Position numbers and translations under genes: made by a program. Of a stretch of DNA of 64,000 bases, positions 1 through 64,000 are shown one piece after another. The DNA is taken from the NCBI GenBank assembly GCA_036307825.1, contig JAXJWW010000104.1, positions 10,678 to 74,677 of the forward strand. Reading direction: 5' to 3'. Every line of letters begins with the position of its first letter. The first letter of the stretch is position 1. The DNA is from Treponemataceae bacterium. Its GTDB lineage: Bacteria; Spirochaetota; Spirochaetia; Treponematales; Treponemataceae. Under the pieces are notes generated by a model, which searched no databases, was not told where the DNA came from, and saw nothing but the letters and a program-made list of their open reading frames with translations.

Positions 1-43
1 ATTTGAAAAAATTTGTTACTTTTTCAAATGTGCCTTTGCTGAT

Positions 44-310
44 ATGAAAGAAAGCACTAAAGCACAACATGAATTAGACAAAGCAAATTTTGAAGCAGCA
101 AAAGCAGAAGCTCGTGCAAATTTTGAAGAAAATAGATTCCACAATACTTTTAAGAAAGCAAAAGAAAATAGTAAGGAATCTTGGGAAAATGCAAAAATGA
201 GTCCAGCTGAAAGAACTCAAAAAATGCAACAAGAAAGAGAAGAAGCTATTAAAGCAGCACAAGAAAGAAAAGCCGCTGCTGATAAACGCTACGAAGAAGC
301 AAAAAAATAA
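44..310 (+). CDS. hypothetical small Lys/Glu/Ala-rich protein (predicted helical)
   Basis: 88-aa ORF followed 10 nt later by a hairpin plus T-run terminator. No recognisable motif. nt 2-28 upstream form a hairpin, so ATG 44 is taken as the start. Confidence 0.4.
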   Translation: MKESTKAQHELDKANFEAAKAEARANFEENRFHNTFKKAKENSKESWENAKMSPAERTQKMQQEREEAIKAAQERKAAADKRYEEAKK

Positions 311-320
311 TTTACAAAAA

Positions 321-353
321 AAGAGTGAGAAAAATTTCTCACTCTTTTTTTTT
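321..353 (+). terminator. rho-independent terminator
   Basis: AAGAGTGAGAAA / TTTCTCACTCTT stem followed by a T-run. Confidence 0.75.
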
Positions 354-461
354 GCAAAAATTTTACCACTTGAAAAACTGTGGATAAAAAGTTAGTATTT
401 TTCTAGTAATTGAATTCTAAAATCTTAATTACAAAGAAAAACAATTAAGGCAAATCAATAA

Positions 462-971
462 ATGAAAATTCGACAAATTCAATCTAAAGACGATGCGTTT
501 TTATTCAATTTAATTCGCAGTTGCTTGGAAGATGCAGATTTGAATATTCCAGGAACTGCATATTTTGATGAATCAATAAAAAAAATGAGTGAATTTTATC
601 TAAATAAAACTAGCAGAAATTATTTTGTTGTTACAGACGAAAATGACAAGGCTTTAGGTGGATGTGGTTTTGCAGAATTTGGCACCTACGATAAATCACT
701 TTCTAAAAAAGGTAATGACATCAAAGTTTGTGAACTTCAAAAATTATATATTTCAAAAGAAGCAAGACAAAAAGGATATTCATATCAACTTGTAAAACTT
801 GTAGAATCCGAATCTAAAAAAGCAGGTTACCACAAAATTTATTTAGAAACGCATCACAATTTGCCAGTTGCAAAACAACTTTATGAAAAACTAAATTACA
901 CACTTTTACAAACTGCCTTACCAGGTTCCGAACATTCCACAATGGATTATTTTTTTATAAAAGATTTGTAA
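462..971 (+). CDS. GNAT family N-acetyltransferase
   Basis: 169 aa. Acetyl-CoA binding motif A-like segment QKLYISKEARQKGYSYQLV. Size typical of GNAT. Confidence 0.7.
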   Translation: MKIRQIQSKDDAFLFNLIRSCLEDADLNIPGTAYFDESIKKMSEFYLNKTSRNYFVVTDENDKALGGCGFAEFGTYDKSLSKKGNDIKVCELQKLYISKEARQKGYSYQLVKLVESESKKAGYHKIYLETHHNLPVAKQLYEKLNYTLLQTALPGSEHSTMDYFFIKDL

Positions 972-1063
972 AAATCCTTTATAGTATTATATGTAATGCT
1001 TGAAAAACTAAACACTTTTACCTATACTAAAATAAGTAAGTAAAATTTTAATTTGAGGCTATA

Positions 1064-1525
1064 ATGAAAAAGAATTTTTTAGTAACAACATTTTTTTTAA
1101 TTCTTTCAACATTTCTTGTAGGTTGTTTATGTCCTGTTGGAAACCCTTGGGATTATGAGGATATTGTAGATAACAACACCCAAAATGCTTCACCTTATGA
1201 ACTATCTTCAGGTAAAGCATATTATGGTATTGCAAAAATTGGAAAAAACACAACCGGAAGTAGAAATGGATATAAATTTTCTGCAAAAACAAATGTACAT
1301 TGTCAATTTGCAGAAGAACTATCCTATGAAGCCGAATCTGATATTATCGTAAGAACATTAAATGAAGATGGAAGCATAAAAAATGAAGTAGAAATTACTT
1401 CAAAAAGAGAATTCGATGTTCCAGCAAACTCCACAGTATATATACATTTTTTTACTGAATATTATTTAACAAAAGACAAAAACTCAGGACCAACATACGC
1501 AGAATTTTATCTTTATGTAGACTAA
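1064..1525 (+). CDS. hypothetical lipoprotein
   Basis: Signal peptide with lipobox-like FLVGC. GAGG SD 7 nt upstream. No catalytic motif. Confidence 0.55.
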   Translation: MKKNFLVTTFFLILSTFLVGCLCPVGNPWDYEDIVDNNTQNASPYELSSGKAYYGIAKIGKNTTGSRNGYKFSAKTNVHCQFAEELSYEAESDIIVRTLNEDGSIKNEVEITSKREFDVPANSTVYIHFFTEYYLTKDKNSGPTYAEFYLYVD

Positions 1526-1558
1526 AAAATTATTCATAAATTAAATAATTTTGCACAT

Positions 1559-1592
1559 AAAAAAACAGCCTAGAGATTTTCTAGGCTGTTTT
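1559..1592. terminator. bidirectional rho-independent terminator (lipoprotein gene / tyrS)
   Basis: CAGCCTAG / CTAGGCTG stem flanked by an A-run on the left and a T-run on the right, between convergent genes. Confidence 0.75.
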
Positions 1593-1617
1593 CATTTTAA
1601 AGTATATTTCTAAAATC

Positions 1618-2853
1618 TTAAGCAAATTTTACGATATAGTTCTTTTTCTTTCCGCGACGAAGAACGATAACTTCACCTTCGATAGCAAGAGATTTTGTTA
1701 CCAAAAGATTTTCGTCTGTTACTTTATCACCATTCAAAGTGATAGAACCAGCGTTCAAAAATTCACGAGCTTCTCGTTTACTTGAACAAATTTTATTGTT
1801 TACAAGCAAATCGATTACAGTTGTGTTTTCATCAGTTAATTCAACAGTTGGAACATCTTTAAAACCGATTTTTACATCAGCTAAAGAAAGTTCTTTTACA
1901 TTTCCAGAGAATAAAGCATTACTGATATTTACAGCTTTTTCGTATTCAGCTGCTCCGTGTAAGTCTGTGATGATTTCACGAGCCAAAGCCTTGTGAGCCT
2001 CACGCAATTCTGGGTTTGCAGTATTTTTAGCATCAAGAGCTTCAATTTCTTCTTTTGATAAGAAAGTAAAAATCTTTAAGTAAGAAGTTACCATACTATC
2101 GTCAACATTGATTAAGTACTGATAAAGTTCGTAACTTGAAGTTTTGTTAATATCAAGCCACAAAGCATTTCCTGCAGATTTACCAAATTTGTTTCCGTAT
2201 TTGTCCAAAACCAAAGGCATTGTAAAGCCGTAAGCATCTTTTCCTTCGATTTTTCGAATCAATTCAAGACCAGTTGTAATATTTCCCCATTGGTCAGCAC
2301 CTTCGGCCTGAAGCACACAATTTTTTGTTCTAAAAAGATGTAAAAAGTCGTAACCCTGAATCAAAGTATAAGAAAATTCTGCAAAAGTAATTCCTGTTTC
2401 CAAACGACGAGAAATAATATCTTTTCCAAGCATATAACTTACATTGATGTACTTACCAATATCCCGCAAAAAGTCCAAGAAACTAAAATCTTTCATCCAA
2501 TCGTAATTGTTTACGATTTCAGCATTTCCTTCAAAGATTTTTAGAACTTGAGCCTTAATTCCTTCGATATTTTTTTCAACTGTTTCTTTTGCAATCAATT
2601 CTCGTTCTGCTGTTGGACGAGGGTCTCCAATCAATCCTGTTGCTCCACCAACCAACAAAATAGGATGATGCCCAGCTTTTGCCAAGCGTTTTGCAGTAAT
2701 CAAACTTGAGTAGTGGCCTAAGTGCAAAGAATCAGCAGTTGGGTCAGTTCCCCAATAAAATGAAATCTTTTCGTTATTTAATTTATCCTTAATGTCTTCT
2801 CCGGCAACATCTTTAATCAAACCGCGCCATTCTAAATCTTCGTATAAAGTCAT
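1618..2853 (-). CDS. tyrS: tyrosine--tRNA ligase
   Basis: HIGH-type HLGH and KMSKS-type KFGKS motifs, C-terminal S4-like domain. Start moved to the internal ATG (MTLYEDLEWRG) preceded by AGGAG. The track ORF extends to 2913. Confidence 0.9.
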   Translation of the reverse strand: MTLYEDLEWRGLIKDVAGEDIKDKLNNEKISFYWGTDPTADSLHLGHYSSLITAKRLAKAGHHPILLVGGATGLIGDPRPTAERELIAKETVEKNIEGIKAQVLKIFEGNAEIVNNYDWMKDFSFLDFLRDIGKYINVSYMLGKDIISRRLETGITFAEFSYTLIQGYDFLHLFRTKNCVLQAEGADQWGNITTGLELIRKIEGKDAYGFTMPLVLDKYGNKFGKSAGNALWLDINKTSSYELYQYLINVDDSMVTSYLKIFTFLSKEEIEALDAKNTANPELREAHKALAREIITDLHGAAEYEKAVNISNALFSGNVKELSLADVKIGFKDVPTVELTDENTTVIDLLVNNKICSSKREAREFLNAGSITLNGDKVTDENLLVTKSLAIEGEVIVLRRGKKKNYIVKFA

Positions 2854-2954
2854 AAATACTCCTAATTTCTTCCTTGTATTATAGATAATATCAAATTTTT
2901 TTATTCTTGTCATCGCTTCTTTTTATTCTTATTTGTAGACAAGTAAAAAAAAGA

Positions 2955-2963
2955 TGGTATAAT
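2955..2963 (+). promoter_or_regulatory. extended -10 promoter, candidate leaderless start
   Basis: TGgTATAAT. The hexamer ends 6 nt before ATG 2970. No SD. Confidence 0.5.
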
Positions 2964-2969
2964 ATAGGT

Positions 2970-3437
2970 ATGAAAACAATCAATAATAATAAATTATTTA
3001 AAATCACTCTTTTAATTTTAACTTTTTCGTTATTTGTACTTCCACTTTTTGCAAAGGAAACAAAATTTGACGAAGTAAAAACCTCTAAACGATTTATTTC
3101 CGATGTAGAAAAAATTACAGGTAAACTCTCTGACGAAGAAAAATCAATTGCTCGATTTTCTTTTAGAAATTCATTTACTTCTTTAGGATACAATTGGATT
3201 GGCAACTTAGATATTGATAAAGCTTCTAAAGAACTTACAAAGGAAGATTACAAGCTAGTTGTAGAGAAAGCTGCAAGTCTTACCAAAAATCCAGCTTCAC
3301 AAGGAGCTCTTAAATTAGGAAAAGCTGGCGAAAAAATATTAAAAGCATTAGCAAACTCAACAGAAAAGGCATTTAAAGCTGGCAAAAAATGGGTAAACGA
3401 AAACGCAGAAGAATTCGATAAAAAATATAGTGAATAG
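2970..3437 (+). CDS. hypothetical secreted protein
   Basis: Internal ATG gives MKTINNNKLFKITLLILTFSLFVLPLFA signal peptide. The track ORF from 2907 overlaps the tyrS 5' region. Confidence 0.55.
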   Translation: MKTINNNKLFKITLLILTFSLFVLPLFAKETKFDEVKTSKRFISDVEKITGKLSDEEKSIARFSFRNSFTSLGYNWIGNLDIDKASKELTKEDYKLVVEKAASLTKNPASQGALKLGKAGEKILKALANSTEKAFKAGKKWVNENAEEFDKKYSE

Positions 3438-3461
3438 AAATAATACTAATGGAGATTTAGT

Positions 3462-4010
3462 ATGTTAAAGAAAATTTTATTTGTAATTGTAATTTCTATT
3501 TCATTTTTTTCTTGTGAATTTCTCTTAGAACCCAATGTACCAATAAACTATATCAATTACACAATCATAGACTGCCCAACTGAAATTGTTTCTCGTGCTT
3601 TCAAATTTGCAGAACTTTACGAAAAAGAAAATACAGTTTACGAATGGGGCGGTGAAGATCCTTTACGAAACACTATCGGAATTGATTGCTCTGGTCTTGT
3701 GATTATGTGTTACAAATATGCTATGGTAGATACTTCATATAAATTGATAAATGAAGATATGACTGCTCAAAACATTCACGATTACGCTTCTACAAAAAAA
3801 TCCGTAAATTCCGTTCAAAAAGGCGATTTAGTTTTTATCGGCACAGAAGGCAGTAAAGAAATTACACACATCGGATTTTTTGAAAAATACGAAAATAACA
3901 AAGTTTATATACTAGATAGTTCCTCAGACTCAAACGGAGTTCATTACAACACATATCCAGTCGATTCTAAAAAAATCAAAGGATATGGCAGAATGAAACT
4001 TAAGTATTAA
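3462..4010 (+). CDS. NlpC/P60 family cell-wall peptidase (lipoprotein)
   Basis: Catalytic Cys context GIDCSGLV and His context ITHIGFF. N-terminal signal with FFSC lipobox. Confidence 0.75.
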   Translation: MLKKILFVIVISISFFSCEFLLEPNVPINYINYTIIDCPTEIVSRAFKFAELYEKENTVYEWGGEDPLRNTIGIDCSGLVIMCYKYAMVDTSYKLINEDMTAQNIHDYASTKKSVNSVQKGDLVFIGTEGSKEITHIGFFEKYENNKVYILDSSSDSNGVHYNTYPVDSKKIKGYGRMKLKY

Positions 4011-5796
4011 CCGCATCCACTTCACAACTGTAATACTCTTCTAGTTTTTCTCTACTTAAAATAAAAACTTGCTCTAGTTTTGGGTCAAAGTGGCTTCCCA
4101 TAGAATCAATCATAACACTATATGCTTGTTCAAAACTCATTGGTTCTTTGTAACATCGTTTACTTACCAAGGCATCATAAACATCAGCTATTGCCATAAT
4201 TCTTGACTCTAAAGGAATATCTTCGCATTTTAATTTATCAGGATATCCCATTCCATTCCACTTTTCGTGATGATGTTTTGCTACATTAGTTGCAACTTTT
4301 ACAAAATGTTCTTCTTCAACTCCGTTTAAGATTTTTTCAACAAGTTGTGCACTTTTTATAACATGAGATTGCATAATAGAAAATTCTTCATCAGTTAATT
4401 TTCCAGGCTTTCGTAAAATTTTATCATCAATTCCGATTTTACCCAAATCGTGCATCGGAGCAGCTTTAATTAAATCTTCGCAAAATTCATCACTTAGTTG
4501 TAAAATATTTTTTTCACGAATTACATCAATTAAAATTCTGATAACATCACTTGTGCGTTTAATATGACCGCCGGTACTATCATCTCGATTTTCTACAACA
4601 CTAGCAATTCCCAAAAGAATTTGCGATTGAATATTTTGAATGTGCTGAATTTTATCTCTGATTCTTTCTTCCAAATTAAAATTATGAGAAGACATCATTT
4701 CAAGATATTTCCATTTTTCAGTTTCTTCGTGAAGTTCGATAATGTAGCCACAAGCTTTTTCTTTGTACCAAATTCGGTCTATCATACATTGATAATGCTT
4801 TTCGTCATTTTCAAAAGTAAAATCATTTGAAGAACGCTTTGTATATTCTTTTATCCAATCTAAAAAGATTTTCATTTTTGGAACATTATCAACTTGAGAA
4901 TCTACAATACAATCTTTTAAGGCTGGAACAATTTTTTGTGCAACTGGATTACATCCAAGATAATTATTTTTATTATCAAAAACGATGTAACCATAAGATT
5001 CTTGTTTTTCCAAAGAACTGTTTACGCAATCTTTTATGTCGTACATTGCAGTTCGTCGATGAATGTACAAAAGAAACCATCCGTCTAAAACAAACATCAC
5101 CGCCATAATTTCAAAAGGAAAATTCAATGCTTTAGAAATAATGAACAACAAAGTATTTACAATTTCAACTAAAAATAAAGTTAAAACACTTTTTTTAGAA
5201 ACATTTTGTTTTTTGAAAAAGCTATAAAGCAAGGTTGAAATTCCCATAATAATATAGCCGTAAATAATTATGTAAAAAGTAAAATGTCCTATTCCGTATT
5301 CGTAATTAAGAATTGAACAGCCATAAAGTGAAGTCAAGGAAAAATCTTTTTTGTAATAAATTTCGCTAAATCCAGTTGATAAAACCATGATGTAAACCAA
5401 AAGACTGAAGGCATACAATGAATTTTTTATCCAACCTTTTAGTTTTAAATTACAAACAGCACAAATTAAAAAGAACAAAACTGGAGAAACAAAACATCCT
5501 CCAACATAAATTATTTTATTTGCTAAAATTGCTTCCGAAACAGATGATGAAGTTGCTCCTGCCAAATAACCAAGACAAGAAATTAACATCAATAAAAAAA
5601 GTATTGTAAAATAATAATTTATTCTTTTTCCTTCAAGACGAAAAATAAAAACAATAAAATTTATCAAAACAAGTAATGTTGTAATTATATAATATGGAAG
5701 CAAAATCTTTCTCCAATAAAATAAGATAACTAATAATAATATTTTATCATACAAATAAAATTTTTGGTAAAAAAAATATAAACAATTTTTATACAA
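4000..5796 (-). CDS. membrane-anchored HD-GYP domain protein (putative c-di-GMP phosphodiesterase)
   Basis: Multi-TM N-terminal half. C-terminal HDLGK ... HHEKWNGMGYP (HD-GYP signature). Start codon uncertain (TTG in track). Confidence 0.8.
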   Translation of the reverse strand: MYKNCLYFFYQKFYLYDKILLLVILFYWRKILLPYYIITTLLVLINFIVFIFRLEGKRINYYFTILFLLMLISCLGYLAGATSSSVSEAILANKIIYVGGCFVSPVLFFLICAVCNLKLKGWIKNSLYAFSLLVYIMVLSTGFSEIYYKKDFSLTSLYGCSILNYEYGIGHFTFYIIIYGYIIMGISTLLYSFFKKQNVSKKSVLTLFLVEIVNTLLFIISKALNFPFEIMAVMFVLDGWFLLYIHRRTAMYDIKDCVNSSLEKQESYGYIVFDNKNNYLGCNPVAQKIVPALKDCIVDSQVDNVPKMKIFLDWIKEYTKRSSNDFTFENDEKHYQCMIDRIWYKEKACGYIIELHEETEKWKYLEMMSSHNFNLEERIRDKIQHIQNIQSQILLGIASVVENRDDSTGGHIKRTSDVIRILIDVIREKNILQLSDEFCEDLIKAAPMHDLGKIGIDDKILRKPGKLTDEEFSIMQSHVIKSAQLVEKILNGVEEEHFVKVATNVAKHHHEKWNGMGYPDKLKCEDIPLESRIMAIADVYDALVSKRCYKEPMSFEQAYSVMIDSMGSHFDPKLEQVFILSREKLEEYYSCEVDAVNT

Positions 5797-5851
5797 AATT
5801 TAATTTAAATTACATCTTTACAGAAAATGTCATTTAGGATAAAGTAAAATC

Positions 5852-6574
5852 ATGTTTGTAAAATTTGAATATCAACCGCTTATTGAAGATTTTTATAACA
5901 ATGGCGAAATGAAAATCGAAACTATATTAAAGATTTTGGAAAATTCAGGAAATCGCCATTCTGATACTGCAGGAGATTACATCCTACAAAGTAGTAGCAA
6001 TGGATTTGCTTGGGTCTTAACAGACTGGCTTGTTAATATTGATTTTTATCCAAAGTACGGAGATAAGATTCATGCAATTACTTGGAGTCAAGGTGTAACT
6101 TCCCTTTTCGGAACTTCAAGAGATTTTGAACTTTACTGCAACGATAAACTTTGCGCAAAAGGAACAACTCGTTGGGTTTACTTTGACATGAACTCTGGTC
6201 GTCCAACAAAAATTTCAGATGAACTTTTAGCAAAATATGAGCCAGAAAAAAAATCCGATTTTGAAGCTAAACTTGCCAAAATTCAAGAACCTGAAACTTT
6301 TACAACTGAAATCGAAATTCAACCTCGCCGAAACGACATCGATTTTAATCATCATGTTCACAATCTAGTTTATGTTGATTATGCCATGGATGCTTTAAAT
6401 GAAGAATTTTACAAAAATCATAACTTCAAAAAAATAAGAATCACTTACAAAAGTGCGGTTGTTGCAGGAGAAAAATTAAAAGTAAAATCAGTTTCAAATC
6501 AAGACACTCACACAGTTTGTATTTACAACGAACAAGGCGAACTTAAAACTTTGTTAGAGTTTGATGAAAGGTAG
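5852..6574 (+). CDS. acyl-ACP thioesterase family protein
   Basis: 240 aa double hot-dog layout. RRNDIDFNHHVHNLVY resembles the conserved R..D.D.N.HVNN.Y block. Confidence 0.7.
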   Translation: MFVKFEYQPLIEDFYNNGEMKIETILKILENSGNRHSDTAGDYILQSSSNGFAWVLTDWLVNIDFYPKYGDKIHAITWSQGVTSLFGTSRDFELYCNDKLCAKGTTRWVYFDMNSGRPTKISDELLAKYEPEKKSDFEAKLAKIQEPETFTTEIEIQPRRNDIDFNHHVHNLVYVDYAMDALNEEFYKNHNFKKIRITYKSAVVAGEKLKVKSVSNQDTHTVCIYNEQGELKTLLEFDER

Positions 6575-6602
6575 AGTTTCATAAAATTTTTTTACCTAAT
6601 GC

Positions 6603-6639
6603 TGTCCCTAGATTAAAATTTTCTAGGGACATTTTTTTT
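6603..6639. terminator. rho-independent terminator between convergent genes
   Basis: TGTCCCTAG / CTAGGGACA stem followed by T8. Overlaps the stop of the minus-strand gene. Confidence 0.75.
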
Positions 6640-7327
6640 ACAAACGAAATTTTTTTAATTCTTCTTTTTGGTCTTTTGTAATTCTAAAACTTTCCTTTGC
6701 TTTTTGAATTGTTTTGTTATGTGTCCATTCATCAAGAGAATAATTTTTTATGTAAGGAAAAGTTTGTTCGTATTGTTTTGCAAGAGCAGTTGCAAAAAAC
6801 CAGGCTCTCATCATATTGATATAATATTCTTCAGAATTTATTGAAACAACTAAATCTAAATATTTTGTTTCAAATTTTTCGTCTAAGAAATATCGCATTA
6901 ACATTCCGATTGCAAAACGAACAGTATAAACTGTATCTGAATTTATCCATTGATAAATTTTTTCCAAAAGTTTTTCGTAATTGGTTTTGAAAATTTTTGG
7001 ATTTAACATATCGCAAGTTGCCCAGTTATCAATGTAGGGTAAAAAATTTTCAAGATAAAAAATACATTCATCAAAATTATTTATCTTTTCAATTAAAAAA
7101 GCGTGAATATTATTTTCTTCATAAAATTCGTGAGGAAGATTTTTCAAAAATGAATTTAAACTTTCTATAGAATTTTCTTTAAAAAGTTTTTTTGCGTAAT
7201 CTCTCAAAACTGGAACACGAACTCCAATAATTGAATTTGAATTTATCGTAGGCATCAACTTACTATGAAAATCTTTGTAAGTTTTATCCTGCATTGATAA
7301 CAATTCATTTTTTATTTTTTTAATCAT
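6638..7327 (-). CDS. DNA alkylation repair protein (AlkD-like HEAT-repeat family)
   Basis: 229 aa. N-terminal YKDFHSKLMPT...IGVRVPVLR and NWATCD blocks typical of the family. Confidence 0.65.
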   Translation of the reverse strand: MIKKIKNELLSMQDKTYKDFHSKLMPTINSNSIIGVRVPVLRDYAKKLFKENSIESLNSFLKNLPHEFYEENNIHAFLIEKINNFDECIFYLENFLPYIDNWATCDMLNPKIFKTNYEKLLEKIYQWINSDTVYTVRFAIGMLMRYFLDEKFETKYLDLVVSINSEEYYINMMRAWFFATALAKQYEQTFPYIKNYSLDEWTHNKTIQKAKESFRITKDQKEELKKFRL

Positions 7328-7860
7328 TTAATTTTTTCTAAAATTTTTGAAGAAAAATAATAACTGATTGCGCCAAAAACAATTCCACACAAAGCTCCAC
7401 ACAAAACATCAGTTGGAAAATGTACATACAAATACATTCTAGAAAATCCAATTAAACATGCAAGAATTAAAGACGGAATCCACCATTTATTTTTTGCAAG
7501 AAATAAAATTATTACAAATGAAAATCCACAAGCAGTATGTCCTGATGGAAATGAAAAATCTTTTGGTGCTTTTATCAAAAGTTCAACAACTGGATTTTGC
7601 ATAAATGGACGAGGACGAGCAATAACAGGTTTTAAAATCAACTGATAAATAACATAAGCAAACAAAATAGAGATTAAAAGTTGAATACCAAGTTTTCTTG
7701 TCTTTTTGAAAAATAGTAAAATCACACTAATTAAAATCCAAATAAAACCCACATCACCAAGAGAAGTGATAAATGGCATTACTACATCAAGAAAACCACA
7801 TCTAAAATTTTCTTGAATAAAATTGATAATAGAAAAATCAAATTGTGTAATTGCGTTCAT
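7324..7860 (-). CDS. PAP2 family phosphatase (undecaprenyl-diphosphatase-like)
   Basis: KxxxxxxRP (KPVIARPRP), PSGH and SRMYLYVHFPTD acid-phosphatase motifs. Multi-TM. ATGA overlap with the downstream gene. Confidence 0.8.
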   Translation of the reverse strand: MNAITQFDFSIINFIQENFRCGFLDVVMPFITSLGDVGFIWILISVILLFFKKTRKLGIQLLISILFAYVIYQLILKPVIARPRPFMQNPVVELLIKAPKDFSFPSGHTACGFSFVIILFLAKNKWWIPSLILACLIGFSRMYLYVHFPTDVLCGALCGIVFGAISYYFSSKILEKIK

Positions 7861-7871
7861 AAAAAATCCTT

Positions 7872-8912
7872 CTATAATAAATTACAAAGTTCGTCAACTT
7901 GTTTTTGTGTTGTTGCCCAACTTGTTGCAAATCGAACAACAGTATGAGTTTTATCAAATTTTTGCCAGTAACTAAATGAAACAGATTTTTTCAATTCTTC
8001 CATTTTAGAATTTTCTAACACAATAAATTTTTGGTTAGTTGGTGAATTTATAAAAATTCTATAACCTTTTTCGATAAAAGTTTTTTCAATTTTATCTGCC
8101 ATCAAAATTGCGTTGTCAGAAATTTTAAAATATAAATCATCTGAAAAAAGTGTGTCAAATTGCAAACCTAAAACCCAACCTTTTGCAAGCAAGGCGCCAC
8201 TTTGTTTTATCAAGGTAAAAAAATGAGGAACTAAATTTTCTTGAGTAAAAACAACTGCTTCACCAAACATGGCACCAACTTTTGTTCCGCCTATATAAAA
8301 TGCGTGAGCATATTTTGCAATATCTTTTAAAGTTACATTTTCATTTTGATTTTTACTTGCAGAAATTCCGTAACCTAATCTTGCACCATCAATGTATAAT
8401 TTCAAATTGTATTGGTCGCAAATTTTTCTAATTGATTTTAATTCTTCCAAAGAATAAATTGTTCCAAATTCAGTTGGAAAAGAAATATACACAACACCCG
8501 GTTTTACAATGTGTGCGTTATTTTCATCATCATAATAATTTTGCAAATATAAAAGTAAATCCTTACAAGAAATTTTTCCGTCGTAGTTTGGAAGCATCGT
8601 AACTTTATGACCTTTAGCTTCGATTGCACCTGCTTCATGTTCGGTGATATGTCCTGTGTTTGCAGAAATCACAGTTTCATATTTATTTAAAAGCGCGTCC
8701 AAAACTGTAGCATTAGTTTGAGTTCCTCCAACTAAAAAATAAATTTCTGCCTTTGGACAATCACAAGCCTTACGGATTTTTTCTTTTGCACTTTCACAAA
8801 TTTCATCACAACCATATCCTGTCATTTTTTCAAAATTGATTTTTTGCAATCTTTCCAAAATTAAAGGATGACAACCTTCCATATAATCGCTATCAAATCG
8901 TAAAATACTCAT
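7872..8912 (-). CDS. threonine aldolase / beta-eliminating lyase family PLP enzyme
   Basis: 346 aa. N-terminal FDSDYMEGCHP and GGTKVGAMFGEA (PLP-Lys region) resemble low-specificity threonine aldolases. Confidence 0.6.
   Translation of the reverse strand: MSILRFDSDYMEGCHPLILERLQKINFEKMTGYGCDEICESAKEKIRKACDCPKAEIYFLVGGTQTNATVLDALLNKYETVISANTGHITEHEAGAIEAKGHKVTMLPNYDGKISCKDLLLYLQNYYDDENNAHIVKPGVVYISFPTEFGTIYSLEELKSIRKICDQYNLKLYIDGARLGYGISASKNQNENVTLKDIAKYAHAFYIGGTKVGAMFGEAVVFTQENLVPHFFTLIKQSGALLAKGWVLGLQFDTLFSDDLYFKISDNAILMADKIEKTFIEKGYRIFINSPTNQKFIVLENSKMEELKKSVSFSYWQKFDKTHTVVRFATSWATTQKQVDELCNLL
8882..8912. repeat. direct repeat copy 1 (first 31 nt of the aldolase-like gene)
   Basis: tataatcGctatcaaatcgtaaAAtaCtcat matches 9322-9352 at 27 of 31 positions. 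Confidence 0.85.
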
Positions 8913-8918
8913 GCTGTA

Positions 8919-8947
8919 ATTTTATATTGTTGTTTGATTTATAGCAA
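8919..8947 (-). promoter_or_regulatory. sigma70-like promoter, candidate leaderless start of the aldolase-like gene
   Basis: TTGCTA-17-TAAAAT on the minus strand. 6-nt gap to ATG 8912. No SD. Confidence 0.5.
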
Positions 8948-8973
8948 GAAGAAAGTAAAAATGCAAAATGCAC

Positions 8974-9002
8974 TTTACAAAATAATAGTATTTATTTATA
9001 AT
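8974..9002 (+). promoter_or_regulatory. near-consensus promoter for the small toxin-like ORF
   Basis: TTTACA-17-TATAAT. Predicted TSS about 9009-9011, immediately before the left inverted repeat. Confidence 0.5.
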
Positions 9003-9011
9003 TGATTTATT

Positions 9012-9028
9012 GGAAATGCCTAAGTTCA
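9012..9028. repeat. left arm of 17-nt inverted repeat
   Basis: ggaaatgccTaagttca is the reverse complement of 9258-9274 with 1 mismatch. Confidence 0.85.
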
Positions 9029-9086
9029 GGCGGTGTCTCCCAACTCAATCAGCATTATGCTGAAATAAAGACTAGGGAGGCTAACT

Positions 9087-9188
9087 ATGACTTGTGAAAT
9101 GATTATTAGTTTAGTAACTTGTGTTGCAACTATAATCGGAACAGTTGTAGCTCTGCTTTCTTACCTAAAAAAGAAAGATAAAGAGTAA
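9087..9188 (+). CDS. 33-aa hydrophobic peptide, candidate type I toxin
   Basis: MTCEMIISLVTCVATIIGTVVALLSYLKKKDKE: one TM helix plus a Lys-rich tail. AGGGAGG SD 6 nt upstream. Own promoter and terminator. Below the ORF-track size cutoff. Confidence 0.5.
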   Translation: MTCEMIISLVTCVATIIGTVVALLSYLKKKDKE

Positions 9189-9195
9189 AAAAATA

Positions 9196-9231
9196 AAACC
9201 GCCATAGTCCTCGAAACTCTTGGCGGTTTTT
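9196..9231. terminator. bidirectional terminator hairpin
   Basis: AAACCGCCA / TGGCGGTTT stem. T5 follows on plus, T7-rich tract on minus. Confidence 0.65.
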
Positions 9232-9257
9232 AACCAACAACGTGGAGATGACCAAAT

Positions 9258-9274
9258 TGAACTTTGGCATTTCC
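9258..9274. repeat. right arm of 17-nt inverted repeat
   Basis: tgaacttTggcatttcc followed by tcttttttt. Pairs with 9012-9028. Confidence 0.85.
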
Positions 9275-9283
9275 TCTTTTTTT

Positions 9284-9312
9284 AATATACACCTACTTGC
9301 GATTTAATGCAA
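9284..9312 (-). promoter_or_regulatory. sigma70-like promoter reading toward the toxin-like ORF
   Basis: TTGCAT-17-TATATT on the minus strand. Confidence 0.45.
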
Positions 9313-9321
9313 GTCTATTTT

Positions 9322-9352
9322 TATAATCACTATCAAATCGTAATTTATTCAT
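9322..9352. repeat. direct repeat copy 2 (orphan duplicate of the aldolase-like gene 5' end)
   Basis: tataatcActatcaaatcgtaaTTtaTtcat. Minus-strand reading gives MNKLRFDSDY versus MSILRFDSDY of the intact gene. Overlaps the stop of the 9345 gene. Confidence 0.85.
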
Positions 9353-9905
9353 ACTTTGCATTTATTTCATTTATAGCATCTGCCATAATTTTTTCAGCAT
9401 CAAATCCATCTACATCAAGCATCTGTGCAAAAATCAATTCTGTTTCTTTAATTCCAAAATAATCTTTACATAGACTTTCAATATAGTTATAAGAAAAATC
9501 TGGAATAAATTTTCCACCAGCAGTTGCAACATAATAAAGTTTTTTTGCCTTACACAATCCAACAGGTTTTCCATTTTCACCAAATTTTGTAACAAGACCT
9601 GTAACATAAATATTCTCGATAAAAATTTTTAATATTGCAGGAAATGATAAATCCCAATGAGGTGCAGAAATTACAATCTCATCAGCAGTTGAAAATAAAT
9701 TTGCCAACTTAAAAATTTCATCAGAAAAATTTTCTTGATTAACAAGTTCCGTTCGTTTTTCAATCATGGCTTCAGAATAAGGAGATAAGTTTTCATCTTC
9801 TAATTTTATTTCAATAATTTCATCATTAAATTTACTAAGTAAAACTTTTGCAAGCTTATCGGTTCTAGAAATTTTTCTAACACAAGCATTTACATATAAA
9901 ATCAT
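9345..9905 (-). CDS. flavodoxin-like fold NAD(P)H-dependent oxidoreductase
   Basis: About 186 aa. MILYVNACVR...ISAPHWDLSFPAILK layout resembles FMN-dependent NAD(P)H dehydrogenase/azoreductase-like proteins. ATG 9905 is preferred over the track TTG 9911. Confidence 0.55.
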   Translation of the reverse strand: MILYVNACVRKISRTDKLAKVLLSKFNDEIIEIKLEDENLSPYSEAMIEKRTELVNQENFSDEIFKLANLFSTADEIVISAPHWDLSFPAILKIFIENIYVTGLVTKFGENGKPVGLCKAKKLYYVATAGGKFIPDFSYNYIESLCKDYFGIKETELIFAQMLDVDGFDAEKIMADAINEINAKYE

Positions 9906-9911
9906 TTTCAA

Positions 9912-9920
9912 ATTATATCA
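9912..9920 (-). promoter_or_regulatory. extended -10 promoter, candidate leaderless start
   Basis: TGaTATAAT on the minus strand. 6-nt gap to ATG 9905. Confidence 0.5.
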
Positions 9921-9976
9921 CATTTTTTGTAATTAAACTATTTATTTCAACAAAAATATGATGTCTAAAAAATTTT

Positions 9977-10047
9977 GTCATGCTGAACTTATTTCAGCAT
10001 ATACTACATATAGTAAATAGATTCTAAAACAAATTCGAATTGATACA
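9977..10047. repeat. palindromic REP/MITE-like intergenic element, copy 1 (degenerate)
   Basis: tgtcatgctgaac..ttcagcat hairpin, then agtaaatagattctaaaacaaattcgaattgataca. Related to 55551-55639. Confidence 0.55.
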
Positions 10048-10061
10048 TCTATTTAATTTAA

Positions 10062-10097
10062 AACAAAAAAGAGATTTCTCATAAAGAAAAATCTCTT
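10062..10097 (-). terminator. rho-independent terminator of rtcB
   Basis: AAGAGATTT / AAATCTCTT stem followed by a T-run in the minus orientation. Confidence 0.7.
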
Positions 10098-10119
10098 AAA
10101 AAATTTTTATAAAAAAAAT

Positions 10120-11349
10120 TTATTCGGCCGCCTTAAAATTGTAAATCGGTTTAATGATTTTTACAATTTCGGCAGTTTCACCAATATTTGCAACAATATC
10201 ATCCATTGTTTTGTATGCCATAGGAGCTTCGTCTAAAGTGTCTTTGTTCACCGTACTTGACCAAATTCCAAACATCTCTGATTTAAATTCTTCTAAATCA
10301 AGAGTTTTTTTAGCTTTCATTCGGCTCATAACACGGCCTGCTCCATGTGGAGCGGAACAATTCCAATCTTCGTTGCCCTTACCAATACAAACTAAACTTC
10401 CGTCTCTCATATTGATAGGAATTAAAAGTTTTTCACCTTTTTTGGCACTTACGGCCCCTTTTCGCAAAATCATTGCACCCTCAGTTTCTGTATCGATATA
10501 ATTATGAATCGTTGTAAACTGTTCAATTATATCTTCTTGCTTTATATGAAGCCCGATAGAAATTGATTCAATCATTGCCTTTCTGTTTACCTTGGCAAAG
10601 TGTTGCATAATTTTCATATCGTTGATGTAATCTTCAAAAAGTTCACCGCTAACATAAGCCAAATCTTTTGGAACAGAAGTGATAACTTGAGATTTTAACT
10701 CTGCAAGTTTTTCTTCAATTTCAGATTCTCTTCCTTCAGCTTTTAAAGTTGCAATTAATTTTTCGCAATCCTTTTTTGAATTTTGATTTAATTGCAACCA
10801 TGCTTGTTCTTGATAATAATTTGCAATTTCAAGTCCAGCGTGACGACTTCCAGAGTGAACAACGATATATAAATTTCCTTCATCATCTCGGTCAGCTTCG
10901 ATAAAGTGATTTCCACCGCCCAAAGTTCCAACACTAAGCCATGCTCGGTATTTATCATATTTTCCGCGAACCTTGTCAAAGTTTACAGTTTCACCCAGAG
11001 CATGTGGGAACTTTCGAATATCCCGACCACAAGGAATATTTTTGCGAATGATTTTATCAAGTTTTGCTGGATCAAAATTTTTGCTAACTTCACTATCAGC
11101 ACGAATTACTAAAGTTTCCATTCCGCAACCGATATCAACGCCAACAAGGTTAGGAACAATTTTGTCGCCAATGGTCATTGTAGTCCCGATTGTGCAACCT
11201 GCTCCAGCGTGAACATCTGGCATAAGACGAATTTTTTGTCCAGAAGTAAATTCTTGGTCGCATAAAGTTTTTATTTGCTCTAAAGATTTTTCATCAATTA
11301 CATCTGTAAAAATTTTTGCTGTATTATAAATTCCTTCAACAGTTTTCAT
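10120..11349 (-). CDS. rtcB: RNA 3'-phosphate/2',3'-cyclic phosphate ligase RtcB
   Basis: GVDIGCGM, GGGNHFIE, HSGSRHAG and PHGAGR metal/GMP-His motifs. 409 aa. GGAGG SD. Confidence 0.9.
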   Translation of the reverse strand: MKTVEGIYNTAKIFTDVIDEKSLEQIKTLCDQEFTSGQKIRLMPDVHAGAGCTIGTTMTIGDKIVPNLVGVDIGCGMETLVIRADSEVSKNFDPAKLDKIIRKNIPCGRDIRKFPHALGETVNFDKVRGKYDKYRAWLSVGTLGGGNHFIEADRDDEGNLYIVVHSGSRHAGLEIANYYQEQAWLQLNQNSKKDCEKLIATLKAEGRESEIEEKLAELKSQVITSVPKDLAYVSGELFEDYINDMKIMQHFAKVNRKAMIESISIGLHIKQEDIIEQFTTIHNYIDTETEGAMILRKGAVSAKKGEKLLIPINMRDGSLVCIGKGNEDWNCSAPHGAGRVMSRMKAKKTLDLEEFKSEMFGIWSSTVNKDTLDEAPMAYKTMDDIVANIGETAEIVKIIKPIYNFKAAE

Positions 11350-11388
11350 TTTAAATCCTCCATAAAAAAATCAATTTGCATTTTCACT

Positions 11389-11727
11389 TTATGCAGATTT
11401 TTTGAATTTACATTTTTGACATGTTACAAAATCTTTGTTCATACAATTTGCCGCGTGGTCTGAACAACAAGTTTCAATTTCCACAAGAGAATAGCAAATC
11501 AATTCGTCTAAAGCCACGCTAAATAATCTTGCAAGGACAATAAGATTATCTACTGTAGGAATACTTTTACCACTCTCCCAAGCATAAATTGCCTGTGGAT
11601 AATCGAACCCAAATAAATCTTGCAATTCATGGACGGTAAATCCATTTTCTTTTCTGAGGATTTTGATTTTGTTACCAGTTTGTTCTGGATTAATAACTGG
11701 TTTTAAGATGTGCTTAACAGTCTCCAT
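11389..11727 (-). CDS. XRE-family HTH regulator with Cys-rich C-terminus
   Basis: HTH segment IKILRKENGFTVHELQDLFG...IYAWESGKSIPTVDNLIVLARLF. C-terminal C-x9-CC-x6-C-x8-CxxC cluster. AAGGAG SD. Confidence 0.75.
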   Translation of the reverse strand: METVKHILKPVINPEQTGNKIKILRKENGFTVHELQDLFGFDYPQAIYAWESGKSIPTVDNLIVLARLFSVALDELICYSLVEIETCCSDHAANCMNKDFVTCQKCKFKKSA

Positions 11728-11954
11728 TGGTTTTTTCTCCTTATTGCAAAAAATTTCATGGCTTTAATTTTTAGTCCTTTTAGCCATGTGCTGTTTTGTC
11801 CATTAAATTTTATAAATGTAGGAATCACGCTTTTAAGTTGCACTTCTTGCATGTTGTCATTCTCACATGTTTTCATCGCATCAATGAACAATATAAAATC
11901 TGATTTAACTACATCTCTTTCTGTTTTAGGATTACCAGCAAAATTTGCGAACAT
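11703..11954 (-). CDS. hypothetical 83-aa protein, first gene of the XRE-rtcB operon
   Basis: Strong GAAGGAG SD 7 nt upstream. 25-nt overlap with the XRE gene. Basic C-terminus. No motif recognised. Confidence 0.5.
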   Translation of the reverse strand: MFANFAGNPKTERDVVKSDFILFIDAMKTCENDNMQEVQLKSVIPTFIKFNGQNSTWLKGLKIKAMKFFAIRRKNQWRLLSTS

Positions 11955-12198
11955 ACGCGTTCTCCTTCATTAAGATTAATGGATGCCAACGGCACCAGTG
12001 ACAAAGTCACCACATAAAATTTTTTGCGTCAGATACACACCAACTAGACGCTAATTTGTTTTACATTATAATAATAACTAATATTTTTTTGTTTGTCATT
12101 AAACTTGTAGTTTAAAATAAAATTTTTTAAAACAAAAAAAAACTCCAACACAAAACTTTATTCGTGCCTGGAGGTTTTATTTTGCAAAATATTTCTTT

Positions 12199-12669
12199 TT
12201 ATTCAATAATTTTACAAACATCTATCCATTGAATAAAGTTTGAATATTTTTCTAATTCTGGAATAGTAAACTCAATAGCAGAATTTGAACTTCCACAGGC
12301 TGGAAAAACTGTTTCAAATCTTTTTAAAGATTCATCAAGATAAATTTTTACACCAGAATTTACTGCGAAAGGACAAACACCTCCAACAGCATGGCCTATC
12401 AAAGTTTCGGCTTCATCAAAAGAAAGCATTTTTGCTTTGGCTTTGAAAAAAGATTTGTATTTAGCATTATCAATTTTTGTATCCCCTGCTGTAACAATTA
12501 AAATTACTTCATCTTCCACATGAAAAGAAAGTGTTTTTGCAATTCTACAAGGTTCACAATTTAGAGCCTTTGCTGCAAGTTCAACAGTTGCACTAGAAAC
12601 TTCAAATTCTAAAATACGATTTTCAATTCCAAAAGATGAAAAATATTCTCTTACTTTTTCAATAGCCAT
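12199..12669 (-). CDS. YbaK/prolyl-tRNA synthetase-associated (aminoacyl-tRNA editing) domain protein
   Basis: 156 aa. Layout MAIEKVREYF...SATVELAAKALNCEP.RIAKTL and GGVCPF resembles YbaK/EbsC deacylases. Confidence 0.7.
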   Translation of the reverse strand: MAIEKVREYFSSFGIENRILEFEVSSATVELAAKALNCEPCRIAKTLSFHVEDEVILIVTAGDTKIDNAKYKSFFKAKAKMLSFDEAETLIGHAVGGVCPFAVNSGVKIYLDESLKRFETVFPACGSSNSAIEFTIPELEKYSNFIQWIDVCKIIE

Positions 12670-12685
12670 ATTTTATTTCCTACTC

Positions 12686-13657
12686 TTAAAATGAATATGC
12701 GTAACTAAAAGCAATTCTTTCAAACCACCATTCTCGACCATTATAATCTAAGTTAAAGTTTGTAGCAGAACTTCCTTTATCACTAGAAAATCCTCGTCTA
12801 CTTGAAAATCTTGTTTGAATTGTTAAAGAATGATTTTCGTTAAACTTCAGAATACAGATAGGATTTATATTAACACGCATAAAAGATGGATTCCAATCTA
12901 AATATTTTGCATCAAAACTTGCTTCATCATAATATCCACTTAATTCAAATTGAAGACCAACAGTTTGTAAAACAAGTGGCATCTGATACCCCAAAATAAT
13001 TTGAGAATAATAATTCCAGCCATTTGCTTTTTCACCACTTGCTTGCCAAATCCATGGAGTTCCATTTTCAACGCCAGTTAATCCTGTGTACAAAATATCG
13101 TAAGAAGCTTGCATTACAACATGAGTCCAATCTCCAGGAACAATTGCCCCTACATCAAATTGAAATAAATTTGATAATCTAAATTCATAAAAGTAATTTT
13201 TAAAAGGAGTTAAACTTTTATATCCATTTTCTGCTGAATCTAAATCTCCCATTCCTTTGATGCCAATAAAATCCCAACCAGTTCCGATTTTTGCACTTGC
13301 TGTGAATTTTAAAAATGCAATTGGAGTAAATGCAACAAAAAACTGAGGCATTAAAGTTACAGGTGAAATTTCCAAAGCAGGTGAAATTGTAACATTGTTA
13401 CCTTTTACTAAAGGATTAGTTCCAAAGGGTGTTGGAATTTTGTAATCCATCTTTCCTGTAACACGAGCTTCTACAGCAGAATAAAATCCATCGAGAGGAG
13501 CAAATCGACTTACATCATCTTGTGGAAGCCCCATTGCAACAGGCGAAGATTTTGGATAATAAGCAAAATCTGTAATCAAGATAAATTTTGTTTCTGCTTC
13601 TGCAAAAACACCAAATGTAACTAATGAAATAACCAATAAAAAAATAATCTTTTTCAT
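12686..13657 (-). CDS. hypothetical outer-membrane beta-barrel-like protein
   Basis: Signal peptide. Alternating aromatic/polar pattern. C-terminal ...AFSYAYSF aromatic terminus. Confidence 0.5.
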   Translation of the reverse strand: MKKIIFLLVISLVTFGVFAEAETKFILITDFAYYPKSSPVAMGLPQDDVSRFAPLDGFYSAVEARVTGKMDYKIPTPFGTNPLVKGNNVTISPALEISPVTLMPQFFVAFTPIAFLKFTASAKIGTGWDFIGIKGMGDLDSAENGYKSLTPFKNYFYEFRLSNLFQFDVGAIVPGDWTHVVMQASYDILYTGLTGVENGTPWIWQASGEKANGWNYYSQIILGYQMPLVLQTVGLQFELSGYYDEASFDAKYLDWNPSFMRVNINPICILKFNENHSLTIQTRFSSRRGFSSDKGSSATNFNLDYNGREWWFERIAFSYAYSF

Positions 13658-13663
13658 AAGGTG

Positions 13664-13692
13664 ATTATAACATAAATCGATAAATTTGTCGT
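13664..13692 (-). promoter_or_regulatory. sigma70-like promoter, candidate leaderless start
   Basis: ACGACA-17-TATAAT on the minus strand. 6-nt gap (CACCTT) to ATG 13657. No SD. Confidence 0.5.
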
Positions 13693-13736
13693 TTTAAATT
13701 TTTGAGTTTTAAGAAAATTTTTTTTGAAGAACAACT

Positions 13737-14228
13737 TTATTCAAAATAAGCCTGATATGGCACTTCTATTCTAGACTCGTCATTAAATGAAACACCGTAA
13801 CTTCCTTCACTTGGAAGATTATTTCCTAAAAGAACTTTATCAAAATAAACAGTAGCATTGTACAAACCACTTACATCAACTTTTCCGTCAAAATTTCCAT
13901 TTCCAGTAATTTTTCCACGAGTGATAATTTCTCCGTTAAAAATCCAACCTTCTTCATCACAATAATTTTCGTAACGAATAGTTACCAAGCCACCTAATCC
14001 ACTAATTTTTGCATGATAAAAAACTTTTCCACTGATGTTCCCTGCAACTTCTTCTTTTCCAAGTTTTGCAATATTCGGCTTTTTATTTAACAAATTTATT
14101 TTTTTATAACTTTCATTTATTTTGTGATTAAACAAAACAAAAAAATCTTTGTGAGTTATTGTTTCCAATCCAAACAATGATGAAATTAAAACAAACATCA
14201 AAATTGATAAAAAGACTTTCTTTTTCAT
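13737..14228 (-). CDS. hypothetical secreted protein
   Basis: Signal peptide MKKKVFLSILMFVLISSLFG. GGAGG SD. Confidence 0.5.
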   Translation of the reverse strand: MKKKVFLSILMFVLISSLFGLETITHKDFFVLFNHKINESYKKINLLNKKPNIAKLGKEEVAGNISGKVFYHAKISGLGGLVTIRYENYCDEEGWIFNGEIITRGKITGNGNFDGKVDVSGLYNATVYFDKVLLGNNLPSEGSYGVSFNDESRIEVPYQAYFE

Positions 14229-14284
14229 AAATCCTCCAAATAACTAATATAATAATAACACTTTTTGAAGGATTTATGTAAAAT

Positions 14285-14899
14285 TTAGACAAGTTTTCTT
14301 TTTTGTTTTCTAGTATTGTTGTCTTTAAAAAATTGAATTATCTTTCCTAAACTAAATTTAACTTTTATTCCGTATTCAAAAGTATTTTTTACTTGGTTTT
14401 TTATCACACCTTTTTGATCTTGTGGATTTACAATAAATCGATATCCTCCAAAAATATCTATCATCACAATATCAAAAAAAGACTGCTTCCATCCAATTAG
14501 AGGATAAAGAGAAATTACACAATCTTGATTATTTTCTTCTGTTATCGAAGAACCTTTGTACATAAAAAATCCAGTTTTACATTGGCACCCAAAATAAAGC
14601 CAATCTAATCCCCGTAAAAAAGGATAATATAAAGCTTCTCCTGTAATTTCTACGGAAGTTAAAATAAGGGAAGGATTTTTCATCCACATGGTCATATGAG
14701 AAAGTCCGCCCTTTACAGCAATTCCTCTAAAAATTTCTCTCTCGTAGGTAAAGCCAATTCCCCACCCATTATTCTTTAAGCCTTTAGCTAAATATCCTGT
14801 ATCAAGAGAAAAAATCTGTTTTGTATTTTGGGTCTTTGAAAAAAGAGGAAAATTTATCACAACAAATAAAAATGCGATTATAAAAGAAAATTTCTTCAT
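14285..14899 (-). CDS. hypothetical secreted/outer-membrane protein
   Basis: Signal peptide MKKFSFIIAFLFVVINFPLFS. Beta-rich composition. Confidence 0.45.
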   Translation of the reverse strand: MKKFSFIIAFLFVVINFPLFSKTQNTKQIFSLDTGYLAKGLKNNGWGIGFTYEREIFRGIAVKGGLSHMTMWMKNPSLILTSVEITGEALYYPFLRGLDWLYFGCQCKTGFFMYKGSSITEENNQDCVISLYPLIGWKQSFFDIVMIDIFGGYRFIVNPQDQKGVIKNQVKNTFEYGIKVKFSLGKIIQFFKDNNTRKQKRKLV

Positions 14900-14975
14900 T
14901 GTAGTAGTTTACAATATGAATGTTAAGGTTTTGTTAAAAAAGACAAAGACCCTAAACCACAATATTAAATACATC

Positions 14976-15845
14976 CTAGCTGATAACTTTTTCAAATATA
15001 AGTTTTATAATTCTACATCGTTCTTCAAAATTCCCTCGTTTGGGAGTTTCTACAGTAAAAACAAGCGGAATACCTCTATCCTTAAAGTACATACCAGTCG
15101 TAACGGAACCTTTTAATTTCATGTACCATTGAGCATAAAAAGCTGAATACAATAAACCATTTTTCACTTTTAGAATTACATCTACATATTCATTTTCAAG
15201 CAAAACATTTTGTTTTTTTAAATAACTCAAAATATTTTTTGCATATTTTTTTCCTTTTTGATTGTAAGCATAAAAAAATGTTCCATCACAAGTAGCTTCG
15301 TGAAAATCAATCACTAAATCATATTTTTCTTTTGTAGCTTGAGTGAGAATTTGCATTTCTTTTGTGGTTTGAGTATTCAAATCTCTATTTGGATCTGTAT
15401 GATTTGAACAATATCTATAATTTCTTTCAAAACCAAAAGGATTCATAATAAAAATAAAATCAACTTGAGTATTATTAGGAATTTTAATTTTCCCTTCATT
15501 TATTTCTTGAATTATATTCTTTATCCCAAAAACTGGCGCAGGTTCATTTCCATGTAAACCACATAAAAACAAATATTTTCTCGAATCAATATTTTGATAA
15601 CTTTCCGACTTTATATAAGAAATTTTATAAACTGGATAATCATATTTTCCAAAACTATCCTTACATTGAATATTTCCAATGTTTGTAACTGTAAAATCAG
15701 AATTTAATTCATAAACGAAGGAAGTAAGATTTTCATAATTTCTAGATTGAATAGGTTTGATATCAGCAGAAAAAAGATTGTTTGAAAAAAGTACATAAAG
15801 AAAAGTGAAGAACAAAAATTTAATTTTTCTTTTTAGATTATTCAT
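14976..15845 (-). CDS. M14-type zinc carboxypeptidase / succinylglutamate desuccinylase-aspartoacylase family protein
   Basis: Signal peptide. Zn-ligand contexts GLHGNEPAP and DFHEA. Confidence 0.6.
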   Translation of the reverse strand: MNNLKRKIKFLFFTFLYVLFSNNLFSADIKPIQSRNYENLTSFVYELNSDFTVTNIGNIQCKDSFGKYDYPVYKISYIKSESYQNIDSRKYLFLCGLHGNEPAPVFGIKNIIQEINEGKIKIPNNTQVDFIFIMNPFGFERNYRYCSNHTDPNRDLNTQTTKEMQILTQATKEKYDLVIDFHEATCDGTFFYAYNQKGKKYAKNILSYLKKQNVLLENEYVDVILKVKNGLLYSAFYAQWYMKLKGSVTTGMYFKDRGIPLVFTVETPKRGNFEERCRIIKLIFEKVIS

Positions 15846-15851
15846 AAAGAA

Positions 15852-15860
15852 ATTTTATCA
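15852..15860 (-). promoter_or_regulatory. extended -10 promoter, candidate leaderless start
   Basis: TGaTAAAAT on the minus strand. 6-nt gap to ATG 15845. Confidence 0.45.
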
Positions 15861-15948
15861 TAAAATATTTTTTTGTAAATATGTATTGTTGCAACAAAAA
15901 ATATATCACTTTCAACTTAATTTAATAAACGGACTAAGTAATCAAATT

Positions 15949-15995
15949 CAAAAAAATCCCACTCCCTCTCGCACAAACAAGAAGAAAGTGGGATT
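15949..15995 (-). terminator. rho-independent terminator of glnA
   Basis: AATCCCACT / AGTGGGATT stem (23-nt loop) followed by a T-run in the minus orientation. Confidence 0.6.
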
Positions 15996-16046
15996 ATATA
16001 TCAAGAACAGAAATTGTGTAGCAATTTCGAATCCGTGTGATAACTA

Positions 16047-17468
16047 TTAAAGATTATAATACTTTTCAAACTCAGCAGGAGTTGGAATTGCATTCATTTC
16101 GCGACATTCTGCACGTTTTGTTGCGATGAACTTTGTTAAAAGTTCTTCTGGGAAAACTCCACCAGCTGTTAAGTAGTCGTGGTCTTTTTCCAAAGCATCC
16201 AAGGCTTGATCCAAAGAAGTTGGAAGACTTGTCAACTTTGCTTTTTCTTCATCAGAAAGAGTGTACAAGTTCATATCATAAGGTCCCCAACCATTTGCGT
16301 GTGGATCAATTTTGTTTTTAATTCCGTCGATACCAGCCATCAAAATTGCTGCGTAACAGAAATATGGATTACAAGTTGCATCAGGGTTACGAATTTCAAA
16401 TCGGCGCATTTTTGGTGATTTTGCGTAAGCAGGAATACGAATAACAGCACTTCTGTTTGAAGTTGCATAACCAACTGTAACAGGGGCTTCAAATCCAGGC
16501 ACAAGTCGTTTGAAAGAGTTTGTACTTGGGTTTGTGATTGCACATAAAGAAGCAATATGTTTTAAAAGACCACCCATAAAATAATGAGCAGTTTGGCTAA
16601 GATTAGAATATCCGTTATCGTCAGAGAAAACTGGTTCTCCATCTTTCAATAAAAGCATATGAACATGCATACCGCTTCCAGCTTCGCCCATAACAGGTTT
16701 TGGCATAAAAGTTGCAGTTTTGCCATATTTTGCAGCAGTGTTTCTGATAATATATTTAATCATCATTGAAGCATCTGCCATTTTTGACATTTTTCCAAGT
16801 TGAGGTTCAATTTCAAATTGACCAGCAGCACCAACTTCTGGGTGATGATATTTTACATTGATTCCCATTTCTTCCATTAACAAACACATTTCGCTACGAC
16901 ATTCATAACTTGCATCAAAAGGTTTTGCCACATGATATGCTTTTTGTTTTGGAATAACACATCCCATTCCTTCAACATCGCTGTTCCAATGAGCTTGATT
17001 TACATCAATTTCCATTCCGATTGCATTTGGAGCAACTTTCCAGCCCACATTGTCAAATAGATAAAATTCAAATTCTGGCAAAATCAACATTTCATCAGCA
17101 ATTCCAGAATCTTGCATATATTTTTCAGCAGCTAAAACAATGTTTCGAGGATACTGAGCTAAAGGTCGATTTTCCTTGTCGATAATCATTGCGTTTCCAG
17201 TCATAGAAAGAGTTGGAATTTCACAGAAAGGATCAATACAAGCAGTGTCTGGATCTGGAATAAAAACCATATCACTTTTTTCAACTACTGCGTATCCGTA
17301 GTTTGAAGCGTCAAACCCAATTCCACTTTTCATTGTATCTTCAGAAAAGTTTTTTGCAGGAATTGTTACATGGCGGAACTGACCGTTGATATCCACCATC
17401 TTAAAATCAACCATTTTAATATCATTTTCTTCAATCATTTTGATAATATCTTTTACAGATTTAGACAT
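16047..17468 (-). CDS. glnA: glutamine synthetase, type I
   Basis: 473 aa. KPVMGEAGSGMHVHMLL and NPDATCNPY blocks. GGAGG SD. Confidence 0.9.
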   Translation of the reverse strand: MSKSVKDIIKMIEENDIKMVDFKMVDINGQFRHVTIPAKNFSEDTMKSGIGFDASNYGYAVVEKSDMVFIPDPDTACIDPFCEIPTLSMTGNAMIIDKENRPLAQYPRNIVLAAEKYMQDSGIADEMLILPEFEFYLFDNVGWKVAPNAIGMEIDVNQAHWNSDVEGMGCVIPKQKAYHVAKPFDASYECRSEMCLLMEEMGINVKYHHPEVGAAGQFEIEPQLGKMSKMADASMMIKYIIRNTAAKYGKTATFMPKPVMGEAGSGMHVHMLLLKDGEPVFSDDNGYSNLSQTAHYFMGGLLKHIASLCAITNPSTNSFKRLVPGFEAPVTVGYATSNRSAVIRIPAYAKSPKMRRFEIRNPDATCNPYFCYAAILMAGIDGIKNKIDPHANGWGPYDMNLYTLSDEEKAKLTSLPTSLDQALDALEKDHDYLTAGGVFPEELLTKFIATKRAECREMNAIPTPAEFEKYYNL

Positions 17469-17791
17469 ATATCCTCCATATTGTACAAATTACAATCTTG
17501 TTACTAAGTTTTATTATATAGATATTTTTAACTGTATTCAATGGAAAATTTTATATATTTATATAGAAAACAAAACTACCATAAAAGTTGTAAACCAAAT
17601 TCCTCGTAGTGTGCAAAACTTTCATCTTTAGAAAGTAAATATCAACTGTCAAGTTATTTTATTGAATATTGTAAGATAAATAGAAAATAATTAGTAAAAC
17701 AAAAATTAACATTTTTATCGAAAATCAGTAACATTTTTCTTCATTTACTTTGTTTTATTATTGGTGTAAAATTTAGTATATGGAGGGAATC

Positions 17792-18682
17792 ATGAACAAG
17801 AAATTTATTTTATTTTGTCTAATATTTTTTGGAACTTTGCATTTTGTTTTTTCTCAAGAAACAGAACAAGAACCTATAAATCAAATTGATAAACTTAATT
17901 CAAATATAAGTACCCTTTCACAACTTGAGCTTAGAACATCAGCTCAAATGCTGATAAATCCAACAAGAGATTTTCAAGGCATTTTTAATTTATTCTTACC
18001 AAAATCTTTTACTAAAAAAGGAAAATTAGGAATTGCCTCTTTGAAAAAATTAGAAAAAAATAAATCAGAAATACAATCTCTTGCTTTACAGATGGAAAAT
18101 TCCACTAAACAAAATTTGTATACTACAAATCAAATGGAATATAAAAGTTCAATTGCCTGGGCTTTGTCAACTGGATTTGGTGTCGGAAACTTTACTCAAG
18201 GTGATATAGGTTTTGGAACTTTATTTGCCTTGGCAGATATTTCTTCAGCAGCACTCTTGATAGCAGGTGCTGTAAACACTGTAGAAAAAGCAATGATAAC
18301 AGACGATACAGGATGGAGTCTTTCATTATTTTTCTATTCAATTTTACCATATCCAATGTTTTGTGTAGATTTACTTGTTTCTCTTTTTACAATTTCAAGT
18401 GATGGAGCAAGTGGAATGTTTCCTCTTTTACAAGGAGCTTGTACTGTTTTATTTCATGAAGATGTATTTAAAACTTTTTTACCATGGGCAATTACGGGAC
18501 TTGGAATAAAAATTACAAGTACGGTATTTCAGTGTATAAGAGCAAAAACTCGTGCAACAAAATACAACAGAACTTTAGCAGAAGCCTTGATGTTAGATTT
18601 AGATGTTGAAAATATAAGTTTTTCTCCAATAATAAATCCTATAGACAAAAACTTTGGATTGGCTGTAGCAGTAAATTTCTAA
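17792..18682 (+). CDS. hypothetical membrane protein with signal peptide
   Basis: ATG 17792 follows GGAGGG. The N-terminal signal and several hydrophobic segments lie in the C-terminal half. Confidence 0.5.
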   Translation: MNKKFILFCLIFFGTLHFVFSQETEQEPINQIDKLNSNISTLSQLELRTSAQMLINPTRDFQGIFNLFLPKSFTKKGKLGIASLKKLEKNKSEIQSLALQMENSTKQNLYTTNQMEYKSSIAWALSTGFGVGNFTQGDIGFGTLFALADISSAALLIAGAVNTVEKAMITDDTGWSLSLFFYSILPYPMFCVDLLVSLFTISSDGASGMFPLLQGACTVLFHEDVFKTFLPWAITGLGIKITSTVFQCIRAKTRATKYNRTLAEALMLDLDVENISFSPIINPIDKNFGLAVAVNF

Positions 18683-18728
18683 TTTACCCATAAAAACAAA
18701 AATTTTTCAAAAAAAATTCATTTTTCTC

Positions 18729-18759
18729 TTGCTCATTACGCTGCGTAATATTGTAGAAT
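18729..18759 (+). promoter_or_regulatory. MerR-type promoter/operator (19-bp spacer)
   Basis: TTGCTC-19-TAGAAT with a perfect 7-1-7 palindrome ATTACGC-T-GCGTAAT (18735-18749) inside the spacer, 50 nt upstream of the MerR gene. Confidence 0.6.
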
Positions 18760-18809
18760 GTCAGTATCAAGGATGAAAACTTGATAAACTTTCTTGCAGG
18801 AGTGATTTT

Positions 18810-19559
18810 ATGCCAACACAAAATATGTATTCAACTGGAGAAGTTGCAAAAATCTGTGGAATTACAATTAGAACAGTTCAATATTACGATAATCGTGAAT
18901 TGGTTGTTCCAAGTGGAATTTCGGAAGGTGGAAGACGACTTTATTCAAAAGAAGATTTATCCAAAATGAAAATTGTGTGTTTTTTGCGGGATTTAAATAT
19001 CCCCATAAAAACAGTTTCAGAAATCTTAGAAGAAAAAAATTCTAAAAAAGTTATTTCACTTTTGCTAAAGGAACAAAAATTAATTTTACAAAATGAAATT
19101 AATGAAAAAGAAAACAAACTTAAAATCCTAAATGGATTGGAAGAATGTTTGGAAGATTCCTTGTCAGAAGATTTAATAGAACGAGTTAACAAGAAGGTGG
19201 AAGAAATGGAAAACACAAAAGACAAAAAAGCATTACAAAAAATTAGAGAAACAATTATAGGAGTTGGAATTCCTCTTGAACTTATTGAAATTGCAACTTT
19301 TATTCTTGGGCTAAAAACTGGAATTTGGTGGCCTTTTGCAATCGGAATGGTTCTTGTAATCATCGGTGCGATTTTTATCAGTAAATTTTATTTTACAAAA
19401 ATAAATTATATCTGCCCTGAATGTAACAAGGTTTTTAAACCAAGTTTTAATGAAGTTTTTTGGGCAAATCACACACCAACTACACGAAAATTAACTTGCC
19501 CTCATTGTAAGATAAAAAGTTTTTGTGTAGAAACAACAAGAGAAATTGATGCTGAATAA
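18810..19559 (+). CDS. MerR-family regulator with two C-terminal TM helices and a zinc ribbon
   Basis: N-terminal YSTGEVAKICGITIRTVQYYDNRELV...GGRRLYS HTH, a coiled coil, hydrophobic LELIEIATFILGL and WWPFAIGMVLVIIGAIFI, then CPEC...CPHC. Confidence 0.75.
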   Translation: MPTQNMYSTGEVAKICGITIRTVQYYDNRELVVPSGISEGGRRLYSKEDLSKMKIVCFLRDLNIPIKTVSEILEEKNSKKVISLLLKEQKLILQNEINEKENKLKILNGLEECLEDSLSEDLIERVNKKVEEMENTKDKKALQKIRETIIGVGIPLELIEIATFILGLKTGIWWPFAIGMVLVIIGAIFISKFYFTKINYICPECNKVFKPSFNEVFWANHTPTTRKLTCPHCKIKSFCVETTREIDAE

Positions 19560-19617
19560 AAATCAACATCAAGTAAATAAATCAATTTTCAACAAATAAA
19601 CAACAAAGGAATTTTTT

Positions 19618-20460
19618 ATGGAAAACTTAAACAACAAAACACAAACAAAAAAAACTTTTTGGCAAAAAATTAAAAAGCCCTTTTTCTTTACACTTGCATT
19701 TTTGCCAATCATCATAGTTGCATCAATTTTTACTAGCCTTTACACATTTGACTTGTATCCACCAGAAATGTTAGAAGAAGCAATCGCAGCAGTTGGAAGC
19801 AAAACAATGTTCATGTTAGTTACTGCAATTCAGAATGTTGGTACAATTGCCTTTGCAACTTTCTTTGGATATATCCTTGCCGAAAAACTTGGGCTTATTC
19901 GTTCTATAAAAAAAGATGGAAAAATCAAAATTTTTGAAAAAAAAGCAATTTTGGTAACTTGCATTGTTTCAGTTATTTGCGGAATTTTATTCAGCTTAGA
20001 TTATTGGACATTTGGAGCAGTAATTCCACAAATTCAACAAGCAGACGGACTAGGACTAACACCAATATCTTTTGTTGCAAGTATTCTTTACGGTGGAATT
20101 TGCGAAGAACTTATGCTTAGACTTTTTGTGCTTTCACTTTTTGCTTTTATTATCTGGAAAGTATTTTTTAGAAAATCAACAAAATTGCAAGCAGAAAATA
20201 ATTCACAAATACAAATTTCCCCTGTAGTATTTTTGATTGCAAACATTGTTGCAAGTTTACTTTTTGCAGCAGGACATTTACCTGCAACACAAGTTACCTT
20301 TGGAATAACTCCGCTTATCTTATTCAGATGCTTTTTATACAACGGCGGAATGGGATATATTTTTGGATGGCTTTACATTAAGTACGGATTGCAATATTCA
20401 ATGCTTTCTCATGCCTTGTGCCATATTGTAAGCAAAGTAATTTGGTTATTATTCATATAA
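19618..20460 (+). CDS. CPBP (CAAX) family intramembrane glutamic endopeptidase
   Basis: EELMLRLF (EExxxR), FAAGH and HALCH motifs. Polytopic. Confidence 0.75.
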   Translation: MENLNNKTQTKKTFWQKIKKPFFFTLAFLPIIIVASIFTSLYTFDLYPPEMLEEAIAAVGSKTMFMLVTAIQNVGTIAFATFFGYILAEKLGLIRSIKKDGKIKIFEKKAILVTCIVSVICGILFSLDYWTFGAVIPQIQQADGLGLTPISFVASILYGGICEELMLRLFVLSLFAFIIWKVFFRKSTKLQAENNSQIQISPVVFLIANIVASLLFAAGHLPATQVTFGITPLILFRCFLYNGGMGYIFGWLYIKYGLQYSMLSHALCHIVSKVIWLLFI

Positions 20461-20550
20461 AAAAACAATTTGACAGATAGATTTTAACATAATAAAATAT
20501 AATTAGTAGAAATATCTATTTCAAACTGTTTTTTTTAGGAGAGTTTCAAG

Positions 20551-20949
20551 ATGAAAGAGACACACGGAACACAAGAAGTTGAAGTTGTTGCAGGAAGAAA
20601 TGTAGTAGTTTCAGCAGGAATTGGAAAAACAAACACAGATGACCTAAAATGGTTGATGTCTACTGTACTTTCAAAGGCAAGTGCATGGAAAGCAACTGGT
20701 TGGGCTTATGTCGCAGATTGTACAAAAATGGAACCAGTTGGACCAGGTGAAATTGGGCAACTTGTTGAAATGACAAAAGCATTTGTAGAAGCAGGATGTA
20801 AAGCATTTGGATTTGCAGAAGGCGATTCTCTTATGTTAAAAGTTCAAACAAAGAAAAATACACAAATGTCAGATACAGGCGTTATCGAAGGTCACTTTGC
20901 AACAGTACCAGAAGTTCTTGAGTGGCTAAAAACAGATATGAGTTTATAA
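20551..20949 (+). CDS. hypothetical protein
   Basis: 132-aa ORF with an AGGAG SD and a downstream terminator. No motif recognised. Confidence 0.5.
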   Translation: MKETHGTQEVEVVAGRNVVVSAGIGKTNTDDLKWLMSTVLSKASAWKATGWAYVADCTKMEPVGPGEIGQLVEMTKAFVEAGCKAFGFAEGDSLMLKVQTKKNTQMSDTGVIEGHFATVPEVLEWLKTDMSL

Positions 20950-20973
20950 TTCATTTAGATAATTGAATTTGAG

Positions 20974-21011
20974 TGCATCCAATATTTTAATAAGTTGGAT
21001 GCATTTTTTTT
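20974..21011. terminator. bidirectional rho-independent terminator
   Basis: TGCATCCAA / TTGGATGCA stem followed by T8. Confidence 0.75.
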
Positions 21012-22434
21012 AAAATTCAAAAGGAACGCTAAATTCCATAATTTCGTTTGTAGTAGGATGAGTAAATTTTAAATAAAAGGCTTGTAAACAAAGTCTCTCA
21101 TCAGAAAAAATCTTTCCGTAAAGACGGTCGCCAACAATCCCTAAGCCTAAACCTTTTTCGTGGGCAGAATGTAGTCGCAACTGATGAGTCCGTCCTGTAA
21201 TAGGCATAAATTCCACACGAGTTCGCCAAAGTGAATCTTGTTCATGTTCACCTTGCAAAAAACTTTCTTCCAATGAAAATTCTTCTATTATTTTCCATTC
21301 TGTAGTTGCCATTCTTCCGTATTCTTCATCGTAAATTTGATATGGACGATTATCTAAATCCACCCGCATCGGAAATTCAATTTTTCCACAAGTGATATTT
21401 TCAAGTCGCTCAGAGAGTTTTCCTCTAAGCAAAGCCTGATATTTTTTTTCAACTTTTCTATCTTGAAACTGAATCGAAAGATTTCTATGAGATTCTTTTG
21501 TTAAACCTAAAACCAAAATTCCAGAAGTATCCATATCCAAACGATGCACAGAAGGTTGCTCAATACAATCTGGAATAAGTTTTCTAACTCGAGTGCTTAT
21601 GCAGTCAAACTTATCTTCACCCTTCCCTGGAACTGACAAAACTCCAGAAGGTTTATTTACAACAATAATTTGTTCATCTCTGTATAAAACTTCTAATCCC
21701 AGCATTTTGGGTAAAACATAACCACATTTTTCATCACAAGGTGGATAAAATTCTTTGTGCTTTTTCAAGGCTGAAGAAGGCTCTTTTCCGTAAAAAAATT
21801 CTGCAAGGCTTATAGGTTGCAATCCTTTTTTGTATGCGTGATTTAACAATTTTGGAGCACAACAATCCCCTGTTCCCGTTGGAAAATTAAAATTTTTTGG
21901 GAATAAGGCATTTTCTAATTCCAATTCTTTTTGTAAGGTTTTGTAAGTTTTTACTGAACCGTCAAAACAAGTAAATTCGTAGAATCCGTAAATATTTTGC
22001 AAAGATTCTTGAGAAAGTTCTTTTCGTTTTTTTCGTAAATTATGAAGGATTTTTCCGTCTTCGCCATAAATTTTATTTTGCAAAGTAAGTTCTTCAATTT
22101 GGCTTGTCAATTTTTTAATTTCTGGGTCAGCACGATTTACTTCATTTTGCCATTTTTCAACTTCAAAACAAGGATTTACCCAACCTGAGATTTGCCAATT
22201 TCCGTTGTACTGCCCCGAAAATGCTTTTAATACAACAGTTTTATTTGTATATGGAATTTTACAAACCAAAACTCCCATCATCAAACCACATTCATTCAAA
22301 ACATAATCAAGACTGAATTTTGGATTTCTAAATTCTTCATTTACACAAAAATCCATACAGCCATATTTTTCAAGTTGTTCAATGAGTAAAATACATTCTT
22401 TTTTTGCTTCATCTTGGGGAAACGGAGGAAACAT
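21010..22434 (-). CDS. RluA-family pseudouridine synthase with about 240-aa N-terminal extension
   Basis: C-terminal half has HRLDMDTSGILVLG and the RluA core. The N-terminal half carries GDCCAPKLL ... PPCDEKC. Confidence 0.8.
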   Translation of the reverse strand: MFPPFPQDEAKKECILLIEQLEKYGCMDFCVNEEFRNPKFSLDYVLNECGLMMGVLVCKIPYTNKTVVLKAFSGQYNGNWQISGWVNPCFEVEKWQNEVNRADPEIKKLTSQIEELTLQNKIYGEDGKILHNLRKKRKELSQESLQNIYGFYEFTCFDGSVKTYKTLQKELELENALFPKNFNFPTGTGDCCAPKLLNHAYKKGLQPISLAEFFYGKEPSSALKKHKEFYPPCDEKCGYVLPKMLGLEVLYRDEQIIVVNKPSGVLSVPGKGEDKFDCISTRVRKLIPDCIEQPSVHRLDMDTSGILVLGLTKESHRNLSIQFQDRKVEKKYQALLRGKLSERLENITCGKIEFPMRVDLDNRPYQIYDEEYGRMATTEWKIIEEFSLEESFLQGEHEQDSLWRTRVEFMPITGRTHQLRLHSAHEKGLGLGIVGDRLYGKIFSDERLCLQAFYLKFTHPTTNEIMEFSVPFEF

Positions 22435-22461
22435 TTATTTTACAAAGCCTTTTTAGAAAAA

Positions 22462-23196
22462 TTAGCAAGATAAGTTGCGAATTTCCATTGTATCATCAGA
22501 TTTTGCAACAAAAACGATTGGCTTATTTTTTGTAAAAAATCCAGTTTCTACAACACCAGTAATAGAATTGATTTTTTCTTCCATTTCTACAGGATTTACA
22601 GGATTTTGCCAAAGACAATCTAAAATTTGATTTCCGTTATCTGTTACAACTGGTCCGCATTTTCTAACGCCTTCACGCAAAGTACATTTTGCACCAAGTG
22701 ATTCAAGTTCTCTAACGATAGAAACTCTTGCTTCTGGAATAATTTCTACAGGAAGTGCAAATTTTGTTCCTAAATCACAAACAGCTTTTGATTCATCAGC
22801 AATAATTACATATTTTTTTGAATTATATGCAACGATTTTTTCTAAAAGAAGAGCAGCTCCGCCACCTTTTATAAGGTTTGCGTCAACATCAATTTCATCT
22901 GCACCATCAATTGATAAATCTAATTCACCTTTGATTTCTGGAGAGTTCATAGAAAAAACTGGGATTCCTAATTCTTCACAAGCGATAGTTGTTTGAAAAC
23001 TTGTAGAAACAGCCTTAATGTTTGACAAAGTTCCGTCTTTTATTCTAAGAGCAACTTGTTTTACAGCGTGCATTGCAGTAGAACCTGTTCCAAGACCGAT
23101 TTTCATTCCAGAAAAAATTAAACCTTTTTCAATTAAAGTATCAATTGCTACTTTTCCAACCTTTTCTTTTTGTTCATTCTGAGTCAATGTTTTCAT
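22462..23196 (-). CDS. rpiA: ribose-5-phosphate isomerase A
   Basis: GLGTGSTA, DGADE and KGGGAALLLEK motifs. Confidence 0.9.
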   Translation of the reverse strand: MKTLTQNEQKEKVGKVAIDTLIEKGLIFSGMKIGLGTGSTAMHAVKQVALRIKDGTLSNIKAVSTSFQTTIACEELGIPVFSMNSPEIKGELDLSIDGADEIDVDANLIKGGGAALLLEKIVAYNSKKYVIIADESKAVCDLGTKFALPVEIIPEARVSIVRELESLGAKCTLREGVRKCGPVVTDNGNQILDCLWQNPVNPVEMEEKINSITGVVETGFFTKNKPIVFVAKSDDTMEIRNLSC

Positions 23197-24691
23197 ATTT
23201 TACTCCAGTAAATAATTCAAATTGTTTATATCCTTGATATTTTAACATATCAAATCCATTTGCTGTTTTACATCCAGCCATTTGTGCCCGATTCAAAATC
23301 GGTGTAACTTGGGGATGATAAATTACATCGTAAACATTTTCATATCCTTTGAAATTATAAAAATGCAAAGGATCATTTTTTGAATCCGAAATTTCTTTTT
23401 CACCTACTGCCAATCCCATTGATGTAGTTTGAATAATAAGTGAAGAATAAAGTTCTAGTTTGTGTAAAGATTCAGAAGTTAAAGGCGCATAATCAAATCC
23501 GTATTCCTGCGCAAGAGCTTTTGCTTTAGAAACAGTTCTGTTAAAAATACAAGCCTTTCCTTTTAATTTTTTTATAACATAAGCAATTGCTCTTGCGGCT
23601 CCTCCCGCTCCAATAATTGCAACTTTACAATGTCTTAGATTTTTTACACCTAAAAATTCCAAAAGTGAACGCTGAAAACCTTCTGCGTCAGTATTGTATC
23701 CTAACCAATCTTCTCCATGTCGGATAATTGTATTTGAAGCACCAATATCACCAACTGATTCAGAAACTGTTGTTAAATGAGGCAAAACGTCTTCTTTATG
23801 AGGAACAGTAACAGACATTCCTTTTATTCCAAGTTCTTGTGCAAATTCTAAGGCTTCTTCAATTTTTTTTGCTCTAACTGGAATATACAAAGAATTCATA
23901 CCATGTTTTTTATATCCAGAATTATGAAGTTCTGGACTTGCTGTTGCACTTAGCGGATATCCAGTAATTCCATAGAGAGTTGTTTTGTCATCAATGTTTC
24001 TAAAATTATAAATTTCGTTCAAAGTGATAGGGTCAATTTGACCAATTTCAGAAAGAATTGAATTTTCTTGTTTTGGTGAAGTATAAGTGATACAAGAATT
24101 AATTTTATTTGCTAAAATTCTTGTTGCTTGTCCTAAAGGCCCCATGGCAATAATGATATGTTCAAAATCAGTTATGTTTTTTGCTTGTTTAAACATTTGA
24201 GTTACATCAGACAAAGATTGTGGCATACAAGCAATTTTAGGAATTTCAAAACCAGTTGTTCGCATTTTTTGCATCATATCAGCAATATTTGAAACCATAC
24301 CAGTCATATTATGATAACTACGAATAATTTTTGTTCCGAAAGCCAAGGCAGCATCTTGCAAACTTGAAACATTATAATCAGATTCCATATCGATGTATGC
24401 AAAGTTTTTTCTGCTATCTTTTTCAGCATAAGCCAAAGCCCTTGCAAAAAGTGTTGTTCTAGAAACTTCTGTTCCATCGAATAAACCACCGTCATTTTTT
24501 CTGCGGATAGTTAAAATACAAGGAATACCTGCAAGTTCTGGAAATTTACGAATCAATAATCTTTCATTTGGCAAAAGATAATCAACTCTAAGTTCAACAA
24601 TATCAATATAATTTCTGTAAGTTTCAATTAAATCTAAGTCTTCTTGAATTGTCTTTCCTGTAAGACATAAACAAATCTTTGAACGCTGCAT
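23174..24691 (-). CDS. bifunctional type I 3-dehydroquinate dehydratase / shikimate dehydrogenase
   Basis: 505 aa. N-terminal AroD-like half. C-terminal AroE half with the GAGGAARA NADP site. 23-nt overlap with rpiA. Confidence 0.8.
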   Translation of the reverse strand: MQRSKICLCLTGKTIQEDLDLIETYRNYIDIVELRVDYLLPNERLLIRKFPELAGIPCILTIRRKNDGGLFDGTEVSRTTLFARALAYAEKDSRKNFAYIDMESDYNVSSLQDAALAFGTKIIRSYHNMTGMVSNIADMMQKMRTTGFEIPKIACMPQSLSDVTQMFKQAKNITDFEHIIIAMGPLGQATRILANKINSCITYTSPKQENSILSEIGQIDPITLNEIYNFRNIDDKTTLYGITGYPLSATASPELHNSGYKKHGMNSLYIPVRAKKIEEALEFAQELGIKGMSVTVPHKEDVLPHLTTVSESVGDIGASNTIIRHGEDWLGYNTDAEGFQRSLLEFLGVKNLRHCKVAIIGAGGAARAIAYVIKKLKGKACIFNRTVSKAKALAQEYGFDYAPLTSESLHKLELYSSLIIQTTSMGLAVGEKEISDSKNDPLHFYNFKGYENVYDVIYHPQVTPILNRAQMAGCKTANGFDMLKYQGYKQFELFTGVKYENIDSE

Positions 24692-24761
24692 ACCTTTGAG
24701 AATACTTTAAATACGGGTATTTTTCAATAGAGAAAAAATATTTAACTAAAGGATTTACAGA

Positions 24762-25016
24762 TTATTGATTTTCAGAATAAGCCTTTCTTACTGCTATAGC
24801 TAATTGGTCAGCACAAGAAGTAGAACGACCTCCACAAGAATTTCCTTTTAAAGTGGATTCAATGTAGTCTACGGTTTTTCCTTCAAGTAACTTAGAAATT
24901 GCTTTTAGATTTCCGTTACAACCACCATAAAAACTGATATTGGAAATTACATCTCCGTCAATATCAAAATTAATTTGTCTTGCGCAAACATTTTCTGTTT
25001 TATATGTATAATTCAT
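24762..25016 (-). CDS. TSCPD-domain small protein (TIGR03905-like)
   Basis: 84 aa. FYGGCNGN...SCGGRSTSCADQLA four-Cys pattern. Confidence 0.65.
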   Translation of the reverse strand: MNYTYKTENVCARQINFDIDGDVISNISFYGGCNGNLKAISKLLEGKTVDYIESTLKGNSCGGRSTSCADQLAIAVRKAYSENQ

Positions 25017-25022
25017 GCTTAA

Positions 25023-25051
25023 ATAATATGAAAGTAAATTGTATAAGTCAA
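25023..25051 (-). promoter_or_regulatory. sigma70-like promoter, candidate leaderless start
   Basis: TTGACT-17-TATTAT on the minus strand. 6-nt gap to ATG 25016. No SD. Confidence 0.55.
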
Positions 25052-25099
25052 GAAAAATCTGAAGTGCACTTTTTTACAAGCACACTTCAGAAAGTAAAA

Positions 25100-26536
25100 T
25101 TAATTTTTTACTATTTTATCTTTGCGTTTTTGTGCAATGATAAGTGGTATTATGAAAAATCCTATTGTTCCTATTGCAACGATAGCAATATACGAAACTG
25201 GATTTCCGATTGGTAGTTGTGCTGGTGGCACAAAGGATAAAACTAGAGCAAACAAAGCAGCTAAAATTCCGATTCCAGCAAGTAATGTTAAAGCAGGAGC
25301 TTTGTAAGGTCGTTCCATATTTGGTTGAGTTTTGCGAAGAACAATGGCAGCAAGATACATCATCAAATACATAATGATATAAACTGCAACTGTCAAAGCA
25401 GAAAGCAAGAAGAAGGCAACGCTTACATCTTTCATTACAAAGTACAAACAAGCCAAAATTGTTACGATAATTCCTTGAATTAGCATCATGTTTTTTGGAG
25501 CACCAGCTTTTGTTGTTTCAGCTAAAGATTCTGGCAAAATTCCGTCTTTTGCTGTACTTAACAAACCTTTACTTGGTCCAGAAATCCAAGACAAAACACC
25601 ACCTAAAGAACCAAATGCAACACAGAATGCCAAAATATACAAAGCCCATTTCATATTTACAGAATCTAGCATTGTAGAAAGAGCTTGCATAAGTCCAGAT
25701 TCAAGTTGAAGTTGTGAATTTGGAACAACAGCAGCAATTGCCAAAGAACCAAAAGTAAACAATACAAAAACAATTATTGAAGAAATAAAAATTGCAGCAG
25801 GATATTGTTTTTTTGGATTTTCCATTTCAGAAGCATGAACAGCCTGAACTTCAACACCAGCAAATAGCAAAATAATCCCTGATAGATAAGAAAGATTATT
25901 GAGATTTGACAAATTTGGAAACCATCGTGGAGTAACTTTTCCATCTACAACTGATGCAACTGCAGTTTCTGCCGCAGTAAGTTCTTCAAAGCCTAAAGGC
26001 TTTTTCATCATCATCCAAACAATTCCTAGGATGATAACAATTACACCAGGTAAAACTGTACCCACAATAAAACCCCAGCTTGTTACTTTTGAAAGAAGTT
26101 TTGTTCCACCAAAAGCGATAAATGTAGCAATCCAATAGAAGATAATAATAAAAAGACCTGTATATCGACCATTGTTTGCAAGTTCAGGTTTTCCAATTCC
26201 GTAAGCAATAGCAGCCGCAGCAAAGGCTAAAACCGTAGGATACCAAACAACATTCTGAATCCATTGTAGCCAAATCGCTGTAAAGCCCCATTTTTTTCCA
26301 AAGGCGGCCCCTACCCAACGATAAACACCACCTTCTTGTCCTGAAAAGGCACTTCCTAATTCTGCAGAAACCAAAGCTGCAGGTATCAAGAAGAAAATCG
26401 TTGCAAAAGCAATGTAGAAAAACATGGTCATTTCTTCTGATGCCATCATCGGTAGACCACGCAAACTGATAATTGCAGCTGCTGTCATGAATGCCATTGC
26501 ACCTGTTGTAATAAAACCCTTCTTCTTATTTTCCAT
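25100..26536 (-). CDS. gadC: APC-family amino acid antiporter, glutamate:GABA antiporter-like
   Basis: 478 aa, about 12 TM. Immediately downstream of glutamate decarboxylase in the same operon. Confidence 0.7.
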   Translation of the reverse strand: MENKKKGFITTGAMAFMTAAAIISLRGLPMMASEEMTMFFYIAFATIFFLIPAALVSAELGSAFSGQEGGVYRWVGAAFGKKWGFTAIWLQWIQNVVWYPTVLAFAAAAIAYGIGKPELANNGRYTGLFIIIFYWIATFIAFGGTKLLSKVTSWGFIVGTVLPGVIVIILGIVWMMMKKPLGFEELTAAETAVASVVDGKVTPRWFPNLSNLNNLSYLSGIILLFAGVEVQAVHASEMENPKKQYPAAIFISSIIVFVLFTFGSLAIAAVVPNSQLQLESGLMQALSTMLDSVNMKWALYILAFCVAFGSLGGVLSWISGPSKGLLSTAKDGILPESLAETTKAGAPKNMMLIQGIIVTILACLYFVMKDVSVAFFLLSALTVAVYIIMYLMMYLAAIVLRKTQPNMERPYKAPALTLLAGIGILAALFALVLSFVPPAQLPIGNPVSYIAIVAIGTIGFFIIPLIIAQKRKDKIVKN

Positions 26537-26552
26537 TTTTCACCTAACCTAT

Positions 26553-27980
26553 TTAACGACCGTGATTAAAACTTCCCTTAGGATGAGAAACTTTACAGCC
26601 ATGCTTTGCGTGAGGATTTTCCATGAGCTTTTTTATGGCTCTCTCCATATCTTCAAGCAACAATTCCATTAAATCGTAAGTACAACCATGACGAATTAAA
26701 ACTCTCTGAACTACAACTTTTTCGCAATTTGCTGGTAAACTATAAGCAGGAAGTAACCAACCTCGTTCTCGCAAAACATCAGAAAGTTGATATAAATCGA
26801 ATGGGATTTTTTCGTTAGATTCTCCTGAACAATTATCTGCGTGTTTTAATTTCCAAGTTACTGCAGGAATTCCTGTTTTTGGATTACAATCGTAAACCAT
26901 TTCAAAAAGACCCATTTTTTCAATGCCTTGCGCAAAAAATTTTCCAACATCGTAACAACCTTGCTGAACTTTTTTGTAGCCTTCCCGTCCAAGTCTTAAC
27001 AAGTTGTAATATTGGCAAACAATTTGTCCTCCAGGTCGTGAAAAGTTAATTGCAAAAGTTGGCATATTTCCACCAAGATAATTTACATTGAAAATTAAAT
27101 CTTCTGGCAAATCTTTTTTGTTTCCCCAAACAACCCAACCACAACCTAAAGGTGAAAGTCCAAATTTATGTCCTGATGTACTGATTGATTTTACTCGTGG
27201 AATCCTAAAATCCCAAACTAAATCAGGAGCACAGAATGGTGCCAAAAATCCACCACTAGCACCGTCAACATGGATAGAAATATCCCAGCCTTTTTCTTTG
27301 TGCAATTTATCAAGGGCATCTGCGATTTCTTTTACAGGTTCAAACTGACCTGTAAAAGTTATTCCCAAAGTAACTACAACTCCGATTGTATTTTCGTCAC
27401 AGCGCTTAATTACTTCTTCAGCATTTGAAATGTATCGATTACCTTCCATTGGAATTTCACGCAATTCAACATCCCAATAACGAGCAAATTTATGCCAACA
27501 AACTTGTACAGGTCCACAAATCAAATTTGGTTTGTCTGTAGTTTTTCCTTGTGCCTTGCGTGCATTTCGCCATCGCCATTTCATTGCCATTCCACCCAAC
27601 ATACAAGCTTCGGAAGAACCGGTTGTAGAAGTTCCAGTTGCTTCTTCAGGATTTGCGTGCCACATATCAGCGATGATATTTACACAACGAGATTCGATTT
27701 CTGCTGTTTGAGGATATTCATCCTTATCAATCATATTTTTGTCGATACAATCGTCCATCAAACGATGAATTTCATCATCAACAAAAGTTTGACAAAAAGT
27801 TGCTAAGTTTTGTCTAGAATTTCCATCCAACATAAGTTCATCTTTTATAAGCTGATACATTGTTTTTGGATCAGATTCTTTTTCTGGCATTTTAGTTTTG
27901 CTTAAGGGCTTTGTTGCCCCAGTTTTATCAAAAATATCATCATTATTTGATGATTTCATAGTATGTAAAGCCATATTCAT
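26553..27980 (-). CDS. gadB: glutamate decarboxylase (PLP-dependent)
   Basis: 475 aa. PLP-Lys context [20 protein letters not shown]-terminal region typical of Gad enzymes. Confidence 0.85.
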
Positions 27981-28100
27981 TCCTTACTAAATTTAGATTA
28001 AACGATACAAAGGCGCCTTTTGATACCGCTTAGTTTAAATGTAGGTTATGGCAAAGGGAATTTCAAATTTTTTTTAACAATTAATATATATACAAATATA

Positions 28101-28129
28101 TTGACTTTTTATAAAGGAATATATATCAT
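28101..28129 (+). promoter_or_regulatory. sigma70-like promoter, candidate leaderless start of the methyltransferase
   Basis: TTGACT-17-TATCAT. 6-nt gap to ATG 28136. No SD. Confidence 0.5.
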
Positions 28130-28135
28130 TTCGAT

Positions 28136-29563
28136 ATGGAAACAAATAAGCAGTACCTCTCAGTAGAAGATTTATCCAATATTCTAAAATGTACACCTCA
28201 ATATGTTAGAAAACTCATACGTGATAACAAAATAGAAGCTGAACAAGTTGGTAAAACTTGGGTTATTAATTCTGCAATATTGAATAACAAAGAACTATTA
28301 TTTAAATTTTCTAAAGATGTTCCCAACCAAATCTGTAAAATGAAAAATAGAGATAAATATATTGCCCTTAGTTTTTTTACAGGAGCTATGGGATTAGATT
28401 ATGGAATAGAAAAAGAGGGGATTTGTCCAATTTTAGCATCAGAAATCGATCCAAATGCAAGAAAAACTATTCTATTAAATAGACCTGATATAGGTTTAAT
28501 CGGAGATATAAATAATTATTCTGCTTCTGAAATTCGAAAATATGCAAATATATCAGAAAATCAAGAAATAGACTTAATTATTGGTGGACCACCATGTCAA
28601 GCTTTTAGTACGGCTGGACAAAGAAAAGGATTTCAAGATAAAAGAGGTAATGTTTTTCTAACTTTTATAGACAGAATTCTTGAAATGCGTCCAAAATACG
28701 CTGTAATTGAAAATGTTAGAGGAATTTTATCGGCTCCATTTGAATCAGAAGAAATTCAAAAACATTTTGGATTCGCCCCAAAAACACCAGATGAAAAAAA
28801 AGGAGGAGCTTTATTGTATATATTAAATAAATTAGAGGAAGGTGGATATACCGTTACTTTTAATTTATACAATTCAGCAAATTATGGTGCTCCCCAAAAG
28901 CGAGAACGTGTAGTTTTTTTTTGTTCCCGAAATGGAGAAAAAATTCCTTACATGTCTCCTACTCATGATGAATTTGGAAATTATAATTTGCCAAAGTGGA
29001 AAACAGTTCGTCAAGTTCTAAAAGATTTAAAAGAAGAAGAGCAAATATCTATGAAATTTCCAGAACGTAGATTGAAATATTTTAAAATGTTAAAAGCTGG
29101 ACAATACTGGAAACATTTACCTAAAGAAGTTCAATATGAAGCAATGGGGGAAAAACTTAATTTAGGAGGAGGGAAAACAGGTTTTTTTCGTCGTATAGAT
29201 TGGGATACCCCTGCTCCAACATTAGTTACAGACCCGACAATGCCAGCTACAGATTTATGCCATCCAGAAAAAGATAGACCCCTAAGTATTCAAGAATATG
29301 CAAGAATACAAGAATTTCCTGATGATTGGAAATTTTTCGGAGAAATGAAAGATATTTACAAACAAATTGGAAATGCAGTTCCTATAAGTTTAGGAATTGC
29401 CATAGGAAAACAAATAAAAAAACTTCTTAACAACGAAAAAATTGAATTAGCCCCTATAAATTTTCCATTTTCAAGATATACTTATACTGATGACGAGTCA
29501 ATTAGAAAAATGATTAAAAAAAGGTTAAAAAAAGTAAATCAACAACTTGAATTATTTGAATAA
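28136..29563 (+). CDS. DNA (cytosine-5)-methyltransferase with N-terminal HTH domain
   Basis: Motif I FFTGAMGLDYG, IV GGPPCQAFS, VI ENVRGIL, VIII QKRERV, X GNAVP. First about 70 aa are an excisionase/MerR-like HTH (LSVEDLSNILKCTPQYVRKLI). Confidence 0.9.
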   Translation: METNKQYLSVEDLSNILKCTPQYVRKLIRDNKIEAEQVGKTWVINSAILNNKELLFKFSKDVPNQICKMKNRDKYIALSFFTGAMGLDYGIEKEGICPILASEIDPNARKTILLNRPDIGLIGDINNYSASEIRKYANISENQEIDLIIGGPPCQAFSTAGQRKGFQDKRGNVFLTFIDRILEMRPKYAVIENVRGILSAPFESEEIQKHFGFAPKTPDEKKGGALLYILNKLEEGGYTVTFNLYNSANYGAPQKRERVVFFCSRNGEKIPYMSPTHDEFGNYNLPKWKTVRQVLKDLKEEEQISMKFPERRLKYFKMLKAGQYWKHLPKEVQYEAMGEKLNLGGGKTGFFRRIDWDTPAPTLVTDPTMPATDLCHPEKDRPLSIQEYARIQEFPDDWKFFGEMKDIYKQIGNAVPISLGIAIGKQIKKLLNNEKIELAPINFPFSRYTYTDDESIRKMIKKRLKKVNQQLELFE

Positions 29564-29570
29564 AATTGGA

Positions 29571-30329
29571 TTATTTCAATTTTTCAATTTTACTTTTAGT
29601 TTCTTTACCAATAGTTGATGCAATATCTAATAACTCCTCATAGCAACCATCACCACCTATTGTATCCCACATTTCTTTACCAATTAGAACAACAGGATCT
29701 TGATGAAAATCGAAAATACCCATAGGAGGCTTAAAGGCATAAGATGTTTTATCTTCTCCGAAAGGATTATATGGTAACCCAAAGTAAGCATTACATGTTG
29801 GATTTGAAATGGATAAATGAAGGCAATCTTCCTTTGCCACCATCGTTTGATCTATATTAGGTTTTACAGTTTTTAAACTAATATAATTATCAATTCCTTC
29901 TTTATCTTTCCACCACAAATCTGATATAACACGAATAGTTTTTATTTCCCCTGAAACTTGCGTAGTTCTTAATTTATGTAAAATTTTATCACAAGATTTT
30001 ACTTTTTCTGTATTTTCTCTCAAACCTTGAATATGATTTCTGATTACATTTTCATATTCCTCATCAATATCAATTACTGTAACTTTCTGACGTTCAGCTT
30101 TAGTTGCACCGTTGGATAACGCAACTATTTTTGCAATTTCCTCAATTACCCTTTGTCCAAAAGATGTGCTAAAGGAACGTTCAAATCTACTCCAAAAAAT
30201 TACATCATCTGATAATAATGCAGAATGAAAAGGGCGATAAGTTAATTCACCTGAAGAAATTCTCTGAATAGTTCCTTCTACACAGTTTCTAAATTCATTT
30301 GCAATTAAATCTCTATATTTTAAATTCAT
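29571..30329 (-). CDS. putative type II restriction endonuclease (partner of the m5C MTase)
   Basis: 252-aa ORF convergent with the MTase, 7 nt between stops. GGAGG SD. Lower-GC block. No motif I can name. Size is compatible with TdeIII-type enzymes (unverified). Confidence 0.5.
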   Translation of the reverse strand: MNLKYRDLIANEFRNCVEGTIQRISSGELTYRPFHSALLSDDVIFWSRFERSFSTSFGQRVIEEIAKIVALSNGATKAERQKVTVIDIDEEYENVIRNHIQGLRENTEKVKSCDKILHKLRTTQVSGEIKTIRVISDLWWKDKEGIDNYISLKTVKPNIDQTMVAKEDCLHLSISNPTCNAYFGLPYNPFGEDKTSYAFKPPMGIFDFHQDPVVLIGKEMWDTIGGDGCYEELLDIASTIGKETKSKIEKLK

Positions 30330-30472
30330 TTTAATCCTCCAAATTAATTTTCGGATTACAAATACAAATTTATATCTAAATTTTCTTGTTTATTTATTAT
30401 TTTTTGCGTTATAATTTATTAAAACTCACATCAAGATAAAATCAAATTACTATGGGGGATTTTATTTAACTT

Positions 30473-32266
30473 ATGAAAACTATACCTTTACGAAAAGATG
30501 TTAATACACAAGACAAGTGGGATTTAACTTCACTTTATAAAACAGAAAATGATTGGGAAGTTGACCTTAAAAAAATTACAGAATATGCAGACAAAATTGC
30601 TGGATTTCAAGGACAAATAAAAGATTCTGCTGACAAAATGCTAGAAGTTCTCAAACTAAATGAAGAAATGGAAAAAATTGCAGAATCTGTTGGGTCTTAT
30701 GCTTTTTTATTAACCGCAACTGATGCTGGAGATTCTTCCTATCAAGATAAGCAGGGACGATATATGATGAGCGCAACAGAAGCTCAAGCAAAAACTTGCT
30801 TTGTTATTACTGAAATTCAAGAAATTCCAGAAGATGAACTTTCTTCTAGAATGGCTCGTCCAGATTATGCAAACTACAAAATCTTTTTAGAAAAATTACT
30901 TCATCAAAAGCCATATATTCTTTCAGAAAAAGAAGAACGACTTTTTGCTCTTCAAGCAGAATCTAGTGGAACTGCAAAAAAAGCTTTTTCAATGCTTACA
31001 AATGTAGATATGGATTTTGGAACTGTAAAAACTCCAGAAGGTGAGCAACCTTTAACACAAACTACTTATTCAATTTTTATGGAAAATCCTGATAGAAATA
31101 TCAGAAAAGAAGCCTACACTAAATTCTACAAAACTTTTGATAATCACAAAAATACAATTGCAACTTTGTACGCAGGGAATGTTCAACAAGATGTTTATCA
31201 CGCACGAGCTAGAGGATATAATTCTTCTTTACAAATGGCTTTATATCAAGACAATGTTCCAGAGGAAGTTTACAGAAATTTAATTTCAACTGTAAGAGCA
31301 AACTTAGAACCTTTACACAAATATTATTCTTTGCGTAAAAAAATCTTAAAATTAGACGAACTTCGCCACTACGATGTTTACACTCCTTTAGTTTCTGAAA
31401 TAAAATGCACAACTCCTTATAACGACGCTGTAGAAATGTTACGAAACGCACTTTCACCTTTAGGAAAAGATTACACAGATGTTTTGTGCAACGGATTATT
31501 AAACGGTTGGGTTGATCGATACGAAAACAAAGGTAAACGAAGTGGTGCTTTTTCAGCAGGAGCTTACACAGGTTATCCTTACATTCTTTTGAATTACAAA
31601 GAAGATGTTTTGCGTGATGTTTTCACAATGGCTCACGAAGGCGGACACTCAATGCATTCATATTTTTCTGCAAAATCAAATCCATTTATGTGTTACGATT
31701 ACACAATTTTTGAAGCAGAAGTTGCATCAACTTTTAACGAAGAATTACTTTTCAATTATTTGTTAAAAAATACAACTGACCAAAAAATGAAAGCTTATCT
31801 TCTTTGCACTAGAGCTTCTGATATTTTGGCAACTTTACACAGACAAACAATGTTTGCAGAATTTGAACTTAAAGCCCACGAACTTGTTGAATCAGGAACT
31901 CCACTTTCTGTAGAAGTTTTACGAGAAGAATATCGTAAACTCTTAGAAGCTTATTTTGGACCAGAAATGATTTTTGAAAATGAAAGTGATTTAGAAGGAT
32001 TACGAATTCCTCATTTTTACAATTCTTTCTATGTTTACAAATATTCTACAGGAATTTCTGCTTCACTTGCACTTGCAGACAGAGTTTTAAACGGCGGAAA
32101 ATCTGAACTTGAAGATTATTATAAATTCCTAAAATCTGGTGGTTCAAGATATCCTATTGATTCATTAAAACTTGCTGGAGTTGATATGTCAAAACCAGAA
32201 CCAATCCAGGCGGCATTAAATAAATTTGCAGATTTAATCAGACAAATTGAATTATTGGATTTGTAA
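30473..32266 (+). CDS. pepF: oligoendopeptidase F (M3B)
   Basis: 597 aa. HEGGHSMH zinc motif. Confidence 0.85.
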   Translation: MKTIPLRKDVNTQDKWDLTSLYKTENDWEVDLKKITEYADKIAGFQGQIKDSADKMLEVLKLNEEMEKIAESVGSYAFLLTATDAGDSSYQDKQGRYMMSATEAQAKTCFVITEIQEIPEDELSSRMARPDYANYKIFLEKLLHQKPYILSEKEERLFALQAESSGTAKKAFSMLTNVDMDFGTVKTPEGEQPLTQTTYSIFMENPDRNIRKEAYTKFYKTFDNHKNTIATLYAGNVQQDVYHARARGYNSSLQMALYQDNVPEEVYRNLISTVRANLEPLHKYYSLRKKILKLDELRHYDVYTPLVSEIKCTTPYNDAVEMLRNALSPLGKDYTDVLCNGLLNGWVDRYENKGKRSGAFSAGAYTGYPYILLNYKEDVLRDVFTMAHEGGHSMHSYFSAKSNPFMCYDYTIFEAEVASTFNEELLFNYLLKNTTDQKMKAYLLCTRASDILATLHRQTMFAEFELKAHELVESGTPLSVEVLREEYRKLLEAYFGPEMIFENESDLEGLRIPHFYNSFYVYKYSTGISASLALADRVLNGGKSELEDYYKFLKSGGSRYPIDSLKLAGVDMSKPEPIQAALNKFADLIRQIELLDL

Positions 32267-32348
32267 AATTTTGATTAAAGATTTAGTTGTTTTCTACCGA
32301 TAATAGAGGCAGTAAACTATAAATTTAAGAAACTTACGAGGTAGAATA

Positions 32349-33266
32349 ATGGCCAATGTGTCAGATTTTTTAACACTTGAAAAGGTTGATGCGCATAATC
32401 ACTTAAATTTGGGAATGCGTTACGCTTCTTATGTTCCTTGGGCTGGATTTTACATTCCAAACTTTCCAAGAAAAATGAATGGTCTTGGAGAGATGCACGA
32501 AGTTATCGCTCAATACACACGCAATAGAAGTGCAACTGCAAAAGATGTTCAAGATTTGATTACACTTTCTGTAAAAGATGCAATCGCTGATGGAGTTACA
32601 GTCCTAGAAGGAAGTTGCGATATCAGTTTTGTGCATCATTGTAACGATAGCGTAGATGAATATGTTGAACTAATACATGGAATTGTTAAAAAATTTGAAG
32701 GTCAAATTGAACTTCGCCCAGAACTTGGTATGGGAAAACTTTTCGACAAAACAAAAATTGACGCTTGGGTTCCGCCACTTCTCGAAAGTGGAATTTTCAA
32801 AAGCATCGATTTGTACGGACCAGAAGTTGAAGACGGAATTGACCAGTTTAAATACATTTACGATATGGCAGGAAAACTTGGCATTAAGAAAAAAGCTCAT
32901 GTAGGTGAATTTTCTGATGCAAAATCTGTTCGTAGTTTCATAGAGTTTTTTGAACTTGATGAAGTTCAACATGGAATTGGTGCTGCTAACGATGATTCTG
33001 TTCTTCAATTTATTAAAGACAGAAATATTAGATGCAATGTAACACCTGCAAGTAATGTTATGCTTTCCGCAGTAAAATCTCTGGAAGAACATCCTATAAA
33101 AAAACTTGTAGAATTTGGCATTCCTGTTACAATTTGTACTGATGATTTACTTTTCTTTAATCGTTCAGTAAGTGAACAATGTGCTGACTTAGTAAATGCT
33201 AATGTTTTAACAGAAGAACAAGTAAAATCTATCCTAAAACAAGGTGTTGAAAGTTATAAAAAATAA
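32349..33266 (+). CDS. adenosine deaminase family protein
   Basis: DAHNHL metal site, HVGE and CTDD motifs. 305 aa. Confidence 0.7.
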   Translation: MANVSDFLTLEKVDAHNHLNLGMRYASYVPWAGFYIPNFPRKMNGLGEMHEVIAQYTRNRSATAKDVQDLITLSVKDAIADGVTVLEGSCDISFVHHCNDSVDEYVELIHGIVKKFEGQIELRPELGMGKLFDKTKIDAWVPPLLESGIFKSIDLYGPEVEDGIDQFKYIYDMAGKLGIKKKAHVGEFSDAKSVRSFIEFFELDEVQHGIGAANDDSVLQFIKDRNIRCNVTPASNVMLSAVKSLEEHPIKKLVEFGIPVTICTDDLLFFNRSVSEQCADLVNANVLTEEQVKSILKQGVESYKK

Positions 33267-33305
33267 AAAGGTGAGTTTCTTTTTAGCACTATAAATTACA
33301 TAAAA

Positions 33306-33350
33306 AAATCCTTGCAAAATCAAGTTGAAATTTGCAAGGATTTTTCTTTT
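33306..33350. terminator. bidirectional rho-independent terminator
   Basis: AAATCCTTGCAAA / TTTGCAAGGATTT 13-bp stem, T-run on plus, A-run upstream. Confidence 0.8.
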
Positions 33351-33356
33351 TAAACT

Positions 33357-35135
33357 TTATCGTAAGTAAACCATCAAAAGCATAATATCTGAAGAACGAA
33401 TCCCAGAAATACGGTTTGCTTGACCTAAAGTTACAGGCCTAATTTTTTCTAGTTTTTGTCTTGATTCAGCAGAAAGCCCCGGAATTTTTGAATAATCAAA
33501 ATTTTCTGGAATGTGGCAATTTTCCATTTTTTGCAATTTTGCAACTCGTCTTTCTTGCTTTTCAATGTAATGAGAATATTTATAGTCAATTTGTGCTGAT
33601 TCTAAAATTGAACTTTCGTACAAAGATTCATCAAATTTCTTTCCTTTTTGTAAAAATTCTAAAATCTCTGCTTTCTTTGCAATTTTATCCTGAACTTTTT
33701 GATACTGTGCATCAGATTTTAGTCCAATCTTCCAAGCTTTTTCTGTTAAGCGCTCATCGGCAGTATCGTGGCGTAATTGTAATCGATGTTCAGCACGAGC
33801 AGTAAACATTCTATAAGGTTCTTTTGTTCCCAAAGTTACCAAATCATCAATTAAAACACCGATATAAGCTTCGTTTCTTGCAAGAATCATTGGTTCGTAT
33901 TCGGTGCCTGATTTTTCAGCCTTAACCAAAAGACTTGCGTTGATTCCAGCCATCAAACCTTGAGCCGCTGCTTCTTCGTAACCTGAAGTTCCGTTGATTT
34001 GTCCTGCGTTAAAAAGCCCACTAACTAATTTTGTTTCCAAAGATGGATAAAGTTGAGTTGGTTCAATGTAATCGTATTCAACTGCATAGCCCGGACGAGA
34101 AACAACAGCATTTTCAAAACCAGGCAAAGTGCGTAAAAATCTATCTTGTACTTCTTCAGGAAGAGAAGAAGAAAATCCGTTCAAATACATTTCTTCAGTT
34201 GCAAGACCTTCTGGTTCTAAAAATAATTGATGTCGTTCCCGTTCTGCAAAACGCATAACCTTATCTTCGATAGAAGGACAATATCGAGGCCCTACTCCAC
34301 TAATTTTTCCGCTGTACAAAGGAGAACGACCAATATTTTCGCGAATAATTTGATGAGTTTTTTCGTTTGTATAAACAAGATGACAACTTACCATTGGGCG
34401 CTCAATTTTCTCTGTATCAAAAGAAAATGGAACAACAACAACATCACCAAACTGTTCTTCAAGTTGAGAAAAATCGATAGAAGAGCGCAAAATTCTTGGT
34501 GGAGTTCCTGTTTTTAGTCGACCAATTTTAAAACCGATTTTTTCTAAAGATTCAGTTAAACCAAAAGCGCCGATTTCCCCAATTCTTCCGTGAGGTGCAT
34601 CGTATTCTCCGATAAAAATTTTTCCACCTAAGAAAGTTCCTGTAGTAAGAATTGCAGCTTTTACAGGAATTTTTCTTCCTCGTTCTGTGATAAGAGCAGT
34701 TAATTTTTTTCGACTAGAATTATCTTCATTTGTGATTTCTTCAACTTCGATACCAACAACTGTATCTTGCAAGGTATCAAGGTTTTCTTGTTTTTCAATA
34801 GTTTGACGAGCAAGTTCTGCATAGGCAAGTTTATCAGCCTGTGAACGAGGTGCTTGAACAGCAGGTCCACGACTTTTATTCAACATTCTAAATTGAATCA
34901 TTGTTTTATCAATGATATGAGCCATTTCGCCACCCAGAGCGTCAATTTCTCTAACGATATTTCCTTTTGCAATTCCTCCGATAGAAGGATTACAAGACAT
35001 TCGTCCAATTGAGTCGATTGTTTGTGTAATTAAAAGAGTTTTTAAACCTAAACGAGCTGCTGCAAGAGAAGCTTCAATACCAGCGTGTCCGCCACCAACT
35101 ACAGCAATATCAAATGAATCATAAAATCCAGCCAT
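33357..35135 (-). CDS. mnmG: tRNA uridine 5-carboxymethylaminomethyl modification enzyme MnmG
   Basis: FAD site [14 protein letters not shown] and conserved MnmG blocks throughout. Start moved to MAGFYDSFD (ATG 35135). Confidence 0.9.
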
Positions 35136-35142
35136 AAAATTG

Positions 35143-35171
35143 AGTATACTAAGACTGACGGATAAATGCAA
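35143..35171 (-). promoter_or_regulatory. sigma70-like promoter, candidate leaderless start of mnmG
   Basis: TTGCAT-17-TATACT on the minus strand. 7-nt gap to ATG 35135. Confidence 0.5.
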
Positions 35172-35174
35172 TAA

Positions 35175-36524
35175 TTAGTGATAATTTTGTAAATTATTTA
35201 AATCTTCAAATTCAGGATGCTCAAAAGTAATATAACTTGAAGAATTTTTATCGATTATTGAAGTAATATCATTTATAGAATCAAATCCAACTTTAGCATT
35301 ATCCAAAGTTTGTTGAATACTGTTCAAATTGTTTTTTGTATCGTTTGCGTCAGATTCAATTTTGTTATTACTATTTCGGATTTCTTCCATATGAGTTGAA
35401 ATTTGAGCTGCATTTTGAAAAATATCTTGAGAACTCATACTTATAACATCAGAAATGTCCCTAACAAGCTGTATGTTTTGTAATAATCCATTACTTTTTT
35501 GGCTTGTTAAATTCAAGGCTTTGGTAATTTCTTCTACACCAACACAAACACTATTGATATTTTGGTCAATTTGATTAAAAGCATCACTTGTAATATCACT
35601 TGCTTGACTTGCATTTTGAATAAGTTCAATAATTCCTTTTACAAAAGAACCAATTTCTCTTGAACTTGTAGCAGAATCTTCGGCAAGTTTTCTAACTTCA
35701 TCGGCAACAACTGCAAAACCTTTTCCCACATCCCCTGCATGAGCGGCTTCAATTTCCGCATTCATAGCGAGAATACTTGTTTGTTCAGAAATTTTTCCAA
35801 TTACATGAACCATTTCTTCGATTTTGTTTGCTTGTCGTTCAATTTCTTCAATTTGCGCAGATGAACTTTCCACTGCTTCTTTACCGGAATTTGACAAAGA
35901 AAGCAAAAGTTCTGCGCTGTTATTTGTTTGAGCTGAAAGTTTATCTAACTGGTCAATGGCAGCTGTCATTTCGTGCAAAGCATCGGATGAATTTTCTATC
36001 ATCATAACTTGTGTTGAAATTTGAGAGTCAAGCATTTCGATATCACCACTAATTCCAACAGAAAGCATATTTGTTTTAGTAATTGAATTATTTATCCCGT
36101 TAAGATTTTCAATAATAACATCAGAAGTTTTTTGAGTTGATTCTATTAAATCTCTGGCATCGCTTATTTCAGAAAGAGAATTTCTAGAAATATCACTAAA
36201 TTCTTTAGAAGCATATTTTTGATACGAAACAACATTTTCAAAACTGTTTACTGTTGTTTGAAAAGCTTGTCTAGTTGCAGAATATCCGTCAGATTCTAAA
36301 ATATTAGTTGTTAAATCACCAGAAAGAATTTGATTTTCAGTTGGAGTTACAATTTTTACAGAAAGAATTTTTTTTATGTAAGAAACTAAAAGAATTATAG
36401 CAACGGCAAATGTAGAAATCCAAGACAAGAAAAATAATTTAAATGCAGAAAAAACAATTCCACCAACGAGAAATAAAATACTGAATATAATCGTTAAAAG
36501 ATTCTTTTTTTCCATAAAGGTCAA
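35175..36524 (-). CDS. methyl-accepting chemotaxis protein
   Basis: Highly conserved signalling hairpin [33 protein letters not shown]-terminal TM. Confidence 0.9.
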
Positions 36525-36640
36525 GGTTCTCCTAAAAAAAGGCGTTCACACCTTTTTCTATTATCGGAAATTTCTCCATTATCTATTAACATTATATATC
36601 AATATTAAAAAAAATCGTACAAAAAAATTTGATTTTAAAA

Positions 36641-37507
36641 CTATTTTCCTAAATCAACGGATTTATTGTAGGCACTTTCTACAGCAGAAATTACAGCACT
36701 TCTAAAACCTTTTTCTTCTAAAGATTTTACAGCTTGAATTGTTGTTCCACCAGGAGAGCAAACAGCATCCTTTAATTTTGCAGGATGTTCTGAAGTTTCT
36801 AAAACCATTTGTGCAGCTCCTTTCAAAGTTTGGGCAGCATAAATATAGGCTTGATTTCGTGGCATTCCCAAAAGAACTGCGGCATCTGCTAAGGCTTCGA
36901 TAAACATAAATCCATAAGCAGGACCAGAACCACTTACAGCAGTAACCACATCCATCAATTTTTCAGAAACTTGTTCAACTTTTCCAGCACAAGAAAGAAT
37001 TTCTTTTACAAATTCTACATCTTGTTTAAATTCGGCACAAATATTTTCTTTTGTACAAAGAGCAATCATTCCTTCGTTTACAGTTGCAGGAAGATTTGGC
37101 ATAAGACGAACGATATTTTGTAATCCACCAGTAATTCCTGCTTGAATAGACATTTGTTCAATTTTTTCAATGCTTAATCCTGCCATAATTGAAATCATTA
37201 CAGGAAGATTTTTTTGTTCAGATTTTGCTATGTTATTGTAAGAATCTTTTATTTGTTCTAAAACTGAAGAAAAAAACGCAGGTTTTACAGCCAAAATAAT
37301 ATGGCTACAATTTTCGATAATTTGAGCATTTGATGTTACAAAGTTTGCACCAAGTTCCAAAGCAAGAGATTTTGCTTTTTCTACATCGCCGTCAGAAAGC
37401 AAAATTTTTTCGCCACCAACTTTTTTAGCGATTGCTTTAATTAAAGCACCACCCATCATACCACAACCGATACAACCGATTTTTATTTCTTTGCTCATTT
37501 TTTTCAA
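36641..37507 (-). CDS. proC: pyrroline-5-carboxylate reductase
   Basis: IGCIGCGMMGGA Rossmann site and C-terminal SPGGTT motif. Confidence 0.85.
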   Translation of the reverse strand: MKKMSKEIKIGCIGCGMMGGALIKAIAKKVGGEKILLSDGDVEKAKSLALELGANFVTSNAQIIENCSHIILAVKPAFFSSVLEQIKDSYNNIAKSEQKNLPVMISIMAGLSIEKIEQMSIQAGITGGLQNIVRLMPNLPATVNEGMIALCTKENICAEFKQDVEFVKEILSCAGKVEQVSEKLMDVVTAVSGSGPAYGFMFIEALADAAVLLGMPRNQAYIYAAQTLKGAAQMVLETSEHPAKLKDAVCSPGGTTIQAVKSLEEKGFRSAVISAVESAYNKSVDLGK

Positions 37508-37523
37508 CCTTATAAAATTAAAT

Positions 37524-38342
37524 CTATTTTCCTAAAAACAAAGTTGCTTTTTCACTTCCGTCAGAAAGTTTTTGCAAAACCTGAGAATGAGAACCGTTTG
37601 CTAAAATCATTGGGATTCCGTATTCTGTTGCACGAACGGCAGCTTCAAGTTTTGTTGCAATTCCGCCAGTACCAAAAGAATTAGTAGCACCAATAGTGAT
37701 ATTTGCTTTTAGTTTTTCTACATCATCAACTAATTCTACAAGTTTTGCATCTGGATTAGATTTTGGATTATCTGTATAAACTCCATCAATATCGCTAAAA
37801 AGCACAAGTAAATCTGCACTCCACAAAATTGCTGTTAGCGCACTTAAGTTATCGTTATCACCAATGCTGATTTCATCAAATGTAACAGAGTCGTTTTCGT
37901 TAATAATTGGAACAACACCTTCATCAACCAAAGTGAACAAAGTGTTTCGCATATTCAAAGTTCTGTGTGGGTCTAAAAAGTCTTCTTTTGTAAGCAAAAG
38001 TTGACCAATGTGATAACCGTATTGAGCAAAAGCTTTTCTCCAATGGTCCATCAATTCAACTTGGCCGATAGCACAAAGCGCTTGACGATAATGAATATCT
38101 TTTTTTCTTGCCCATCTATCAATAGTAGAAACTCCTGCAACTTGTGCCCCGGAAGAAACAAGAACGATTTGCTTTCCAGCCTTAATTAGTTCAGCACATT
38201 GACTAGCCAACTGATTCATAAAATCTAAGTTGATTTTTCCATCTTGATTTGCAAGAGTATTTGAACCGATTTTTATAACGATTTTTCTAGCTTTTTCAAA
38301 AACTTCTTTTATTGAATTTTCCATATTTATTTTGAACCTCAA
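37524..38342 (-). CDS. proB: glutamate 5-kinase (short form, no PUA domain)
   Basis: IVIKIGSNTL, VSSGA and GTGGIATK motifs. True start may be ATG 38324 (MENSIKE). Confidence 0.85.
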   Translation of the reverse strand: MRFKINMENSIKEVFEKARKIVIKIGSNTLANQDGKINLDFMNQLASQCAELIKAGKQIVLVSSGAQVAGVSTIDRWARKKDIHYRQALCAIGQVELMDHWRKAFAQYGYHIGQLLLTKEDFLDPHRTLNMRNTLFTLVDEGVVPIINENDSVTFDEISIGDNDNLSALTAILWSADLLVLFSDIDGVYTDNPKSNPDAKLVELVDDVEKLKANITIGATNSFGTGGIATKLEAAVRATEYGIPMILANGSHSQVLQKLSDGSEKATLFLGK

Positions 38343-39626
38343 TTAACGAGTATGTCCATCTCCATCAATTAAATATTTTGTAGTTGTAAGCGCAGTTAAT
38401 CCCATGGGACCACGCACATGAAATTTTTGGGTACTAATTCCAAGTTCTGCACCAAAACCAAAAACTCCACCGTCTGTAAAACGAGTTGAAGCATTTACAT
38501 AAACACTAGAAGCATCAATTTCTGACTGGAATTTTTTTGCATTACTGATATTTTGTGTAATAATTGCTTCTGAATGTTTTGTGTTATGAGAATTGATATG
38601 CAAAATTGCTTGTTCGATATTTTCTACAACTTTGATTGCTAAAATATTATCCAAAAATTCAAAACCAAAATCATCTTCTGTTGCAAGTTTTAATTTATCA
38701 TTTTGCATTAAGTTCAAAGATTTGATGATTTCGTAAGAGTTGGCACAACAGCGAAGTTCTGCGCGATTATCAAATTTTTTTACAAGTTCTGGTAAAAATT
38801 CTTTTGCAATATTTTTATGAACTAAAAGAGTTTCCATTGCGTTACAAACGCCAGGTCGTTGAAGTTTTGCATTTTCTGCAATTAAAACAGCCTTTTGAAT
38901 ATCAGCAGTTTCATCAATAAAAGTATGGCAAACTCCGCTACCTGTTTCGATTACAGGAACTGTTGCTTTTTCTACAACCATTTTAATTAAGTTTGCACCA
39001 CCTCTAGGAAGAACTACATCTATAAAACCCTTTGCAGTTAAAATTTGGTCAACTTCACTTCGTTCTCCAGAATCTGCAAGAGCAATTCCTTCTGGAACAC
39101 CTTGATTTACATTATTTTTATCAAAAGCATTTTCTAAGCCTTCTTTAATTGCTTTTACAATAGCACGATTTGAATTTAAAGCCGAAGAACTACCTCTAAG
39201 TAAAATTGAATTTCCACTTTTGTAAGCAAGAGCAAAAGCATCAGCTGTAACATTGGGACGAGATTCATAAATAATTGCGGCAACTCCAAGAGGAACTCTA
39301 ACTTGTCTAATTGTTAAACCTTCTGGAGTTTTCCAACCTGCAATTTCTGAACCGATTGGATCTTCTGATTGTGCAACGATTTTTATACTTTCGATAATTC
39401 CGTCAATGCGTTTATCATCAAGAGAAAGTCTATCAACTAAACTTTCTGGAACACCTTTTTGGCGAGAAAGTTCAACATCGATAGCGTTTGCTTGTAAAAT
39501 TGATTTTCGATTTTTGTCTATTGAAGAGGCAGCTGCAAGCAATCCTAAGTTTTTTTGACTTGCAGTTAGCTGTGAAAGTCGCTTTGCTCCCTCCCTTAAA
39601 CTAACAAATACTTGGGATAACTCCAT
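38343..39626 (-). CDS. proA: glutamate-5-semialdehyde dehydrogenase
   Basis: 427 aa. Catalytic Cys context GVCNAMETLLVH. Confidence 0.9.
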   Translation of the reverse strand: MELSQVFVSLREGAKRLSQLTASQKNLGLLAAASSIDKNRKSILQANAIDVELSRQKGVPESLVDRLSLDDKRIDGIIESIKIVAQSEDPIGSEIAGWKTPEGLTIRQVRVPLGVAAIIYESRPNVTADAFALAYKSGNSILLRGSSSALNSNRAIVKAIKEGLENAFDKNNVNQGVPEGIALADSGERSEVDQILTAKGFIDVVLPRGGANLIKMVVEKATVPVIETGSGVCHTFIDETADIQKAVLIAENAKLQRPGVCNAMETLLVHKNIAKEFLPELVKKFDNRAELRCCANSYEIIKSLNLMQNDKLKLATEDDFGFEFLDNILAIKVVENIEQAILHINSHNTKHSEAIITQNISNAKKFQSEIDASSVYVNASTRFTDGGVFGFGAELGISTQKFHVRGPMGLTALTTTKYLIDGDGHTR

Positions 39627-39647
39627 ATTGTGCCTCTGTAAATAAAA

Positions 39648-40214
39648 TTAATAATTTGCTAAAAAGTACATTCCTAAAACTAATGCAACTCGAATTTTTT
39701 CTGTAGACCAAGTTTGTTCTTTTGGTAAACTGTGTAAGAACCACCAGAAAGTACCAAAACCCGGATCAATTCTTAATGCATATTCAGCAAAATCATCGCT
39801 TTTTGCAACAGAACCAAACATCAATAAAACAGCTTCGTTCAAAGTTTGCAAAACAGGAATATATGCTTGAGTATAATCTTTTTTGGATAAACTTTCACAA
39901 ATTGAATCTAATTTTAAAAGAAGTTGTTCTTTTATTGTTTCGTCACTTTTTTCAACCCAAGTTTTTTGAACAAGAAGTTTTAAGTTATTATGAAAATGCA
40001 TGAGCAACTTTGATTCAGTTTCAGATTTTTCATCTTCATTTCCTGAAATCAATAGAGTAATATCTTTTGAACCACCAAATTCCTTAGCAATTACCATTGC
40101 GTTTTTTACAACTTCATCATTTTCTGAGGAATCTAAAAAAACTGCAAGAGCATCAAGGAGTTCTTTAGCGATATACTGTGAATAAATTTCGTTACTTTTA
40201 TTTGTATTTTGCAT
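39648..40214 (-). CDS. hypothetical protein, first gene of the pro operon
   Basis: 188-aa ORF, 21 nt upstream of proA. No motif recognised. Confidence 0.5.
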   Translation of the reverse strand: MQNTNKSNEIYSQYIAKELLDALAVFLDSSENDEVVKNAMVIAKEFGGSKDITLLISGNEDEKSETESKLLMHFHNNLKLLVQKTWVEKSDETIKEQLLLKLDSICESLSKKDYTQAYIPVLQTLNEAVLLMFGSVAKSDDFAEYALRIDPGFGTFWWFLHSLPKEQTWSTEKIRVALVLGMYFLANY

Positions 40215-40335
40215 ATATTATTGATACTATTTTTATCGATTTTTGTCTACTACTAAGGATTTTTGAAAAACCCTCGTATCCCTAAAATTATTTCCCCACA
40301 ACTTGTCATAAAAAAAACACTTTTTACAAGATTGT

Positions 40336-40433
40336 ACAAAAAGACGCAACCAGAAAATGACTCAAGATAGCATTGAACGAACGCAGTGAGTGAACCGCTA
40401 TCTTCGAGGCATTTTTTGGCGAGAGTCTTTTTG
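40336..40433. repeat. long imperfect palindrome in a divergent promoter region
   Basis: Left arm acaaaaagacgcaaccagaaaatgactcaagatagc pairs imperfectly with right arm gctatcttcgaggcattttttggcgagagtctttttgg. 25-nt loop. Confidence 0.6.
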
Positions 40434-40477
40434 GAGAATTATTACTAAAAAGTATTTTCTTATATAAATACTATGTC

Positions 40478-40506
40478 TTGAAACTAAACTCTAGGTATGT
40501 TAAATT
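40478..40506 (+). promoter_or_regulatory. sigma70-like promoter, candidate leaderless start of def
   Basis: TTGAAA-17-TAAATT. 6-nt gap to ATG 40513. No SD. Confidence 0.55.
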
Positions 40507-40512
40507 TTACCT

Positions 40513-41061
40513 ATGCTAGAAATAATTAAATTAGATAACGAACTTCTTAGACAAGTGTCTGAACCTGTAAAAGAAGTAAATGATGAAATACGCACCTTAA
40601 TAAGCGAAATGTTTGAAACTATGGATGCCGCAGAAGGCGTTGGACTAGCCGCACCACAAGTTGGAAAACTTTTGCGACTTTTTGTTTTACAAGCTGATGA
40701 CGGAATTCGCCGAGCGTTTATCAATCCACAAATTATTGCAACCTCTGCAGAAACTTGTGAATACGAAGAAGGCTGTCTTTCTATTCCAAAAGCCTACGAA
40801 ACAATTGTTCGTCCTGCAAAAGTAACAGTTCAAGCATTAAACGAAAACGGAAAACCTTTTACTCTAGAAGCAGATGGATTTTTGGCTCGTATCATTCAAC
40901 ATGAATATGACCACTTAGACGGATTTTTGTATATCGATAGAGGCGACGAAGAAACAAAACAAAGAATCATCGAAACTTTTAACCGAAGACAAGCTCGTAA
41001 AGCTGAAAAAGAAAGATTAAAAGCAAAGAAAGCTGCAAAAATTGCTGCTAAAAAAGGATAA
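40513..41061 (+). CDS. def: peptide deformylase
   Basis: GVGLAAPQ, EGCLS and HEYDHL motifs. Lys-rich C-terminal tail. Confidence 0.9.
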   Translation: MLEIIKLDNELLRQVSEPVKEVNDEIRTLISEMFETMDAAEGVGLAAPQVGKLLRLFVLQADDGIRRAFINPQIIATSAETCEYEEGCLSIPKAYETIVRPAKVTVQALNENGKPFTLEADGFLARIIQHEYDHLDGFLYIDRGDEETKQRIIETFNRRQARKAEKERLKAKKAAKIAAKKG

Positions 41062-41064
41062 ATC

Positions 41065-42078
41065 GTGCTAAAAATTGTTTATTGCGGAAGCCCCGAAATT
41101 GCAGCCCTTCCTCTAAAAGAACTTTTTGAAGATAAAACTCATCAAATTGTAGCGGTTCTTACAAATCCTCCAAGTATGAAAGGCAGAAAAGGAGATTTAG
41201 TTCCAACTCCAGTTGAAATGGTTGCGCGGGATTTTCAAGCTCAAGGAAGAAATGTAGAAATTCTCACTCCAGAAAAACTAGACGCTTCAGTTAGAGAAAA
41301 AATTTCTAGTTTAAATCCTGATATCTTAGTTTGTTTTGCCTACGGAAAGATTTTTGGACCAAAATTTTTGGAACTTTTTCCTATGGGTGCAATAAATTTA
41401 CATCCTTCCTTGTTGCCAAAATATCGGGGATGTACGCCAGTTCCAGCTGCAATCTTAAATCAAGATAAAATTACAGGAATTACAATTCAGCGCCTTGTTC
41501 AACAAATGGATGCTGGTGATATTCTTTTGCAAAAAGAACTTGTTATCCAAGAAGATGATAATTCTGAAACAATTTTGAACAAAGCATCTTCACAAGGTGG
41601 AAAATTATTTTTAGAAGTTCTAAACCAAATTGAAAACAAAACTGAAAAACCTGTTCCACAAGATGAAAGTCAAGCAACTTATTGCAGAATGTTAGAAAAG
41701 GAAGATGGTAAAATCGATTGGTCAAAATCAGCAAATGAAATTGACGCAAAAATCAGAGCCTTTTATCCTTGGCCTGGAGCATTCACAAAGGTTGGCGAAA
41801 ATATCTTAAAAATTCACTCTTGTTCAGTTTTTGATATGGAAAAATTTGAAACTACAAATATCACAGTTGCAGATTGTTCTGTGCAAAAACTTTCTTCAAT
41901 TTCTGGAAAAATTCCGGGAACAGTTTTAGGAGTAGACAAATCTTGTGGAATTTTAGTTCAAACTGGAAATGGAATTTTAGTGCTAAAAAATTTACAGTGG
42001 CAAGCAAAAAAAGCAATGAACTGGAAAGATTTTATGAACGGTTCAAAGCAATTTTGTAGTTGTATCTGTGGTCAATAA
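41065..42078 (+). CDS. fmt: methionyl-tRNA formyltransferase
   Basis: GTG start 3 nt after the def stop. HPSLLPKYRG motif. 337 aa. Confidence 0.9.
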   Translation: MLKIVYCGSPEIAALPLKELFEDKTHQIVAVLTNPPSMKGRKGDLVPTPVEMVARDFQAQGRNVEILTPEKLDASVREKISSLNPDILVCFAYGKIFGPKFLELFPMGAINLHPSLLPKYRGCTPVPAAILNQDKITGITIQRLVQQMDAGDILLQKELVIQEDDNSETILNKASSQGGKLFLEVLNQIENKTEKPVPQDESQATYCRMLEKEDGKIDWSKSANEIDAKIRAFYPWPGAFTKVGENILKIHSCSVFDMEKFETTNITVADCSVQKLSSISGKIPGTVLGVDKSCGILVQTGNGILVLKNLQWQAKKAMNWKDFMNGSKQFCSCICGQ

Positions 42079-42097
42079 ATGATAAAATGAGGTCGTT

Positions 42098-43105
42098 ATG
42101 AAAAATTTATGGAATGATTTTCAAGACTTTTTAGAATCTCTCCAATCTAATGGAAAATCCTTGTTGATTCTTTCTATTGGATTGATTGTTTTAATGGGAA
42201 TTATTACTGTTGGAGTTTTCTTTCTTTCTGTAAAAGGCTCAGAAGAAGTTATGGTTCCAGATGTAGTTGGCAAGGAATTTACAACAGCTTGTCTTGATAT
42301 GGAAGTAAAAGAACTTTATCCTCGTATCCAACTTAGATATTCAAACTCACCGGATGAAAAAGGCAGAGTTCTTGAACAAAGTCCTGCACCGGGAACAATC
42401 GTAAAAGCTGGAAAGAGAATTGACTTAGTTATTAGTCGTGGTGTTGTTATTGATAGAGTTGAAAACTTTGTAGGTCAAAAACTTGATGATGTAAAAATGC
42501 ATCTTCAATCTTTGTTCACTTCTTCAGTAAAAGCTTTAATCGTTCTTGATGAACCAATGTACGAATACAACAAAGCTGAAGCAGGAACAATTATTGCACA
42601 AGAACCAGCAGCAGACACAAATATTTCTGAACCAATTAAGTTGAAATTAGTTGTTAGTCGTGGTCCTGAACACGAAAAAGCAAAAGTGCCAAATCTTGTT
42701 GGACTTTCTATTAACGATACACTTTTACAAATGACAAGAAGCAAAATCGTTTTTGAATTTACTTCTCGTCCAGTTGAAAAAGGTGAAAAAGCCGGAACTG
42801 TAGTTTCTCAACTTCCAAATGATGGTTCTTGGGTAGATACTTATTCTAGAGTGAGTGCTGTTATCGCTTATCCAGAAACAACAACTGATGATATGGTTTA
42901 CGGAATCTTTACAGAAGAATTACCTGAATATGCTTACGCACTTCAAATTAAACTTGAAGCTATCACTCCAGAAGAAGAAAGATATCAAATTGCTTCAATT
43001 ATGCACCCAGGTGGATTGTTGACAATTCCTTATGTTGTTCCAAAAAATTCTATTTTGGTACTTTCAATTTATGACAAAGAAGCAATAAGAAGATCAGTTC
43101 AATAG
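42098..43105 (+). CDS. PASTA domain-containing membrane protein
   Basis: N-terminal TM, then repeated VPDVVGK / VPNLVG PASTA-type modules. No kinase or PBP domain. Confidence 0.7.
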   Translation: MKNLWNDFQDFLESLQSNGKSLLILSIGLIVLMGIITVGVFFLSVKGSEEVMVPDVVGKEFTTACLDMEVKELYPRIQLRYSNSPDEKGRVLEQSPAPGTIVKAGKRIDLVISRGVVIDRVENFVGQKLDDVKMHLQSLFTSSVKALIVLDEPMYEYNKAEAGTIIAQEPAADTNISEPIKLKLVVSRGPEHEKAKVPNLVGLSINDTLLQMTRSKIVFEFTSRPVEKGEKAGTVVSQLPNDGSWVDTYSRVSAVIAYPETTTDDMVYGIFTEELPEYAYALQIKLEAITPEEERYQIASIMHPGGLLTIPYVVPKNSILVLSIYDKEAIRRSVQ

Positions 43106-43147
43106 TTTAATAAATTATCAAAATAAAAAACTTTTGGTAAAAAAAAT

Positions 43148-43205
43148 AAGGCTTTGTTGCAAAATCTGAAAAAAAATATCAGACTAGCAAACAAAGCCTT
43201 TTTTA
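43148..43205. terminator. bidirectional rho-independent terminator
   Basis: AAGGCTTTGTTGC / GCAAACAAAGCCTT long stem (one bulge) followed by a T-run. Confidence 0.75.
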
Positions 43206-43233
43206 TTTGTAATTTTATCTAAAAATCTACAAA

Positions 43234-43608
43234 TTATTTTTTGAATTTGATATTTGTTGTGTAAACAACATCACTTCCCATTGGTTCAACTGTAAGTTCC
43301 AAATCTGTGCTTAAAGTTAATGGTTTTCTGAATGTGTAATTTCTGTTTGTTTGGTCACAAGAAAATTTCAATTCAAGACCTTTTGTTGAAGGTGTAAGTT
43401 TGAAGTTTGAAATTACATCATCTGTAAAAGCAAAAATCAATTCACCTGTAACAGAATCTTTTAATTGAATAGATTCTACGCTAAAAAACCATTCACCGTT
43501 CCAGTTTTCATCAATCCATGAACCTGTAGGGAAATCACCTTTGTCGATAGCAAAAGCTCCAACTGTCAACATTGCAAAAATCAATGTAACTAAAAATAAT
43601 TTTTTCAT
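43234..43608 (-). CDS. hypothetical small secreted protein
   Basis: Signal peptide MKKLFLVTLIFAMLTVGAFA. GGAGG SD. Confidence 0.5.
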   Translation of the reverse strand: MKKLFLVTLIFAMLTVGAFAIDKGDFPTGSWIDENWNGEWFFSVESIQLKDSVTGELIFAFTDDVISNFKLTPSTKGLELKFSCDQTNRNYTFRKPLTLSTDLELTVEPMGSDVVYTTNIKFKK

Positions 43609-43675
43609 TATAAATCCTCCATTTTAGGTTACTTAAAAAGTAAGCAACCTAAATAAATATTTTTTCGTAACGCAA

Positions 43676-45163
43676 TTATTTTGCATTACGTTTTTTCATA
43701 AAGAAAATAAATCCGATTGTTGCTGCAATACCAAAAATCAAAGAAATTACGGCAGATTTTGTAAAACCTGCAATAATGTATGTTACAAAAGAAATTCCAG
43801 CAACACTTAAAGCGTAAGGAAGCTGAGTTTCAACATGTTTTACATGGTCACATTGAGCACCTGCACTTGCCATAATTGTTGTGTCTGAAATTGGTGAACA
43901 GTGGTCTCCACAAACTGCACCAGCCATACAAGCAGAAATTGAAATAACTCTTAATGCATCTGTTGAATCTGGGAAAACTGCGATACAAATTGGAATCAAA
44001 ATACCGAATGTTCCCCAAGAAGTTCCAGTTGCAAAAGCCAATCCACAAGCAATAACAAAGATAATTGCTGGTAAGAAATTCATAAATCCTGCAGCACTTC
44101 CACTTACTAAACCTGCAACAAAATCTTTTGCACCAAGACTATCTGTCATAGCTTTTAGTGTCCAAGCAAGTGACAAAATGATAATTGCTGGAACCATTGC
44201 TTTGAATCCGTCAGGAACACAAGACATACATTCTTTGAAAGGAAGAACTTTTCTAACCACATAAACTAATACTGTAATAATCAAAGTTCCAAATGAACCA
44301 AGAACAAGACCAACTGAAGCATCAGAATTTGCAAATGAATCGATAAAGTTCCATTGTGTTTCGCCTTCAGAAAAGAATCCACCTGAATAAATCATTCCAA
44401 GAGTACACATTACAATTAAAACTACAATAGGGAAAACCAAGTCGATAACTTTTCCGTTTCCGATTGGACTTTCTTCTTCATAGTCTGCATCACTCATCAT
44501 TTGAAGCGCTTTTTCGTATTTTGACATTTTACCGTATTCAGTTTTCATTAAAACTAAAGCCAACATCATCACTATTGTAAGAAGAGCATAAAAGTTAAAT
44601 GGAATTGCTTTGATAAAAAGTGCAAGTCCGTTTTCACCTTCTGTAACGAATCCTGAAACAGCAGCAGCCCAAGAAGAAATTGGAGCAATAATACAAACTG
44701 GTGCAGCAGTTGCATCAATTAAATATGCTAATTTTTCTCTTGAAACTTTGTATTTATCTGTAACTGGACGCATAACGCTTCCAACTGTAAGACAGTTAAA
44801 ATAGTCGTCAATAAAAATCATAACTCCAAGACAAATTGTAGCAAGTTGAGCTCCAACTTTTGATTTAATGTGTTTTTTTGCCCAGTTTCCGAAGGCAGCA
44901 GAACCACCAGCTTTGTTCATTAACGCAACCATAATTCCTAAAACTACAAGGAAAAGCAAAATTCCTACATTATAACTATCTGAAAGTCGAGTTATAAATC
45001 CATCTTGAAAAACATGAGTAAAAAATCCTGTAAAAGAAAGCCCAGAATAAAATACTCCACCAATTAAAATACCGATAAAAAGTGAAGAATAAACTTCTTT
45101 TGTAATCAACGCTAGAGCAATAGCAACAATTGCAGGAACTAGCGACCAAAATGTTCCAACCAT
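43676..45163 (-). CDS. nhaC: Na+/H+ antiporter NhaC family protein
   Basis: 495 aa, polytopic. Overall NhaC-like block order as judged by eye. Confidence 0.7.
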   Translation of the reverse strand: MVGTFWSLVPAIVAIALALITKEVYSSLFIGILIGGVFYSGLSFTGFFTHVFQDGFITRLSDSYNVGILLFLVVLGIMVALMNKAGGSAAFGNWAKKHIKSKVGAQLATICLGVMIFIDDYFNCLTVGSVMRPVTDKYKVSREKLAYLIDATAAPVCIIAPISSWAAAVSGFVTEGENGLALFIKAIPFNFYALLTIVMMLALVLMKTEYGKMSKYEKALQMMSDADYEEESPIGNGKVIDLVFPIVVLIVMCTLGMIYSGGFFSEGETQWNFIDSFANSDASVGLVLGSFGTLIITVLVYVVRKVLPFKECMSCVPDGFKAMVPAIIILSLAWTLKAMTDSLGAKDFVAGLVSGSAAGFMNFLPAIIFVIACGLAFATGTSWGTFGILIPICIAVFPDSTDALRVISISACMAGAVCGDHCSPISDTTIMASAGAQCDHVKHVETQLPYALSVAGISFVTYIIAGFTKSAVISLIFGIAATIGFIFFMKKRNAK

Positions 45164-45187
45164 TTTTCTTTAAACTCCTATAAATAA

Positions 45188-45349
45188 TTAATCTTTTAGT
45201 TTTGTAAAGTCTGTTGTAAGAGGCTCAGTTACATCATCTTTGATAAGTTTTTCCATAACTTTGATGACATAATCAAGTTCATCTAAAAGAGATGCAGCAC
45301 AATAAGTTTTTATTTCTTTAAGTGCTTTTAAGGCTTCTTCGTTTTTCAT
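45188..45349 (-). CDS. hypothetical 53-aa protein upstream of nhaC
   Basis: MKNEEALKALKEIKTYCAASLLDELDYVIKVMEKLIKDDVTEPLTTDFTKLKD. GGGGGAA SD 6 nt upstream. Below the ORF-track cutoff. Confidence 0.4.
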   Translation of the reverse strand: MKNEEALKALKEIKTYCAASLLDELDYVIKVMEKLIKDDVTEPLTTDFTKLKD

Positions 45350-45464
45350 AAAAACATTCCCCCTGTATACAATTTAATAGATACATCTATCATTTTATCA
45401 TAGATTTTATATAGAGCAAGAAATATTTTTATCAATAGAAACATTTTTGTTTCATGATAAATTT

Positions 45465-47105
45465 TTACCATGAATAAAGTTTTACAGTTTCAGTTTTTCC
45501 TCGGATTTCGGCATCGGCAACAAAGCGAAAATCAATATTTTTATCATCATTTTGATTTTGTAAATTGATTTGATTTAGTGTGGTTTCAGAAATCAATAAA
45601 TCTGTATTGTAATTTTTGCAAAGAGATTCAATTCTACTTGCTGTATTTACAGTATCACCGATTACTGTGTATTCCATTCGATTTTCTGCCCCAATGTTTC
45701 CTGCAAGAACTGAACCAGAATGTAAACCAATTCCAAAAGAAATTTGATTTAATCCTTCTTTTGAAAATTTTTCATTAAGAAGTTCAAGCGTTTTTTTCAT
45801 TTCCAAAGCGGCATTGTAAGCATCAAAAGCATGATTTTCTGATTTTACTGGAGCACCAAAAATTGCCATCACAGCATCCCCGATATATTTATTGATAACA
45901 CCATGATTTTTTGAAATACATTTTCCCATTTGGGTAAAATATTGATTCAAAAGATTTACGACCGCTTCAGGTTTCATATTTTCGGAAAGTGAAGTAAAGC
46001 CGCGAATATCACAAAACATTACAGTAACATCACAATTTTCGCCACCAAGAGAAATATTTCCACTTAAAAGATGGTCGCGAATTTCTGGGTCAACAACTTT
46101 TCCAAAGGTATCTCGAATAAATTCTTTTTCTTTTAGTGATTCTGCCATTTCATTGAAAGTGTCAGATAAAAGTCCCAATTCATCATTTGAAATATTTTTA
46201 ACTTTTACAGAATAATCCCCTTTTGTAATTTTTTCAGTTCCTTCAATTAGCTTTGTTAGAGGAACTGTAAAGATTCTCATAAAAACGATTGTTAAAGATA
46301 GAGAACAGCCAAAAAGGATAATTGATATTTTAATGGTATTCCAATTTATAGGAATTTGATTGTTTATTTGCACAGACACAAAGGATGATAGAATAAAAAT
46401 TATTGGAAAAACTGAAACTGTTACAAAAAAGAAAATAAACAGAAAATTCAGAGAAAACTTTTTCACGCCTGGGATTTTTGAAACCTTGCCTTCTGGAAAA
46501 AGCCGAGGTAAAACAGCACTTCGGTTTACTGTTTCTGTAACAAAATAAGAAACAACAAAACTAAAAATTGATTCTAAAACTATAAAAATCAAAGAGCTAA
46601 ACAGAATATATGTAAGATTTATATTAAATGTGAATTTTGCATATATACAAAAAATTACTTCTACTATAAGGGATAAAATCCAGCCAAGAATTCCTAATAA
46701 AGAATATTTAATAGGAAGATTAACAACTTTTTGTGCTGCAATTATGTCTTCCTTTGCATGTAAAATTGATAAACTGTCTTTTATGCAAATTATTGAAGGA
46801 ATAAGAAACACGATAATAGTAAGAGAAGTTATCAATATTTCATTTGAATCAACAAAATTTTTCCATACAAGCATATCCGCTGTATAGGCAACGGGAATAT
46901 CTACAGTAACTGGAAGTAGCTGAGCCATAAAATTAGCAAACAAAACACTTGCTAAATAAACAAGAGAAACTCTAAAACAATATTTTTTATCAATATTAAA
47001 TGAAGATGTAAAATCTGTTTTTGATGTAAATTTTTCAGCCATAAAAAGAATTATACACAAGAAAATACAAGAGAGCAAGAAATAAAAAAAGTTTACGATA
47101 ACCAT
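45465..47105 (-). CDS. membrane sensor class III adenylate/guanylate cyclase with HAMP domain
   Basis: VTVMFCDIRGFTSLSE, KYIGDAVMAIFGAP and GDTVNTASRIES cyclase motifs. Multi-TM N-terminus plus HAMP. Confidence 0.85.
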   Translation of the reverse strand: MVIVNFFYFLLSCIFLCIILFMAEKFTSKTDFTSSFNIDKKYCFRVSLVYLASVLFANFMAQLLPVTVDIPVAYTADMLVWKNFVDSNEILITSLTIIVFLIPSIICIKDSLSILHAKEDIIAAQKVVNLPIKYSLLGILGWILSLIVEVIFCIYAKFTFNINLTYILFSSLIFIVLESIFSFVVSYFVTETVNRSAVLPRLFPEGKVSKIPGVKKFSLNFLFIFFFVTVSVFPIIFILSSFVSVQINNQIPINWNTIKISIILFGCSLSLTIVFMRIFTVPLTKLIEGTEKITKGDYSVKVKNISNDELGLLSDTFNEMAESLKEKEFIRDTFGKVVDPEIRDHLLSGNISLGGENCDVTVMFCDIRGFTSLSENMKPEAVVNLLNQYFTQMGKCISKNHGVINKYIGDAVMAIFGAPVKSENHAFDAYNAALEMKKTLELLNEKFSKEGLNQISFGIGLHSGSVLAGNIGAENRMEYTVIGDTVNTASRIESLCKNYNTDLLISETTLNQINLQNQNDDKNIDFRFVADAEIRGKTETVKLYSW

Positions 47106-47150
47106 ATCTTACATCTGTGCAAAAAAGAAAATCTGTATTAAACTTTGATT

Positions 47151-48053
47151 ATGAAAACAAATGAAAAAAGAATTTTGAGTTATTTAATTATTTTAGTTGT
47201 TTATGTTCTTGCAACTATTGGTGGAATTTTTACTTATCATTTTTTAGATGTTTCAATTCCATTTTATTGGCGACTTTTAGTTGCTGATGTTGTTGCAACT
47301 GTTATCACTTTTTTGTTTAGCGTAATTTTCAAAAACGCTTCTGTTTATGACCCATACTGGAGTGTACAACCACCAGTAATTTTACTTGCATTTGCAATCG
47401 GAAAAGAAATCACAGTTTTAAGATTACTTTTATTGATTGCAGTTTTTATTTGGGCTATCAGACTTACCGCAAACTGGGCATACACTTTCAAAGGATTAGA
47501 CCATCAAGATTGGCGATACACAATGTTAAAAGAAAAAACCAAGTTCTTTTATCCTTTTGTAAATTTTGTGGGAATTCACATGGTGCCAACATTGATAGTT
47601 TACGCTTGTATTCTTCCGGCAGTTTTTGTTTTTCAAAGTGAACAAGCCGAATTTTCTTGGATAAATATTTTGTGTTTTGCACTTTCAATTTTTGCCGTAA
47701 TTTTGCAAGGAACTGCTGATATTCAAATGCACAAATTCAGAAAAAATAAAAGCAAAGATTCTTCAAATACTTCAACCTACGGCTTTATAAGAGAAGGCGT
47801 TTGGAAATATTCTCGCCATCCAAATTATCTTGCAGAAATTTTAATGTGGTGGGGAATTGGACTTTCATCATTTTTTGCATTGAATAAAAATCCTGTAATG
47901 TTAATTGGTGCCTTTGTAAATACACTTTTGTTTTTGTTCATCAGTATTCCTTTAGCAGAAGGACATCAATCCAGAAAAGAAGGCTTTGAACAATACAAAA
48001 AAGAAACTAGAATGTTACTTCCTTTACCTAAAATGACAAAGGAAACAAAATAA
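47151..48053 (+). CDS. DUF1295 / steroid 5-alpha-reductase-like membrane protein
   Basis: YSRHPNYLAEILMWWG C-terminal motif. Polytopic. Confidence 0.6.
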   Translation: MKTNEKRILSYLIILVVYVLATIGGIFTYHFLDVSIPFYWRLLVADVVATVITFLFSVIFKNASVYDPYWSVQPPVILLAFAIGKEITVLRLLLLIAVFIWAIRLTANWAYTFKGLDHQDWRYTMLKEKTKFFYPFVNFVGIHMVPTLIVYACILPAVFVFQSEQAEFSWINILCFALSIFAVILQGTADIQMHKFRKNKSKDSSNTSTYGFIREGVWKYSRHPNYLAEILMWWGIGLSSFFALNKNPVMLIGAFVNTLLFLFISIPLAEGHQSRKEGFEQYKKETRMLLPLPKMTKETK

Positions 48054-48078
48054 AATTATATTTTTAAAAGAGGTTTTT

Positions 48079-48750
48079 ATGAATAAAAAAGAAAATTTAA
48101 TTTCAGCAATTTCAAAACTTTTACTTGTAGTTGGAGTTATTATTGGTGTTTGGGCATCTTTACTTCAAGAAGGATTTTTTAACCCAAAACATTTTTTATA
48201 TTACACAATTCAAAGTAATATTGAAATCGGAATTATCAGTTTAATTAGTTTGTTTTTCTTGCTCAGAAAAAATGGACAAATTCCACAAGTTGTTTACACT
48301 TTAAAATTTATTTTTACTGTAGCAATAACTTTAACAGGTTTAGTTTTTAATTTTATTTTGTATCCAGCAAGTATATTTAGTACTCATCCATTAAATCCAT
48401 TGTCTACAGCAAACTTTTTTACACACATTTTTGTTCCAATTTTATCTTTGGTAGATTTTTTTGCTTTCGACTATAAATTGAAAATCACTAAAAAAACTTT
48501 TTTACTAGGATTGATAACTCCACTTATCTACTTTATCTTTGTAATGTTCTGCACAAAAGTTGGAATTAGATTTAACGGAAATCTATTTGTTCCATATTTC
48601 TTTTTAGACTACAAAGCAAATTCTTGGTTCCAACTTGGCGATGGAAAAATCGGAGTTTTTTATTGGGTTATAATTCAAGTTCTTATTGTACTTTTAATTA
48701 GTTCAGTTTTACTTTTCTTTATGAAAAAAAGAAAGAATAAGAATTTTTAA
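48079..48750 (+). CDS. hypothetical integral membrane protein
   Basis: 223 aa, about 6 TM. AGAGG SD. Confidence 0.5.
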   Translation: MNKKENLISAISKLLLVVGVIIGVWASLLQEGFFNPKHFLYYTIQSNIEIGIISLISLFFLLRKNGQIPQVVYTLKFIFTVAITLTGLVFNFILYPASIFSTHPLNPLSTANFFTHIFVPILSLVDFFAFDYKLKITKKTFLLGLITPLIYFIFVMFCTKVGIRFNGNLFVPYFFLDYKANSWFQLGDGKIGVFYWVIIQVLIVLLISSVLLFFMKKRKNKNF

Positions 48751-48780
48751 TTTTACTAAAATTTAACTTTGGAGGAAAAA

Positions 48781-49932
48781 ATGAAAATTACAAACGATAT
48801 TAAATATGTTGGTGTAAATGACCACGAAATAGATTTATTTGAAGGACAATTTATCGTTCCGAATGGAATGTCATACAATTCATATATCATTATAGACGAA
48901 AAAATTGCTGTAATGGATTCAGTTGATGCAAACTTTGGCGACCAATGGATTTCAAATATCAAAAATGAACTTGCAGGAAAATCACCAGATTATCTTGTAG
49001 TTCATCATATGGAAATGGATCATTCTGCTAACATCAAAAAATTTATGGAAACATTTCCAACTGCAAAAATTGTTTCTTCTAAACTTGCCTTTGTAATGAT
49101 GAAAAATTATTTTGGAACTGATTTTTCAGAAAATCAAATTGTGGTTACAGAAGGAAGCACACTTGAACTTGGAAAACACACACTTAACTTTGTATCAGCA
49201 CCTAATGTACACTGGCCAGAAGTTATAATGTCTTACGAAAGCACAGACAAAGTTTTGTTCAGCGCCGACGGTTTTGGAAAATTTGGTGCATTAGATGTTG
49301 AAGAAGAATGGGCTTGTGAAGCTAGACGATACTATTTTGGAATTGTTGGAAAATTTGGCGATGCAGTTCAGTCTGTGCTAAAAAAACTTTCTGGAATTGA
49401 TGTAAAAATCATCTGTCCTTTGCATGGTCCAGTTTTATCAGAAAATCTTGAATACTACATAAATCTTTACAACACTTGGTCATCTTACGGCGTAGAATCA
49501 GAAGGTGTTTTTGTTGCTTATACTTCAGTTTACGGAAATACAAAAAAAGCAGTTGAAAAATTTGCAGAAATTCTAAAAGAAAAAGGATGTGCAAAAGTTG
49601 CTGTGGCAGATTTAGCCCGTGAAGATATGGCTGAATGTGTAGAAGATGCTTTTAGATACGGAAAAATTATTTTAGCAACAACAACTTACACAAACGATAT
49701 TTTTCCATTCATGAAAGAATTTATTCATCACCTAACAGACAGAAATTATCAAAACCGAAAAATCGGCTTAATTGAAAATGGAACTTGGAATCCACTTGCT
49801 GCAAAAGTTATGACAAAGATGTTTGAAAATAGCAAGAATATAACTTTCTGTCCAACAGTTGTAACTATCAAAACTGCAATGAACGATGAAACTGTAAACG
49901 AATTAGAAAAACTTGCAGAAGAAATTTTGTAA
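48781..49932 (+). CDS. FprA-family A-type flavoprotein (flavodiiron protein)
   Basis: Diiron motif HHMEMDHS in a metallo-beta-lactamase-like domain, plus a C-terminal flavodoxin-like domain. ATG 48781 follows GGAGG. Confidence 0.8.
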   Translation: MKITNDIKYVGVNDHEIDLFEGQFIVPNGMSYNSYIIIDEKIAVMDSVDANFGDQWISNIKNELAGKSPDYLVVHHMEMDHSANIKKFMETFPTAKIVSSKLAFVMMKNYFGTDFSENQIVVTEGSTLELGKHTLNFVSAPNVHWPEVIMSYESTDKVLFSADGFGKFGALDVEEEWACEARRYYFGIVGKFGDAVQSVLKKLSGIDVKIICPLHGPVLSENLEYYINLYNTWSSYGVESEGVFVAYTSVYGNTKKAVEKFAEILKEKGCAKVAVADLAREDMAECVEDAFRYGKIILATTTYTNDIFPFMKEFIHHLTDRNYQNRKIGLIENGTWNPLAAKVMTKMFENSKNITFCPTVVTIKTAMNDETVNELEKLAEEIL

Positions 49933-49962
49933 AAATTGAATAAAATTTATTCTAAAAAAAAT

Positions 49963-50021
49963 GCTTTTCGATAAAACAGAAAATGAGAAATTCACTTTTG
50001 TTTATCGGGAAGCTTTTTTTT
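49963..50021 (+). terminator. rho-independent terminator
   Basis: GCTTTTCGATAAAACA / TGTTTATCGGGAAGC imperfect stem followed by T8. Confidence 0.5.
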
Positions 50022-50034
50022 GTAATACAAATTC

Positions 50035-50898
50035 TTACATCAACACAAGTGGGCGTCTTTTACAAGAAAAATCTACCTTGCCATCTCTTAAAGTTTTATG
50101 GAGAGCAAAAAAATCTTGTCTTGAAAAAAGTTTACAACCTAAATCAACTTTGTATGGAATAAACATTCCAAAGTCCCAGTATTCTAAATTTTTTTCTTGC
50201 AAGAATTTGCAAAGGGCTGACATTTGAATATTTCCAACATGATTTCGTTTTCTGAATCCAGAAAGGCTACTGTACAAATTACCATTTCTAAAACCAATTT
50301 CGCCTGCAACTAATTCATTTGTGGTTTTATCCCAAACTTCAACACTGTGAATTTTTGTTCCGTATTTTGTTGGAGTTCCATAATGAATTTGCCTAAAACC
50401 ATCTACCAATAGTGGAGTAAGCCAAGTTTTTTCGTATGTTTCTAAAATGTTTTTTACACAACCTTCAAAATCTTCATCGATAGAAAATTCAAGATTATCG
50501 CAATATTTTGATAATTTTTTTGAAAAATGTGCTTCTGTAAGTTTTAAAACGGCTCTGTCTTTGTGATGTTTTACAAGAAAAAATTCGTTTAATGGAAAAT
50601 TCTCCATATCGTCCATAGAATTGCTTAAACAATCTGCCATGGGAAATAAGCCTTTGTAACAAACTGCATCAATCCATTCCGGAGAAAAATCAAAACCAAA
50701 TACATATTCACTATCAGGATTGTATAGGAAGAATTCTAAATTATCCAAGTCTTCTTCAGTTTGAACAAAGCCTCCACCATACGCTTCAGTTAAAAGATTC
50801 AAATATGAAGGAAAAACTTCTTTAAAAAAATGGTCAAAATAAGCTTCGTCGTCTTGTTCCATGGATAAAATTATAGGTTTCAAAGTAAAGGTAGTCAA
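50035..50898 (-). CDS. aat: leucyl/phenylalanyl-tRNA--protein transferase family protein
   Basis: GLFPM, HFSKKLSK, HSVEVW...LVAGEIG and SGF...GNIQM blocks follow the Aat order. Extended N-terminus. TTG start uncertain. Confidence 0.55.
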   Translation of the reverse strand: MTTFTLKPIILSMEQDDEAYFDHFFKEVFPSYLNLLTEAYGGGFVQTEEDLDNLEFFLYNPDSEYVFGFDFSPEWIDAVCYKGLFPMADCLSNSMDDMENFPLNEFFLVKHHKDRAVLKLTEAHFSKKLSKYCDNLEFSIDEDFEGCVKNILETYEKTWLTPLLVDGFRQIHYGTPTKYGTKIHSVEVWDKTTNELVAGEIGFRNGNLYSSLSGFRKRNHVGNIQMSALCKFLQEKNLEYWDFGMFIPYKVDLGCKLFSRQDFFALHKTLRDGKVDFSCKRRPLVLM

Positions 50899-50946
50899 GG
50901 AATTTTATTTTTACAACATAAGAAAATAATTTGCAATAAAAAAAGA

Positions 50947-50976
50947 TTGAAAATTTATTGTTAGCAATGTTAAAAT
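50947..50976 (+). promoter_or_regulatory. sigma70-like promoter with leaderless-type ATG at 50983
   Basis: TTGAAA-18-TAAAAT. 6-nt gap to ATG 50983, which is out of frame with the helicase ORF. Confidence 0.5.
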
Positions 50977-50982
50977 AAAAAA

Positions 50983-51133
50983 ATGAATATCGTTAAAAAT
51001 ATTTTTTTTTAAAAACAAAAAGACAAAAAATAACACCATCAATACAGATAACGAAATATTTACAAGAACAACTCAAGAACAGCAAATAAAACAATCTCAA
51101 GAAGATACACAAAATTTTGAATTAACTTGCGAA
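50983..51133 (+). other. interrupted 5' extension of the helicase gene (T9 tract 51002-51010)
   Basis: ATG 50983 reads MNIVKNIFF then TAA. The helicase frame is open from 50987 with no in-frame ATG/GTG/TTG before 51134. One fewer T fuses the two. Confidence 0.6.
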
Positions 51134-52408
51134 ATGCAAGATGCAATAAACTCAATAAAAAATCCTAAAAATCAAATTATTTGGATATATGGAAAAGCAG
51201 GAACTGGTAAATCAACTTTTCTTAATTATCTAAAAAATACGGTAAAACAAAAAAACACAGTATATCTTGCGCCAACTGGTATGTCAGCATTGCTTATATC
51301 AGGTCAAACAATTCATAGTTTTTTTCAAATTCAACCAACTTCTTTGTACATACAAAACAAAAGTAAGTCTAATTACAATAGAAGTCTATTAAACAAACTT
51401 TCGAGAGTAGATTTAATTGTTATTGATGAAATTTCAATGGTAAGAGCTGATTTGTTAGATGAAATTGATTACGAACTTAGAATTGCTACAGAAAATGACA
51501 CCCCTTTTGGTGGAATAAAAATGTTATTTTTAGGAGATCCATATCAGTTGCCTCCTGTGCTAGATAAAAATGTACAAAATATTTTTATGACGAAATATAA
51601 AAGTGCATACTTTTTTTCTTCAACTGTAATTAGGAATAATTTAAGTCTAATAACTCATATTGAATTTACAAAAGTTTTTAGACAAACTGATGAAAATTTC
51701 CTAAATATTTTGTCGTCTTTACGATTAGCAGAAAATATTACAACAAATACATTGGATAGTATAAACTCAAGAATTATTTATGATGAAGAAATTCCAAAAA
51801 ACATTATTCGTATTACAGGAACAAAAGCACAAGCAGAAAATTATAATTTAGTAGAATATACAAAAATAAATTCCCAAGAAAGAACTTTTATATACACTGG
51901 TGAAGGCAATATTCCACAAGACAAAGATCTCCCTTGTCCTAAAAACATAAAATTAAAAATCGGAACACAAATTTTATTAATTGCAAATGATCAAGGAAAA
52001 AGTTATGTAAACGGAACAGTAGCAACTATAACAGACTTTAAAGATGATTATATAATCGCTAAAAAAGAGAATGGGGCTGAAATATTTATAAAACGACATA
52101 CATGGGAAGGTATAAAATATGATTTAGTCGATGGCGAAATTGTCGAAAAAATTGATTATACATATACTCAATATCCAATACTTTATGGTTGGGCAATGAC
52201 AATTCATAAAGCACAAGGAAAAACATTCGAAAAAGTCTATATAGACCTTTCTACAGGACCATTTACAGAAGGACAAGCTTATGTTGCAGTATCTCGTGTA
52301 AAAAGTATTGACGGTTTATATTTGAAAACAAAATTATACACTAGAGATTTTTTTACTAATGGTATAATAAAAAAATATTTTAACTATATAAAATTGCTAA
52401 AAAAATAA
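51134..52408 (+). CDS. PIF1/RecD-like SF1 DNA helicase
   Basis: Walker A GKAGTGKST, Walker B LIVIDEISMV, GDPYQLPPV, TIHKAQGKTF and YVAVSRVKS motifs. The conserved N-terminal FELTCEMQDAI lies upstream of the first in-frame ATG. Confidence 0.8.
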   Translation: MQDAINSIKNPKNQIIWIYGKAGTGKSTFLNYLKNTVKQKNTVYLAPTGMSALLISGQTIHSFFQIQPTSLYIQNKSKSNYNRSLLNKLSRVDLIVIDEISMVRADLLDEIDYELRIATENDTPFGGIKMLFLGDPYQLPPVLDKNVQNIFMTKYKSAYFFSSTVIRNNLSLITHIEFTKVFRQTDENFLNILSSLRLAENITTNTLDSINSRIIYDEEIPKNIIRITGTKAQAENYNLVEYTKINSQERTFIYTGEGNIPQDKDLPCPKNIKLKIGTQILLIANDQGKSYVNGTVATITDFKDDYIIAKKENGAEIFIKRHTWEGIKYDLVDGEIVEKIDYTYTQYPILYGWAMTIHKAQGKTFEKVYIDLSTGPFTEGQAYVAVSRVKSIDGLYLKTKLYTRDFFTNGIIKKYFNYIKLLKK

Positions 52409-52418
52409 TCCTACCCTG

Positions 52419-52454
52419 CCCCGTAAAAATTTTTCTTTACGGGGTTATTTTTTT
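52419..52454 (+). terminator. rho-independent terminator of the helicase gene
   Basis: CCCCGTAAA / TTTACGGGG stem followed by TTATTTTTTT. Confidence 0.75.
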
Positions 52455-52529
52455 ACACTTCCCTATTTTCAACTTCATTCAAAAAATCGTAAATTCCGTC
52501 TTGGGACAAAATTCCGCGTTTTAAGTTTT
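52446..52529. repeat. direct repeat copy 1 (orphan duplicate of the 3' end of gene 53252-53545)
   Basis: About 84 nt nearly identical to 53245-53329. Minus-strand reading gives ...LKRGILSQDGIYDFLNEVENREV. Confidence 0.9.
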
Positions 52530-52585
52530 TTTTACTCTACACAAGTGATATAAACTGTGGTATATTTAAGCATAGGAGGATTGAA

Positions 52586-52834
52586 ATGCCATACACGCTG
52601 GTTGAAGAAAAAATTTCTCAAATTTCTAGTGAATTTCAACAAGAACTTATTGATTTTGTAGATTTCTTGCTTTACAAACAAAATTTACAGACAGAAAAAA
52701 ATTCAATTTCTCAAGAAAAACAAAAAAAACTTGATGCCCTTAATGCTATTTCTGGAATTTTAACGACAGAAGAATCAAATGCCATAAATGACTCAATTTC
52801 AGCGGGAATAAAATGCAAGGAAATTCAGTTATGA
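52586..52834 (+). CDS. antitoxin of the VapC module (DUF2281-like)
   Basis: 82 aa. AGGAGG SD. ATGA overlap with the PIN toxin gene. N-terminal SEFQQELIDFVDFLLYKQ resembles DUF2281 antitoxins. Confidence 0.6.
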   Translation: MPYTLVEEKISQISSEFQQELIDFVDFLLYKQNLQTEKNSISQEKQKKLDALNAISGILTTEESNAINDSISAGIKCKEIQL

Positions 52835-53229
52835 CATATTTTTTAGATACAAATATTATAAGTTATATATTAAATGGAAATACTAATGTCAAAAATAGAA
52901 TAGAGGAACTTATTTTACAGGATAATAATATTTCAGTTCCTATATTTGCTTATTATGAAATAAAAAGAGGTTTACTTTCTGTTGGTGCAACTGCAAAATT
53001 TGAACGTTTTGATAATTTTGTAAAAGTTTGTAATCTTGTAAATGTAGATATATCTACTTTTGATTTAGCATCTCAAATTTATGCACAATTAAAACAGACT
53101 GGAAATCTTATTGAAGATGCAGATTTACTCATCGGTGTATCAGCATTAGAACACAATGCAATTTTAATTACAAATAATGCTAACCATCTTCAAAGAATTC
53201 CAAATTTACAAATAGAAGTTATAAATTAA
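52831..53229 (+). CDS. vapC: type II toxin VapC (PIN domain ribonuclease)
   Basis: MTYFLDTNIISYIL N-terminal Asp, central acidic residues, C-terminal LITNNANHL. Start set at ATG 52831, overlapping the antitoxin stop. Confidence 0.8.
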   Translation: MTYFLDTNIISYILNGNTNVKNRIEELILQDNNISVPIFAYYEIKRGLLSVGATAKFERFDNFVKVCNLVNVDISTFDLASQIYAQLKQTGNLIEDADLLIGVSALEHNAILITNNANHLQRIPNLQIEVIN

Positions 53230-53244
53230 ATCATTTTCTTCTGA

Positions 53245-53329
53245 TATTTTTTTACTCTTCCCTATTTTCAACTTCACACAAAAAATCGTAAATTCCGTCT
53301 TGGGACAAAATTCCGCATTTTAAAGTTTT
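53245..53329. repeat. direct repeat copy 2 (functional 3' end of gene 53252-53545)
   Basis: Matches 52446-52529 with a handful of substitutions and a 1-nt indel. Confidence 0.9.
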
Positions 53330-53545
53330 GGGTAAAAGATTTTGTTCATCAAGTTGGTAGTCTTTTAGCCATTTGCCACTTTCATAATAATTAGTTAGAG
53401 ATTTTAATTTTTTTTGTAAATTTTTGTTTTTATAAAATTCCTCTTTGGATTTTTCAAAAGAAAATCTAAGGTCGTCAAAAAATTTTTCCATTTTGATTAT
53501 TCGAGAAACTGCAATTTTCAATTTTATTCTTTCTAAAAAACTCAT
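53252..53545 (-). CDS. small conserved hypothetical protein (DUF4298-like)
   Basis: 97 aa. YYESGKWLKDYQLDEQNLLPKTLKCGILSQDGIYDFL block. Confidence 0.5.
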   Translation of the reverse strand: MSFLERIKLKIAVSRIIKMEKFFDDLRFSFEKSKEEFYKNKNLQKKLKSLTNYYESGKWLKDYQLDEQNLLPKTLKCGILSQDGIYDFLCEVENREE

Positions 53546-53546
53546 T

Positions 53547-54878
53547 CTAATATCTATATTTTTTTCGGAATTTGATTAAAAAGATAATTGTTGTGATACA
53601 AGCTAAAACATCGGCAATAACCATAGAAAACCAAATTCCTTTTAAGCCAAAAATAAGGGGAAGAACCAAAATCGTTACGATTTGAAAAACTAAAGTTCTT
53701 AAAAAAGAAATTAGAGCAGAAATCAATCCATTATTTAAACTTGTAAAAAATCCACTTCCAAAAATATTTATTCCAGCAAATACAAATGAAATAATACTAA
53801 TTCTTGCTCCAGCAACTGACATTTCCATTAAATCTTTATCGTAACTTGCAAAAATTGAAACTAAAGGACGAGCAAAAACTTCGGCAAAGGCAACAAGAAA
53901 AAGTCCACCTAAAGTAATTATTGTTAAACTTTTTTTGAACATATTTTTAAGTTCATCATAGTTTTTTGCCCCGTAATGATAACTAACGATAGGACTACTT
54001 CCCATAGAATATCCAAGGAAAATTGCAATAAAGATAAAACCTAAATACATCAATACACCGTAAGCGGCAACACCAGTTTCTCCTGCGTATTTCATCAACT
54101 GAAGATTAAACAAAATTCCAACGATAGAAGCAGATAAGTTGTTTACCATTTCAGAAGATCCATTTGTGCAAGTTTTCAAAAATACTTTAGGATAAAATTG
54201 AGTTTTTCCAAGACGTAAAGGACTAGAATTATTTTTTCTGCAAAAATACACAATTGGAATAATTCCGCCAACACAATATCCGATAACAGTAGCAAATCCA
54301 GCCCCAGCAATTCCCCAGTCAAACAAAGCAATAAAAACATAATCCAAAATCATGTTTGTACAACCAGCAGCGATTGTTACTCGTAAACTATAATTAGGTT
54401 TTTCTGCCACAACATAAAAACTTTGAAACATTACTTGAATCATGTAAGCAGGAACAAAGGCAAATAAAATTCTTCCGTAGATAACACAATTTTTTAAAAG
54501 TTCACCTTCGGCTCCTAAAAACCTAGCAACTGGTTCAGCAACAAAAATTCCGATAACTGCAAAAATTAAACCTAAAAAAATTCCTACATAAACAATCATG
54601 GAAAAATATCGATTTGCAAGTTCACTTTTTCCTTCGCCTAAAGTTGCAGATACAATAGCACTTCCACCAGTTGCAAGCATAAAACCAACGGTGCTAACTC
54701 CCATAATAAGCGGCATCATCAAATTTATTGCGGCAAAAGAAGTTTTTCCCACAAAGTTAGAAACAAAAAATCCGTCTACAACGCTATACATTGATGTAAA
54801 AATCATCATCATAACAGACGGAAATACATACCTAAAAAGTTTTTTGTATGTAAAATGGTCACTGAGTTGAATATTCAT
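53547..54878 (-). CDS. MATE family efflux transporter
   Basis: 443 aa, 12 TM, MATE-like N-terminal segment. Confidence 0.8.
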   Translation of the reverse strand: MNIQLSDHFTYKKLFRYVFPSVMMMIFTSMYSVVDGFFVSNFVGKTSFAAINLMMPLIMGVSTVGFMLATGGSAIVSATLGEGKSELANRYFSMIVYVGIFLGLIFAVIGIFVAEPVARFLGAEGELLKNCVIYGRILFAFVPAYMIQVMFQSFYVVAEKPNYSLRVTIAAGCTNMILDYVFIALFDWGIAGAGFATVIGYCVGGIIPIVYFCRKNNSSPLRLGKTQFYPKVFLKTCTNGSSEMVNNLSASIVGILFNLQLMKYAGETGVAAYGVLMYLGFIFIAIFLGYSMGSSPIVSYHYGAKNYDELKNMFKKSLTIITLGGLFLVAFAEVFARPLVSIFASYDKDLMEMSVAGARISIISFVFAGINIFGSGFFTSLNNGLISALISFLRTLVFQIVTILVLPLIFGLKGIWFSMVIADVLACITTIIFLIKFRKKYRY

Positions 54879-54890
54879 ATTTTTTATTTT

Positions 54891-55478
54891 CTAAAAAAAG
54901 AATCCTTTTATAAAAATTTCAATTCCGATAAAAACTAAAATACAGCCGCCAAAAATTGTAGCTTTACCAGAAAGTTTTGTTCCAAATTTTTTACCTAAAA
55001 TTAAACCTAAAATACAAATAATAAATGTTACAAGAGCAATTATCAAAGCACAAACTAAAGCCATAAAAAAGTCATACTCTGAAATTGTACAGCCAACTGA
55101 AAGTGCATCAATAGAAGTTGCAATTCCTTGAATTAACAAGGCTGAAAATCCTAATTTTACACTTGATGATTCATCTTCATCAGAAGATTCATTTTTACCT
55201 TCGATAATCATTTTTATTCCAATAAAGCAAAGAAGAATTAAAGCTATCCAAGGAATAAAAAACTGAATTTTGCTAAAATATTTACATAAATTATGAACTA
55301 AAAACCAACCCAAAAGAGGCATCATCGCTTGAAAAAAAGCAAAAACTCCAGCAATCAAACACATTCGTTTTCGTTGCATTTTTGGCTCATTTAATCCATT
55401 TGCTAAAGAAACGGAAAAAGCGTCCATAGCAAGACCAACGCCCAATAAAATACTATTAAAGAAAAAAACAAAATTCAT
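54891..55478 (-). CDS. mntP: manganese efflux pump MntP
   Basis: 195 aa, 6 TM. Duplicated DAFSVS / DALSVG motifs. Confidence 0.8.
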   Translation of the reverse strand: MNFVFFFNSILLGVGLAMDAFSVSLANGLNEPKMQRKRMCLIAGVFAFFQAMMPLLGWFLVHNLCKYFSKIQFFIPWIALILLCFIGIKMIIEGKNESSDEDESSSVKLGFSALLIQGIATSIDALSVGCTISEYDFFMALVCALIIALVTFIICILGLILGKKFGTKLSGKATIFGGCILVFIGIEIFIKGFFF

Positions 55479-55550
55479 AAACTCTACCTAAATAAAAAAT
55501 GAAGAAAAGATTATTTTTCAATTTTATATTTTTAAAGGGCGAAAGAATAA

Positions 55551-55639
55551 TGTCATCCTGAACCTCATGCTTAGCATGTGATGTTTCAGAATCTTAATAC
55601 AACGCGTAGTATAGATTCCGAAATAAATTCGGAATGACA
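55551..55639. repeat. palindromic REP/MITE-like intergenic element, copy 2
   Basis: tgtcatcctgaac ... gtttcaga ... attccgaaataaattcggaatgaca. Nested hairpins. Termini tgtcat/atgaca pair. Related to 9977-10047. Confidence 0.6.
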
Positions 55640-55658
55640 TTTTACCCATTAAACAAAA

Positions 55659-56579
55659 TTATTTTTTTGCAATTAAAGAATAAACTCGGTCTAAGTCGTC
55701 TGCAGAAAAATATTCAATTGAAATTGAACCTCTTTCAAGACTTCCTTTTATTGCAACCTTTGTCCCCAAAACACCAATCAATTCTTGTTCAACAGAAACT
55801 AAATCTGGGTCACGATTTTCTACAGGAACTGAAGAAGTTTTTTTAGAAGTCTTATCTGAAGGTTTGTAAGTTCCGTTCATTTCAGAAGCTAAGCGTTCAG
55901 CTTCTCGAACAGAAAGTCCTGAACCAGTAATTTTTGCAAAAAGTATTCTTTGGTCTGTTCCATTTACAACTGACAAAATTGCTCTTGCATGTCCTGCAGA
56001 AATTACACCTTCAGAAAGTGAGCGTTGCATATCTTCTGGAAGTTTTAAAAGTCGTAAAGCATTTGCTACAGTTGAACGATTTTTTCCAACTCGCTTAGAA
56101 ACTTCTTCCTGAGAAAGATTCGACATTTCCATCAACTGTTGATAAGCCTGTGCTTCTTCCAAAGGATTTAAATTTTCTCGCTGGATATTTTCAATCAAGG
56201 CAACTTCAAGCATTTTTTCTGGAGAATAATTTTTTACACAAGCAGGAATTTTTGTTAAACCAGCAAGTTTTGCGGCACGAGTTCGGCGCTCTCCACCAAC
56301 GATATAATATCCGCCATCAGCACATTCTGTAATGATAATTGGCTCGATAACTCCATCTTCTTTGATAGATTCAGAAAGTTCTTTCAAAGCCTCATCAGAA
56401 AATTCTTTTCTTGGCTGATACGGATTTGCTTTTAACTTAGAAATCTCTACTTCAAAAAGAGAATCTGCTTCACCTTTTTTATTTTTTGATAATCCACCAA
56501 CAGTTGTTAATTCATCAATTTCAATATCATCAGTTGAAAAAACGGCGGCAGCACCTTTTCCTAACGCATTCTTAGCCAC
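55659..56579 (-). CDS. parB: chromosome partitioning protein ParB/Spo0J
   Basis: GGERRTRAAKLAG ParB box and HTH. GTG 56579 preferred (GAGGTGA SD 6 nt upstream). The track ORF starts at TTG 56585. Confidence 0.9.
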   Translation of the reverse strand: MAKNALGKGAAAVFSTDDIEIDELTTVGGLSKNKKGEADSLFEVEISKLKANPYQPRKEFSDEALKELSESIKEDGVIEPIIITECADGGYYIVGGERRTRAAKLAGLTKIPACVKNYSPEKMLEVALIENIQRENLNPLEEAQAYQQLMEMSNLSQEEVSKRVGKNRSTVANALRLLKLPEDMQRSLSEGVISAGHARAILSVVNGTDQRILFAKITGSGLSVREAERLASEMNGTYKPSDKTSKKTSSVPVENRDPDLVSVEQELIGVLGTKVAIKGSLERGSISIEYFSADDLDRVYSLIAKK

Positions 56580-57327
56580 GAGCAATCACCTCTGCTGCAA
56601 GTTGTTTGTAACTTCTTGCTCCAAGACAAGCGGTATCATACATTGAAATTGGCAATCCGTGGGAAGGTGCTTCTGACAAGCGCACATTTCGTGGAATAAT
56701 TGTGTTAAAAACTGAATCTTTAAAATATGCTTTTACTTGGCTTACAACTTCATGAGCAAGACGAGTTCTTGAATCGTACATTGTAAAGAAAATTCCGCCA
56801 ATCACCAAATTTGGATTTATTGTTTTTTGCACTTTTTTTACAGTTTGTAAAAGCAAAGAAATTCCTTCAAGAGCAAAATATTCACATTGCATTGGAACTA
56901 AAACTGCATCTGCGGCGGCAAGTCCATTCAATGTTAAAATTCCCAAAGATGGTGGGCAATCTATCAAAATATAATCGTATTTATCTCTAAGAGGCTCTAA
57001 AACTTTTTTTAGATAAAATTCTCTATCCTCTTGGTCAACTAACTCAATAGCAGCACCAGACAAATCAATAGAAGCAGGAATTGCATCTAAATTTGCAACA
57101 GGAGTTTTCTTAATTGTCTGTTCAGCCGTGGCTTGTTCTGCCATCAATTCATAGATAGTTGGTTTTTCTTTTGAAAGTCCAACACCAGAAGACATATTTC
57201 CTTGAGAGTCAAAATCAACTAATAGTACCTTTTTTCCTGCTTCTGCAAGATAAGCACCCAAATTTACTACAGAAGTGGTCTTTCCTACACCACCTTTTTG
57301 ATTTACAAAAACATATATTTTTGCCAT
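56572..57327 (-). CDS. parA: chromosome partitioning ATPase ParA/Soj
   Basis: Deviant Walker A KGGVGKTT. 251 aa. Confidence 0.9.
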   Translation of the reverse strand: MAKIYVFVNQKGGVGKTTSVVNLGAYLAEAGKKVLLVDFDSQGNMSSGVGLSKEKPTIYELMAEQATAEQTIKKTPVANLDAIPASIDLSGAAIELVDQEDREFYLKKVLEPLRDKYDYILIDCPPSLGILTLNGLAAADAVLVPMQCEYFALEGISLLLQTVKKVQKTINPNLVIGGIFFTMYDSRTRLAHEVVSQVKAYFKDSVFNTIIPRNVRLSEAPSHGLPISMYDTACLGARSYKQLAAEVIARG

Positions 57328-57333
57328 ATATAT

Positions 57334-57342
57334 AGTATATCA
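57334..57342 (-). promoter_or_regulatory. extended -10 promoter, candidate leaderless start of parA
   Basis: TGaTATACT on the minus strand. 6-nt gap to ATG 57327. No SD. Confidence 0.5.
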
Positions 57343-57360
57343 TTTTTTTTTAATAAAGTA

Positions 57361-57366
57361 TATATT
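57361..57366 (+). promoter_or_regulatory. -10 box, candidate leaderless start of the methyltransferase gene
   Basis: TATATT. 6-nt gap to ATG 57373. No SD. No clear -35. Confidence 0.4.
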
Positions 57367-57372
57367 AGTTTT

Positions 57373-58548
57373 ATGGAAGATTTAAAACAAAATTTCAATC
57401 AAAAATACGCAGAAATTTCTCAAAATCTTGTTTCTGCAACATTTGCAAAGCCAACAGTGGATTCAAAATTCAATAAAATCAAAATTAATATAAATAACCA
57501 CAGTTTTTTTGTGCAAATGTACACTTCTACACAGGCTTTTCACAAGAATTTATCAAATGAAGAACTTAAAACTTTTTTACAAGAAAATATCGGCGTAAAT
57601 TTTAAGCATGTTTATATAGAAACAACTGATAAAAAATTCACTTTTTTAACAAATAAAAAAGGAAAAATCACTATTTTAGAAAACAGAAATAATAAAAATC
57701 CAGTTGTTCAAGAAAAAAATTCTTCAAATAACTCAAAAATAAAAAATTACATAATTCAAGAAGGAAAACCAGTTCCCTTTTTAGTTCACTTAGGAGTTAT
57801 GAATAAGGACGGGAAAGTTCTTGCACAAAAATACGATAAATTCAAACAAATAAATAGATTTTTAGAATACATAAAAGATATTTTGCCAGAAATAAACAAT
57901 GGACAAACTTTAAAAATAATCGACTTTGGTTGTGGAAAATCTTATCTCACTTTTGCAGTTTATCATTTTATTAATGAAATTGAAAAAATCCCAGTTGAAA
58001 TTATTGGATTAGATTTAAAAGATGATGTAATTACAATGTGTAATCTTTTAGCAAAAGAATTTGGATACAAAAATCTACATTTTTACAACGGAACAGTTGA
58101 AGATTATTTTGCAAAAATTGAAGATAAAAAATGCGATTTAGTTATTACACTTCACGCTTGTGATATAGCAACAGATTACGCAATTGCTTCTGCAATAAAA
58201 CAAAATTCAAAGGCAATTTTGTCAGTTCCTTGTTGCCAACATGAGTTAAATCAAAATTATAAGCAAAGTTCTAATCAGGCAATAAATCAAATGTTAAAAT
58301 ACGGAATCGTAAAAGAAAGATTTTTATCTTTAACAACTGATGTTATGCGATGCGAACTTTTAAAAGAAAAAGGTTATTCAACTCAACTTTTAGAATTTAT
58401 CGATGTAAGTCACACACCAAAAAATCTTTTAATTCGTGCCGTAAAAAAGAAAAATTTTGACCAAAGTGAAAGTTCTACATCAAGTGGCTACAAAGAAATT
58501 GCAAACTTAGTGAATCAAGATATTTGTCTTGCAAAACTTATGGAATAG
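57373..58548 (+). CDS. SAM-dependent methyltransferase
   Basis: Motif I IIDFGCGKSYL, post-I GLDL. Start moved to MEDLKQNF (the track ORF from 57298 overlaps parA). Confidence 0.65.
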   Translation: MEDLKQNFNQKYAEISQNLVSATFAKPTVDSKFNKIKININNHSFFVQMYTSTQAFHKNLSNEELKTFLQENIGVNFKHVYIETTDKKFTFLTNKKGKITILENRNNKNPVVQEKNSSNNSKIKNYIIQEGKPVPFLVHLGVMNKDGKVLAQKYDKFKQINRFLEYIKDILPEINNGQTLKIIDFGCGKSYLTFAVYHFINEIEKIPVEIIGLDLKDDVITMCNLLAKEFGYKNLHFYNGTVEDYFAKIEDKKCDLVITLHACDIATDYAIASAIKQNSKAILSVPCCQHELNQNYKQSSNQAINQMLKYGIVKERFLSLTTDVMRCELLKEKGYSTQLLEFIDVSHTPKNLLIRAVKKKNFDQSESSTSSGYKEIANLVNQDICLAKLME

Positions 58549-58570
58549 GAATTGAGTGGAAGATAAAATT
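58478..58570. repeat. direct repeat copy A (methyltransferase 3' end plus first codons of the NifU-like gene)
   Basis: 58478-58545 matches 59830-59897 at 59 of 68 positions. tggaagataaaatt at 58557-58570 matches 59943-59956. Confidence 0.85.
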
Positions 58571-58581
58571 CTTTAATAATA

Positions 58582-58761
58582 TCAATATTTTATAGATGGA
58601 TTTAACATTATTTCTGATGATTTACATCTTGGACATTTTGTAGTGTAAATTTTACTATCATTCAAAGTTAATCCCAATCTAGCAGAATATTTACCAATAA
58701 AAGAATGTTTACATTTTTTACATAAAAGAAATACAGTTTCATTTGGTAGAGTTTGTCGCAT
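58582..58761 (-). CDS. 59-aa zinc-ribbon protein
   Basis: MRQTLPNETVFLLCKKCKHS...TTKCPRCKSSEIML: CxxC-x26-CxxC. Just below the ORF-track cutoff. No clear SD. Confidence 0.35.
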   Translation of the reverse strand: MRQTLPNETVFLLCKKCKHSFIGKYSARLGLTLNDSKIYTTKCPRCKSSEIMLNPSIKY

Positions 58762-58818
58762 TAAAACGTCTATAATGTAATGGGCATTTTATACAAAAAT
58801 ACCCATTACAAGAATTAT

Positions 58819-59046
58819 TTATTTAAGTAATTTTTCAGCTGAATTTGCAAAACTTGTAAGTATTTTACCAACCAGCCCAAAGAAACTAAATTTGTCATCT
58901 CCAGATTCTGTACCCATCATAGAAGCTCTCATTTTCATTTCTTCAACTTTTAATAACGCATCTTCTTTATTCATTTCAAACTCTTCTCTAGAAAGAGGTT
59001 GTTTACCTTGTTTCAACATATTATTTCTGTAAGTATCATAATTCAT
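58819..59046 (-). CDS. hypothetical 75-aa protein with amphipathic C-terminal helix
   Basis: GGGGGA SD. Starts 12 nt after the upstream gene stop. C-terminus FSFFGLVGKILTSFANSAEKLLK. Confidence 0.5.
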   Translation of the reverse strand: MNYDTYRNNMLKQGKQPLSREEFEMNKEDALLKVEEMKMRASMMGTESGDDKFSFFGLVGKILTSFANSAEKLLK

Positions 59047-59058
59047 ATATTCCCCCTA

Positions 59059-59322
59059 TTATTTATTTTGATTACATTTAGAAATAATGGCGTTTGCCCT
59101 TCTCTCTAAATCACTATTTGGTGTTTTCTTCAACAATACTAAAGCTTTTTCCGCATAATTTTTTGCAGCAGCATAAGCCCTTTGAGATTTTATATAATGT
59201 GGTTGAGTTTCTTTTGTTATGGGATGTCCATTTTTATAGTACGCCCATTCTCTATCAGCCCTTGCTAATTGAGTTTCTGCAGAACTAACATATTGTTTAA
59301 TTAATGAAAACTCGTCTCTCAA
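59059..59322 (-). CDS. hypothetical 87-aa helical protein
   Basis: AAGGAGG SD 5 nt upstream of TTG 59322 (the track ORF starts at 59343). No motif recognised. Confidence 0.5.
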   Translation of the reverse strand: MRDEFSLIKQYVSSAETQLARADREWAYYKNGHPITKETQPHYIKSQRAYAAAKNYAEKALVLLKKTPNSDLERRANAIISKCNQNK

Positions 59323-59343
59323 AAAATCCTCCTTTATCCACAA

Positions 59344-59373
59344 TTGTAGTTTTATTTAAAATAAACACTACAA
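59344..59373. promoter_or_regulatory. candidate operator palindrome in the divergent XRE intergenic region
   Basis: TTGTAGT-N16-ACTACAA between the divergent small-protein operon and the XRE gene. Confidence 0.35.
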
Positions 59374-59434
59374 ATTAAGTATATTTATCATTATACACGA
59401 TATATGTCGTATTATCAAGTATTTTATACGTAAA

Positions 59435-59791
59435 ATGCAGTATTTTCACATTATGGATTCAGTTTTTAAACAGACTTTACGTGCTGAAATGGATTTTCAA
59501 GACATAAAAGTAAAAGAACTTGCAAACAGAACGGGTATATCTCAAAGAACATTAGAAGGATACTTAGGAAGTAGAGCTTCAATACCACCTGCAGATGTTG
59601 CGGTAAAAATTGCTAATGCCCTCAATGTCTCAGTTGAATACTTGGTTACAGGAAAAAACAATAATCTTTCTAATGTAGTTAGTAAAAATAACGAATTAGA
59701 TGAAAAAATTAAGAATCTATCTATAAACAAAAAACTTATATTGAAAGATTTTATTGATTTAATTGATAACTATGAAATTAATAAAACATAA
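59435..59791 (+). CDS. XRE-family HTH regulator
   Basis: IKVKELANRTGISQRTLEGYLGSRASIPPADVAVKIANALNVSVEYLV. True start may be ATG 59453. Confidence 0.75.
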   Translation: MQYFHIMDSVFKQTLRAEMDFQDIKVKELANRTGISQRTLEGYLGSRASIPPADVAVKIANALNVSVEYLVTGKNNNLSNVVSKNNELDEKIKNLSINKKLILKDFIDLIDNYEINKT

Positions 59792-59829
59792 CAAAATGAA
59801 CGTATCCTAAAAGTTATCCAGTATTGTTT

Positions 59830-59956
59830 CATCAAGTGGCTACAAAGAACTTGCAAAGTTGATGGAACAAGATATTTGTCTTGCAAAACTACTAGAAAGT
59901 AACATATACTGAGAATATATTTTAAATATCGAGGTTTTATAATGGAAGATAAAATT
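59830..59956. repeat. direct repeat copy B (orphan methyltransferase 3' end, spacer, start of the NifU-like gene)
   Basis: Encodes ...SSGYKELAKLMEQDICLAKLLE versus ...SSGYKEIANLVNQDICLAKLME in the intact gene. Confidence 0.85.
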
Positions 59957-60166
59957 AAAAGAGCTATTGAACATATCCGACCACAATTACAGGCTGACGG
60001 TGGAGATATCGAATTTGTAAAATTTGATGAAGAAGGCAAAGTTCATGTAAGATTAACTGGTGCTTGTGGAAGTTGCCCAATGGCAACAATGACATTAAAA
60101 TCTGGAGTAGAAGTTTTCTTAAAAGAAAATATTCCAGAAGTTACAGAAGTTGTTCAAGTTTTCTAA
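59942..60166 (+). CDS. NifU-like Fe-S cluster domain protein
   Basis: 74 aa. GGDIEFVKFDEEGKVHVRLTGACGSCPMATMTLK (CxxC). Confidence 0.8.
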   Translation: MEDKIKRAIEHIRPQLQADGGDIEFVKFDEEGKVHVRLTGACGSCPMATMTLKSGVEVFLKENIPEVTEVVQVF

Positions 60167-60189
60167 TTGAACCTTATCAATTTTTTATA

Positions 60190-60218
60190 TTGAAAATAAA
60201 TATTCTCCTTGCTATAAT
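60190..60218 (+). promoter_or_regulatory. consensus-like promoter, candidate leaderless start
   Basis: TTGAAA-17-TATAAT. 6-nt gap to ATG 60225. No SD. Confidence 0.6.
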
Positions 60219-60224
60219 GATTAT

Positions 60225-60935
60225 ATGAGTAAAAATATCATTTTAGCAGGGAAAGAATATTCCAAAAATTCTGATTTAGAAAAAATCGCACAAACTTTAG
60301 AATTAAATCCATTTGTTACAACTCAATTTTTTGAAGAAGCAAACACAAAAATTATTTCTACAAATACAACTTGGAACAGAAGTTCTCCGATTTCAGCACA
60401 TTCAGTAGTTATCAATGCAGAAAATTATTTTGGACAAATTGATGGTGCAGTTTTATTCTTTGATTCACTTGCTTATGATAAAATTTTTGTACATAACACC
60501 CTTGATGAATTTACTCGCGCCACAGATGAGTTAATTTTAGGATACAACTATCTTACTTTAGAACTTTTACGCAGATTTTCTGAACATAAACAAGGAAAAC
60601 TTTTTTTTGTAATTCAAAAACAAGAATCCCTTGCAGATAATTTGAAAAATCCACAAAAACAACAATCTCCTCAACAAAATTTAGGTTTGATTACAAGCAT
60701 GGCTCAAAGTGCCTTTAAATCATTTGCAGAAAATATCGCTGCTTTGAATTTTAATCCAAACGGAAATTTTGTTTATCTTTTAGAAGTTTCTTCTGAAGTT
60801 TCAGAAGAAGAAATTCTTTCCTGGATTTCAACAAAAATGCAAGAAAATTTGCCAGTTTACAAAAATCCTAAAAATGCTGTAACTTGGCAATCAACAGAAA
60901 ATAAAAGTAAATTTCAAATTCCTTTTATGAAATAG
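60225..60935 (+). CDS. hypothetical protein
   Basis: 236-aa ORF, 19 nt upstream of metF. No motif recognised. Confidence 0.5.
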   Translation: MSKNIILAGKEYSKNSDLEKIAQTLELNPFVTTQFFEEANTKIISTNTTWNRSSPISAHSVVINAENYFGQIDGAVLFFDSLAYDKIFVHNTLDEFTRATDELILGYNYLTLELLRRFSEHKQGKLFFVIQKQESLADNLKNPQKQQSPQQNLGLITSMAQSAFKSFAENIAALNFNPNGNFVYLLEVSSEVSEEEILSWISTKMQENLPVYKNPKNAVTWQSTENKSKFQIPFMK

Positions 60936-60954
60936 AAATTTTAGCGGAGAGAAT

Positions 60955-61839
60955 ATGAACACAAGTGAAATTTTCAAAAATAAAACAACATTTTCTTTTG
61001 AAGTTTTTCCACCTAAAAAAACAAGTCCAATAGAAACAATTTACAATACACTTGATGAACTTAAAAATTTAAAACCTGATTTTATCAGCGTAACTTTTGG
61101 TGCTGGCGGAAGTGAAAATTCAGAAACAACTCTTTCTATTGCAAACAGAATAAAAACAGTTTGTAATGTAGAAAGCGTAGTTCATCTTCCATGTATCAAT
61201 CTTACTAAAGAAGACGCAACTTCCTTGCTTACAGATTTTAGAGCAGCGGGAATTGAAAATATTCTTGCTTTACGGGGCGATAAAGTTGAAGGGAAAGAAC
61301 CTTGCAACGATTTTTTACACGCAAGTGATTTAATTCAATTTATAAAAGAATTTGATGCGTTAAATCAAGATAGTTCAGAACAAAGTTTTAACATCATCGG
61401 AGCTTGTTATCCAGAAGGGCATCCAGATTCACCTTCTCTTGTGGATGATATTAAAAATCTAAAAATAAAAGTTGATGCTGGAGCAAGTCATTTAATTTCT
61501 CAGTTATTTTTTGATAACAACTGTTTTTATGATTTTCTCGAAAAAACAAAACTTGCAGGAATCAATGTTCCAATTGAAGCGGGAATTATGCCTGTTGTAA
61601 ACAAAGCTCAAATTGAAAGAATGGTTAGTCGTTGTGGAGTTGTTCTTCCTAAAAAATATACAGCAATGATGGAAAAATATGGCGACAACGCTGAAGCAAT
61701 TAGAGATGCAGGAATTGCCTACGCAATCGACCAAATCGTAGATTTAGTAAGTCAGGGCGTAGATGGAATTCACCTTTACACAATGAATAATCCATTTGTT
61801 GCAAAAAAAATTACACAAGCAGTTGAATCATTGTTCTGA
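60955..61839 (+). CDS. metF: methylenetetrahydrofolate reductase
   Basis: FSFEVFPPKK N-terminus, SVTFGAGGS, LRGD and HLYTMN blocks. Confidence 0.85.
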   Translation: MNTSEIFKNKTTFSFEVFPPKKTSPIETIYNTLDELKNLKPDFISVTFGAGGSENSETTLSIANRIKTVCNVESVVHLPCINLTKEDATSLLTDFRAAGIENILALRGDKVEGKEPCNDFLHASDLIQFIKEFDALNQDSSEQSFNIIGACYPEGHPDSPSLVDDIKNLKIKVDAGASHLISQLFFDNNCFYDFLEKTKLAGINVPIEAGIMPVVNKAQIERMVSRCGVVLPKKYTAMMEKYGDNAEAIRDAGIAYAIDQIVDLVSQGVDGIHLYTMNNPFVAKKITQAVESLF

Positions 61840-61859
61840 TAGTAGTAAAATAGAACATT

Positions 61860-63563
61860 GTGCAATATTCAAATCCTTTAATCGTACAAAGCGACAAAAC
61901 TCTTTTACTTGATGTTCATGCTCCTTTAGCAGAAGAATGCAGAAACGCCCTTATTCCATTTGCAGAGTTAGAGCGTTCTCCGGAACATCTTCACACTTAT
62001 CGACTTTCTCCTCTTTCACTTTGGAATGCCAGTAGTGCAGGAATTTCTACAGAACAAATCATTGAGTCTTTAGAAAAATTTGCAAAATATGATGTTCCTC
62101 AAAGTATAAAAGATTGGATTGAAAATACTGCAAACAAATTTGGAAAAATCATCATCAAAGGAATTGAAAATGATTCCGGCGAAGAATACAAAAATTATCT
62201 TTACTTAGAAACTGCCACAAGTTTAATTTTCAAAGAACTTAGCGCAAATAAAACTTTATCAAAATATTTATTTCCTACAGAAAAAGAAAATACTTTTTTA
62301 ATTCAACTTACAGACAGAGGAACAATAAAACAAGAACTATTAAAATTATCCTGGCCTGTAAAAGATGAAGCTCCGTTAAAAGATGGAGAACCTTTAGAAA
62401 TCAAACTTAGACAAACTTGCAAATCTTCTGGCAAAGAATTTAAAGTTAGAGATTATCAAAAAGAAGCAGGACAGTCTGTAATTGGTGATAAAAGTGCTGG
62501 AACTGGTTTTGGAACAATTGTTCTTCCTTGCGGTTCTGGAAAAACTGTTGTTGGAATAAATATAATGTCAATGTTGCAAACAAATACATTGATTCTTACA
62601 ACAAATATTTCTGCCGTTCATCAATGGATTGCAGAGTTGCTAGACAAAACCGAATTAACAGAAGAGCAAATCGGAGAATACACTGGCGAAAATAAAACTA
62701 TCAAACCAGTTACAGTTGCAACTTATCAAATTTTAACTTGGCGTCCAGAAAAAGATGGAGAATATCCACACTTTCAATTATTCCGAGAAAATTCTTGGGG
62801 CTTGATTATTTACGATGAAGTTCATCTTCTTCCTGCTCCAGTTTTTAGAGTAACAGCAGAATTGCAAACAGTTCGTCGCGTAGGATTAACTGCAACTCTT
62901 GTTAGAGAAGACGGATGCGAAGGTCATGTTTTTTCTCTTGTTGGTCCAAAGCGATACGATGTTCCTTGGAAAGAATTAGAAGCGGCAAAATTTATCGCTA
63001 GTGCTGAATGTGTAGAAATTCGAGTTGATTTAGATAAAACGAAAGAAGTTGATTATGCAGTTGCAAATCAAAGAGAAAAATATAAAATTGCAAGTGTTAA
63101 TCAAAATAAATTTCCAGTTGTAAAAACTTTAGTAGAAAAATTTACCGAAGATAAAATTTTAGTTATTGGACAATATCTTGATCAACTTGATGAAGTTGCA
63201 AAACTTTTAGATGCTCCAATTATCACAGGAAAAACTTCTAATGCAGACAGAGATGTTCTTTACAAAAAATTCCGTGAAGGCGAAATTCGAGTTTTAGTTG
63301 TTTCAAAAGTTGCAAACTTTGCAATCGATTTACCAGATGCTTCAATTGCAATTCAAATTTCTGGAACTTTCGGAAGTAGACAAGAAGAAGCGCAACGACT
63401 TGGAAGAATTTTGCGACCAAAAGAAAGAACTTCAAGATTTTTTACTTTGATAACTCGAGATACTGTGGAAGAAAATTTTGGAGCAAATCGACAAAAGTTT
63501 TTAGCAGAACAAGGTTACGCTTACAAACTAATTCGTAATATTGAACAACTTGAGGAATTGTAA
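61860..63563 (+). CDS. XPB/Ssl2(ERCC3)-like SF2 DNA helicase
   Basis: N-terminal PLIVQSDKTLLLDV...PEHLHTYRLSPLSLWNA damage-recognition-like domain, Walker A CGSGKT, DEVH box, RED-like TATLVRED. GTG start. Confidence 0.75.
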   Translation: MQYSNPLIVQSDKTLLLDVHAPLAEECRNALIPFAELERSPEHLHTYRLSPLSLWNASSAGISTEQIIESLEKFAKYDVPQSIKDWIENTANKFGKIIIKGIENDSGEEYKNYLYLETATSLIFKELSANKTLSKYLFPTEKENTFLIQLTDRGTIKQELLKLSWPVKDEAPLKDGEPLEIKLRQTCKSSGKEFKVRDYQKEAGQSVIGDKSAGTGFGTIVLPCGSGKTVVGINIMSMLQTNTLILTTNISAVHQWIAELLDKTELTEEQIGEYTGENKTIKPVTVATYQILTWRPEKDGEYPHFQLFRENSWGLIIYDEVHLLPAPVFRVTAELQTVRRVGLTATLVREDGCEGHVFSLVGPKRYDVPWKELEAAKFIASAECVEIRVDLDKTKEVDYAVANQREKYKIASVNQNKFPVVKTLVEKFTEDKILVIGQYLDQLDEVAKLLDAPIITGKTSNADRDVLYKKFREGEIRVLVVSKVANFAIDLPDASIAIQISGTFGSRQEEAQRLGRILRPKERTSRFFTLITRDTVEENFGANRQKFLAEQGYAYKLIRNIEQLEEL

Positions 63564-64000
63564 ATGATAGAACGAAAAGAAAATCCACAAGTGCAAAAAA
63601 TAATTGAATGGCGTGAAACTCTTTCAGGAATGGAAAATCAACAATTTTTCAGTTTGATACATCTTTATCTTGGCGAAGTAAAAACTCCATACAACAAACA
63701 AAATTTAATTGAACAACTCAGCAGTTTTATTCGGAAAGAAGAAAATCAAAATTTGATTTTTAATATGCTTTCTGAAAATGATATTTTAATTTTAAACGCA
63801 ATTTATTTTATACAAAATTGTACACAAGAAAAATTATCAACTTTTTTTTCTGGCACTTTTAATTTTGCAAGTTTGTATGAATCTTTAATCAATCTTGAAG
63901 AACGATTATTAGTTTACAAAAAAATTGATTCAGAAAATAAAACTCATTGTTACAAAATAAATCCAATTCTTGAAAAAAAACTTTTATCAGTTTTAAAACT
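63564..64000 (+). CDS. hypothetical protein, partial (runs off window), translationally coupled to the XPB-like helicase
   Basis: ATG immediately follows the helicase TAA. Frame open for all 437 nt to the window edge. Not in the ORF track because there is no stop. Confidence 0.55.
   Translation, partial: MIERKENPQVQKIIEWRETLSGMENQQFFSLIHLYLGEVKTPYNKQNLIEQLSSFIRKEENQNLIFNMLSENDILILNAIYFIQNCTQEKLSTFFSGTFNFASLYESLINLEERLLVYKKIDSENKTHCYKINPILEKKLLSVLK

Follow-up and report, generated by a model that had tools for sequence, protein, structure and literature searches.

About one in ten genes of a gut or rumen Treponema is preceded by an ordinary promoter whose position should make the mRNA start precisely with the ATG. 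The underlying pattern, a -10 hexamer followed by 6 nt and an ATG, is real and conserved, and the reading of these sites as sources of leaderless mRNAs is supported. Based on sequence comparison, we consider it very probable that housekeeping-type promoters fire at the A of the ATG and yield leaderless mRNAs, and that this constitutes a second genome-wide mode of initiation in this Treponema. A position-specific promoter signal, features that belong exclusively to promoters, dependence on gene context, and conservation were observed directly; from these we infer where transcription actually starts and that translation begins at a 5' AUG. In total, about 150–245 genes (7–11% of ORFs) would be affected, roughly a quarter of the divergently transcribed units are predicted to use the leaderless mode, and this mode appears to be common to the Treponemataceae and at least part of the order. 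Initiation led by Shine-Dalgarno (SD) sequences coexists with it and serves operon-internal genes as well as the remaining leading genes. Leaderless mRNAs as such are already known in bacteria, other spirochaetes included. Added here relative to the genome survey of Zheng et al. (2011) are the -35 box, TGn, and -1T features, the dependence on operon context, and conservation that is order-wide for def and family-/genus-wide for parA.

In the mechanism that we propose, a sigma-70-type housekeeping promoter with its -10 hexamer at -12 to -7 would direct RNA polymerase to start at the A of the ATG, +1 being the seventh base after the hexamer. With the transcription start on this A, the mRNA would carry neither a 5' UTR nor an SD sequence and would be translated from its 5'-terminal AUG. 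During leaderless translation, 70S ribosomes or 30S-IF2-fMet-tRNA bind directly to the 5' AUG. Gaps of 7–9 nt may result in leaders of 1–3 nt rather than strictly none, and extra upstream promoters may give rise to leadered isoforms.

Promoter-ATG sites in the window

In the window, i.e. the whole stretch of 64,000 nucleotides that was analysed, the initial annotation had listed 13 start codons that lack an SD sequence and closely follow a -10-like hexamer. All 13 sites were reproduced in the sequence as described (Table 1). TAnnnT is followed by exactly 6 nt and an ATG at 12 of them and by 7 nt at 35135, as had been stated; the -35 boxes and TGn extensions given in the list were confirmed as well, and no SD sequence was seen at the window sites. 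At least three further good sites, each with a 7-nt gap (50862, 47042, and 24691), had been missed, and 50862 is the strongest site in the window. A weaker extra candidate is located at 5852. The weakest site, 57373, precedes a gene divergent from parA, with 45 bp between the two ATGs; assignment of this site and of 57327 to the leaderless type would be justified by conservation and not by score.

Table 1. Candidate leaderless-type promoters and their start codons in the window. Coordinates run from promoter to ATG; scores are those of the generic sigma-70 model.
ATG	Coordinates	Strand	Promoter	Gap (nt)	Gene or product	Score	Remarks
2970	2936..2972	+	TAGACA-16-TGgTATAAT	6	155-aa hypothetical protein	10.1	no SD
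8912	8910..8947	-	TTGCTA-17-TAAAAT	6	beta-eliminating-lyase-like	8.0	
9905	9903..9920	-	TGaTATAAT	6	flavodoxin-like	7.1	
13657	13655..13672	-	TGtTATAAT	6	323-aa protein	8.6	no SD
15845	15843..15879	-	TTTACA-16-TGaTAAAAT	6	AstE/AspA-like	8.1	
24691	24689..24727	-	TTGAAA-17-TATTCT	7	aroD-aroE fusion	8.0	extra site; no SD
25016	25014..25051	-	TTGACT-17-TATTAT	6	TSCPD-domain protein	10.1	
28136	28101..28138	+	TTGACT-17-TATCAT	6	HTH-fused m5C DNA methyltransferase	11.4	no SD
35135	35133..35171	-	TTGCAT-17-TATACT	7	mnmG		GIDA profile from residue 9
40513	40478..40515	+	TTGAAA-17-TGtTAAATT	6	def (peptide deformylase)	9.1	
47042	47040..47078	-	TTGCTC-17-TATAAT	7	HAMP-adenylate/guanylate cyclase	9.3	extra site
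50862	50860..50898	-	TTGACT-17-TATAAT	7	Leu/Phe-tRNA-protein-transferase-like	12.3	extra site
50983	50947..50985	+	TTGAAA-18-TGtTAAAAT	6		9.7	good promoter-ATG geometry
57327	57325..57342	-	TGaTATACT	6	parA, then SD-led parB	6.8	
57373	57361..57375	+	TATATT	6	Methyltransf_32 protein	4.0	no -35
60225	60190..60227	+	TTGAAA-17-TGcTATAAT	6	236-aa protein	12.0	

Pfam profiles begin at residues 1–9 of the def, parA, mnmG, flavodoxin-like, TSCPD, aroD-aroE, and thioesterase products. The def product aligns with residues 1–148 to profile positions 1–154, parA with residues 3–175 to positions 2–176, and aroD-aroE with residues 7–228 to positions 1–230 of DHquinase_I. Orthologues of def, parA, and the 60225 gene have matching N-termini; the 60225 gene, located upstream of MTHFR, encodes a product with no Pfam match. 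The pattern had also been used to choose the starts of mnmG, the flavodoxin-like gene, and a helicase gene. The first two choices fit the Pfam N-termini, the flavodoxin-like protein aligning from residue 2 (residues 2–183 with positions 3–196 of Flavodoxin_2), and for the third, ATG 50983 is out of frame with the helicase ORF. The 323-aa protein encoded from 13657 displays a signal-peptide-like N-terminus (MKKIIFLLVI).

At 50983, the promoter-ATG geometry stands but a simple gene start does not, as this ATG opens an ORF of 9 codons only (MNIVKNIFF*) and the frame of the PIF1-like helicase, open from 50987, is shifted by +1 relative to it. A run of nine T residues follows at 51002–51010. Helicase homologues align from residues 39–44 of the open frame, that is, upstream of its first in-frame ATG at 51134.

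Two side observations concern alternative starts. The ORF of the 2970 gene, divergent from a gene ending at 2913, has TTG 2907 and not ATG 2970 as its first start codon, and ATG 47042 lies within the longest ORF, the start of which is ATG 47105.

Offset of promoter hexamers from start codons genome-wide

The scanned genome is a 2.59-Mb draft assembly with 31% GC, in which 2,196 ORFs were defined by a simple longest-ORF caller rather than by a trained gene finder. Upstream regions were scored by a generic sigma-70 model combining -35, TGn, and -10 elements, using a cut-off of 6 or more; the estimated false-discovery rate of a stricter set (8 or more) was ~12%. A hexamer at offset 12 occupies -12 to -7 and corresponds to the 6-nt gap, and offsets 17–40 served as background for TATAAT. 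Among the 2,196 ORFs, 30 genes have a perfect TATAAT at -12, compared to a mean of 5.2 at the background offsets (P=8e-14). With the promoter model (score of 6 or more), 121 genes occurred at offset 12 compared to a background of 15.7 (P=1e-63), and 50 and 34 genes at offsets 13 and 14, respectively, compared to ~16. Enrichment at offset 12 is thus 6- to 8-fold, both with perfect TATAAT and with the full promoter model. A genome-wide profile without enrichment at the 6-nt gap had been named as evidence against the pattern; instead, the profile displays a sharp spike there and smaller ones at 7–8 nt, with no spike at control ATGs. The accompanying claim that TATAAT at one fixed offset is hard to attribute to AT-richness was likewise upheld, since four instances occur among the ~66 ORFs of the window where 0.16 are expected (P=2e-5).

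SD-led genes exist beside the proposed leaderless class: more than 1,000 genes carry GGAG, GAGG, or AGGA motifs, whose positions peak at -9 to -12. The 3' end of the 16S rRNA was not found in the draft assembly.

Promoter features and gene context

In the offset-12 set, T, T, and G occur at -35, -34, and -33 in 78, 59, and 53% of cases, respectively, and TTGAC is positioned exactly 17 nt 5' of the hexamer. The TGn extension is present in 36% of this set compared to 8% of controls (P=1e-14). T precedes the ATG at -1 in 74%; combined with the A (+1) and T (+2) of the start codon, this constitutes the Y-1 R+1 Y+2 transcription start element described previously (PMC12641261). ATG is the start codon in 91% of the set compared to 70% elsewhere (P=2e-6), and another candidate start preceded by an SD sequence of at least 5 nt exists in just 5 of 174 such ORFs.

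The signal depends strongly on gene context. After correction for the null expectation, the excess of leaderless-type promoters is 23–25% in divergent genes, 6–9% in co-directional genes separated by more than 40 nt, and 0.6–2.5% in co-directional, operon-internal genes with gaps of 40 nt or less (Fisher P=7e-25). At a score of 8 or more, 12% of the operon-leading genes have such a promoter. Operon-internal genes carry GGAG-type SD sequences and are hardly ever preceded by the signal; the hexamers are confined to genes that need a promoter of their own.

Conservation among relatives

The geometry is kept at parA, def, mnmG, and the 60225 gene while spacers and GC content diverge, with 0–2 cases at shifted offsets. 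Of 76 Treponema parA loci, 46 have an extended -10 located 6–9 nt upstream of the ATG compared to 2 at shifted offsets, and none carries an SD sequence of 5 nt or more. The arrangement TTGAC-17-TAnnnT-6/7-ATG is kept at def in 19 of 29 relatives, four of them order-level genomes, whereas families f2, f3, and f6 have an SD-led def. Of 13 orthologues of the 60225 gene, 10 carry TATAAT or TATACT 6–9 nt upstream of the ATG, down to 26–35% protein identity. Of 29 relatives, 11 retain the geometry at mnmG; in most order-level relatives the gene instead directly follows an upstream coding frame, which we take to be mnmE.

Other genes vary in their mode. The 8912 lyase gene has leaderless geometry with a different upstream sequence in the genus relatives G006 and G008 and is SD-led in several other genera. 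The TSCPD gene (25016) shares the geometry, with an unrelated promoter sequence, in G006 and is SD-led in G008 and G009. In relatives, a -10 is located 6–9 nt before the ATG of the 57373 gene, although the proteins of most orthologues begin 17 residues later. No orthologue of the AstE/AspA-like gene (15845) was found among 30 relatives. The offset spike recurs in samples of five other Treponematales genomes with 44–53% GC, three from Treponema, one from a different genus, and one from a different family.

Alternative explanations

In a genome of 31% GC, TA-rich hexamers are abundant and convenient offsets might simply have been picked: intergenic DNA is 71% A+T, TAnnnT occurs at ~4–5% of any upstream offset, and a TAnnnT bump at offset 6 was rejected as a signal, being an artefact of in-frame TAA/TAG stops. 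This reading is refuted by the offset profile together with the controls, as in-frame internal, out-of-frame, and other intergenic ATGs display no spike at -12; moreover, a TATAAT at -12 does not introduce an in-frame stop, and the spike is also present in the relatives of higher GC content. We regard chance as a practically negligible explanation. The hexamer might otherwise act in the mRNA as a translational signal, either as an AT-rich S1-binding enhancer or as a non-SD ribosome binding site (RBS) of GeneMarkS-2 group B. It lies in the same -12 to -7 zone as SD sequences, and AT-rich upstream elements aid initiation in some phyla (PMC5397173, PMC6028130). However, a non-SD RBS is expected before operon-internal genes too (PMC6028130), where the excess almost vanishes compared to divergent genes, and neither TTGAC at exactly 17 nt upstream nor TGn has a role in translation. 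The group B (Bacteroidota-type) assignment was rejected, as the motif does not precede first and internal operon genes alike, and a translational signal is very improbable overall.

The promoters may also be real while many of the genes are not strictly or solely leaderless, owing to leaders of 1–5 nt, a second upstream promoter, or a downstream start codon. Gaps of 7–9 nt are common here and in orthologues, many short-UTR mRNAs of Leptospira and Borrelia have leaders of 1–9 nt (PMC5243855, PMC5314773), and the orthologues of the methyltransferase vary by 17 residues at the N-terminus. On the other hand, the dominant class has the 6-nt gap that places +1 on the A, T at -1 with the ATG fits a transcription start element, SD-led alternative starts are rare, and Pfam N-termini fit the ATGs. 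We therefore judge this explanation unlikely and favour promoters that start transcription at the ATG itself.

Relation to known leaderless systems

TANNNT, a sigma-70 -10-like signal ~12 bp upstream, has been used to define TA-led leaderless genes and was detected in 6 of 18 Spirochaetes genomes, in 1.8–6.9% of genes, and orthologues were noted that switch from one type of start, SD-led or leaderless, to the other (Zheng et al. 2011, BMC Genomics 12:361; PMC3160421). Treponema, Borrelia, and Leptospira are not named in the text supplementary files of that study. The TSCPD and lyase genes display the same switching here; the share of 7–11% of ORFs is higher, but the methods differ. In GeneMarkS-2 group C, a Pribnow box is found at a distance of 6–8 nt from the start of operon-leading genes; these genomes are mainly Actinobacteria and Deinococcus-Thermus, with 25–50% of transcripts predicted leaderless (Lomsadze et al. 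2018; PMC6028130). We observed the same geometry coexisting with SD sites for other genes, and our shares of 12% (operon-leading) and ~23–25% (divergent), which derive from our own promoter score and not from a GeneMarkS-2 prediction, are at or below that range.

Within the same phylum, dRNA-seq identified ~440 mRNAs with a UTR of <10 nt in Leptospira interrogans, the transcription start coinciding with the start codon in 170–184 (PMC5243855), and 85 mRNAs with a UTR of <10 nt in Borrelia burgdorferi (PMC5314773); those maps are experimental whereas the present evidence is computational. A sigma-70 motif was not recovered in the Leptospira study (PMC5243855), whereas -35 and -10 elements are clear here. 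No transcription start map of Treponema was found in the literature searched.

Leaderless initiation may be ancestral and selectively maintained across the Treponematales, serving about a quarter of independently transcribed units, with accessory genes toggling; we hold this joint reading tentatively, as falling somewhat short of probable. As part of it, the geometry at def, parA-parB, mnmG, and aroD-aroE would have been held over family- to order-level divergence, and the toggling of accessory genes between SD-led and leaderless starts would follow changes in operon position. If true, the dependence of Treponema on leaderless translation would be close to that of Actinobacteria or Deinococcus, and gene starts in Treponema, including cultured oral and pathogenic species, would need systematic re-annotation.

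Mycobacteria and Deinococcus are high-GC Terrabacteria with leaderless starts at both ATG and GTG, in contrast to the low GC content, spirochaete lineage, and strong preference for ATG (91%) observed here. Their transcriptomes likewise contain, beside SD-led genes, a large class of mRNAs that begin with the start codon and are translated in the absence of an SD sequence (Cortes 2013; Shell 2015; de Groot 2014; cited in PMC5314773 and PMC5243855).

A -10 hexamer at a fixed distance from start codons

The source genome is a 2.59-Mb draft of 122 contigs with a GC content of 31%, in which the window corresponds to C104:10678-74677. The ParA of the window is 76-83% identical to ParA of rumen/gut Treponema genomes and MAGs, identifying the organism as a host-associated Treponema (Spirochaetota). 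With a longest-ORF caller, 2,197 ORFs of >=80 aa were called without overlaps, together accounting for 87% of the genome. Hexamers preceding the first start codon of every ORF were then profiled by offset. Genome-wide, perfect TATAAT occurred at -12, leaving a 6-nt gap to the start codon, in 30 genes, compared to a mean of 5.2 at the background offsets 17-40 (P=8e-14). Hexamers of the type TAnnnT with at least 5/6 matches were found at this position in 99 genes against a background of ~30. Using a generic sigma-70 model (-35, 16-18-nt spacer, TGn, -10; consensus frequencies after published E. coli promoter compilations), 121, 50, and 34 genes were obtained at offsets 12, 13, and 14, respectively, compared to a background of ~16 (P=1e-63). 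No spike at -12 occurred at ATGs within genes, in or out of frame, or at 8,921 other intergenic ATGs, and chance was rejected as an explanation. The first-start rule does not create the peak, as TATAAT at -12 includes no stop codon in frame. A bump of TAnnnT at offset 6 was discarded as artefactual, being produced by in-frame TAA/TAG stops immediately before the first start codon.

When the candidate starts were extended to every in-frame ATG within the 5' portion of an ORF, 176 ORFs had a promoter score of at least 8 at offsets 12-14, compared to 17-25 at shifted offsets. An alternative candidate start with a Shine-Dalgarno (SD) sequence of at least 5 nt was present in only 5/174 ORFs of this score class. 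The null-corrected excess peaked at ~245 ORFs, which puts the leaderless class at roughly 150-245 genes (7-11%). GGAG/GAGG/AGGA peaked at -9 to -12 in >1,000 genes, indicating that SD-led initiation coexists with leaderless-type starts, as the initial annotation had proposed. A search of the 122 contigs for a 16S rRNA 3' end of the form GTAACAAGGTA...CCTCC gave no match. The draft probably lacks the rRNA operon, and SD use is suggested by the motif peak.

Leaderless-type starts in the window

Inspection of 50 nt upstream of the 13 starts listed in the initial annotation confirmed all hexamers, gaps, -35 boxes, and TGn extensions; the gap is 6 nt at 12 sites and 7 nt at mnmG. All 13 thus have the promoter geometry, but at 50983 the proposed gene start did not hold, the ATG opening only MNIVKNIFF*. 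Three sites had been missed, and possibly two more. Where Pfam profiles match the proposed proteins, the match starts at residues 1-9. At six genes an earlier in-frame TTG or ATG lies upstream, so that longest-ORF annotation would result in spurious N-terminal extensions of 2-25 residues.

Starts with leaderless-type geometry in the window and Pfam matches of the proposed proteins
Start	Gene	Longest-ORF start	Pfam match (protein; profile)	Assessment
2970		2907		supported by score and context
8912	lyase-like (7872-8912)			supported by score and context
9905		9911		supported by score and context
13657				supported by score and context
15845	AstE/AspA-like			supported by score and context
25016	TSCPD (24762-25016)		3-80; 1-88	supported by score and context
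28136				supported by score and context
35135	mnmG	35171	GIDA profile from residue 9	strongly supported
40513	def (peptide deformylase)		1-148; 1-154	strongly supported
50983				promoter geometry only
57327	parA		3-175; 2-176	strongly supported
57373	Methyltransf_32	57298		weak but plausible (score 4.0)
60225	236-aa protein			strongly supported
24691				newly found
47042		47105		newly found
50862		50898		newly found (score 12.3)
5852				possible further site
17780				possible further site
	flavodoxin-like		2-183; 3-196	
	aroD-aroE		7-228; 1-230	
	acyl-ACP thioesterase		6-129; 7-131	

Promoter features and gene context

Where the -12 hexamer was good (99 genes), T, T, and G occupied -35, -34, and -33 in 78, 59, and 53%, respectively, followed by A and C, which amounts to a TTGAC box at a spacing of exactly 17 nt from the hexamer. 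A TGn extension was present in 36%, compared to 8% where identical hexamers occurred at other intergenic positions (P=1e-14). The start codon was ATG in 91%, compared to 70% of other genes (P=2e-6). T occurred at -1 in 74%; followed by A (+1) and T (+2), it forms the Y-1 R+1 Y+2 start element known from across the bacteria (PMC12641261).

The leaderless-type excess depended strongly on gene context (Fisher P=7e-25). After null correction it amounted to 23-25% for divergently transcribed genes, 6-9% for co-directional genes with a gap of >40 nt, and 0.6-2.5% where the gap was <=40 nt. The signal is thus limited to genes requiring a promoter of their own, as expected of a promoter signal. A non-SD ribosome-binding site would precede operon-internal genes as well (PMC6028130); the concentration in divergent genes and the near-absence at closely spaced co-directional genes exclude it. 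Scanning the window for Rfam families and tRNAs returned no matches, so that riboswitch or tRNA promoters were likewise rejected for these sites.

The promoter-ATG arrangement is therefore confirmed, and the genome displays the sequence features that a leaderless model predicts. As the hexamer spans -12 to -7 from the A of the ATG, sigma-70 holoenzyme should start transcription at this A. The mRNA would then carry a 5'-terminal AUG to which ribosomes may bind directly, without an SD; direct binding of this kind, with no SD-anti-SD pairing, is known for ribosomes carrying initiator tRNA and IF2 on leaderless mRNAs. The reading as leaderless mRNAs is supported, the start of transcription and translation from the 5' AUG being inferred from sequence.

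Conservation in relatives

For parA, a promoter score of at least 6 at 6-9 nt before the ATG was found in 46 of 76 Treponema-type loci, compared to 2 at shifted offsets, and none had an SD of at least 5 nt. TTGAC-17-TAnnnT-6/7-ATG was kept upstream of def in 19/29 relatives, which include members of the genus, of most genera in the family, and four genomes at the order level, some with GC-rich spacers; in three families (f2, f3, f6) def is SD-led. The gene at 60225, whose product lacks a Pfam match, retained TATAAT/TATACT 6-9 nt before the ATG in 10/13 orthologues, down to 26-35% protein identity. The mnmG geometry was kept in 11/29 relatives; in most order-level relatives the gene instead directly follows a coding frame that we take to be mnmE. 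The -10 of 57373 sits inside the promoter region of parA, with which it overlaps, and in relatives a -10 box is retained 6-9 nt upstream of the ATG. No orthologue of the AstE/AspA-like gene was found among 30 relatives.

Offset profiles of genome samples gave 16, 13, and 8 genes at offset 12 in three Treponema (44-49% GC; backgrounds ~3, ~1.5, and ~2; G001, G004, and G003, respectively), 12 in another genus of the family (53% GC; ~3), and 16 in another family of the order (46% GC; ~3). The profile of an order-level genome of 70% GC (G027), at which the longest-ORF caller is unreliable, was equivocal. The spike at 44-53% GC indicates that the feature is independent of AT-richness and, with the TATAAT spike of the source genome, bears out the initial view that AT-richness alone hardly accounts for the pattern. 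The feature is a trait of at least the Treponemataceae and part of the Treponematales.

Orthologues of two accessory genes, TSCPD and the lyase-like gene, alternate between leaderless-type and SD-led starts within one genus (loci L257-L285). Their upstream sequences are unrelated, suggesting that the initiation mode is easily exchanged when gene context changes. The same switching was described by Zheng et al. 2011 (PMC3160421), who reported that TANNNT precedes starts by ~12 bp in many bacteria and, among Spirochaetes, a signal in 6/18 genomes (1.8-6.9% of genes); the supplementary files do not name Treponema, Borrelia, or Leptospira. GeneMarkS-2 group C (PMC6028130) models the same geometry. 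By dRNA-seq, short or zero leaders are abundant in Leptospira (PMC5243855) and occur in some cases in Borrelia (PMC5314773). The feature thus belongs to a known class of bacterial leaderless genes and implies no new mechanism.

The value of the finding is practical rather than conceptual. The geometry corrects gene starts, six in the window alone, and provides promoter and transcription start predictions at the single-base level for an uncultured gut Treponema, covering ~150-245 of its genes. It places two initiation modes side by side across the Treponematales, essential genes (def, parA) included. As no Treponema transcription start map was found in the literature searched, the predictions represent a ready test set for dRNA-seq; they may also be used for promoter/reporter design in tractable species.

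Possible frame break at 50983 and divergent promoters

Within 50947-51136, the ATG at 50983 follows a good leaderless-type promoter but opens only 9 codons. The reading frame of a PIF1-like helicase, shifted by +1 relative to this ATG, is open from 50987 onwards. Alignments to homologues (42% identity) begin at residues 39-44 of this frame, whose first ATG (51134) lies further downstream. A T9 run at 51002-51010 separates the two frames, and a one-base length change or slip within it would join the ATG to the helicase. The break could stem from an error in the assembly, from phase variation of the tract, or from programmed frameshifting.

Only 45 bp separate the divergent ATGs of parA and Methyltransf_32 (57325-57375). 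Two leaderless-type promoters consequently overlap back to back, each -10 box lying inside the upstream region of the other promoter. Genome-wide, both genes were classed as leaderless in 11 divergent pairs, with ATG-to-ATG distances of 54-80 bp in 9/11. Most methyltransferase orthologues (loci L010-L040, compared to 57373-57423) start 17 residues further in, at M-I-L-S-A-T-L-S-K, with the ATG still 6-9 nt after the -10 box. The N-terminus has moved, but the contact between promoter and ATG has persisted.

Follow-up and report, generated by a model that had tools for sequence, protein, structure and literature searches.

Insertion with long target duplication has been described for RM systems (Furuta, Abe & Kobayashi 2010, PMC2853133; see also Nobusato et al. 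2000, Gene 259:99), where duplications of 46-420 bp sometimes overlap gene 3' ends and occur without mobility genes, mostly in naturally competent species (PMC2853133). Here, a comparable arrangement was analyzed in a 64-kb stretch of DNA (the window) from a gut bacterium of the Treponema family (a Spirochaetota MAG species), in which three accessory cassettes (i-iii) lie between direct repeats of neighbouring gene ends; a fourth (iv) is known from sister strains only. As in the RM cases, the units are smaller than 20 kb, have no mobility genes and lie between direct repeats that are tens to hundreds of bp long, and a conspecific genome with an empty site has a single copy to which both repeats align. 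The repeats likewise vary in length, have unique sequences and may overlap gene 3' ends, and the cargo is of a selfish type that may be addictive. Unlike in the RM cases, the cargo consists of VapBC, a type-I-like toxin and an XRE cassette, so the restriction-enzyme DNA breaks suggested by the authors of PMC2853133 cannot apply. The host, a Spirochaetota MAG species from the gut, also differs, the copies are visibly mosaic, and the duplications of (iv) (22-36 nt) and (i) (31 nt contiguous) lie at or below those authors' 30-bp cut-off.

CIMEs are cis-mobilizable, att-flanked elements deriving from ICESt1/ICESt3 of Streptococcus thermophilus; they have the att core used by a cognate ICE integrase in common, and members of that ICE family are found at the same site. 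The cassettes resemble them as small integrase-less units with direct repeats at a gene 3' end, one of which restores the gene, but no common core, cognate integrase element or multi-site use was found here. Allelic replacement is what defines minimal mobile elements, which leave the flanking gene ends unduplicated, in contrast to the gene-end duplications seen here. What the cassettes share with the Neisseria elements to which this term is applied (PMC3082526, PMC1538595) is that alternative cassettes without mobility genes occupy the space between the same conserved genes and are exchanged via homologous recombination in the flanks. The slot between aat (the name used here for the Leu/Phe-tRNA protein transferase gene) and MatE fits this pattern, as does the methyltransferase-NifU site. 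Mycoplasma IS1630 produces target duplications of 19-26 bp (as cited in PMC2853133), comparable to the 20-30-bp range of cases (i) and (iv); however, IS1630-type transposons have a transposase and terminal inverted repeats, whereas the former is absent here and none of the latter were found at the cassettes.

The earlier note on this DNA had reported the same architecture three times, and repeat pairs (i), (ii) and (iii) are all present where it placed them. When the window was compared with itself by BLAST, pair (ii) (52446-52530 / 53245-53329; 80/84 identical, E=2e-29) was the top non-palindromic self-match across the 64 kb, and pair (iii) (58478-58545 / 59830-59897; 68 nt, 87% identical, E=2e-16) was second, with an additional exact 14-mer, TGGAAGATAAAATT, at 58557-58570 / 59943-59956. 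Pair (i) (8882-8912 / 9322-9352) is 27/31 identical (E=0.007 window-wide) and is lengthened by gapped alignment to 8882-8946 / 9322-9378 (48/57 identical), so that the duplication also takes in the final ~9 codons at the 3' end of the flavodoxin-like gene. All pairs outscored 500/500 composition-preserving shuffles, and the structures are not assembly artefacts, since at each site 9-11 independent assemblies show the same junctions. The duplications measure ~57 nt for (i), 84 nt for (ii) (~104 nt in the L045/L040 sister lineage, where the right copy retains the right half of the terminator), 68 nt now and ~127 nt originally for (iii), and 22-36 nt for (iv); across this range of 22 to 127 nt, no common core was found among the duplicated segments of the four sites. 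Each pair comprises, as had been proposed, a copy that completes a host gene and an orphan copy, and translation of the copies bears out that the orphans read as homologous peptides: MNKLRFDSDY vs MSILRFDSDY for (i), NLKRGILSQDGIYDFLNEVENREV* vs TLKCGILSQDGIYDFLCEVENREE* (orphan/intact) for (ii) and SSSGYKELAKLMEQDICLAKLLESNIY* vs SSGYKEIANLVNQDICLAKLME* for (iii). The cargo described earlier (33-aa ORF; vapBC; XRE plus three small proteins) matches the ORFs and Pfam assignments (Table 1).

Table 1. Positions in the window of the repeat copies, inserted DNA and associated features.
Case	Feature	Position	Strand	Description
(i)	Left copy	8882..8946	-	Working aldolase-like 5' end and degenerate flavodoxin-like 3'-end orphan
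(i)	Functional 5' end, aldolase-like gene	8882-8912	-	Reads MSILRFDSDY
(i)	Degenerate orphan of flavodoxin-like 3' end	8913-8946		Inside left copy
(i)	Inserted DNA	8947..9321	+	375-nt type-I-toxin-like module (putative)
(i)	Near-consensus promoter	8974-9002	+	TTTACA-17-TATAAT
(i)	5'/3' pairing	9012-9028 with 9258-9274		Predicted
(i)	Toxin-like ORF	9087-9188		33 aa, hydrophobic; GGGAGG Shine-Dalgarno
(i)	Hairpin	~9198-9234		Directly 3' of ORF stop codon; from RNA fold
(i)	T-run	ends ~9290		
(i)	Right copy	9322..9378	-	Orphan aldolase start overlapping functional flavodoxin-like stop
(i)	Orphan aldolase start	ATG at 9352	-	MNKLRFDSDYKN...
(i)	Flavodoxin-like gene	9345-9905		Functional stop overlaps orphan aldolase start
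(ii)	Native terminator hairpin	~52416-52445		
(ii)	Left copy	52446..52530	-	Orphan DUF4298 3' end, just after native terminator hairpin
(ii)	Inserted DNA	52531..53244	+	vapBC-like type II toxin-antitoxin pair
(ii)	Antitoxin	52586-52834		DUF2281, Pfam E=5e-7
(ii)	PIN toxin	52813/52831-53229		Pfam PIN E=4e-13
(ii)	Right copy	53245..53329	-	Functional 3' end of DUF4298 gene (53252-53545)
(iv)	Unoccupied target	53526..53560	-	MatE stop / DUF4298 start junction
(iii)	Left copy	58478..58570	+	Functional Methyltransf_32 3' end, decayed intergenic remnant, orphan NifU start (GTGGAAGATAAAATT)
(iii)	Inserted DNA	58571..59829	.	Four genes
(iii)	Zinc-ribbon protein	58582-58761	-	59 aa
(iii)	Second small protein	58819-59046	-	75 aa
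(iii)	Third small protein	59059-59343	-	94 aa
(iii)	XRE HTH protein	59435-59791	+	118 aa
(iii)	Right copy	59830..59956	+	Orphan methyltransferase 3' end (59830-59913), native intergenic region, functional NifU start
(iii)	NifU functional start	ATG at 59942	+	

Cassette (i) is a putative module resembling the type I systems hok/sok, AapA1/IsoA1 and Fst/RNAII, whose organisation is described in PMC3874152. Common features are a hydrophobic peptide of ~33 aa whose tail is charged, a strong promoter belonging to the module, an mRNA rich in structure (RNA fold of -89 kcal/mol, z = -7.4) in which the 5' and 3' ends are predicted to pair and the Shine-Dalgarno is sequestered, and a family with multi-locus and tandem copies, the module core (8972-9292) being found again at three other loci with 72-90% identity. 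Unlike known type I modules, cassette (i) has no Rfam or Pfam family match, its toxicity is putative, and the one hint of an antisense antitoxin RNA is a promoter-like motif. A promoter-like motif at 8947-8919 (- strand) could now drive the aldolase-like gene. At the empty site, L035, both genes overlap directly as ATGAGTAA. Site (iv) is empty in the window and is filled by a paralogous toxin module (MTSELIISLVTCVSTVIGTVIALLSYLKKKDKE) in L004, L007, L008, L013, L017, L040 and L044, where the module sits between direct duplications with junctions that are invariant across three diverged lineages; the two copies in L004 are 22/22 identical.

Empty sites for cassette (ii) were found in L005, L008, L010 and L011, the last of which is 100% identical to the window across 583 nt on the right side. 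Among occupied strains whose junction could be read, the junctions were identical in the window and nine other strains with both copies, and the exact vapC protein occurs at a single site only (13 contigs, constant junctions). The left flank is hypervariable: at least seven different genes were found next to the cassette on that side. For cassette (iii), annotated from Pfam and PHROGs matches, empty sites were found in L004-L010 and the junctions are constant in the window and ten occupied loci (L048-L057); the exact XRE protein is again restricted to one site (24 contigs, constant junctions), and no match to the cassette was found in phage or plasmid collections. The Methyltransf_32 gene now ends LAKLME* rather than LAKL(M/I)ESNIY*. 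In L001/L002 (L038/L039), a different, much larger XRE-containing region adjoins the same methyltransferase remnant upstream of NifU and has a zinc-ribbon homologue in common with cassette (iii) (48% identity).

The earlier note had interpreted the cassettes as insertions with polymorphic empty sites, and conspecific metagenome contigs indeed provided single-copy empty sites for all three, the opposite of what it had named as evidence against this reading. Because all occupied strains have identical junctions, the sequences indicate that each cassette is a single historical insertion, now polymorphic; cargo type and parsimony, rather than an outgroup species, suggest the polarity of insertion over precise deletion. 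The orphan (right) copy of (iii) in L049 is 68/68 identical to the intact (left) copy of the window, and the duplications were therefore probably perfect when formed. Both copies of (ii) and (iii) show polymorphisms that also segregate in empty-site alleles, and the cassette-proximal 20 nt of orphan (iii) are 'type 1' beside four different methyltransferase alleles; the differences between the copies form a mosaic of alleles from the population. All of the simple insertions identified among the compared loci (4/4) carry such a duplication, which was not seen for the substitution-type differences (flavodoxin-like presence/absence, the aat-DUF4298 slot and L038). The duplication is not obligatory, however, as long flanking repeats are absent from the toxin-family member at the glnA site (L024) and flanking repeats are absent from relatives of cassette (iii) in three other contexts. 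No donor copy with pre-insertion flanks was found for any cassette, so junction microhomology cannot be scored; little weight attaches to the apparent 4-6-nt junction overlaps, which are located in AT-rich DNA.

The account we favour, with slightly better than even confidence, is that each cassette is one old recombinase-independent insertion with long target duplication, its survival favoured by neutrality and cargo, followed by homologous recombination. An illegitimate insertion would have landed a few codons inside a gene end, once per cassette, duplicating the target stretch between two breakpoints (~25-130 nt). Since the gene terminus or an overlapping stop/start junction falls within that stretch, the genes on either side are both restored to intact form, which would make the insertion nearly neutral. 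In a genome as tightly packed as this one, such near-neutral events would survive, and this selection filter may produce the apparent gene-end targeting. Self-stabilising or regulatory cargo (a type-I-like membrane toxin, VapBC, or an XRE switch with small proteins) would further favour retention, to the extent that it acts addictively. Cassette and repeats would later move between strains by ordinary homologous recombination, and probably be lost the same way; the two copies in one genome would then differ because recombination overwrites the repeats with population alleles. The homology-driven recombination invoked by the earlier note suits this later spread but does not give the origin of the duplication. 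For that step, the favoured mechanism would be a pair of template switches or strand joins guided by microhomology, occurring at a replication fork or gap and re-entering upstream of the point of exit. Homology-facilitated illegitimate recombination (HFIR) and (short-patch) double illegitimate recombination in natural transformation (bioRxiv 10.1101/2023.11.22.568220) similarly represent recombinase-free integration via microhomology annealing at replication forks and offer a plausible route to both junctions, but documented SPDIR products are 3-100 bp microindels and not kilobase insertions with long target duplications.

Other explanations were weighed against this account. Repeats of 60-130 nt could allow RecA-dependent mobility, whereby a cassette loops out and the circle (cassette plus hybrid repeat) re-integrates in other cells' empty sites by a single Campbell-type crossover, as hypothesised in the 'virus-like life cycle' of RM units (PMC2853133). 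The repeats would then serve as recombinase-less att sites. Such mobility, which we regard as unlikely, would suit the cassette-proximal part of orphan (iii), which stays with the cassette in every case whereas the methyltransferase allele on the opposite side differs, as well as L056, in which the final ~30 nt of the left copy contain the change from recipient allele to sequence linked to the cassette, and the occurrence of empty and occupied alleles on near-identical backgrounds (e.g., L011 and the window). However, it is unable to create the first duplication, double-crossover transfer with longer flanks and subsequent mosaic conversion accounts for the same patterns, no copy pair is the clean reciprocal chimera expected of a single crossover, circles or tandem amplifications appeared in 0 assemblies, and the 22-31-nt homology of cases (i) and (iv) is marginal for RecA. 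Rather improbable is HFIR from a donor carrying the cassette beside one flank without any duplication, with homology anchoring there and an illegitimate join on the other side, within the anchor-homologous region, leaving one donor and one recipient copy of the gene end. The hypervariable left flank of (ii) leaves one-sided homology only, and on this model the copies could have been different ever since insertion; yet two rare events per cassette would be needed when all four simple insertions share the pattern, none of these sites yielded a donor arrangement free of the duplication, both flanks of (iii) are conserved so that an illegitimate join is unnecessary, the copies appear originally identical (68/68, 22/22), and derivation of the aldolase upstream region of the window from a flavodoxin-less haplotype was not significant.

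The earlier note had instead taken the repeats as attL/attR of small non-autonomous, CIME-like elements, each with its own diverged gene-end copy and dependent for movement on a trans-acting tyrosine or serine recombinase from elsewhere in the genome. Gene-end insertion with a repeat-restored gene is the architecture that att-site integration yields, and the larger XRE region with its zinc-ribbon homologue at the same methyltransferase remnant could be counted in its favour. In line with that note, by which the elements encode no integrase, none is encoded locally: no Pfam match to a recombinase, integrase or transposase was obtained among ~60 window ORFs of >=100 aa, precomputed Pfam lists of neighbouring genes at related loci held no integrase or transposase families, and no recombinase was found in the 64-kb window or in ~70 retrieved loci, among them 10 kb from the L038 island. 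Moreover, the four sites lack a common core, the duplications at two sites of the toxin family are unrelated and a third site has none, vapC and XRE are each confined to one site, and the relatives of cassette (iii) elsewhere lack flanking repeats. Since the divergence between orphan and intact copies consists of circulating alleles (as in L049) with no element-specific arm, the repeat is not an element-borne att site; the att reading is not supported and is very unlikely. Scarcely credible is a history without an insertion mechanism, in which junction tandem duplications arose first and unrelated DNA came later between the copies, or in which occupied sites came first and precise deletion left the empty ones. 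Direct repeats of 60-130 nt readily permit deletion, which surely accounts for some empty sites, and no outgroup sets the polarity, but two coincident events would be required at four sites, none of the strains compared has a bare tandem duplication without a cassette, the cargo is accessory-type every time, and the toxin module is demonstrably multi-locus.

Overall, the closest known class is Kobayashi's 'insertion with long target duplication', the way in which the duplications form being an inference; with this pattern described for RM systems (PMC2853133), the earlier note's view that no such family is known was too strong. A pattern previously described, in the literature cited here, only for RM genes is thus found with toxin-antitoxin and regulator cargo, in Spirochaetota.

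Comparison of the window (31% G+C) with other strains of its source species, an uncultured gut Treponemataceae (GTDB representative MAG GCA_045645985.1, SGB_7194), revealed four independent insertions, each with a direct duplication of target DNA between its two breakpoints and none with mobility genes. Three lie in the window: a 375-nt type-I-toxin-like module between flavodoxin-like and aldolase-like genes (cassette i), vapBC at the 3' end of a DUF4298 gene (cassette ii), and an XRE gene with three small genes between methyltransferase and NifU-like genes (cassette iii). The fourth, found in sister strains, is a paralogue of the toxin module at the MatE/DUF4298 junction (cassette iv). The three repeat pairs in the window, claimed in an earlier note, proved real: in a whole-window self-comparison those flanking (ii) and (iii) were the top two non-palindromic self-matches (E=2e-29 and 2e-16), that flanking (i) was one of few other direct matches (E=0.007), and all pairs outscored 500 of 500 shuffles. 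Duplications measured 84 nt at (ii) (102-104 nt in locus L045), 68 nt contiguous or ~127 nt reconstructed at (iii), and 22-36 nt at (iv); at (i), the contiguous 31 nt noted earlier extended to a longer, two-gap alignment with 48 of 57 positions identical. The same note was also borne out in that translations of the orphan copies, which do not complete a host gene, were recognisably homologous to the gene ends, that the cargo comprises a PIN toxin with a DUF2281-type antitoxin at (ii) and an XRE protein with 59-aa (zinc ribbon), 75-aa and 94-aa proteins at (iii), and that the elements carry no recombinase. Long imperfect palindromes (36-79 nt) also ranked high in self-comparison, and are probably bidirectional terminators between convergent genes.

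Features of the window and of loci fetched from conspecific strains (L handles; coordinates are those of the window unless a locus is named)
Feature	Coordinates	Remarks
Long imperfect palindromes	316-351; 14221-14283; 20459-20535; 33288-33363	
Repeat pair of cassette (i)	8882-8946 / 9322-9378	
Insert of cassette (i)	8947-9321	
Toxin-module promoter	8974-9002	Near-consensus TTTACA-17-TATAAT; start of conserved core
Toxin-module mRNA 5'-3' pairing	9012-9028 with 9258-9274	Predicted fold
Toxin-module T-run	~9290	End of conserved core
RtcB	10120-11349	
HTH_3 protein	11389-11727	112 aa
Gene overlapping HTH_3 gene	~11700-11950	Unannotated, 81-84 aa
Type II RM pair	28136-30329	C-5 cytosine methylase 28136-29563 (+); TdeIII-family endonuclease 29571-30329 (-)
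Slot left of vapBC	51134-52408	PIF1-like helicase; equivalents in L005-L021, L040-L047
Alternative slot contents		PIF1-like helicase 424-472 aa; unannotated genes 156, 232, 244, 258 aa; Lactamase_B 392 aa; Peptidase_M78 + 151-aa gene; DUF723 + 168-aa gene
Insert of cassette (ii)	52531-53244	
Empty site for cassette (iv)	53526-53560	
NifU-start match, 14 nt	58557-58570	
Insert of cassette (iii)	58571-59829	
PF12784 (PDDEXK_2) gene, 275 aa	L014 1168-1995; L041 2650-3477; L044 1807-2634; L045 1241-2068; L046 1128-1955	
Fragmented DUF4298 gene	L004/L007 485-625	Internal deletion of window equivalent 53326-53474
Toxin units at glnA	L024 2168-4325	Window equivalent 15995-16044
Alternative aldolase junction	L036 380-640	
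Alternative region upstream of NifU	L038/L039 1-9900	

Many conspecific metagenome contigs (~85-100% nucleotide identity), retrieved via exact-protein look-ups, made up the comparison set. A contig scan of a genome collection yielded the representative MAG of the species and no other genome, so the comparison has no outgroup; one 85-kb contig of that MAG holds both the aldolase-like and NifU loci; a metagenome scan added three short loci, among them L035, an empty site for (i), and a look-up of the 186-aa flavodoxin-like protein returned one short contig. The earlier note held that a lack of polymorphic empty sites would count against insertion. Such sites, with both flanks alignable, were found in conspecifics for 4/4 cassettes, including all three of the window, and both flanking repeats aligned to one single copy there, which upholds the insertion reading. 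Each of the four insertions is placed either on a stop/start junction or just a few codons in from a gene end.

Four loci (L005, L008, L010 and L011) are empty at the vapBC site and have a single copy of the DUF4298 3' end directly after a terminator; rightward of the site, L011 and the window share 583 nt at 100% identity. Where both copies are present (the window and nine other strains), the cassette/repeat junctions were base-identical in alignment. In a sister lineage of the cassette (L045, L040) the left junction is unchanged and the right copy retains the right half of the terminator hairpin, which puts the original duplication at ~104 nt, reaching from the loop of the terminator to a point 85 nt within the gene. 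The PIN toxin (E=4e-13) and the 82-aa DUF2281 protein encoded upstream, whose gene overlaps that of the toxin, match a VapBC organisation.

This cassette borders a hot spot between aat (the Leu/Phe-tRNA protein transferase gene) and MatE, where the gene content left of the vapBC site takes at least seven alternative forms; some strains have the DUF4298 gene, others lack it or carry a decayed form, and the toxin slot is also variable. Slot junctions at times cut into the orphan repeat (L013, L018, L020, L040). In L004 and L007, which are without vapBC, the DUF4298 gene consists of two fragments, so the 'host' gene whose end is duplicated is itself dispensable. Right beside the hot spot, a gene of PF12784, the Rpn/YhgA-like nuclease family, is present or absent depending on the strain (the window is without it between 49932 and 50035); it is the only candidate recombination-promoting factor seen near any cassette.

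At the NifU site, L004-L010 are empty: 30 nt separate the methyltransferase gene from NifU downstream, and there is a single copy of the 68-nt segment; the cassette/repeat junctions were base-identical in the window and ten occupied loci. The orphan (right) copy always starts with a 'type 1' allele (CATCAAGTGGCTACAAAGAA), the left, intact methyltransferase ends comprise four different allele types, and further along both copies are patchworks of alleles known from empty sites. As for the ~127-nt extent to the NifU start that had been claimed, comparison of the left copy with the type-1 intergenic allele suggests that this copy first reached NifU codon 5 and then lost ~33 nt, although a sister lineage of the cassette (L048 type) is without the 14-nt NifU-start match. 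A chance origin of that match was considered, and the ~33-nt deletion was the better reading given the type-1 allele.

The methyltransferase-NifU site has two alternative contents. In L001/L002 (the same loci as L038/L039), a different XRE-containing region of >10 kb ends on a ~45-nt methyltransferase remnant and shares with cassette (iii) a zinc-ribbon homologue (48% identity; 60 aa in the L038/L039 copy). Upstream of NifU it encodes DUF1232 membrane proteins, a 790-aa repeat protein and the XRE protein, and is without methyltransferase or ParAB genes; it may be a much larger island, or else mark a rearrangement breakpoint at this site, its left end lying beyond the fetched stretch. ParB is intact in the window. 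Homologue searches with the zinc-ribbon protein returned only near-identical proteins. Three further genomic contexts hold relatives of the 94-aa protein (66-81% identity) alongside a 75-aa gene and a divergent XRE gene, which makes cassette (iii) a member of a wandering module family; none of these three contexts has long flanking repeats. Cassette (iii) had no match in phage and plasmid collections and generic HTH matches only in PHROGs and PADLOC.

The duplication around cassette (i) spans the overlapping stop/start junction of its two neighbors, taking in ~9 codons at the flavodoxin-like 3' end and 10 codons at the aldolase-like 5' end. In the empty locus L035 the flavodoxin-like stop overlaps the aldolase start (ATGAGTAA), with 29 nt common to the two alignments; the species representative has neither the flavodoxin-like gene nor the toxin module. 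The degenerate orphan stretch contains a promoter-like motif facing the aldolase-like gene. In the short contig L036, the aldolase-like 5' end (96% identical to the window) is joined to unrelated, G+C-richer upstream DNA, which represents either another arrangement of the locus or a chimeric assembly. The gene for an HTH_3 protein upstream of RtcB is overlapped by a small unannotated gene in all strains, and the two may form another small two-gene module attached to rtcB.

Cassette (iv) consists of ~400 extra nt exactly at the MatE-stop/DUF4298-start junction in several strains, with the paralogous module (MTSELIISLVTCVSTVIGTVIALLSYLKKKDKE) lying antisense to the operon between the junction duplications. 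Other copies of the module sit in L024, where they follow glnA, and in L029 at one more locus. The L024 contig, 88% identical to the window, carries three tandem toxin units, an XRE gene and a 160-aa gene between a terminator and the glnA stop, without a gene-end duplication. The predicted fold of the module mRNA (-89 kcal/mol, z = -7.4) pairs and thereby sequesters the Shine-Dalgarno sequence, so that a small hydrophobic 33-aa ORF would sit on a highly structured mRNA with an occluded ribosome-binding site, as in type I toxins. For an antisense RNA, the only indication was a 9/12 promoter-like motif on the - strand (9129-9102), with promoter-like sites numbering 3 vs 2.7 expected from shuffles. 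The 5'-3' closing helix was not recovered when RNAalifold was run on 12 module copies (three extracts truncated 5'), and the module gave nothing better than E=2 against Rfam and no match against Pfam. The ORF and the predicted fold are compatible with a module that works like a type I toxin, which would be a new RNA/peptide module in human-gut Treponema-family bacteria.

Each cassette appears to descend from one event, since junctions are base-identical across strains and vapC and the XRE gene occur only at these sites (exact vapC protein in 13 contigs, all at the (ii) site; exact XRE protein in 24 contigs, all at the (iii) site). The duplications were most likely perfect when made and later overwritten piecemeal by homologous recombination, because the L049 orphan of (iii) matches the intact copy of the window at 68/68 positions, the (iv) copies in L004 match at 22/22, and copies carry segregating empty-site alleles; at (ii), copies and empty-site alleles likewise share the same segregating polymorphisms. 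The diverged target copies are thus read as patchworks of population alleles and not, as the earlier note had supposed, as att arms brought in by the elements.

That note had read the repeats, as one of two options, as attL and attR of integrase-less cis-mobilizable (CIME-like) units. Site-specific integration is disfavored, as the insertion sites have no conserved core, the duplications of the toxin family are unrelated at two sites and absent at glnA, vapC and the XRE gene each occupy one site, and searches turned up no integrase: neither the ~60 larger ORFs in the window nor the 0.38-1.26 kb inserts matched recombinase, integrase or transposase families, and no cognate integrase-bearing element was found in the window or the fetched loci, among them the alternative NifU-site island (10 kb). 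Integron cassettes would be expected in an array beside attI with an IntI integrase; neither an array nor an integrase was seen, and the repeats are gene ends and not attC-like imperfect palindromes. No terminal inverted repeats were seen at the insert ends, as would mark a MITE or non-autonomous insertion sequence; the inverted arms of (i), 17 nt each, are set back from the insert ends by 65 and 47 nt and coincide with the mRNA ends, and duplication length varied from 22 to 127 nt, unlike the short, fixed-length target duplication of such elements.

Among recombinational origins, a Campbell-type crossover between the repeats may move a unit after insertion but would be unable to create the first duplication. 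Homology-facilitated illegitimate recombination, in which the cassette is joined through a homology-anchored illegitimate event, would have been favored as a two-haplotype origin had the aldolase upstream region 8913-8971 come from the flavodoxin-less haplotype of L033. That derivation was rejected, with an alignment score no better than 23% of shuffles; by gapped alignment the region is a degenerate copy of the flavodoxin 3' end. The homology-facilitated route would also need, for every cassette, one more donor arrangement of a kind that was not observed. One illegitimate event with staggered joints explains the data most economically. We favor a proposal in which two template switches or strand joins occur at a replication gap or fork and the target stretch is duplicated because the point of re-entry lies upstream of the point of exit; double illegitimate recombination (bioRxiv 10.1101/2023.11.22.568220) follows the same logic. 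Where genes overlap or abut, only those insertions whose duplication regenerates both termini would survive, and such selection would account for the gene-end bias.

The earlier statement that no such family had been described was too strong, since 'insertion with long target duplication' has been published for all types of restriction-modification (RM) unit, mostly from naturally competent species and with the mechanism unknown (PMC2853133; Nobusato et al. 2000). Furuta et al. 2010 defined it by an empty conspecific genome with aligned flanks and a single copy of the target, a duplication >30 bp and an insert <20 kb without other mobile-element genes, and used R and M genes in the cargo for screening. 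The present cassettes share every structural feature, (iv) being borderline at 22-36 nt, but differ in cargo, which is VapBC, a type-I-like toxin, or XRE with small proteins. The type II RM pair in the window has no long flanking direct repeats, unlike the toxin-antitoxin (TA) cassettes. A 2013 review mentions this insertion mode for RM only and not for other TA systems (PMC3874152), and a full-text literature search returned no report of it for TA modules; the present cases therefore add non-nuclease cargo and the Spirochaetota to a known mode. They also resemble the minimal mobile elements of Neisseria in that alternative cassettes without mobility genes occupy one interval between conserved genes (aat-MatE, methyltransferase-NifU).

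A broader scheme, which we consider rather improbable, is that this species has a general, recombinase-independent way of inserting DNA while duplicating 25-130 nt of target, and that small addiction modules, including a previously undescribed, multi-locus type-I-toxin-like family landing antisense on operon stop/start junctions, then exploit the host-made repeats in place of att sites, with RecA mediating their excision, amplification and re-integration. If true, Kobayashi's hypothetical 'virus-like life cycle' would apply to TA modules as well as to RM units, and many natural junctions would become available for inferring the insertion mechanism.

Insertion with long target duplication has been a mobility mode without a mechanism since 2000, conceptually tied to DNA cutting by restriction enzymes. 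Overall, the present set provides clean, multiply replicated natural data on this old unsolved mode, with an architecture that has precedent and a mechanism that we infer. For annotation, a strain-variable cassette is signalled by an orphan fragment of a gene end lying within 0.4-1.5 kb of its intact counterpart. The same footprint here surrounds cargo predicted not to cut DNA (an RNase-type toxin, a membrane peptide and a transcription regulator), in a host from another phylum and with four events in one 64-kb neighborhood, which argues that the duplication is made by the host's own replication or recombination machinery, not by the cargo, and that survivorship in compact genomes produces the gene-end bias.

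Follow-up and report, generated by a model that had tools for sequence, protein, structure and literature searches.

The cassette described here lies at positions 8973–9315 of the window, the 64,000-nucleotide stretch of DNA that was analysed. This 343-bp unit contains a convergent pair of predicted transcripts: the mRNA of a small peptide, read on the plus strand from the promoter P1, and a facing antisense RNA, read on the minus strand from the promoter P2, both running toward a shared hairpin terminator, T1. An aldolase gene (7872-8912, minus strand) is located downstream of P2 on the same strand as the antisense RNA. A direct repeat of ~60 nt flanks the cassette, with copies that are ~80% identical and 432–440 bp apart. 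The left copy (8882..8946) comprises the real start of the aldolase gene and a decayed copy of the 3' end of a flavodoxin-like gene. In the right copy (9322..9378) it is the flavodoxin-like 3' end that is real, and the aldolase start that is decayed (minus strand, MNKLRFDSDYKN). A search of the 64-kb window for a second cassette or a related peptide found none, and no prophage context was seen for this copy.

The open reading frame (ORF) at 9087..9188 on the plus strand starts with ATG and codes for a presumed toxin of 33 amino acids, MTCEMIISLVTCVATIIGTVVALLSYLKKKDKE. As had been predicted, the peptide has a single transmembrane (TM) segment and a Lys-rich tail; it is made of an acidic N-terminus, a hydrophobic stretch of ~22 residues and the tail KKKDKE. 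Its relatives were sought by phmmer, by exact look-ups and with the ORF of a sister peptide, extended upstream to 40 aa. The exhaustive phmmer search gave 32 clusters (at 50% identity) with E<1e-3 to the peptide, and gene calls for the identical peptide are present in 29 index blocks. Peptides of this kind, here called type A, follow the pattern MT.E.(V/I)I.LVTC(V/I)AT..(G/T)TVIA.LSYLK.K..E. The pN/pS of the ORF is 0 among close copies and 0.3–0.5 among distant ones, and by this measure the ORF is under purifying selection. The original prediction had named a lack of conservation of the ORF at homologous loci as grounds for its refutation; with 32 clusters and purifying selection, the ORF is conserved.

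The window peptide matched no Pfam, NCBIfam or toxin model, and scans of PADLOC, PHROGs and NCBIfam returned only weak generic TM matches: 2TM_IV (E 6e-4), retron_Ec48_2TM (0.029) and, for type B peptides, phrog_9488 (0.006). In the source records, type A peptides were found only under the name “hypothetical protein”. The motifs VTCVAT and LSYLK are more constrained than a generic pore-former requires, and this might be a sign of a specific function in the membrane other than toxicity.

P1, the promoter of the peptide mRNA (8974..9002, plus strand), reads TTTACA-17-TATAAT and matches the consensus at 11 of 12 positions, in agreement with the near-consensus promoter originally proposed. Its score is the joint best in the 2.5 kb scanned, the rival 11/12 site being located at 8158-8129 on the minus strand, and its −35 and −10 elements occupy an identical position in every homologous cassette. 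The mRNA is expected to start at ~9009-9012 and has a leader of ~75 nt. The 5' domain of this mRNA (9012..9041) is composed of the left arm of an inverted repeat (IR-L), GGAAAUGCCUAAGUUCA, a small hairpin GCCU/AGGC and the sequence GUCUCCC (9035-9041), complementary to the Shine-Dalgarno sequence (SD) and referred to as the anti-SD. It is the best-conserved block of the cassette, with 22 nt identical between the window and the Treponema units. Next comes a hairpin in the middle of the leader, UCAGC-AUUAU-GCUGA (9049..9063), enclosed by the anti-SD:SD helix. This hairpin was found in all leaders, each folded alone, and its stems are compensated in five kinds: CAGC/GCUG, CUAG/CUAG, CCGGC/GUCGG, CCAAC/GUUGG and UCUGG/CCGGA.

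The SD itself, AGGGAGG at 9074..9080, is placed 6 nt 5' of the ATG, as had been noted; GGAGG is common to 15 of the 15 aligned leaders, as read off the alignment. It was also suggested from the outset that CTCCC at 9037-9041 could pair with the SD. Indeed, the minimum free energy (MFE) fold contains the pairing GUCUCCC:GGGAGGC, and the z-score of the whole-mRNA fold is −5.8. An anti-SD:SD helix of 5–10 bp is predicted in nearly all leaders, and the CUCCC and GGAGG motifs are kept in all of them.

P2, the promoter of the antisense RNA (9284..9312, minus strand), has the position and the sequence originally given for it, TTGCAT-17-TATATT, but its description as a good promoter was overstated for the window sequence alone. 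It matches the consensus at 8 of 12 positions, with 3 of 6 in the −35 element TTGCAT, and in the window copy it falls under the threshold of the promoter scan. The P2 hexamers are found at a fixed position in all homologues and are nearer to the consensus elsewhere: the Treponema units have TTGACG-17-TATAGT, the pig-gut units TTGACG-17-TATATT with an extended −10 TG, and a TTGACA −35 element also occurs among the homologues.

The shared hairpin terminator T1 (9195..9231) is bidirectional, with a strong U-run on the minus strand (9198..9187) and a weaker one on the plus strand (9227-9231). The better U-tract is in the minus orientation, as had been noted before: T1 is flanked by UUUUAUUUUUUUACUC on the minus strand and by UUUUU on the plus strand. 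The sequence GAGTAAAAAA at T1 is conserved even in cassettes whose stop codon is located upstream of it, and its retention is thus due to the RNA and not to the reading frame.

The predicted antisense RNA, the putative antitoxin, extends over 9188..9277 on the minus strand. It begins with a stem-loop (SL1), which a variable linker of ~14 nt connects to the terminator hairpin and the U-run. With a length of ~90 nt and an overlap with the stop codon of the ORF and the 3' end of the mRNA, it corresponds to the RNA that had been postulated. Its two-hairpin architecture was obtained for 16 of 16 homologues folded singly, with compensatory changes, and the RNAalifold consensus shows the same two-hairpin fold; the z-score of the antisense RNA fold is −3.1. 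SL1 (9244..9274, minus strand; GGA.AUG.CCAAAG...UUUGG.UCA.UCUCC) repeats the mRNA 5' domain in inverted orientation and forms the right arm of the inverted repeat (IR-R). It is paired in 95.7% of cells, as against 31–57% in slid controls, and its covariation, with three pairs changed on both sides, gives a score that exceeds those of 500 of 500 shuffles. The 26 G.U cells indicate that the minus strand is the selected strand of SL1. No Rfam family was found at E<=10 in the region 8000-10500, and none reached its gathering score in the whole window, the RatA and par RNAs included.

Further copies of the cassette were identified in metagenomes of the rumen and the pig gut, and in MAGs of Treponema/Spirochaetales. 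The unit is found in at least seven genomic contexts, often as tandem arrays of 3–5 units, as is the case for the ldr, ibs and zor loci. The conserved blocks comprise the promoters, the leader, CTCCC, GGAGG, GAGTAAAAAA and the antisense 5' domain. Because the whole arrangement recurs in many unrelated contigs, the feature is far beyond chance. The identical peptide gene occurs in contigs of the same synteny and in two other contexts, L124, a three-cassette array adjoining glnA, and L129. The arrays of the Treponema/Spirochaetales MAGs hold 3–5 cassettes with a period of ~440 bp and with their parts in the same order, and in pig-gut contigs the arrays consist of four cassettes, with two peptide types among them, and occur in at least four contexts. 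A scan of 596 Gb of genome contigs with a 17-mer pattern (16 specified bases) gave mostly chance matches, as expected, and six of its 120 loci are real cassettes (L010, L030, L054, L055, L060 and L104). The blastn search of plasmids and phages with the cassette gave no match and the exact leader pattern is absent from viral contigs, so a plasmid or phage vehicle is without support. Exact look-ups of the two flanking proteins, performed in search of an empty site, returned the same organism only.

The minus-strand transcript from P2 might also be read as a 5' leader or attenuator of the aldolase gene, in which case the hairpin would be a regulated terminator and no antitoxin would be made. The aldolase gene does follow P2 on the minus strand, and the insertion separated it from its upstream gene. 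However, the P2-SL1-terminator segment travels with the peptide gene to contexts that have no downstream gene on the P2 strand (L124, L129 and the arrays in L010, L030 and L137), no riboswitch or leader of Rfam was matched, and the promoter scan identified a separate promoter-like site (8947..8919, minus strand) just upstream of the aldolase start. Such a role is very improbable, and it was rejected because the unit recurs without the aldolase gene.

The two arms of the inverted repeat are 17 nt long (9012-9028 and 9258-9274), match at 16 of 17 positions and are each located 9 nt downstream of a −10 element. This repeat was absent from the original prediction, as were the flanking direct repeat of ~60 nt and the T-run at 9275-9283. 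Since the repeats are inverted on the DNA, both RNAs carry the same 5' sequence and cannot pair there. From the comparison of the cassettes, what is new in this system is the inverted duplication, which gives the two predicted RNAs an identical 5' stretch of 30 nt and the copies of which co-vary between subfamilies.

The inverted repeat, GGAAATGCCTAAGTTCA, together with the direct repeat of ~60 nt on either side, is also what would be found in a MITE-like non-autonomous element, where the inverted repeats are transposase-binding ends, the direct repeat is a target duplication and the ORF is incidental. The many contexts of the cassette would fit such an element, and one of the arrays (L138) lies beside a DUF772 transposase-like gene. 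Nevertheless, the chance that the cassette is an element of this type is remote. The conserved unit 8973-9315 reaches past the repeats and includes both promoters, the repeats show RNA-type compensatory changes with G.U pairs on one strand, the ORF is under purifying selection, and a 60-nt duplication at 80% identity is unlike the target duplication of a transposase. It was the position of both promoters, inside the conserved unit but outside the repeats, that led to the rejection of this explanation.

A possible second terminator of the mRNA, T2 (9243..9283, plus strand), consists of the mirror hairpin of SL1 followed by UCUUUUUUU (9275-9283). In the plus-strand fold the mirror hairpin abuts the U-run, and a T-rich run is found 3' of IR-R in all homologues. 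It is possible that the peptide mRNA is terminated at T2, and this second terminator may be another new element of the system. If the mRNA reaches T2, its first ~17–30 nt pair with its last ~30 nt to form a panhandle, which is the MFE structure in 9 of 9 cassettes and is predicted to be 10–20 kcal/mol better than the local folds in these nine.

Sister cassettes from the same arrays encode a second kind of peptide, type B, MTLYEILSLAINLAILILTALSYLKNRKS, which is at the edge of the Pfam family Hol_Tox (PF16935), the TxpA family. The type B peptides score 16.4–16.6 bits against Hol_Tox (E 0.007), below the gathering threshold of 23.3 bits. Eight of the 12 sister peptides match Hol_Tox, with a best E of 1e-5, and among 23 peptides scanned there were three matches, all of type B or C. 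No Hol_Tox match at E<=10 was obtained for the window peptide or for 18 further peptides of type A. The hhalign comparison of type A with type B gives a probability of 88% and an E of 3e-6. PF16935, the family carried by TxpA, is precomputed for P0119, a 76%-identical relative, and the type B copy from Treponema rectale (P0102) has the UniRef name “Holin-like toxin”; this term denotes the TxpA family in PMC2887945. A chain of homology from type A through type B to Hol_Tox is suggestive, but the peptides are short and of low complexity. The holin-like resemblance that had been noticed in the peptide is reflected in the sister peptides at the edge of the TxpA/“holin-like toxin” family. Of the profile searches against small-toxin families that had been proposed, those with the window peptide gave no match, while the type B peptides came near Hol_Tox.

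The cassette resembles txpA/RatA of Bacillus subtilis in several respects. The gene pair is convergent, with RNAs that are here predicted to pair at their 3' ends across the terminator (PMC6562991), and the ribosome-binding site (RBS) is held in a short helix rich in GC pairs, which in the cassette is a predicted one (PMC6562991; PMC2887945). Sequestration of the RBS by 4–5 GC pairs and pairing at the 3' ends are features of txpA, bsrG and bsrE (PMC6562991). The peptide, like TxpA, is small, with a single TM segment and a basic tail, and the N-terminus M-(S/T)-x-(Y/F)-E-x-(L/I)-(S/M)-L of TxpA is found in the sister type B peptides. An anti-SD 5' of the SD is also visible at the txpA locus L146, and the wider TxpA family includes EF3263 of E. 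faecalis, which has a 3' antisense RNA of ~110 nt. Unlike TxpA, the type A peptide of the window has a Cys-containing VTCVAT core and no PF16935 match, and unlike in the cassette, the mRNA and antisense RNA of the L146 locus have 5' ends that are not related by an inverted repeat. RatA is 222 nt long, whereas the antisense RNA here is predicted to have ~90 nt and has no Rfam match. The cassettes also differ from txpA/RatA in that they occur in Treponema (Spirochaetota) as well, and in arrays mixing peptide types. The window cassette would be a distant relative of TxpA/RatA, as judged from the layout and from the sister peptides.

The fst par locus consists of convergent RNAs with a bidirectional terminator, a 5' element common to both RNAs and a masked SD. 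Similarly to fst RNA I/RNA II, transcription in the cassette converges on one bidirectional terminator, the hairpin 9195-9231 with U-runs on both sides, an element is common to the 5' regions of both RNAs, and the SD is masked by a 5' structure. In par of pAD1, however, the 5' repeats are direct on the DNA and the RNAs are complementary there, while here the repeats are inverted and the RNAs have this sequence in common. The original comparison with Fst stands for the layout but not for the peptide, which contains no Fst motif and matches no Fst model of Pfam or NCBIfam. The full-length hok mRNA is closed by the fbi/tac fold-back, which the predicted panhandle would resemble if the mRNA ends at T2. 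Unlike in hok/sok, the antisense RNA is at the 3' end, the peptide is unrelated and the panhandle is a prediction; no mok-like leader ORF was found, the leader of ~75 nt containing no conserved ORF. The 5' domain of SprA1AS pairs in trans with the SD and the start region of its target. The genes of sprA1/SprA1AS of Staphylococcus aureus are likewise convergent and overlap at their 3' ends, and the part of the antisense RNA outside the overlap, its 5' domain, might be of importance here as well, although the matching UCUCC is buried in SL1. A pairing of this UCUCC in trans with the SD was considered but is not supported: the sites given by RNAduplex are inconsistent, the motif is buried, and the variable base beside it co-varies with its partner in SL1, whereas the base that follows the SD shows no such co-variation with it.

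The original comparison with txpA/ratA and bsrG/SR4 was the right one. Both bsrG/SR4 and bsrE/SR5, type I systems of B. subtilis prophages, have convergent RNAs overlapping at their 3' ends, an SD held in 4–5 GC pairs and a terminator loop suited to first contact (PMC6562991), and a loop-loop contact is also described for fst/RNAII (PMC6562991). SR4 alters the fold of the bsrG mRNA around the SD from a distance. No homology of peptide or RNA to bsrG/SR4 or bsrE/SR5 was detected.

Taken as a whole, the cassette is probably a self-contained type I toxin-antitoxin module of TxpA/RatA layout, as far as can be judged from sequence comparison. This supports the original proposal of a type I candidate: the ORF, SD, anti-SD, P1, hairpin and P2 all lie where they had been placed, and every sequence-level element is kept across homologous cassettes from different genomes and two phyla. 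Several general properties of type I systems are found here as well. The peptide is small and hydrophobic, with one TM segment and a charged end; an antisense gene complementary to the toxin mRNA is present at the level of sequence, with a conserved promoter, a structured RNA and a conserved U-run; and silencing would be built into the primary transcript by the predicted anti-SD:SD helix.

The same elements might instead encode a small membrane protein that is not a toxin, such as an accessory subunit or modulator of a membrane complex, the level of which is tuned by a regulatory cis-antisense RNA. The strong and position-specific conservation of the motifs VTCVAT and TVIA.LSYLK, with a pN/pS of ~0.3, could be seen in this light, and YhzE-2, predicted to be a type I toxin and accompanied by an antisense RNA, was not toxic in its native host (PMC2887945). 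Against it, the arrays consist of interchangeable units that share one RNA scaffold and differ in their peptides, and the distribution is patchy and crosses phyla, with many insertion contexts and no conserved partner gene. The arrays, patchiness, many contexts and missing partner gene suggest a selfish or defence-type module and not the subunit of a housekeeping complex. Moreover, the sister peptide resembles the TxpA family. A non-toxic function is quite improbable.

In a type I module of this layout, P1 would drive the mRNA of the 33-aa single-helix membrane peptide, and the fresh mRNA would be poorly translated, its SD being masked in cis by GUCUCCC:GGGAGGC. P2, firing convergently on the minus strand, would give the structured antisense RNA of ~90 nt that ends at the shared hairpin. 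The complementarity of this RNA to the 3' end of the mRNA would be at least ~45 nt if the mRNA stops at T1, and all 90 nt if it stops at T2. The first pairing would probably occur at the terminator loops and extend to a duplex, which would lead to cleavage and decay of the mRNA, by RNase III in the Bacillus paradigms, so that the peptide stays off. When the level of the antisense RNA drops, the peptide would be made and damage the membrane. In this scheme we infer the transcription of both RNAs, the toxicity of the peptide, its repression and the nuclease involved.

It is also hypothesized, more speculatively, that the duplicated 5' domain adds a further level of control. A full-length mRNA that passes T1 and ends at T2 might have its ends protected by the 5'-3' panhandle, which would stabilise and silence it. 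The antisense RNA, the first 30 nt of which are identical to the leader, might then rival the leader in pairing with the 3' arm, which would leave the mRNA open to decay. The antitoxin RNA would thus be a sequence mimic of the mRNA leader, which frees the 3' arm from the panhandle and brings the mRNA into a duplex for cleavage. This is the preferred reading of the duplicated 5' domain, with a low probability for the mimic mechanism as a whole. If it is true, the co-variation of the inverted copies between subfamilies would reflect selection for a three-way competition, a logic that would be without described precedent in type I systems, and the duplicated 5' domain may reveal a new mode of control by antitoxin RNAs.

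The cassettes represent a family of RNA plus peptide that is missed by current annotation and has neither a Pfam nor an Rfam model; a literature search found no paper that deals with this cassette family or with Treponema type I toxins. According to a paper of 2025, type I systems have so far been recorded in Proteobacteria, Firmicutes and Tenericutes only (PMC12390103). The Treponema copies, including that of the cultured T. rectale, would add Spirochaetota to this list if they are indeed type I modules. The leader is near-identical between the Treponema units and the units that were assigned in the analysis to Clostridia, among which the window was counted. This conflicts with the earlier conclusion that type I loci have not spread horizontally (PMC2887945). 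Such a near-identical scaffold would imply that a type I system has reached Spirochaetota by horizontal transfer. The occurrence of different peptides in one RNA scaffold suggests that toxins are exchanged as modules. One variant of the family is found on 432 contigs from animal guts.

[quoted passage not shown] Its ORF (9087-9188, plus strand) encodes MTCEMIISLVTCVATIIGTVVALLSYLKKKDKE and is preceded, 6 nt 5' of the ATG, by the Shine-Dalgarno (SD) site AGGGAGG (9074-9080, plus strand). Further upstream lie the motif CTCCC (9037-9041, plus strand) and the mRNA promoter P1, TTTACA-17-TATAAT (8974-9002, plus strand), which matches 11/12 consensus positions and has the joint best score in a promoter scan of 2.5 kb, equalled by a minus-strand site at 8158-8129. 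The shared hairpin terminator T1 (9195-9231, both strands) has a plus-side UUUUU and a minus-side UUUUAUUUUUUUACUC. All of these elements were found where the original prediction had placed them. The antisense promoter P2, TTGCAT-17-TATATT (9312..9284, minus strand), has the sequence reported there, but calling it good overrates it on this copy taken alone, as it matches only 8/12 positions and is unlisted by the promoter scan. Three features had been overlooked: a 17-nt inverted repeat, GGAAATGCCTAAGTTCA (9012-9028 / 9258-9274, 16/17 identical), a direct repeat of ~60 nt that brackets the cassette (8882-8946 / 9322-9378, 80% identical), and a T-run (9275-9283) directly after the plus-strand mirror of the antisense 5' hairpin. 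Each arm of the inverted repeat starts 9 nt past the -10 of its own promoter, P1 or P2, and both RNAs would therefore start with the same sequence.

Gene calls for an identical peptide occur in 29 index blocks of metagenome contigs; judging by their names, these contigs come from buffalo and ruminant gut, and most of them share the window synteny Beta_elim_lyase / peptide / Flavodoxin_2 / RtcB. Locus L124 carries three tandem cassettes with an HTH gene on one side and glnA on the other, and L129 a single cassette after an ABC ATPase gene. The similarity among the window, L124 and L129 copies covers 8973-9315 and ends there, which defines the unit as exactly P1 -35 to P2 -35. A repeat-sequence scan recovered cassettes from Treponema and Spirochaetales MAGs (L010, L030, L054, L055, L060), with 1-5 cassettes each, a period of ~440 bp where tandem, ~71-74% DNA identity to the window and the parts in the same order. 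More diverged cassettes occupy at least four contexts on the pig-gut contigs L137-L144, one four-cassette array included, and one variant peptide is found on 432 contigs. The type of system is already known; the cassette family is unannotated, without a model and common in animal-gut metagenomes. Mobile-element or defence-type genes adjoin some arrays: a 289-aa ORF, phage antirepressor-like by eye from its sequence, at L030 (2228-3097), a DUF772 transposase-like gene at L138 (4350-4718), and a PDDEXK_9/AAA-ATPase-like gene with a RelB-like gene at L140 (2163-3728 / 7220-7477).

Copies that differ by ~11% in overall DNA encode the same peptide, all of their 1-4 ORF differences being synonymous, and pN/pS is 0.3-0.5 in distant ORF pairs. 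This pattern of substitution marks the peptide as genuinely encoded. An exhaustive HMMER search gave 32 clusters at E<1e-3, from which the consensus MTCE.(V/I)IALVTC(V/I)AT.I.TVIAVLSYLK.K.E was read off. Besides type A, that of the window, there are type B (MTKYEIISLAISLALLILSLLSYLKM or MTLYEILSLAINLAILILTALSYLKNRKS) and type C (MKAKIISVIFSVVVGIATIVSAIFAVLSFLYK) peptides; all three use one common RNA scaffold and are intermixed inside single arrays. Many of the database protein matches (P0001-P0032) are entries of 50-100 aa made of the peptide plus an in-frame leader extension or TAA read-through. These over-long entries appear to be gene calls under other genetic codes, and they inflate and blur the peptide family in protein databases.

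In the alignment of 16 cassettes and in alignments of separate parts, the conserved blocks are the P1 and P2 hexamers, CTCCC, GGAGG, the GCCGCC/GGCGGC stem and the antisense 5' domain, GTGGAGAYGACCAAA..GGGCRTTTCC. The leader TTGGAAATGCCTAAGTTCAGGCGG is conserved and exceeds the ORF in conservation. GAGTAAAAAA is kept even in cassettes with a stop codon upstream of it, which indicates a role in the antisense terminator rather than in the reading frame. P2 is nearer consensus in homologues (TTGACG/TTGACA-17-TATAGT in Treponema units, TTGACG-17-TATATT in pig-gut units), several of which have an extended -10 TG.

The minus-strand RNA of the window folds into a 5' hairpin and the terminator (z = -3.1). 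Folded singly, 16/16 antisense RNAs take this one shape, comprising an imperfect 5'-terminal stem-loop, SL1 (GGA.AYG.CCAAG-loop-UUUGG.UCR.UCUCC), a variable, unpaired linker of ~14 nt, and the terminator hairpin with its U-run. RNAalifold agrees on this structure and shows Y:R covariation (C-G in 10, U-A in 4 and U-G in 2 sequences). Across 17 sequences from three subfamilies, 95.7% of SL1 cells are paired, versus 31-57% with slid partners; at three pairs both bases vary, and none of 500 shuffles reaches the covariation score. The 26 G.U cells of SL1 would be A.C mismatches if read on the opposite strand, and hence SL1 is selected on the minus-strand RNA. In the mRNA, nearly all of 18 leaders fold into a small hairpin GCCU/AGGC followed by an anti-SD:SD helix; the middle hairpin inside this helix comes with five different compensated stems. 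The suggestion that CTCCC could pair with the SD agrees with the predicted MFE fold of the window mRNA (z = -5.8), where GUCUCCC:GGGAGGC pairing encloses a small hairpin.

The mRNA made from P1 would have a masked SD. Its 3' end would pair, across the terminator common to both RNAs, with the ~90-nt convergent RNA, and the duplex would lead to mRNA decay, presumably through a nuclease, thereby repressing a putatively toxic peptide. This reading agrees with txpA/RatA, bsrG/SR4 and bsrE/SR5, where the RBS is sequestered by 4-5 GC pairs, the terminator loops make first contact and RNase III cleaves (PMC6562991). Masking of the SD in trans by antisense UCUCC was examined and found no support.

The first ~30 nt are homologous in both RNAs (GGAAAUGCCUAAGUUCAGGCGGUGUCUCC in the mRNA, GGAAAUGCCAAAGUUCAAUUUGGUCAUCUCC in the antisense RNA), and the two copies covary between subfamilies, with the core AAGUUCA, GAACA or GAUUCU in both arms of any one cassette. 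Structurally, such a covarying pair of inverted 5' copies is new, and its mechanism can be tested. The inverted orientation on DNA leaves the two RNAs unable to pair through the repeat; par (Fst), in contrast, has direct repeats. In most homologues T1 has a weak U-run on the plus strand and the T-run directly follows the SL1 mirror, so the mRNA may end at ~9283, at a possible second terminator. Such an mRNA would close a 5'-3' panhandle, which is the MFE fold in 9/9 cassettes for an mRNA reaching ~9283, 10-20 kcal/mol better than local-only folds, and which the antisense RNA, as a leader mimic, would open. Alternatively, a 5'-terminal stem-loop common to both RNAs may be required, either for stability or for a protein partner that they share; gene conversion between the arms was considered as a third reading.

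No meaningful match to the window peptide or RNA was found among Pfam, NCBIfam, PADLOC and Rfam models, and no Rfam family reaches its gathering score in the whole 64-kb window. TxpA carries PF16935, to which the window peptide itself gives no formal match. Type B peptides from the same arrays score 16.5 bits, just below the threshold of 23.3; PF16935 matches 8 of the 12 type B peptides tested (best E 1e-5) and is precomputed for a 76%-identical relative. Type A and type B profiles match with 88% probability, and a Treponema rectale copy bears the UniRef name "Holin-like toxin", an annotation given to TxpA-family members (PMC2887945). The txpA-like layout and the chain through type B to PF16935 suggest that the cassette works like txpA/ratA and is probably its distant relative. 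At L146 (640-1200, Bacillus sp. FSL M7-1004) a txpA copy is embedded among phage tail genes; an anti-SD TCCTCC precedes GGGAGG in its leader, as in cassette leaders, and no inverted repeat linking mRNA and RatA 5' regions was found at this canonical locus. Membership in Fst/par was rejected, the Fst peptide motif being absent and the repeats wrongly oriented. The cassette is not a member of hok/sok either; its predicted panhandle resembles the fold-back of hok.

The flanking direct repeat duplicates the junction of the Flavodoxin_2 gene 3' end and the Beta_elim_lyase (aldolase) gene start. Its right copy holds a decayed aldolase start, MNKLRFDSDYKN (9352..9317, minus strand), that overlaps the flavodoxin-like gene at its stop codon, and its left copy a decayed tail of that gene. 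With the junction duplicated on both sides, the cassette has entered an operon at a point where two of its genes used to overlap, and the repeat is an unusually long footprint of this insertion. Look-ups of both flanking proteins found no empty site.

The source of the window is an uncultured Clostridia bacterium, given with a GC content of 31% and a GlnA (16047-17468, minus strand) 88% identical to Lachnospiraceae, Clostridiales and Oscillospiraceae MAG proteins; the whole 64-kb window holds no tRNA genes. According to a 2025 paper (PMC12390103), type I systems are listed for Proteobacteria, Firmicutes and Tenericutes alone, and the presence of the family in Spirochaetota would go beyond these phyla. 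The near-identical scaffold across two phyla argues for horizontal spread, which would be at odds with the earlier general conclusion, contrary to such spread of these loci, in the abstract of PMC2887945.

Some cassettes are aberrant. In L132 (metagenome contig JAEIGA010187205.1, minus strand from ~2316), the peptide gene is absent and a 5'-truncated RelE/HigB-like ORF (…GKRGGVRVIYYYKVNRSQILLLFAYPKN…) is joined to P1 and the leader as far as the middle hairpin, which looks like a recombination junction of type I and type II toxin loci. L104 (1-70) has a P1 region identical to that of the L030 cassettes, and beyond nucleotide 22 of the leader its sequence is unrelated; it is either a truncated cassette or a case of P1 and the 5' hairpin reused for another transcript. 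In one of four array units of L137 (3715-3800), an insertion of ~85 nt between the antisense 5' domain and its promoter may represent a very small mobile insert and inactivate the antitoxin gene of that unit.
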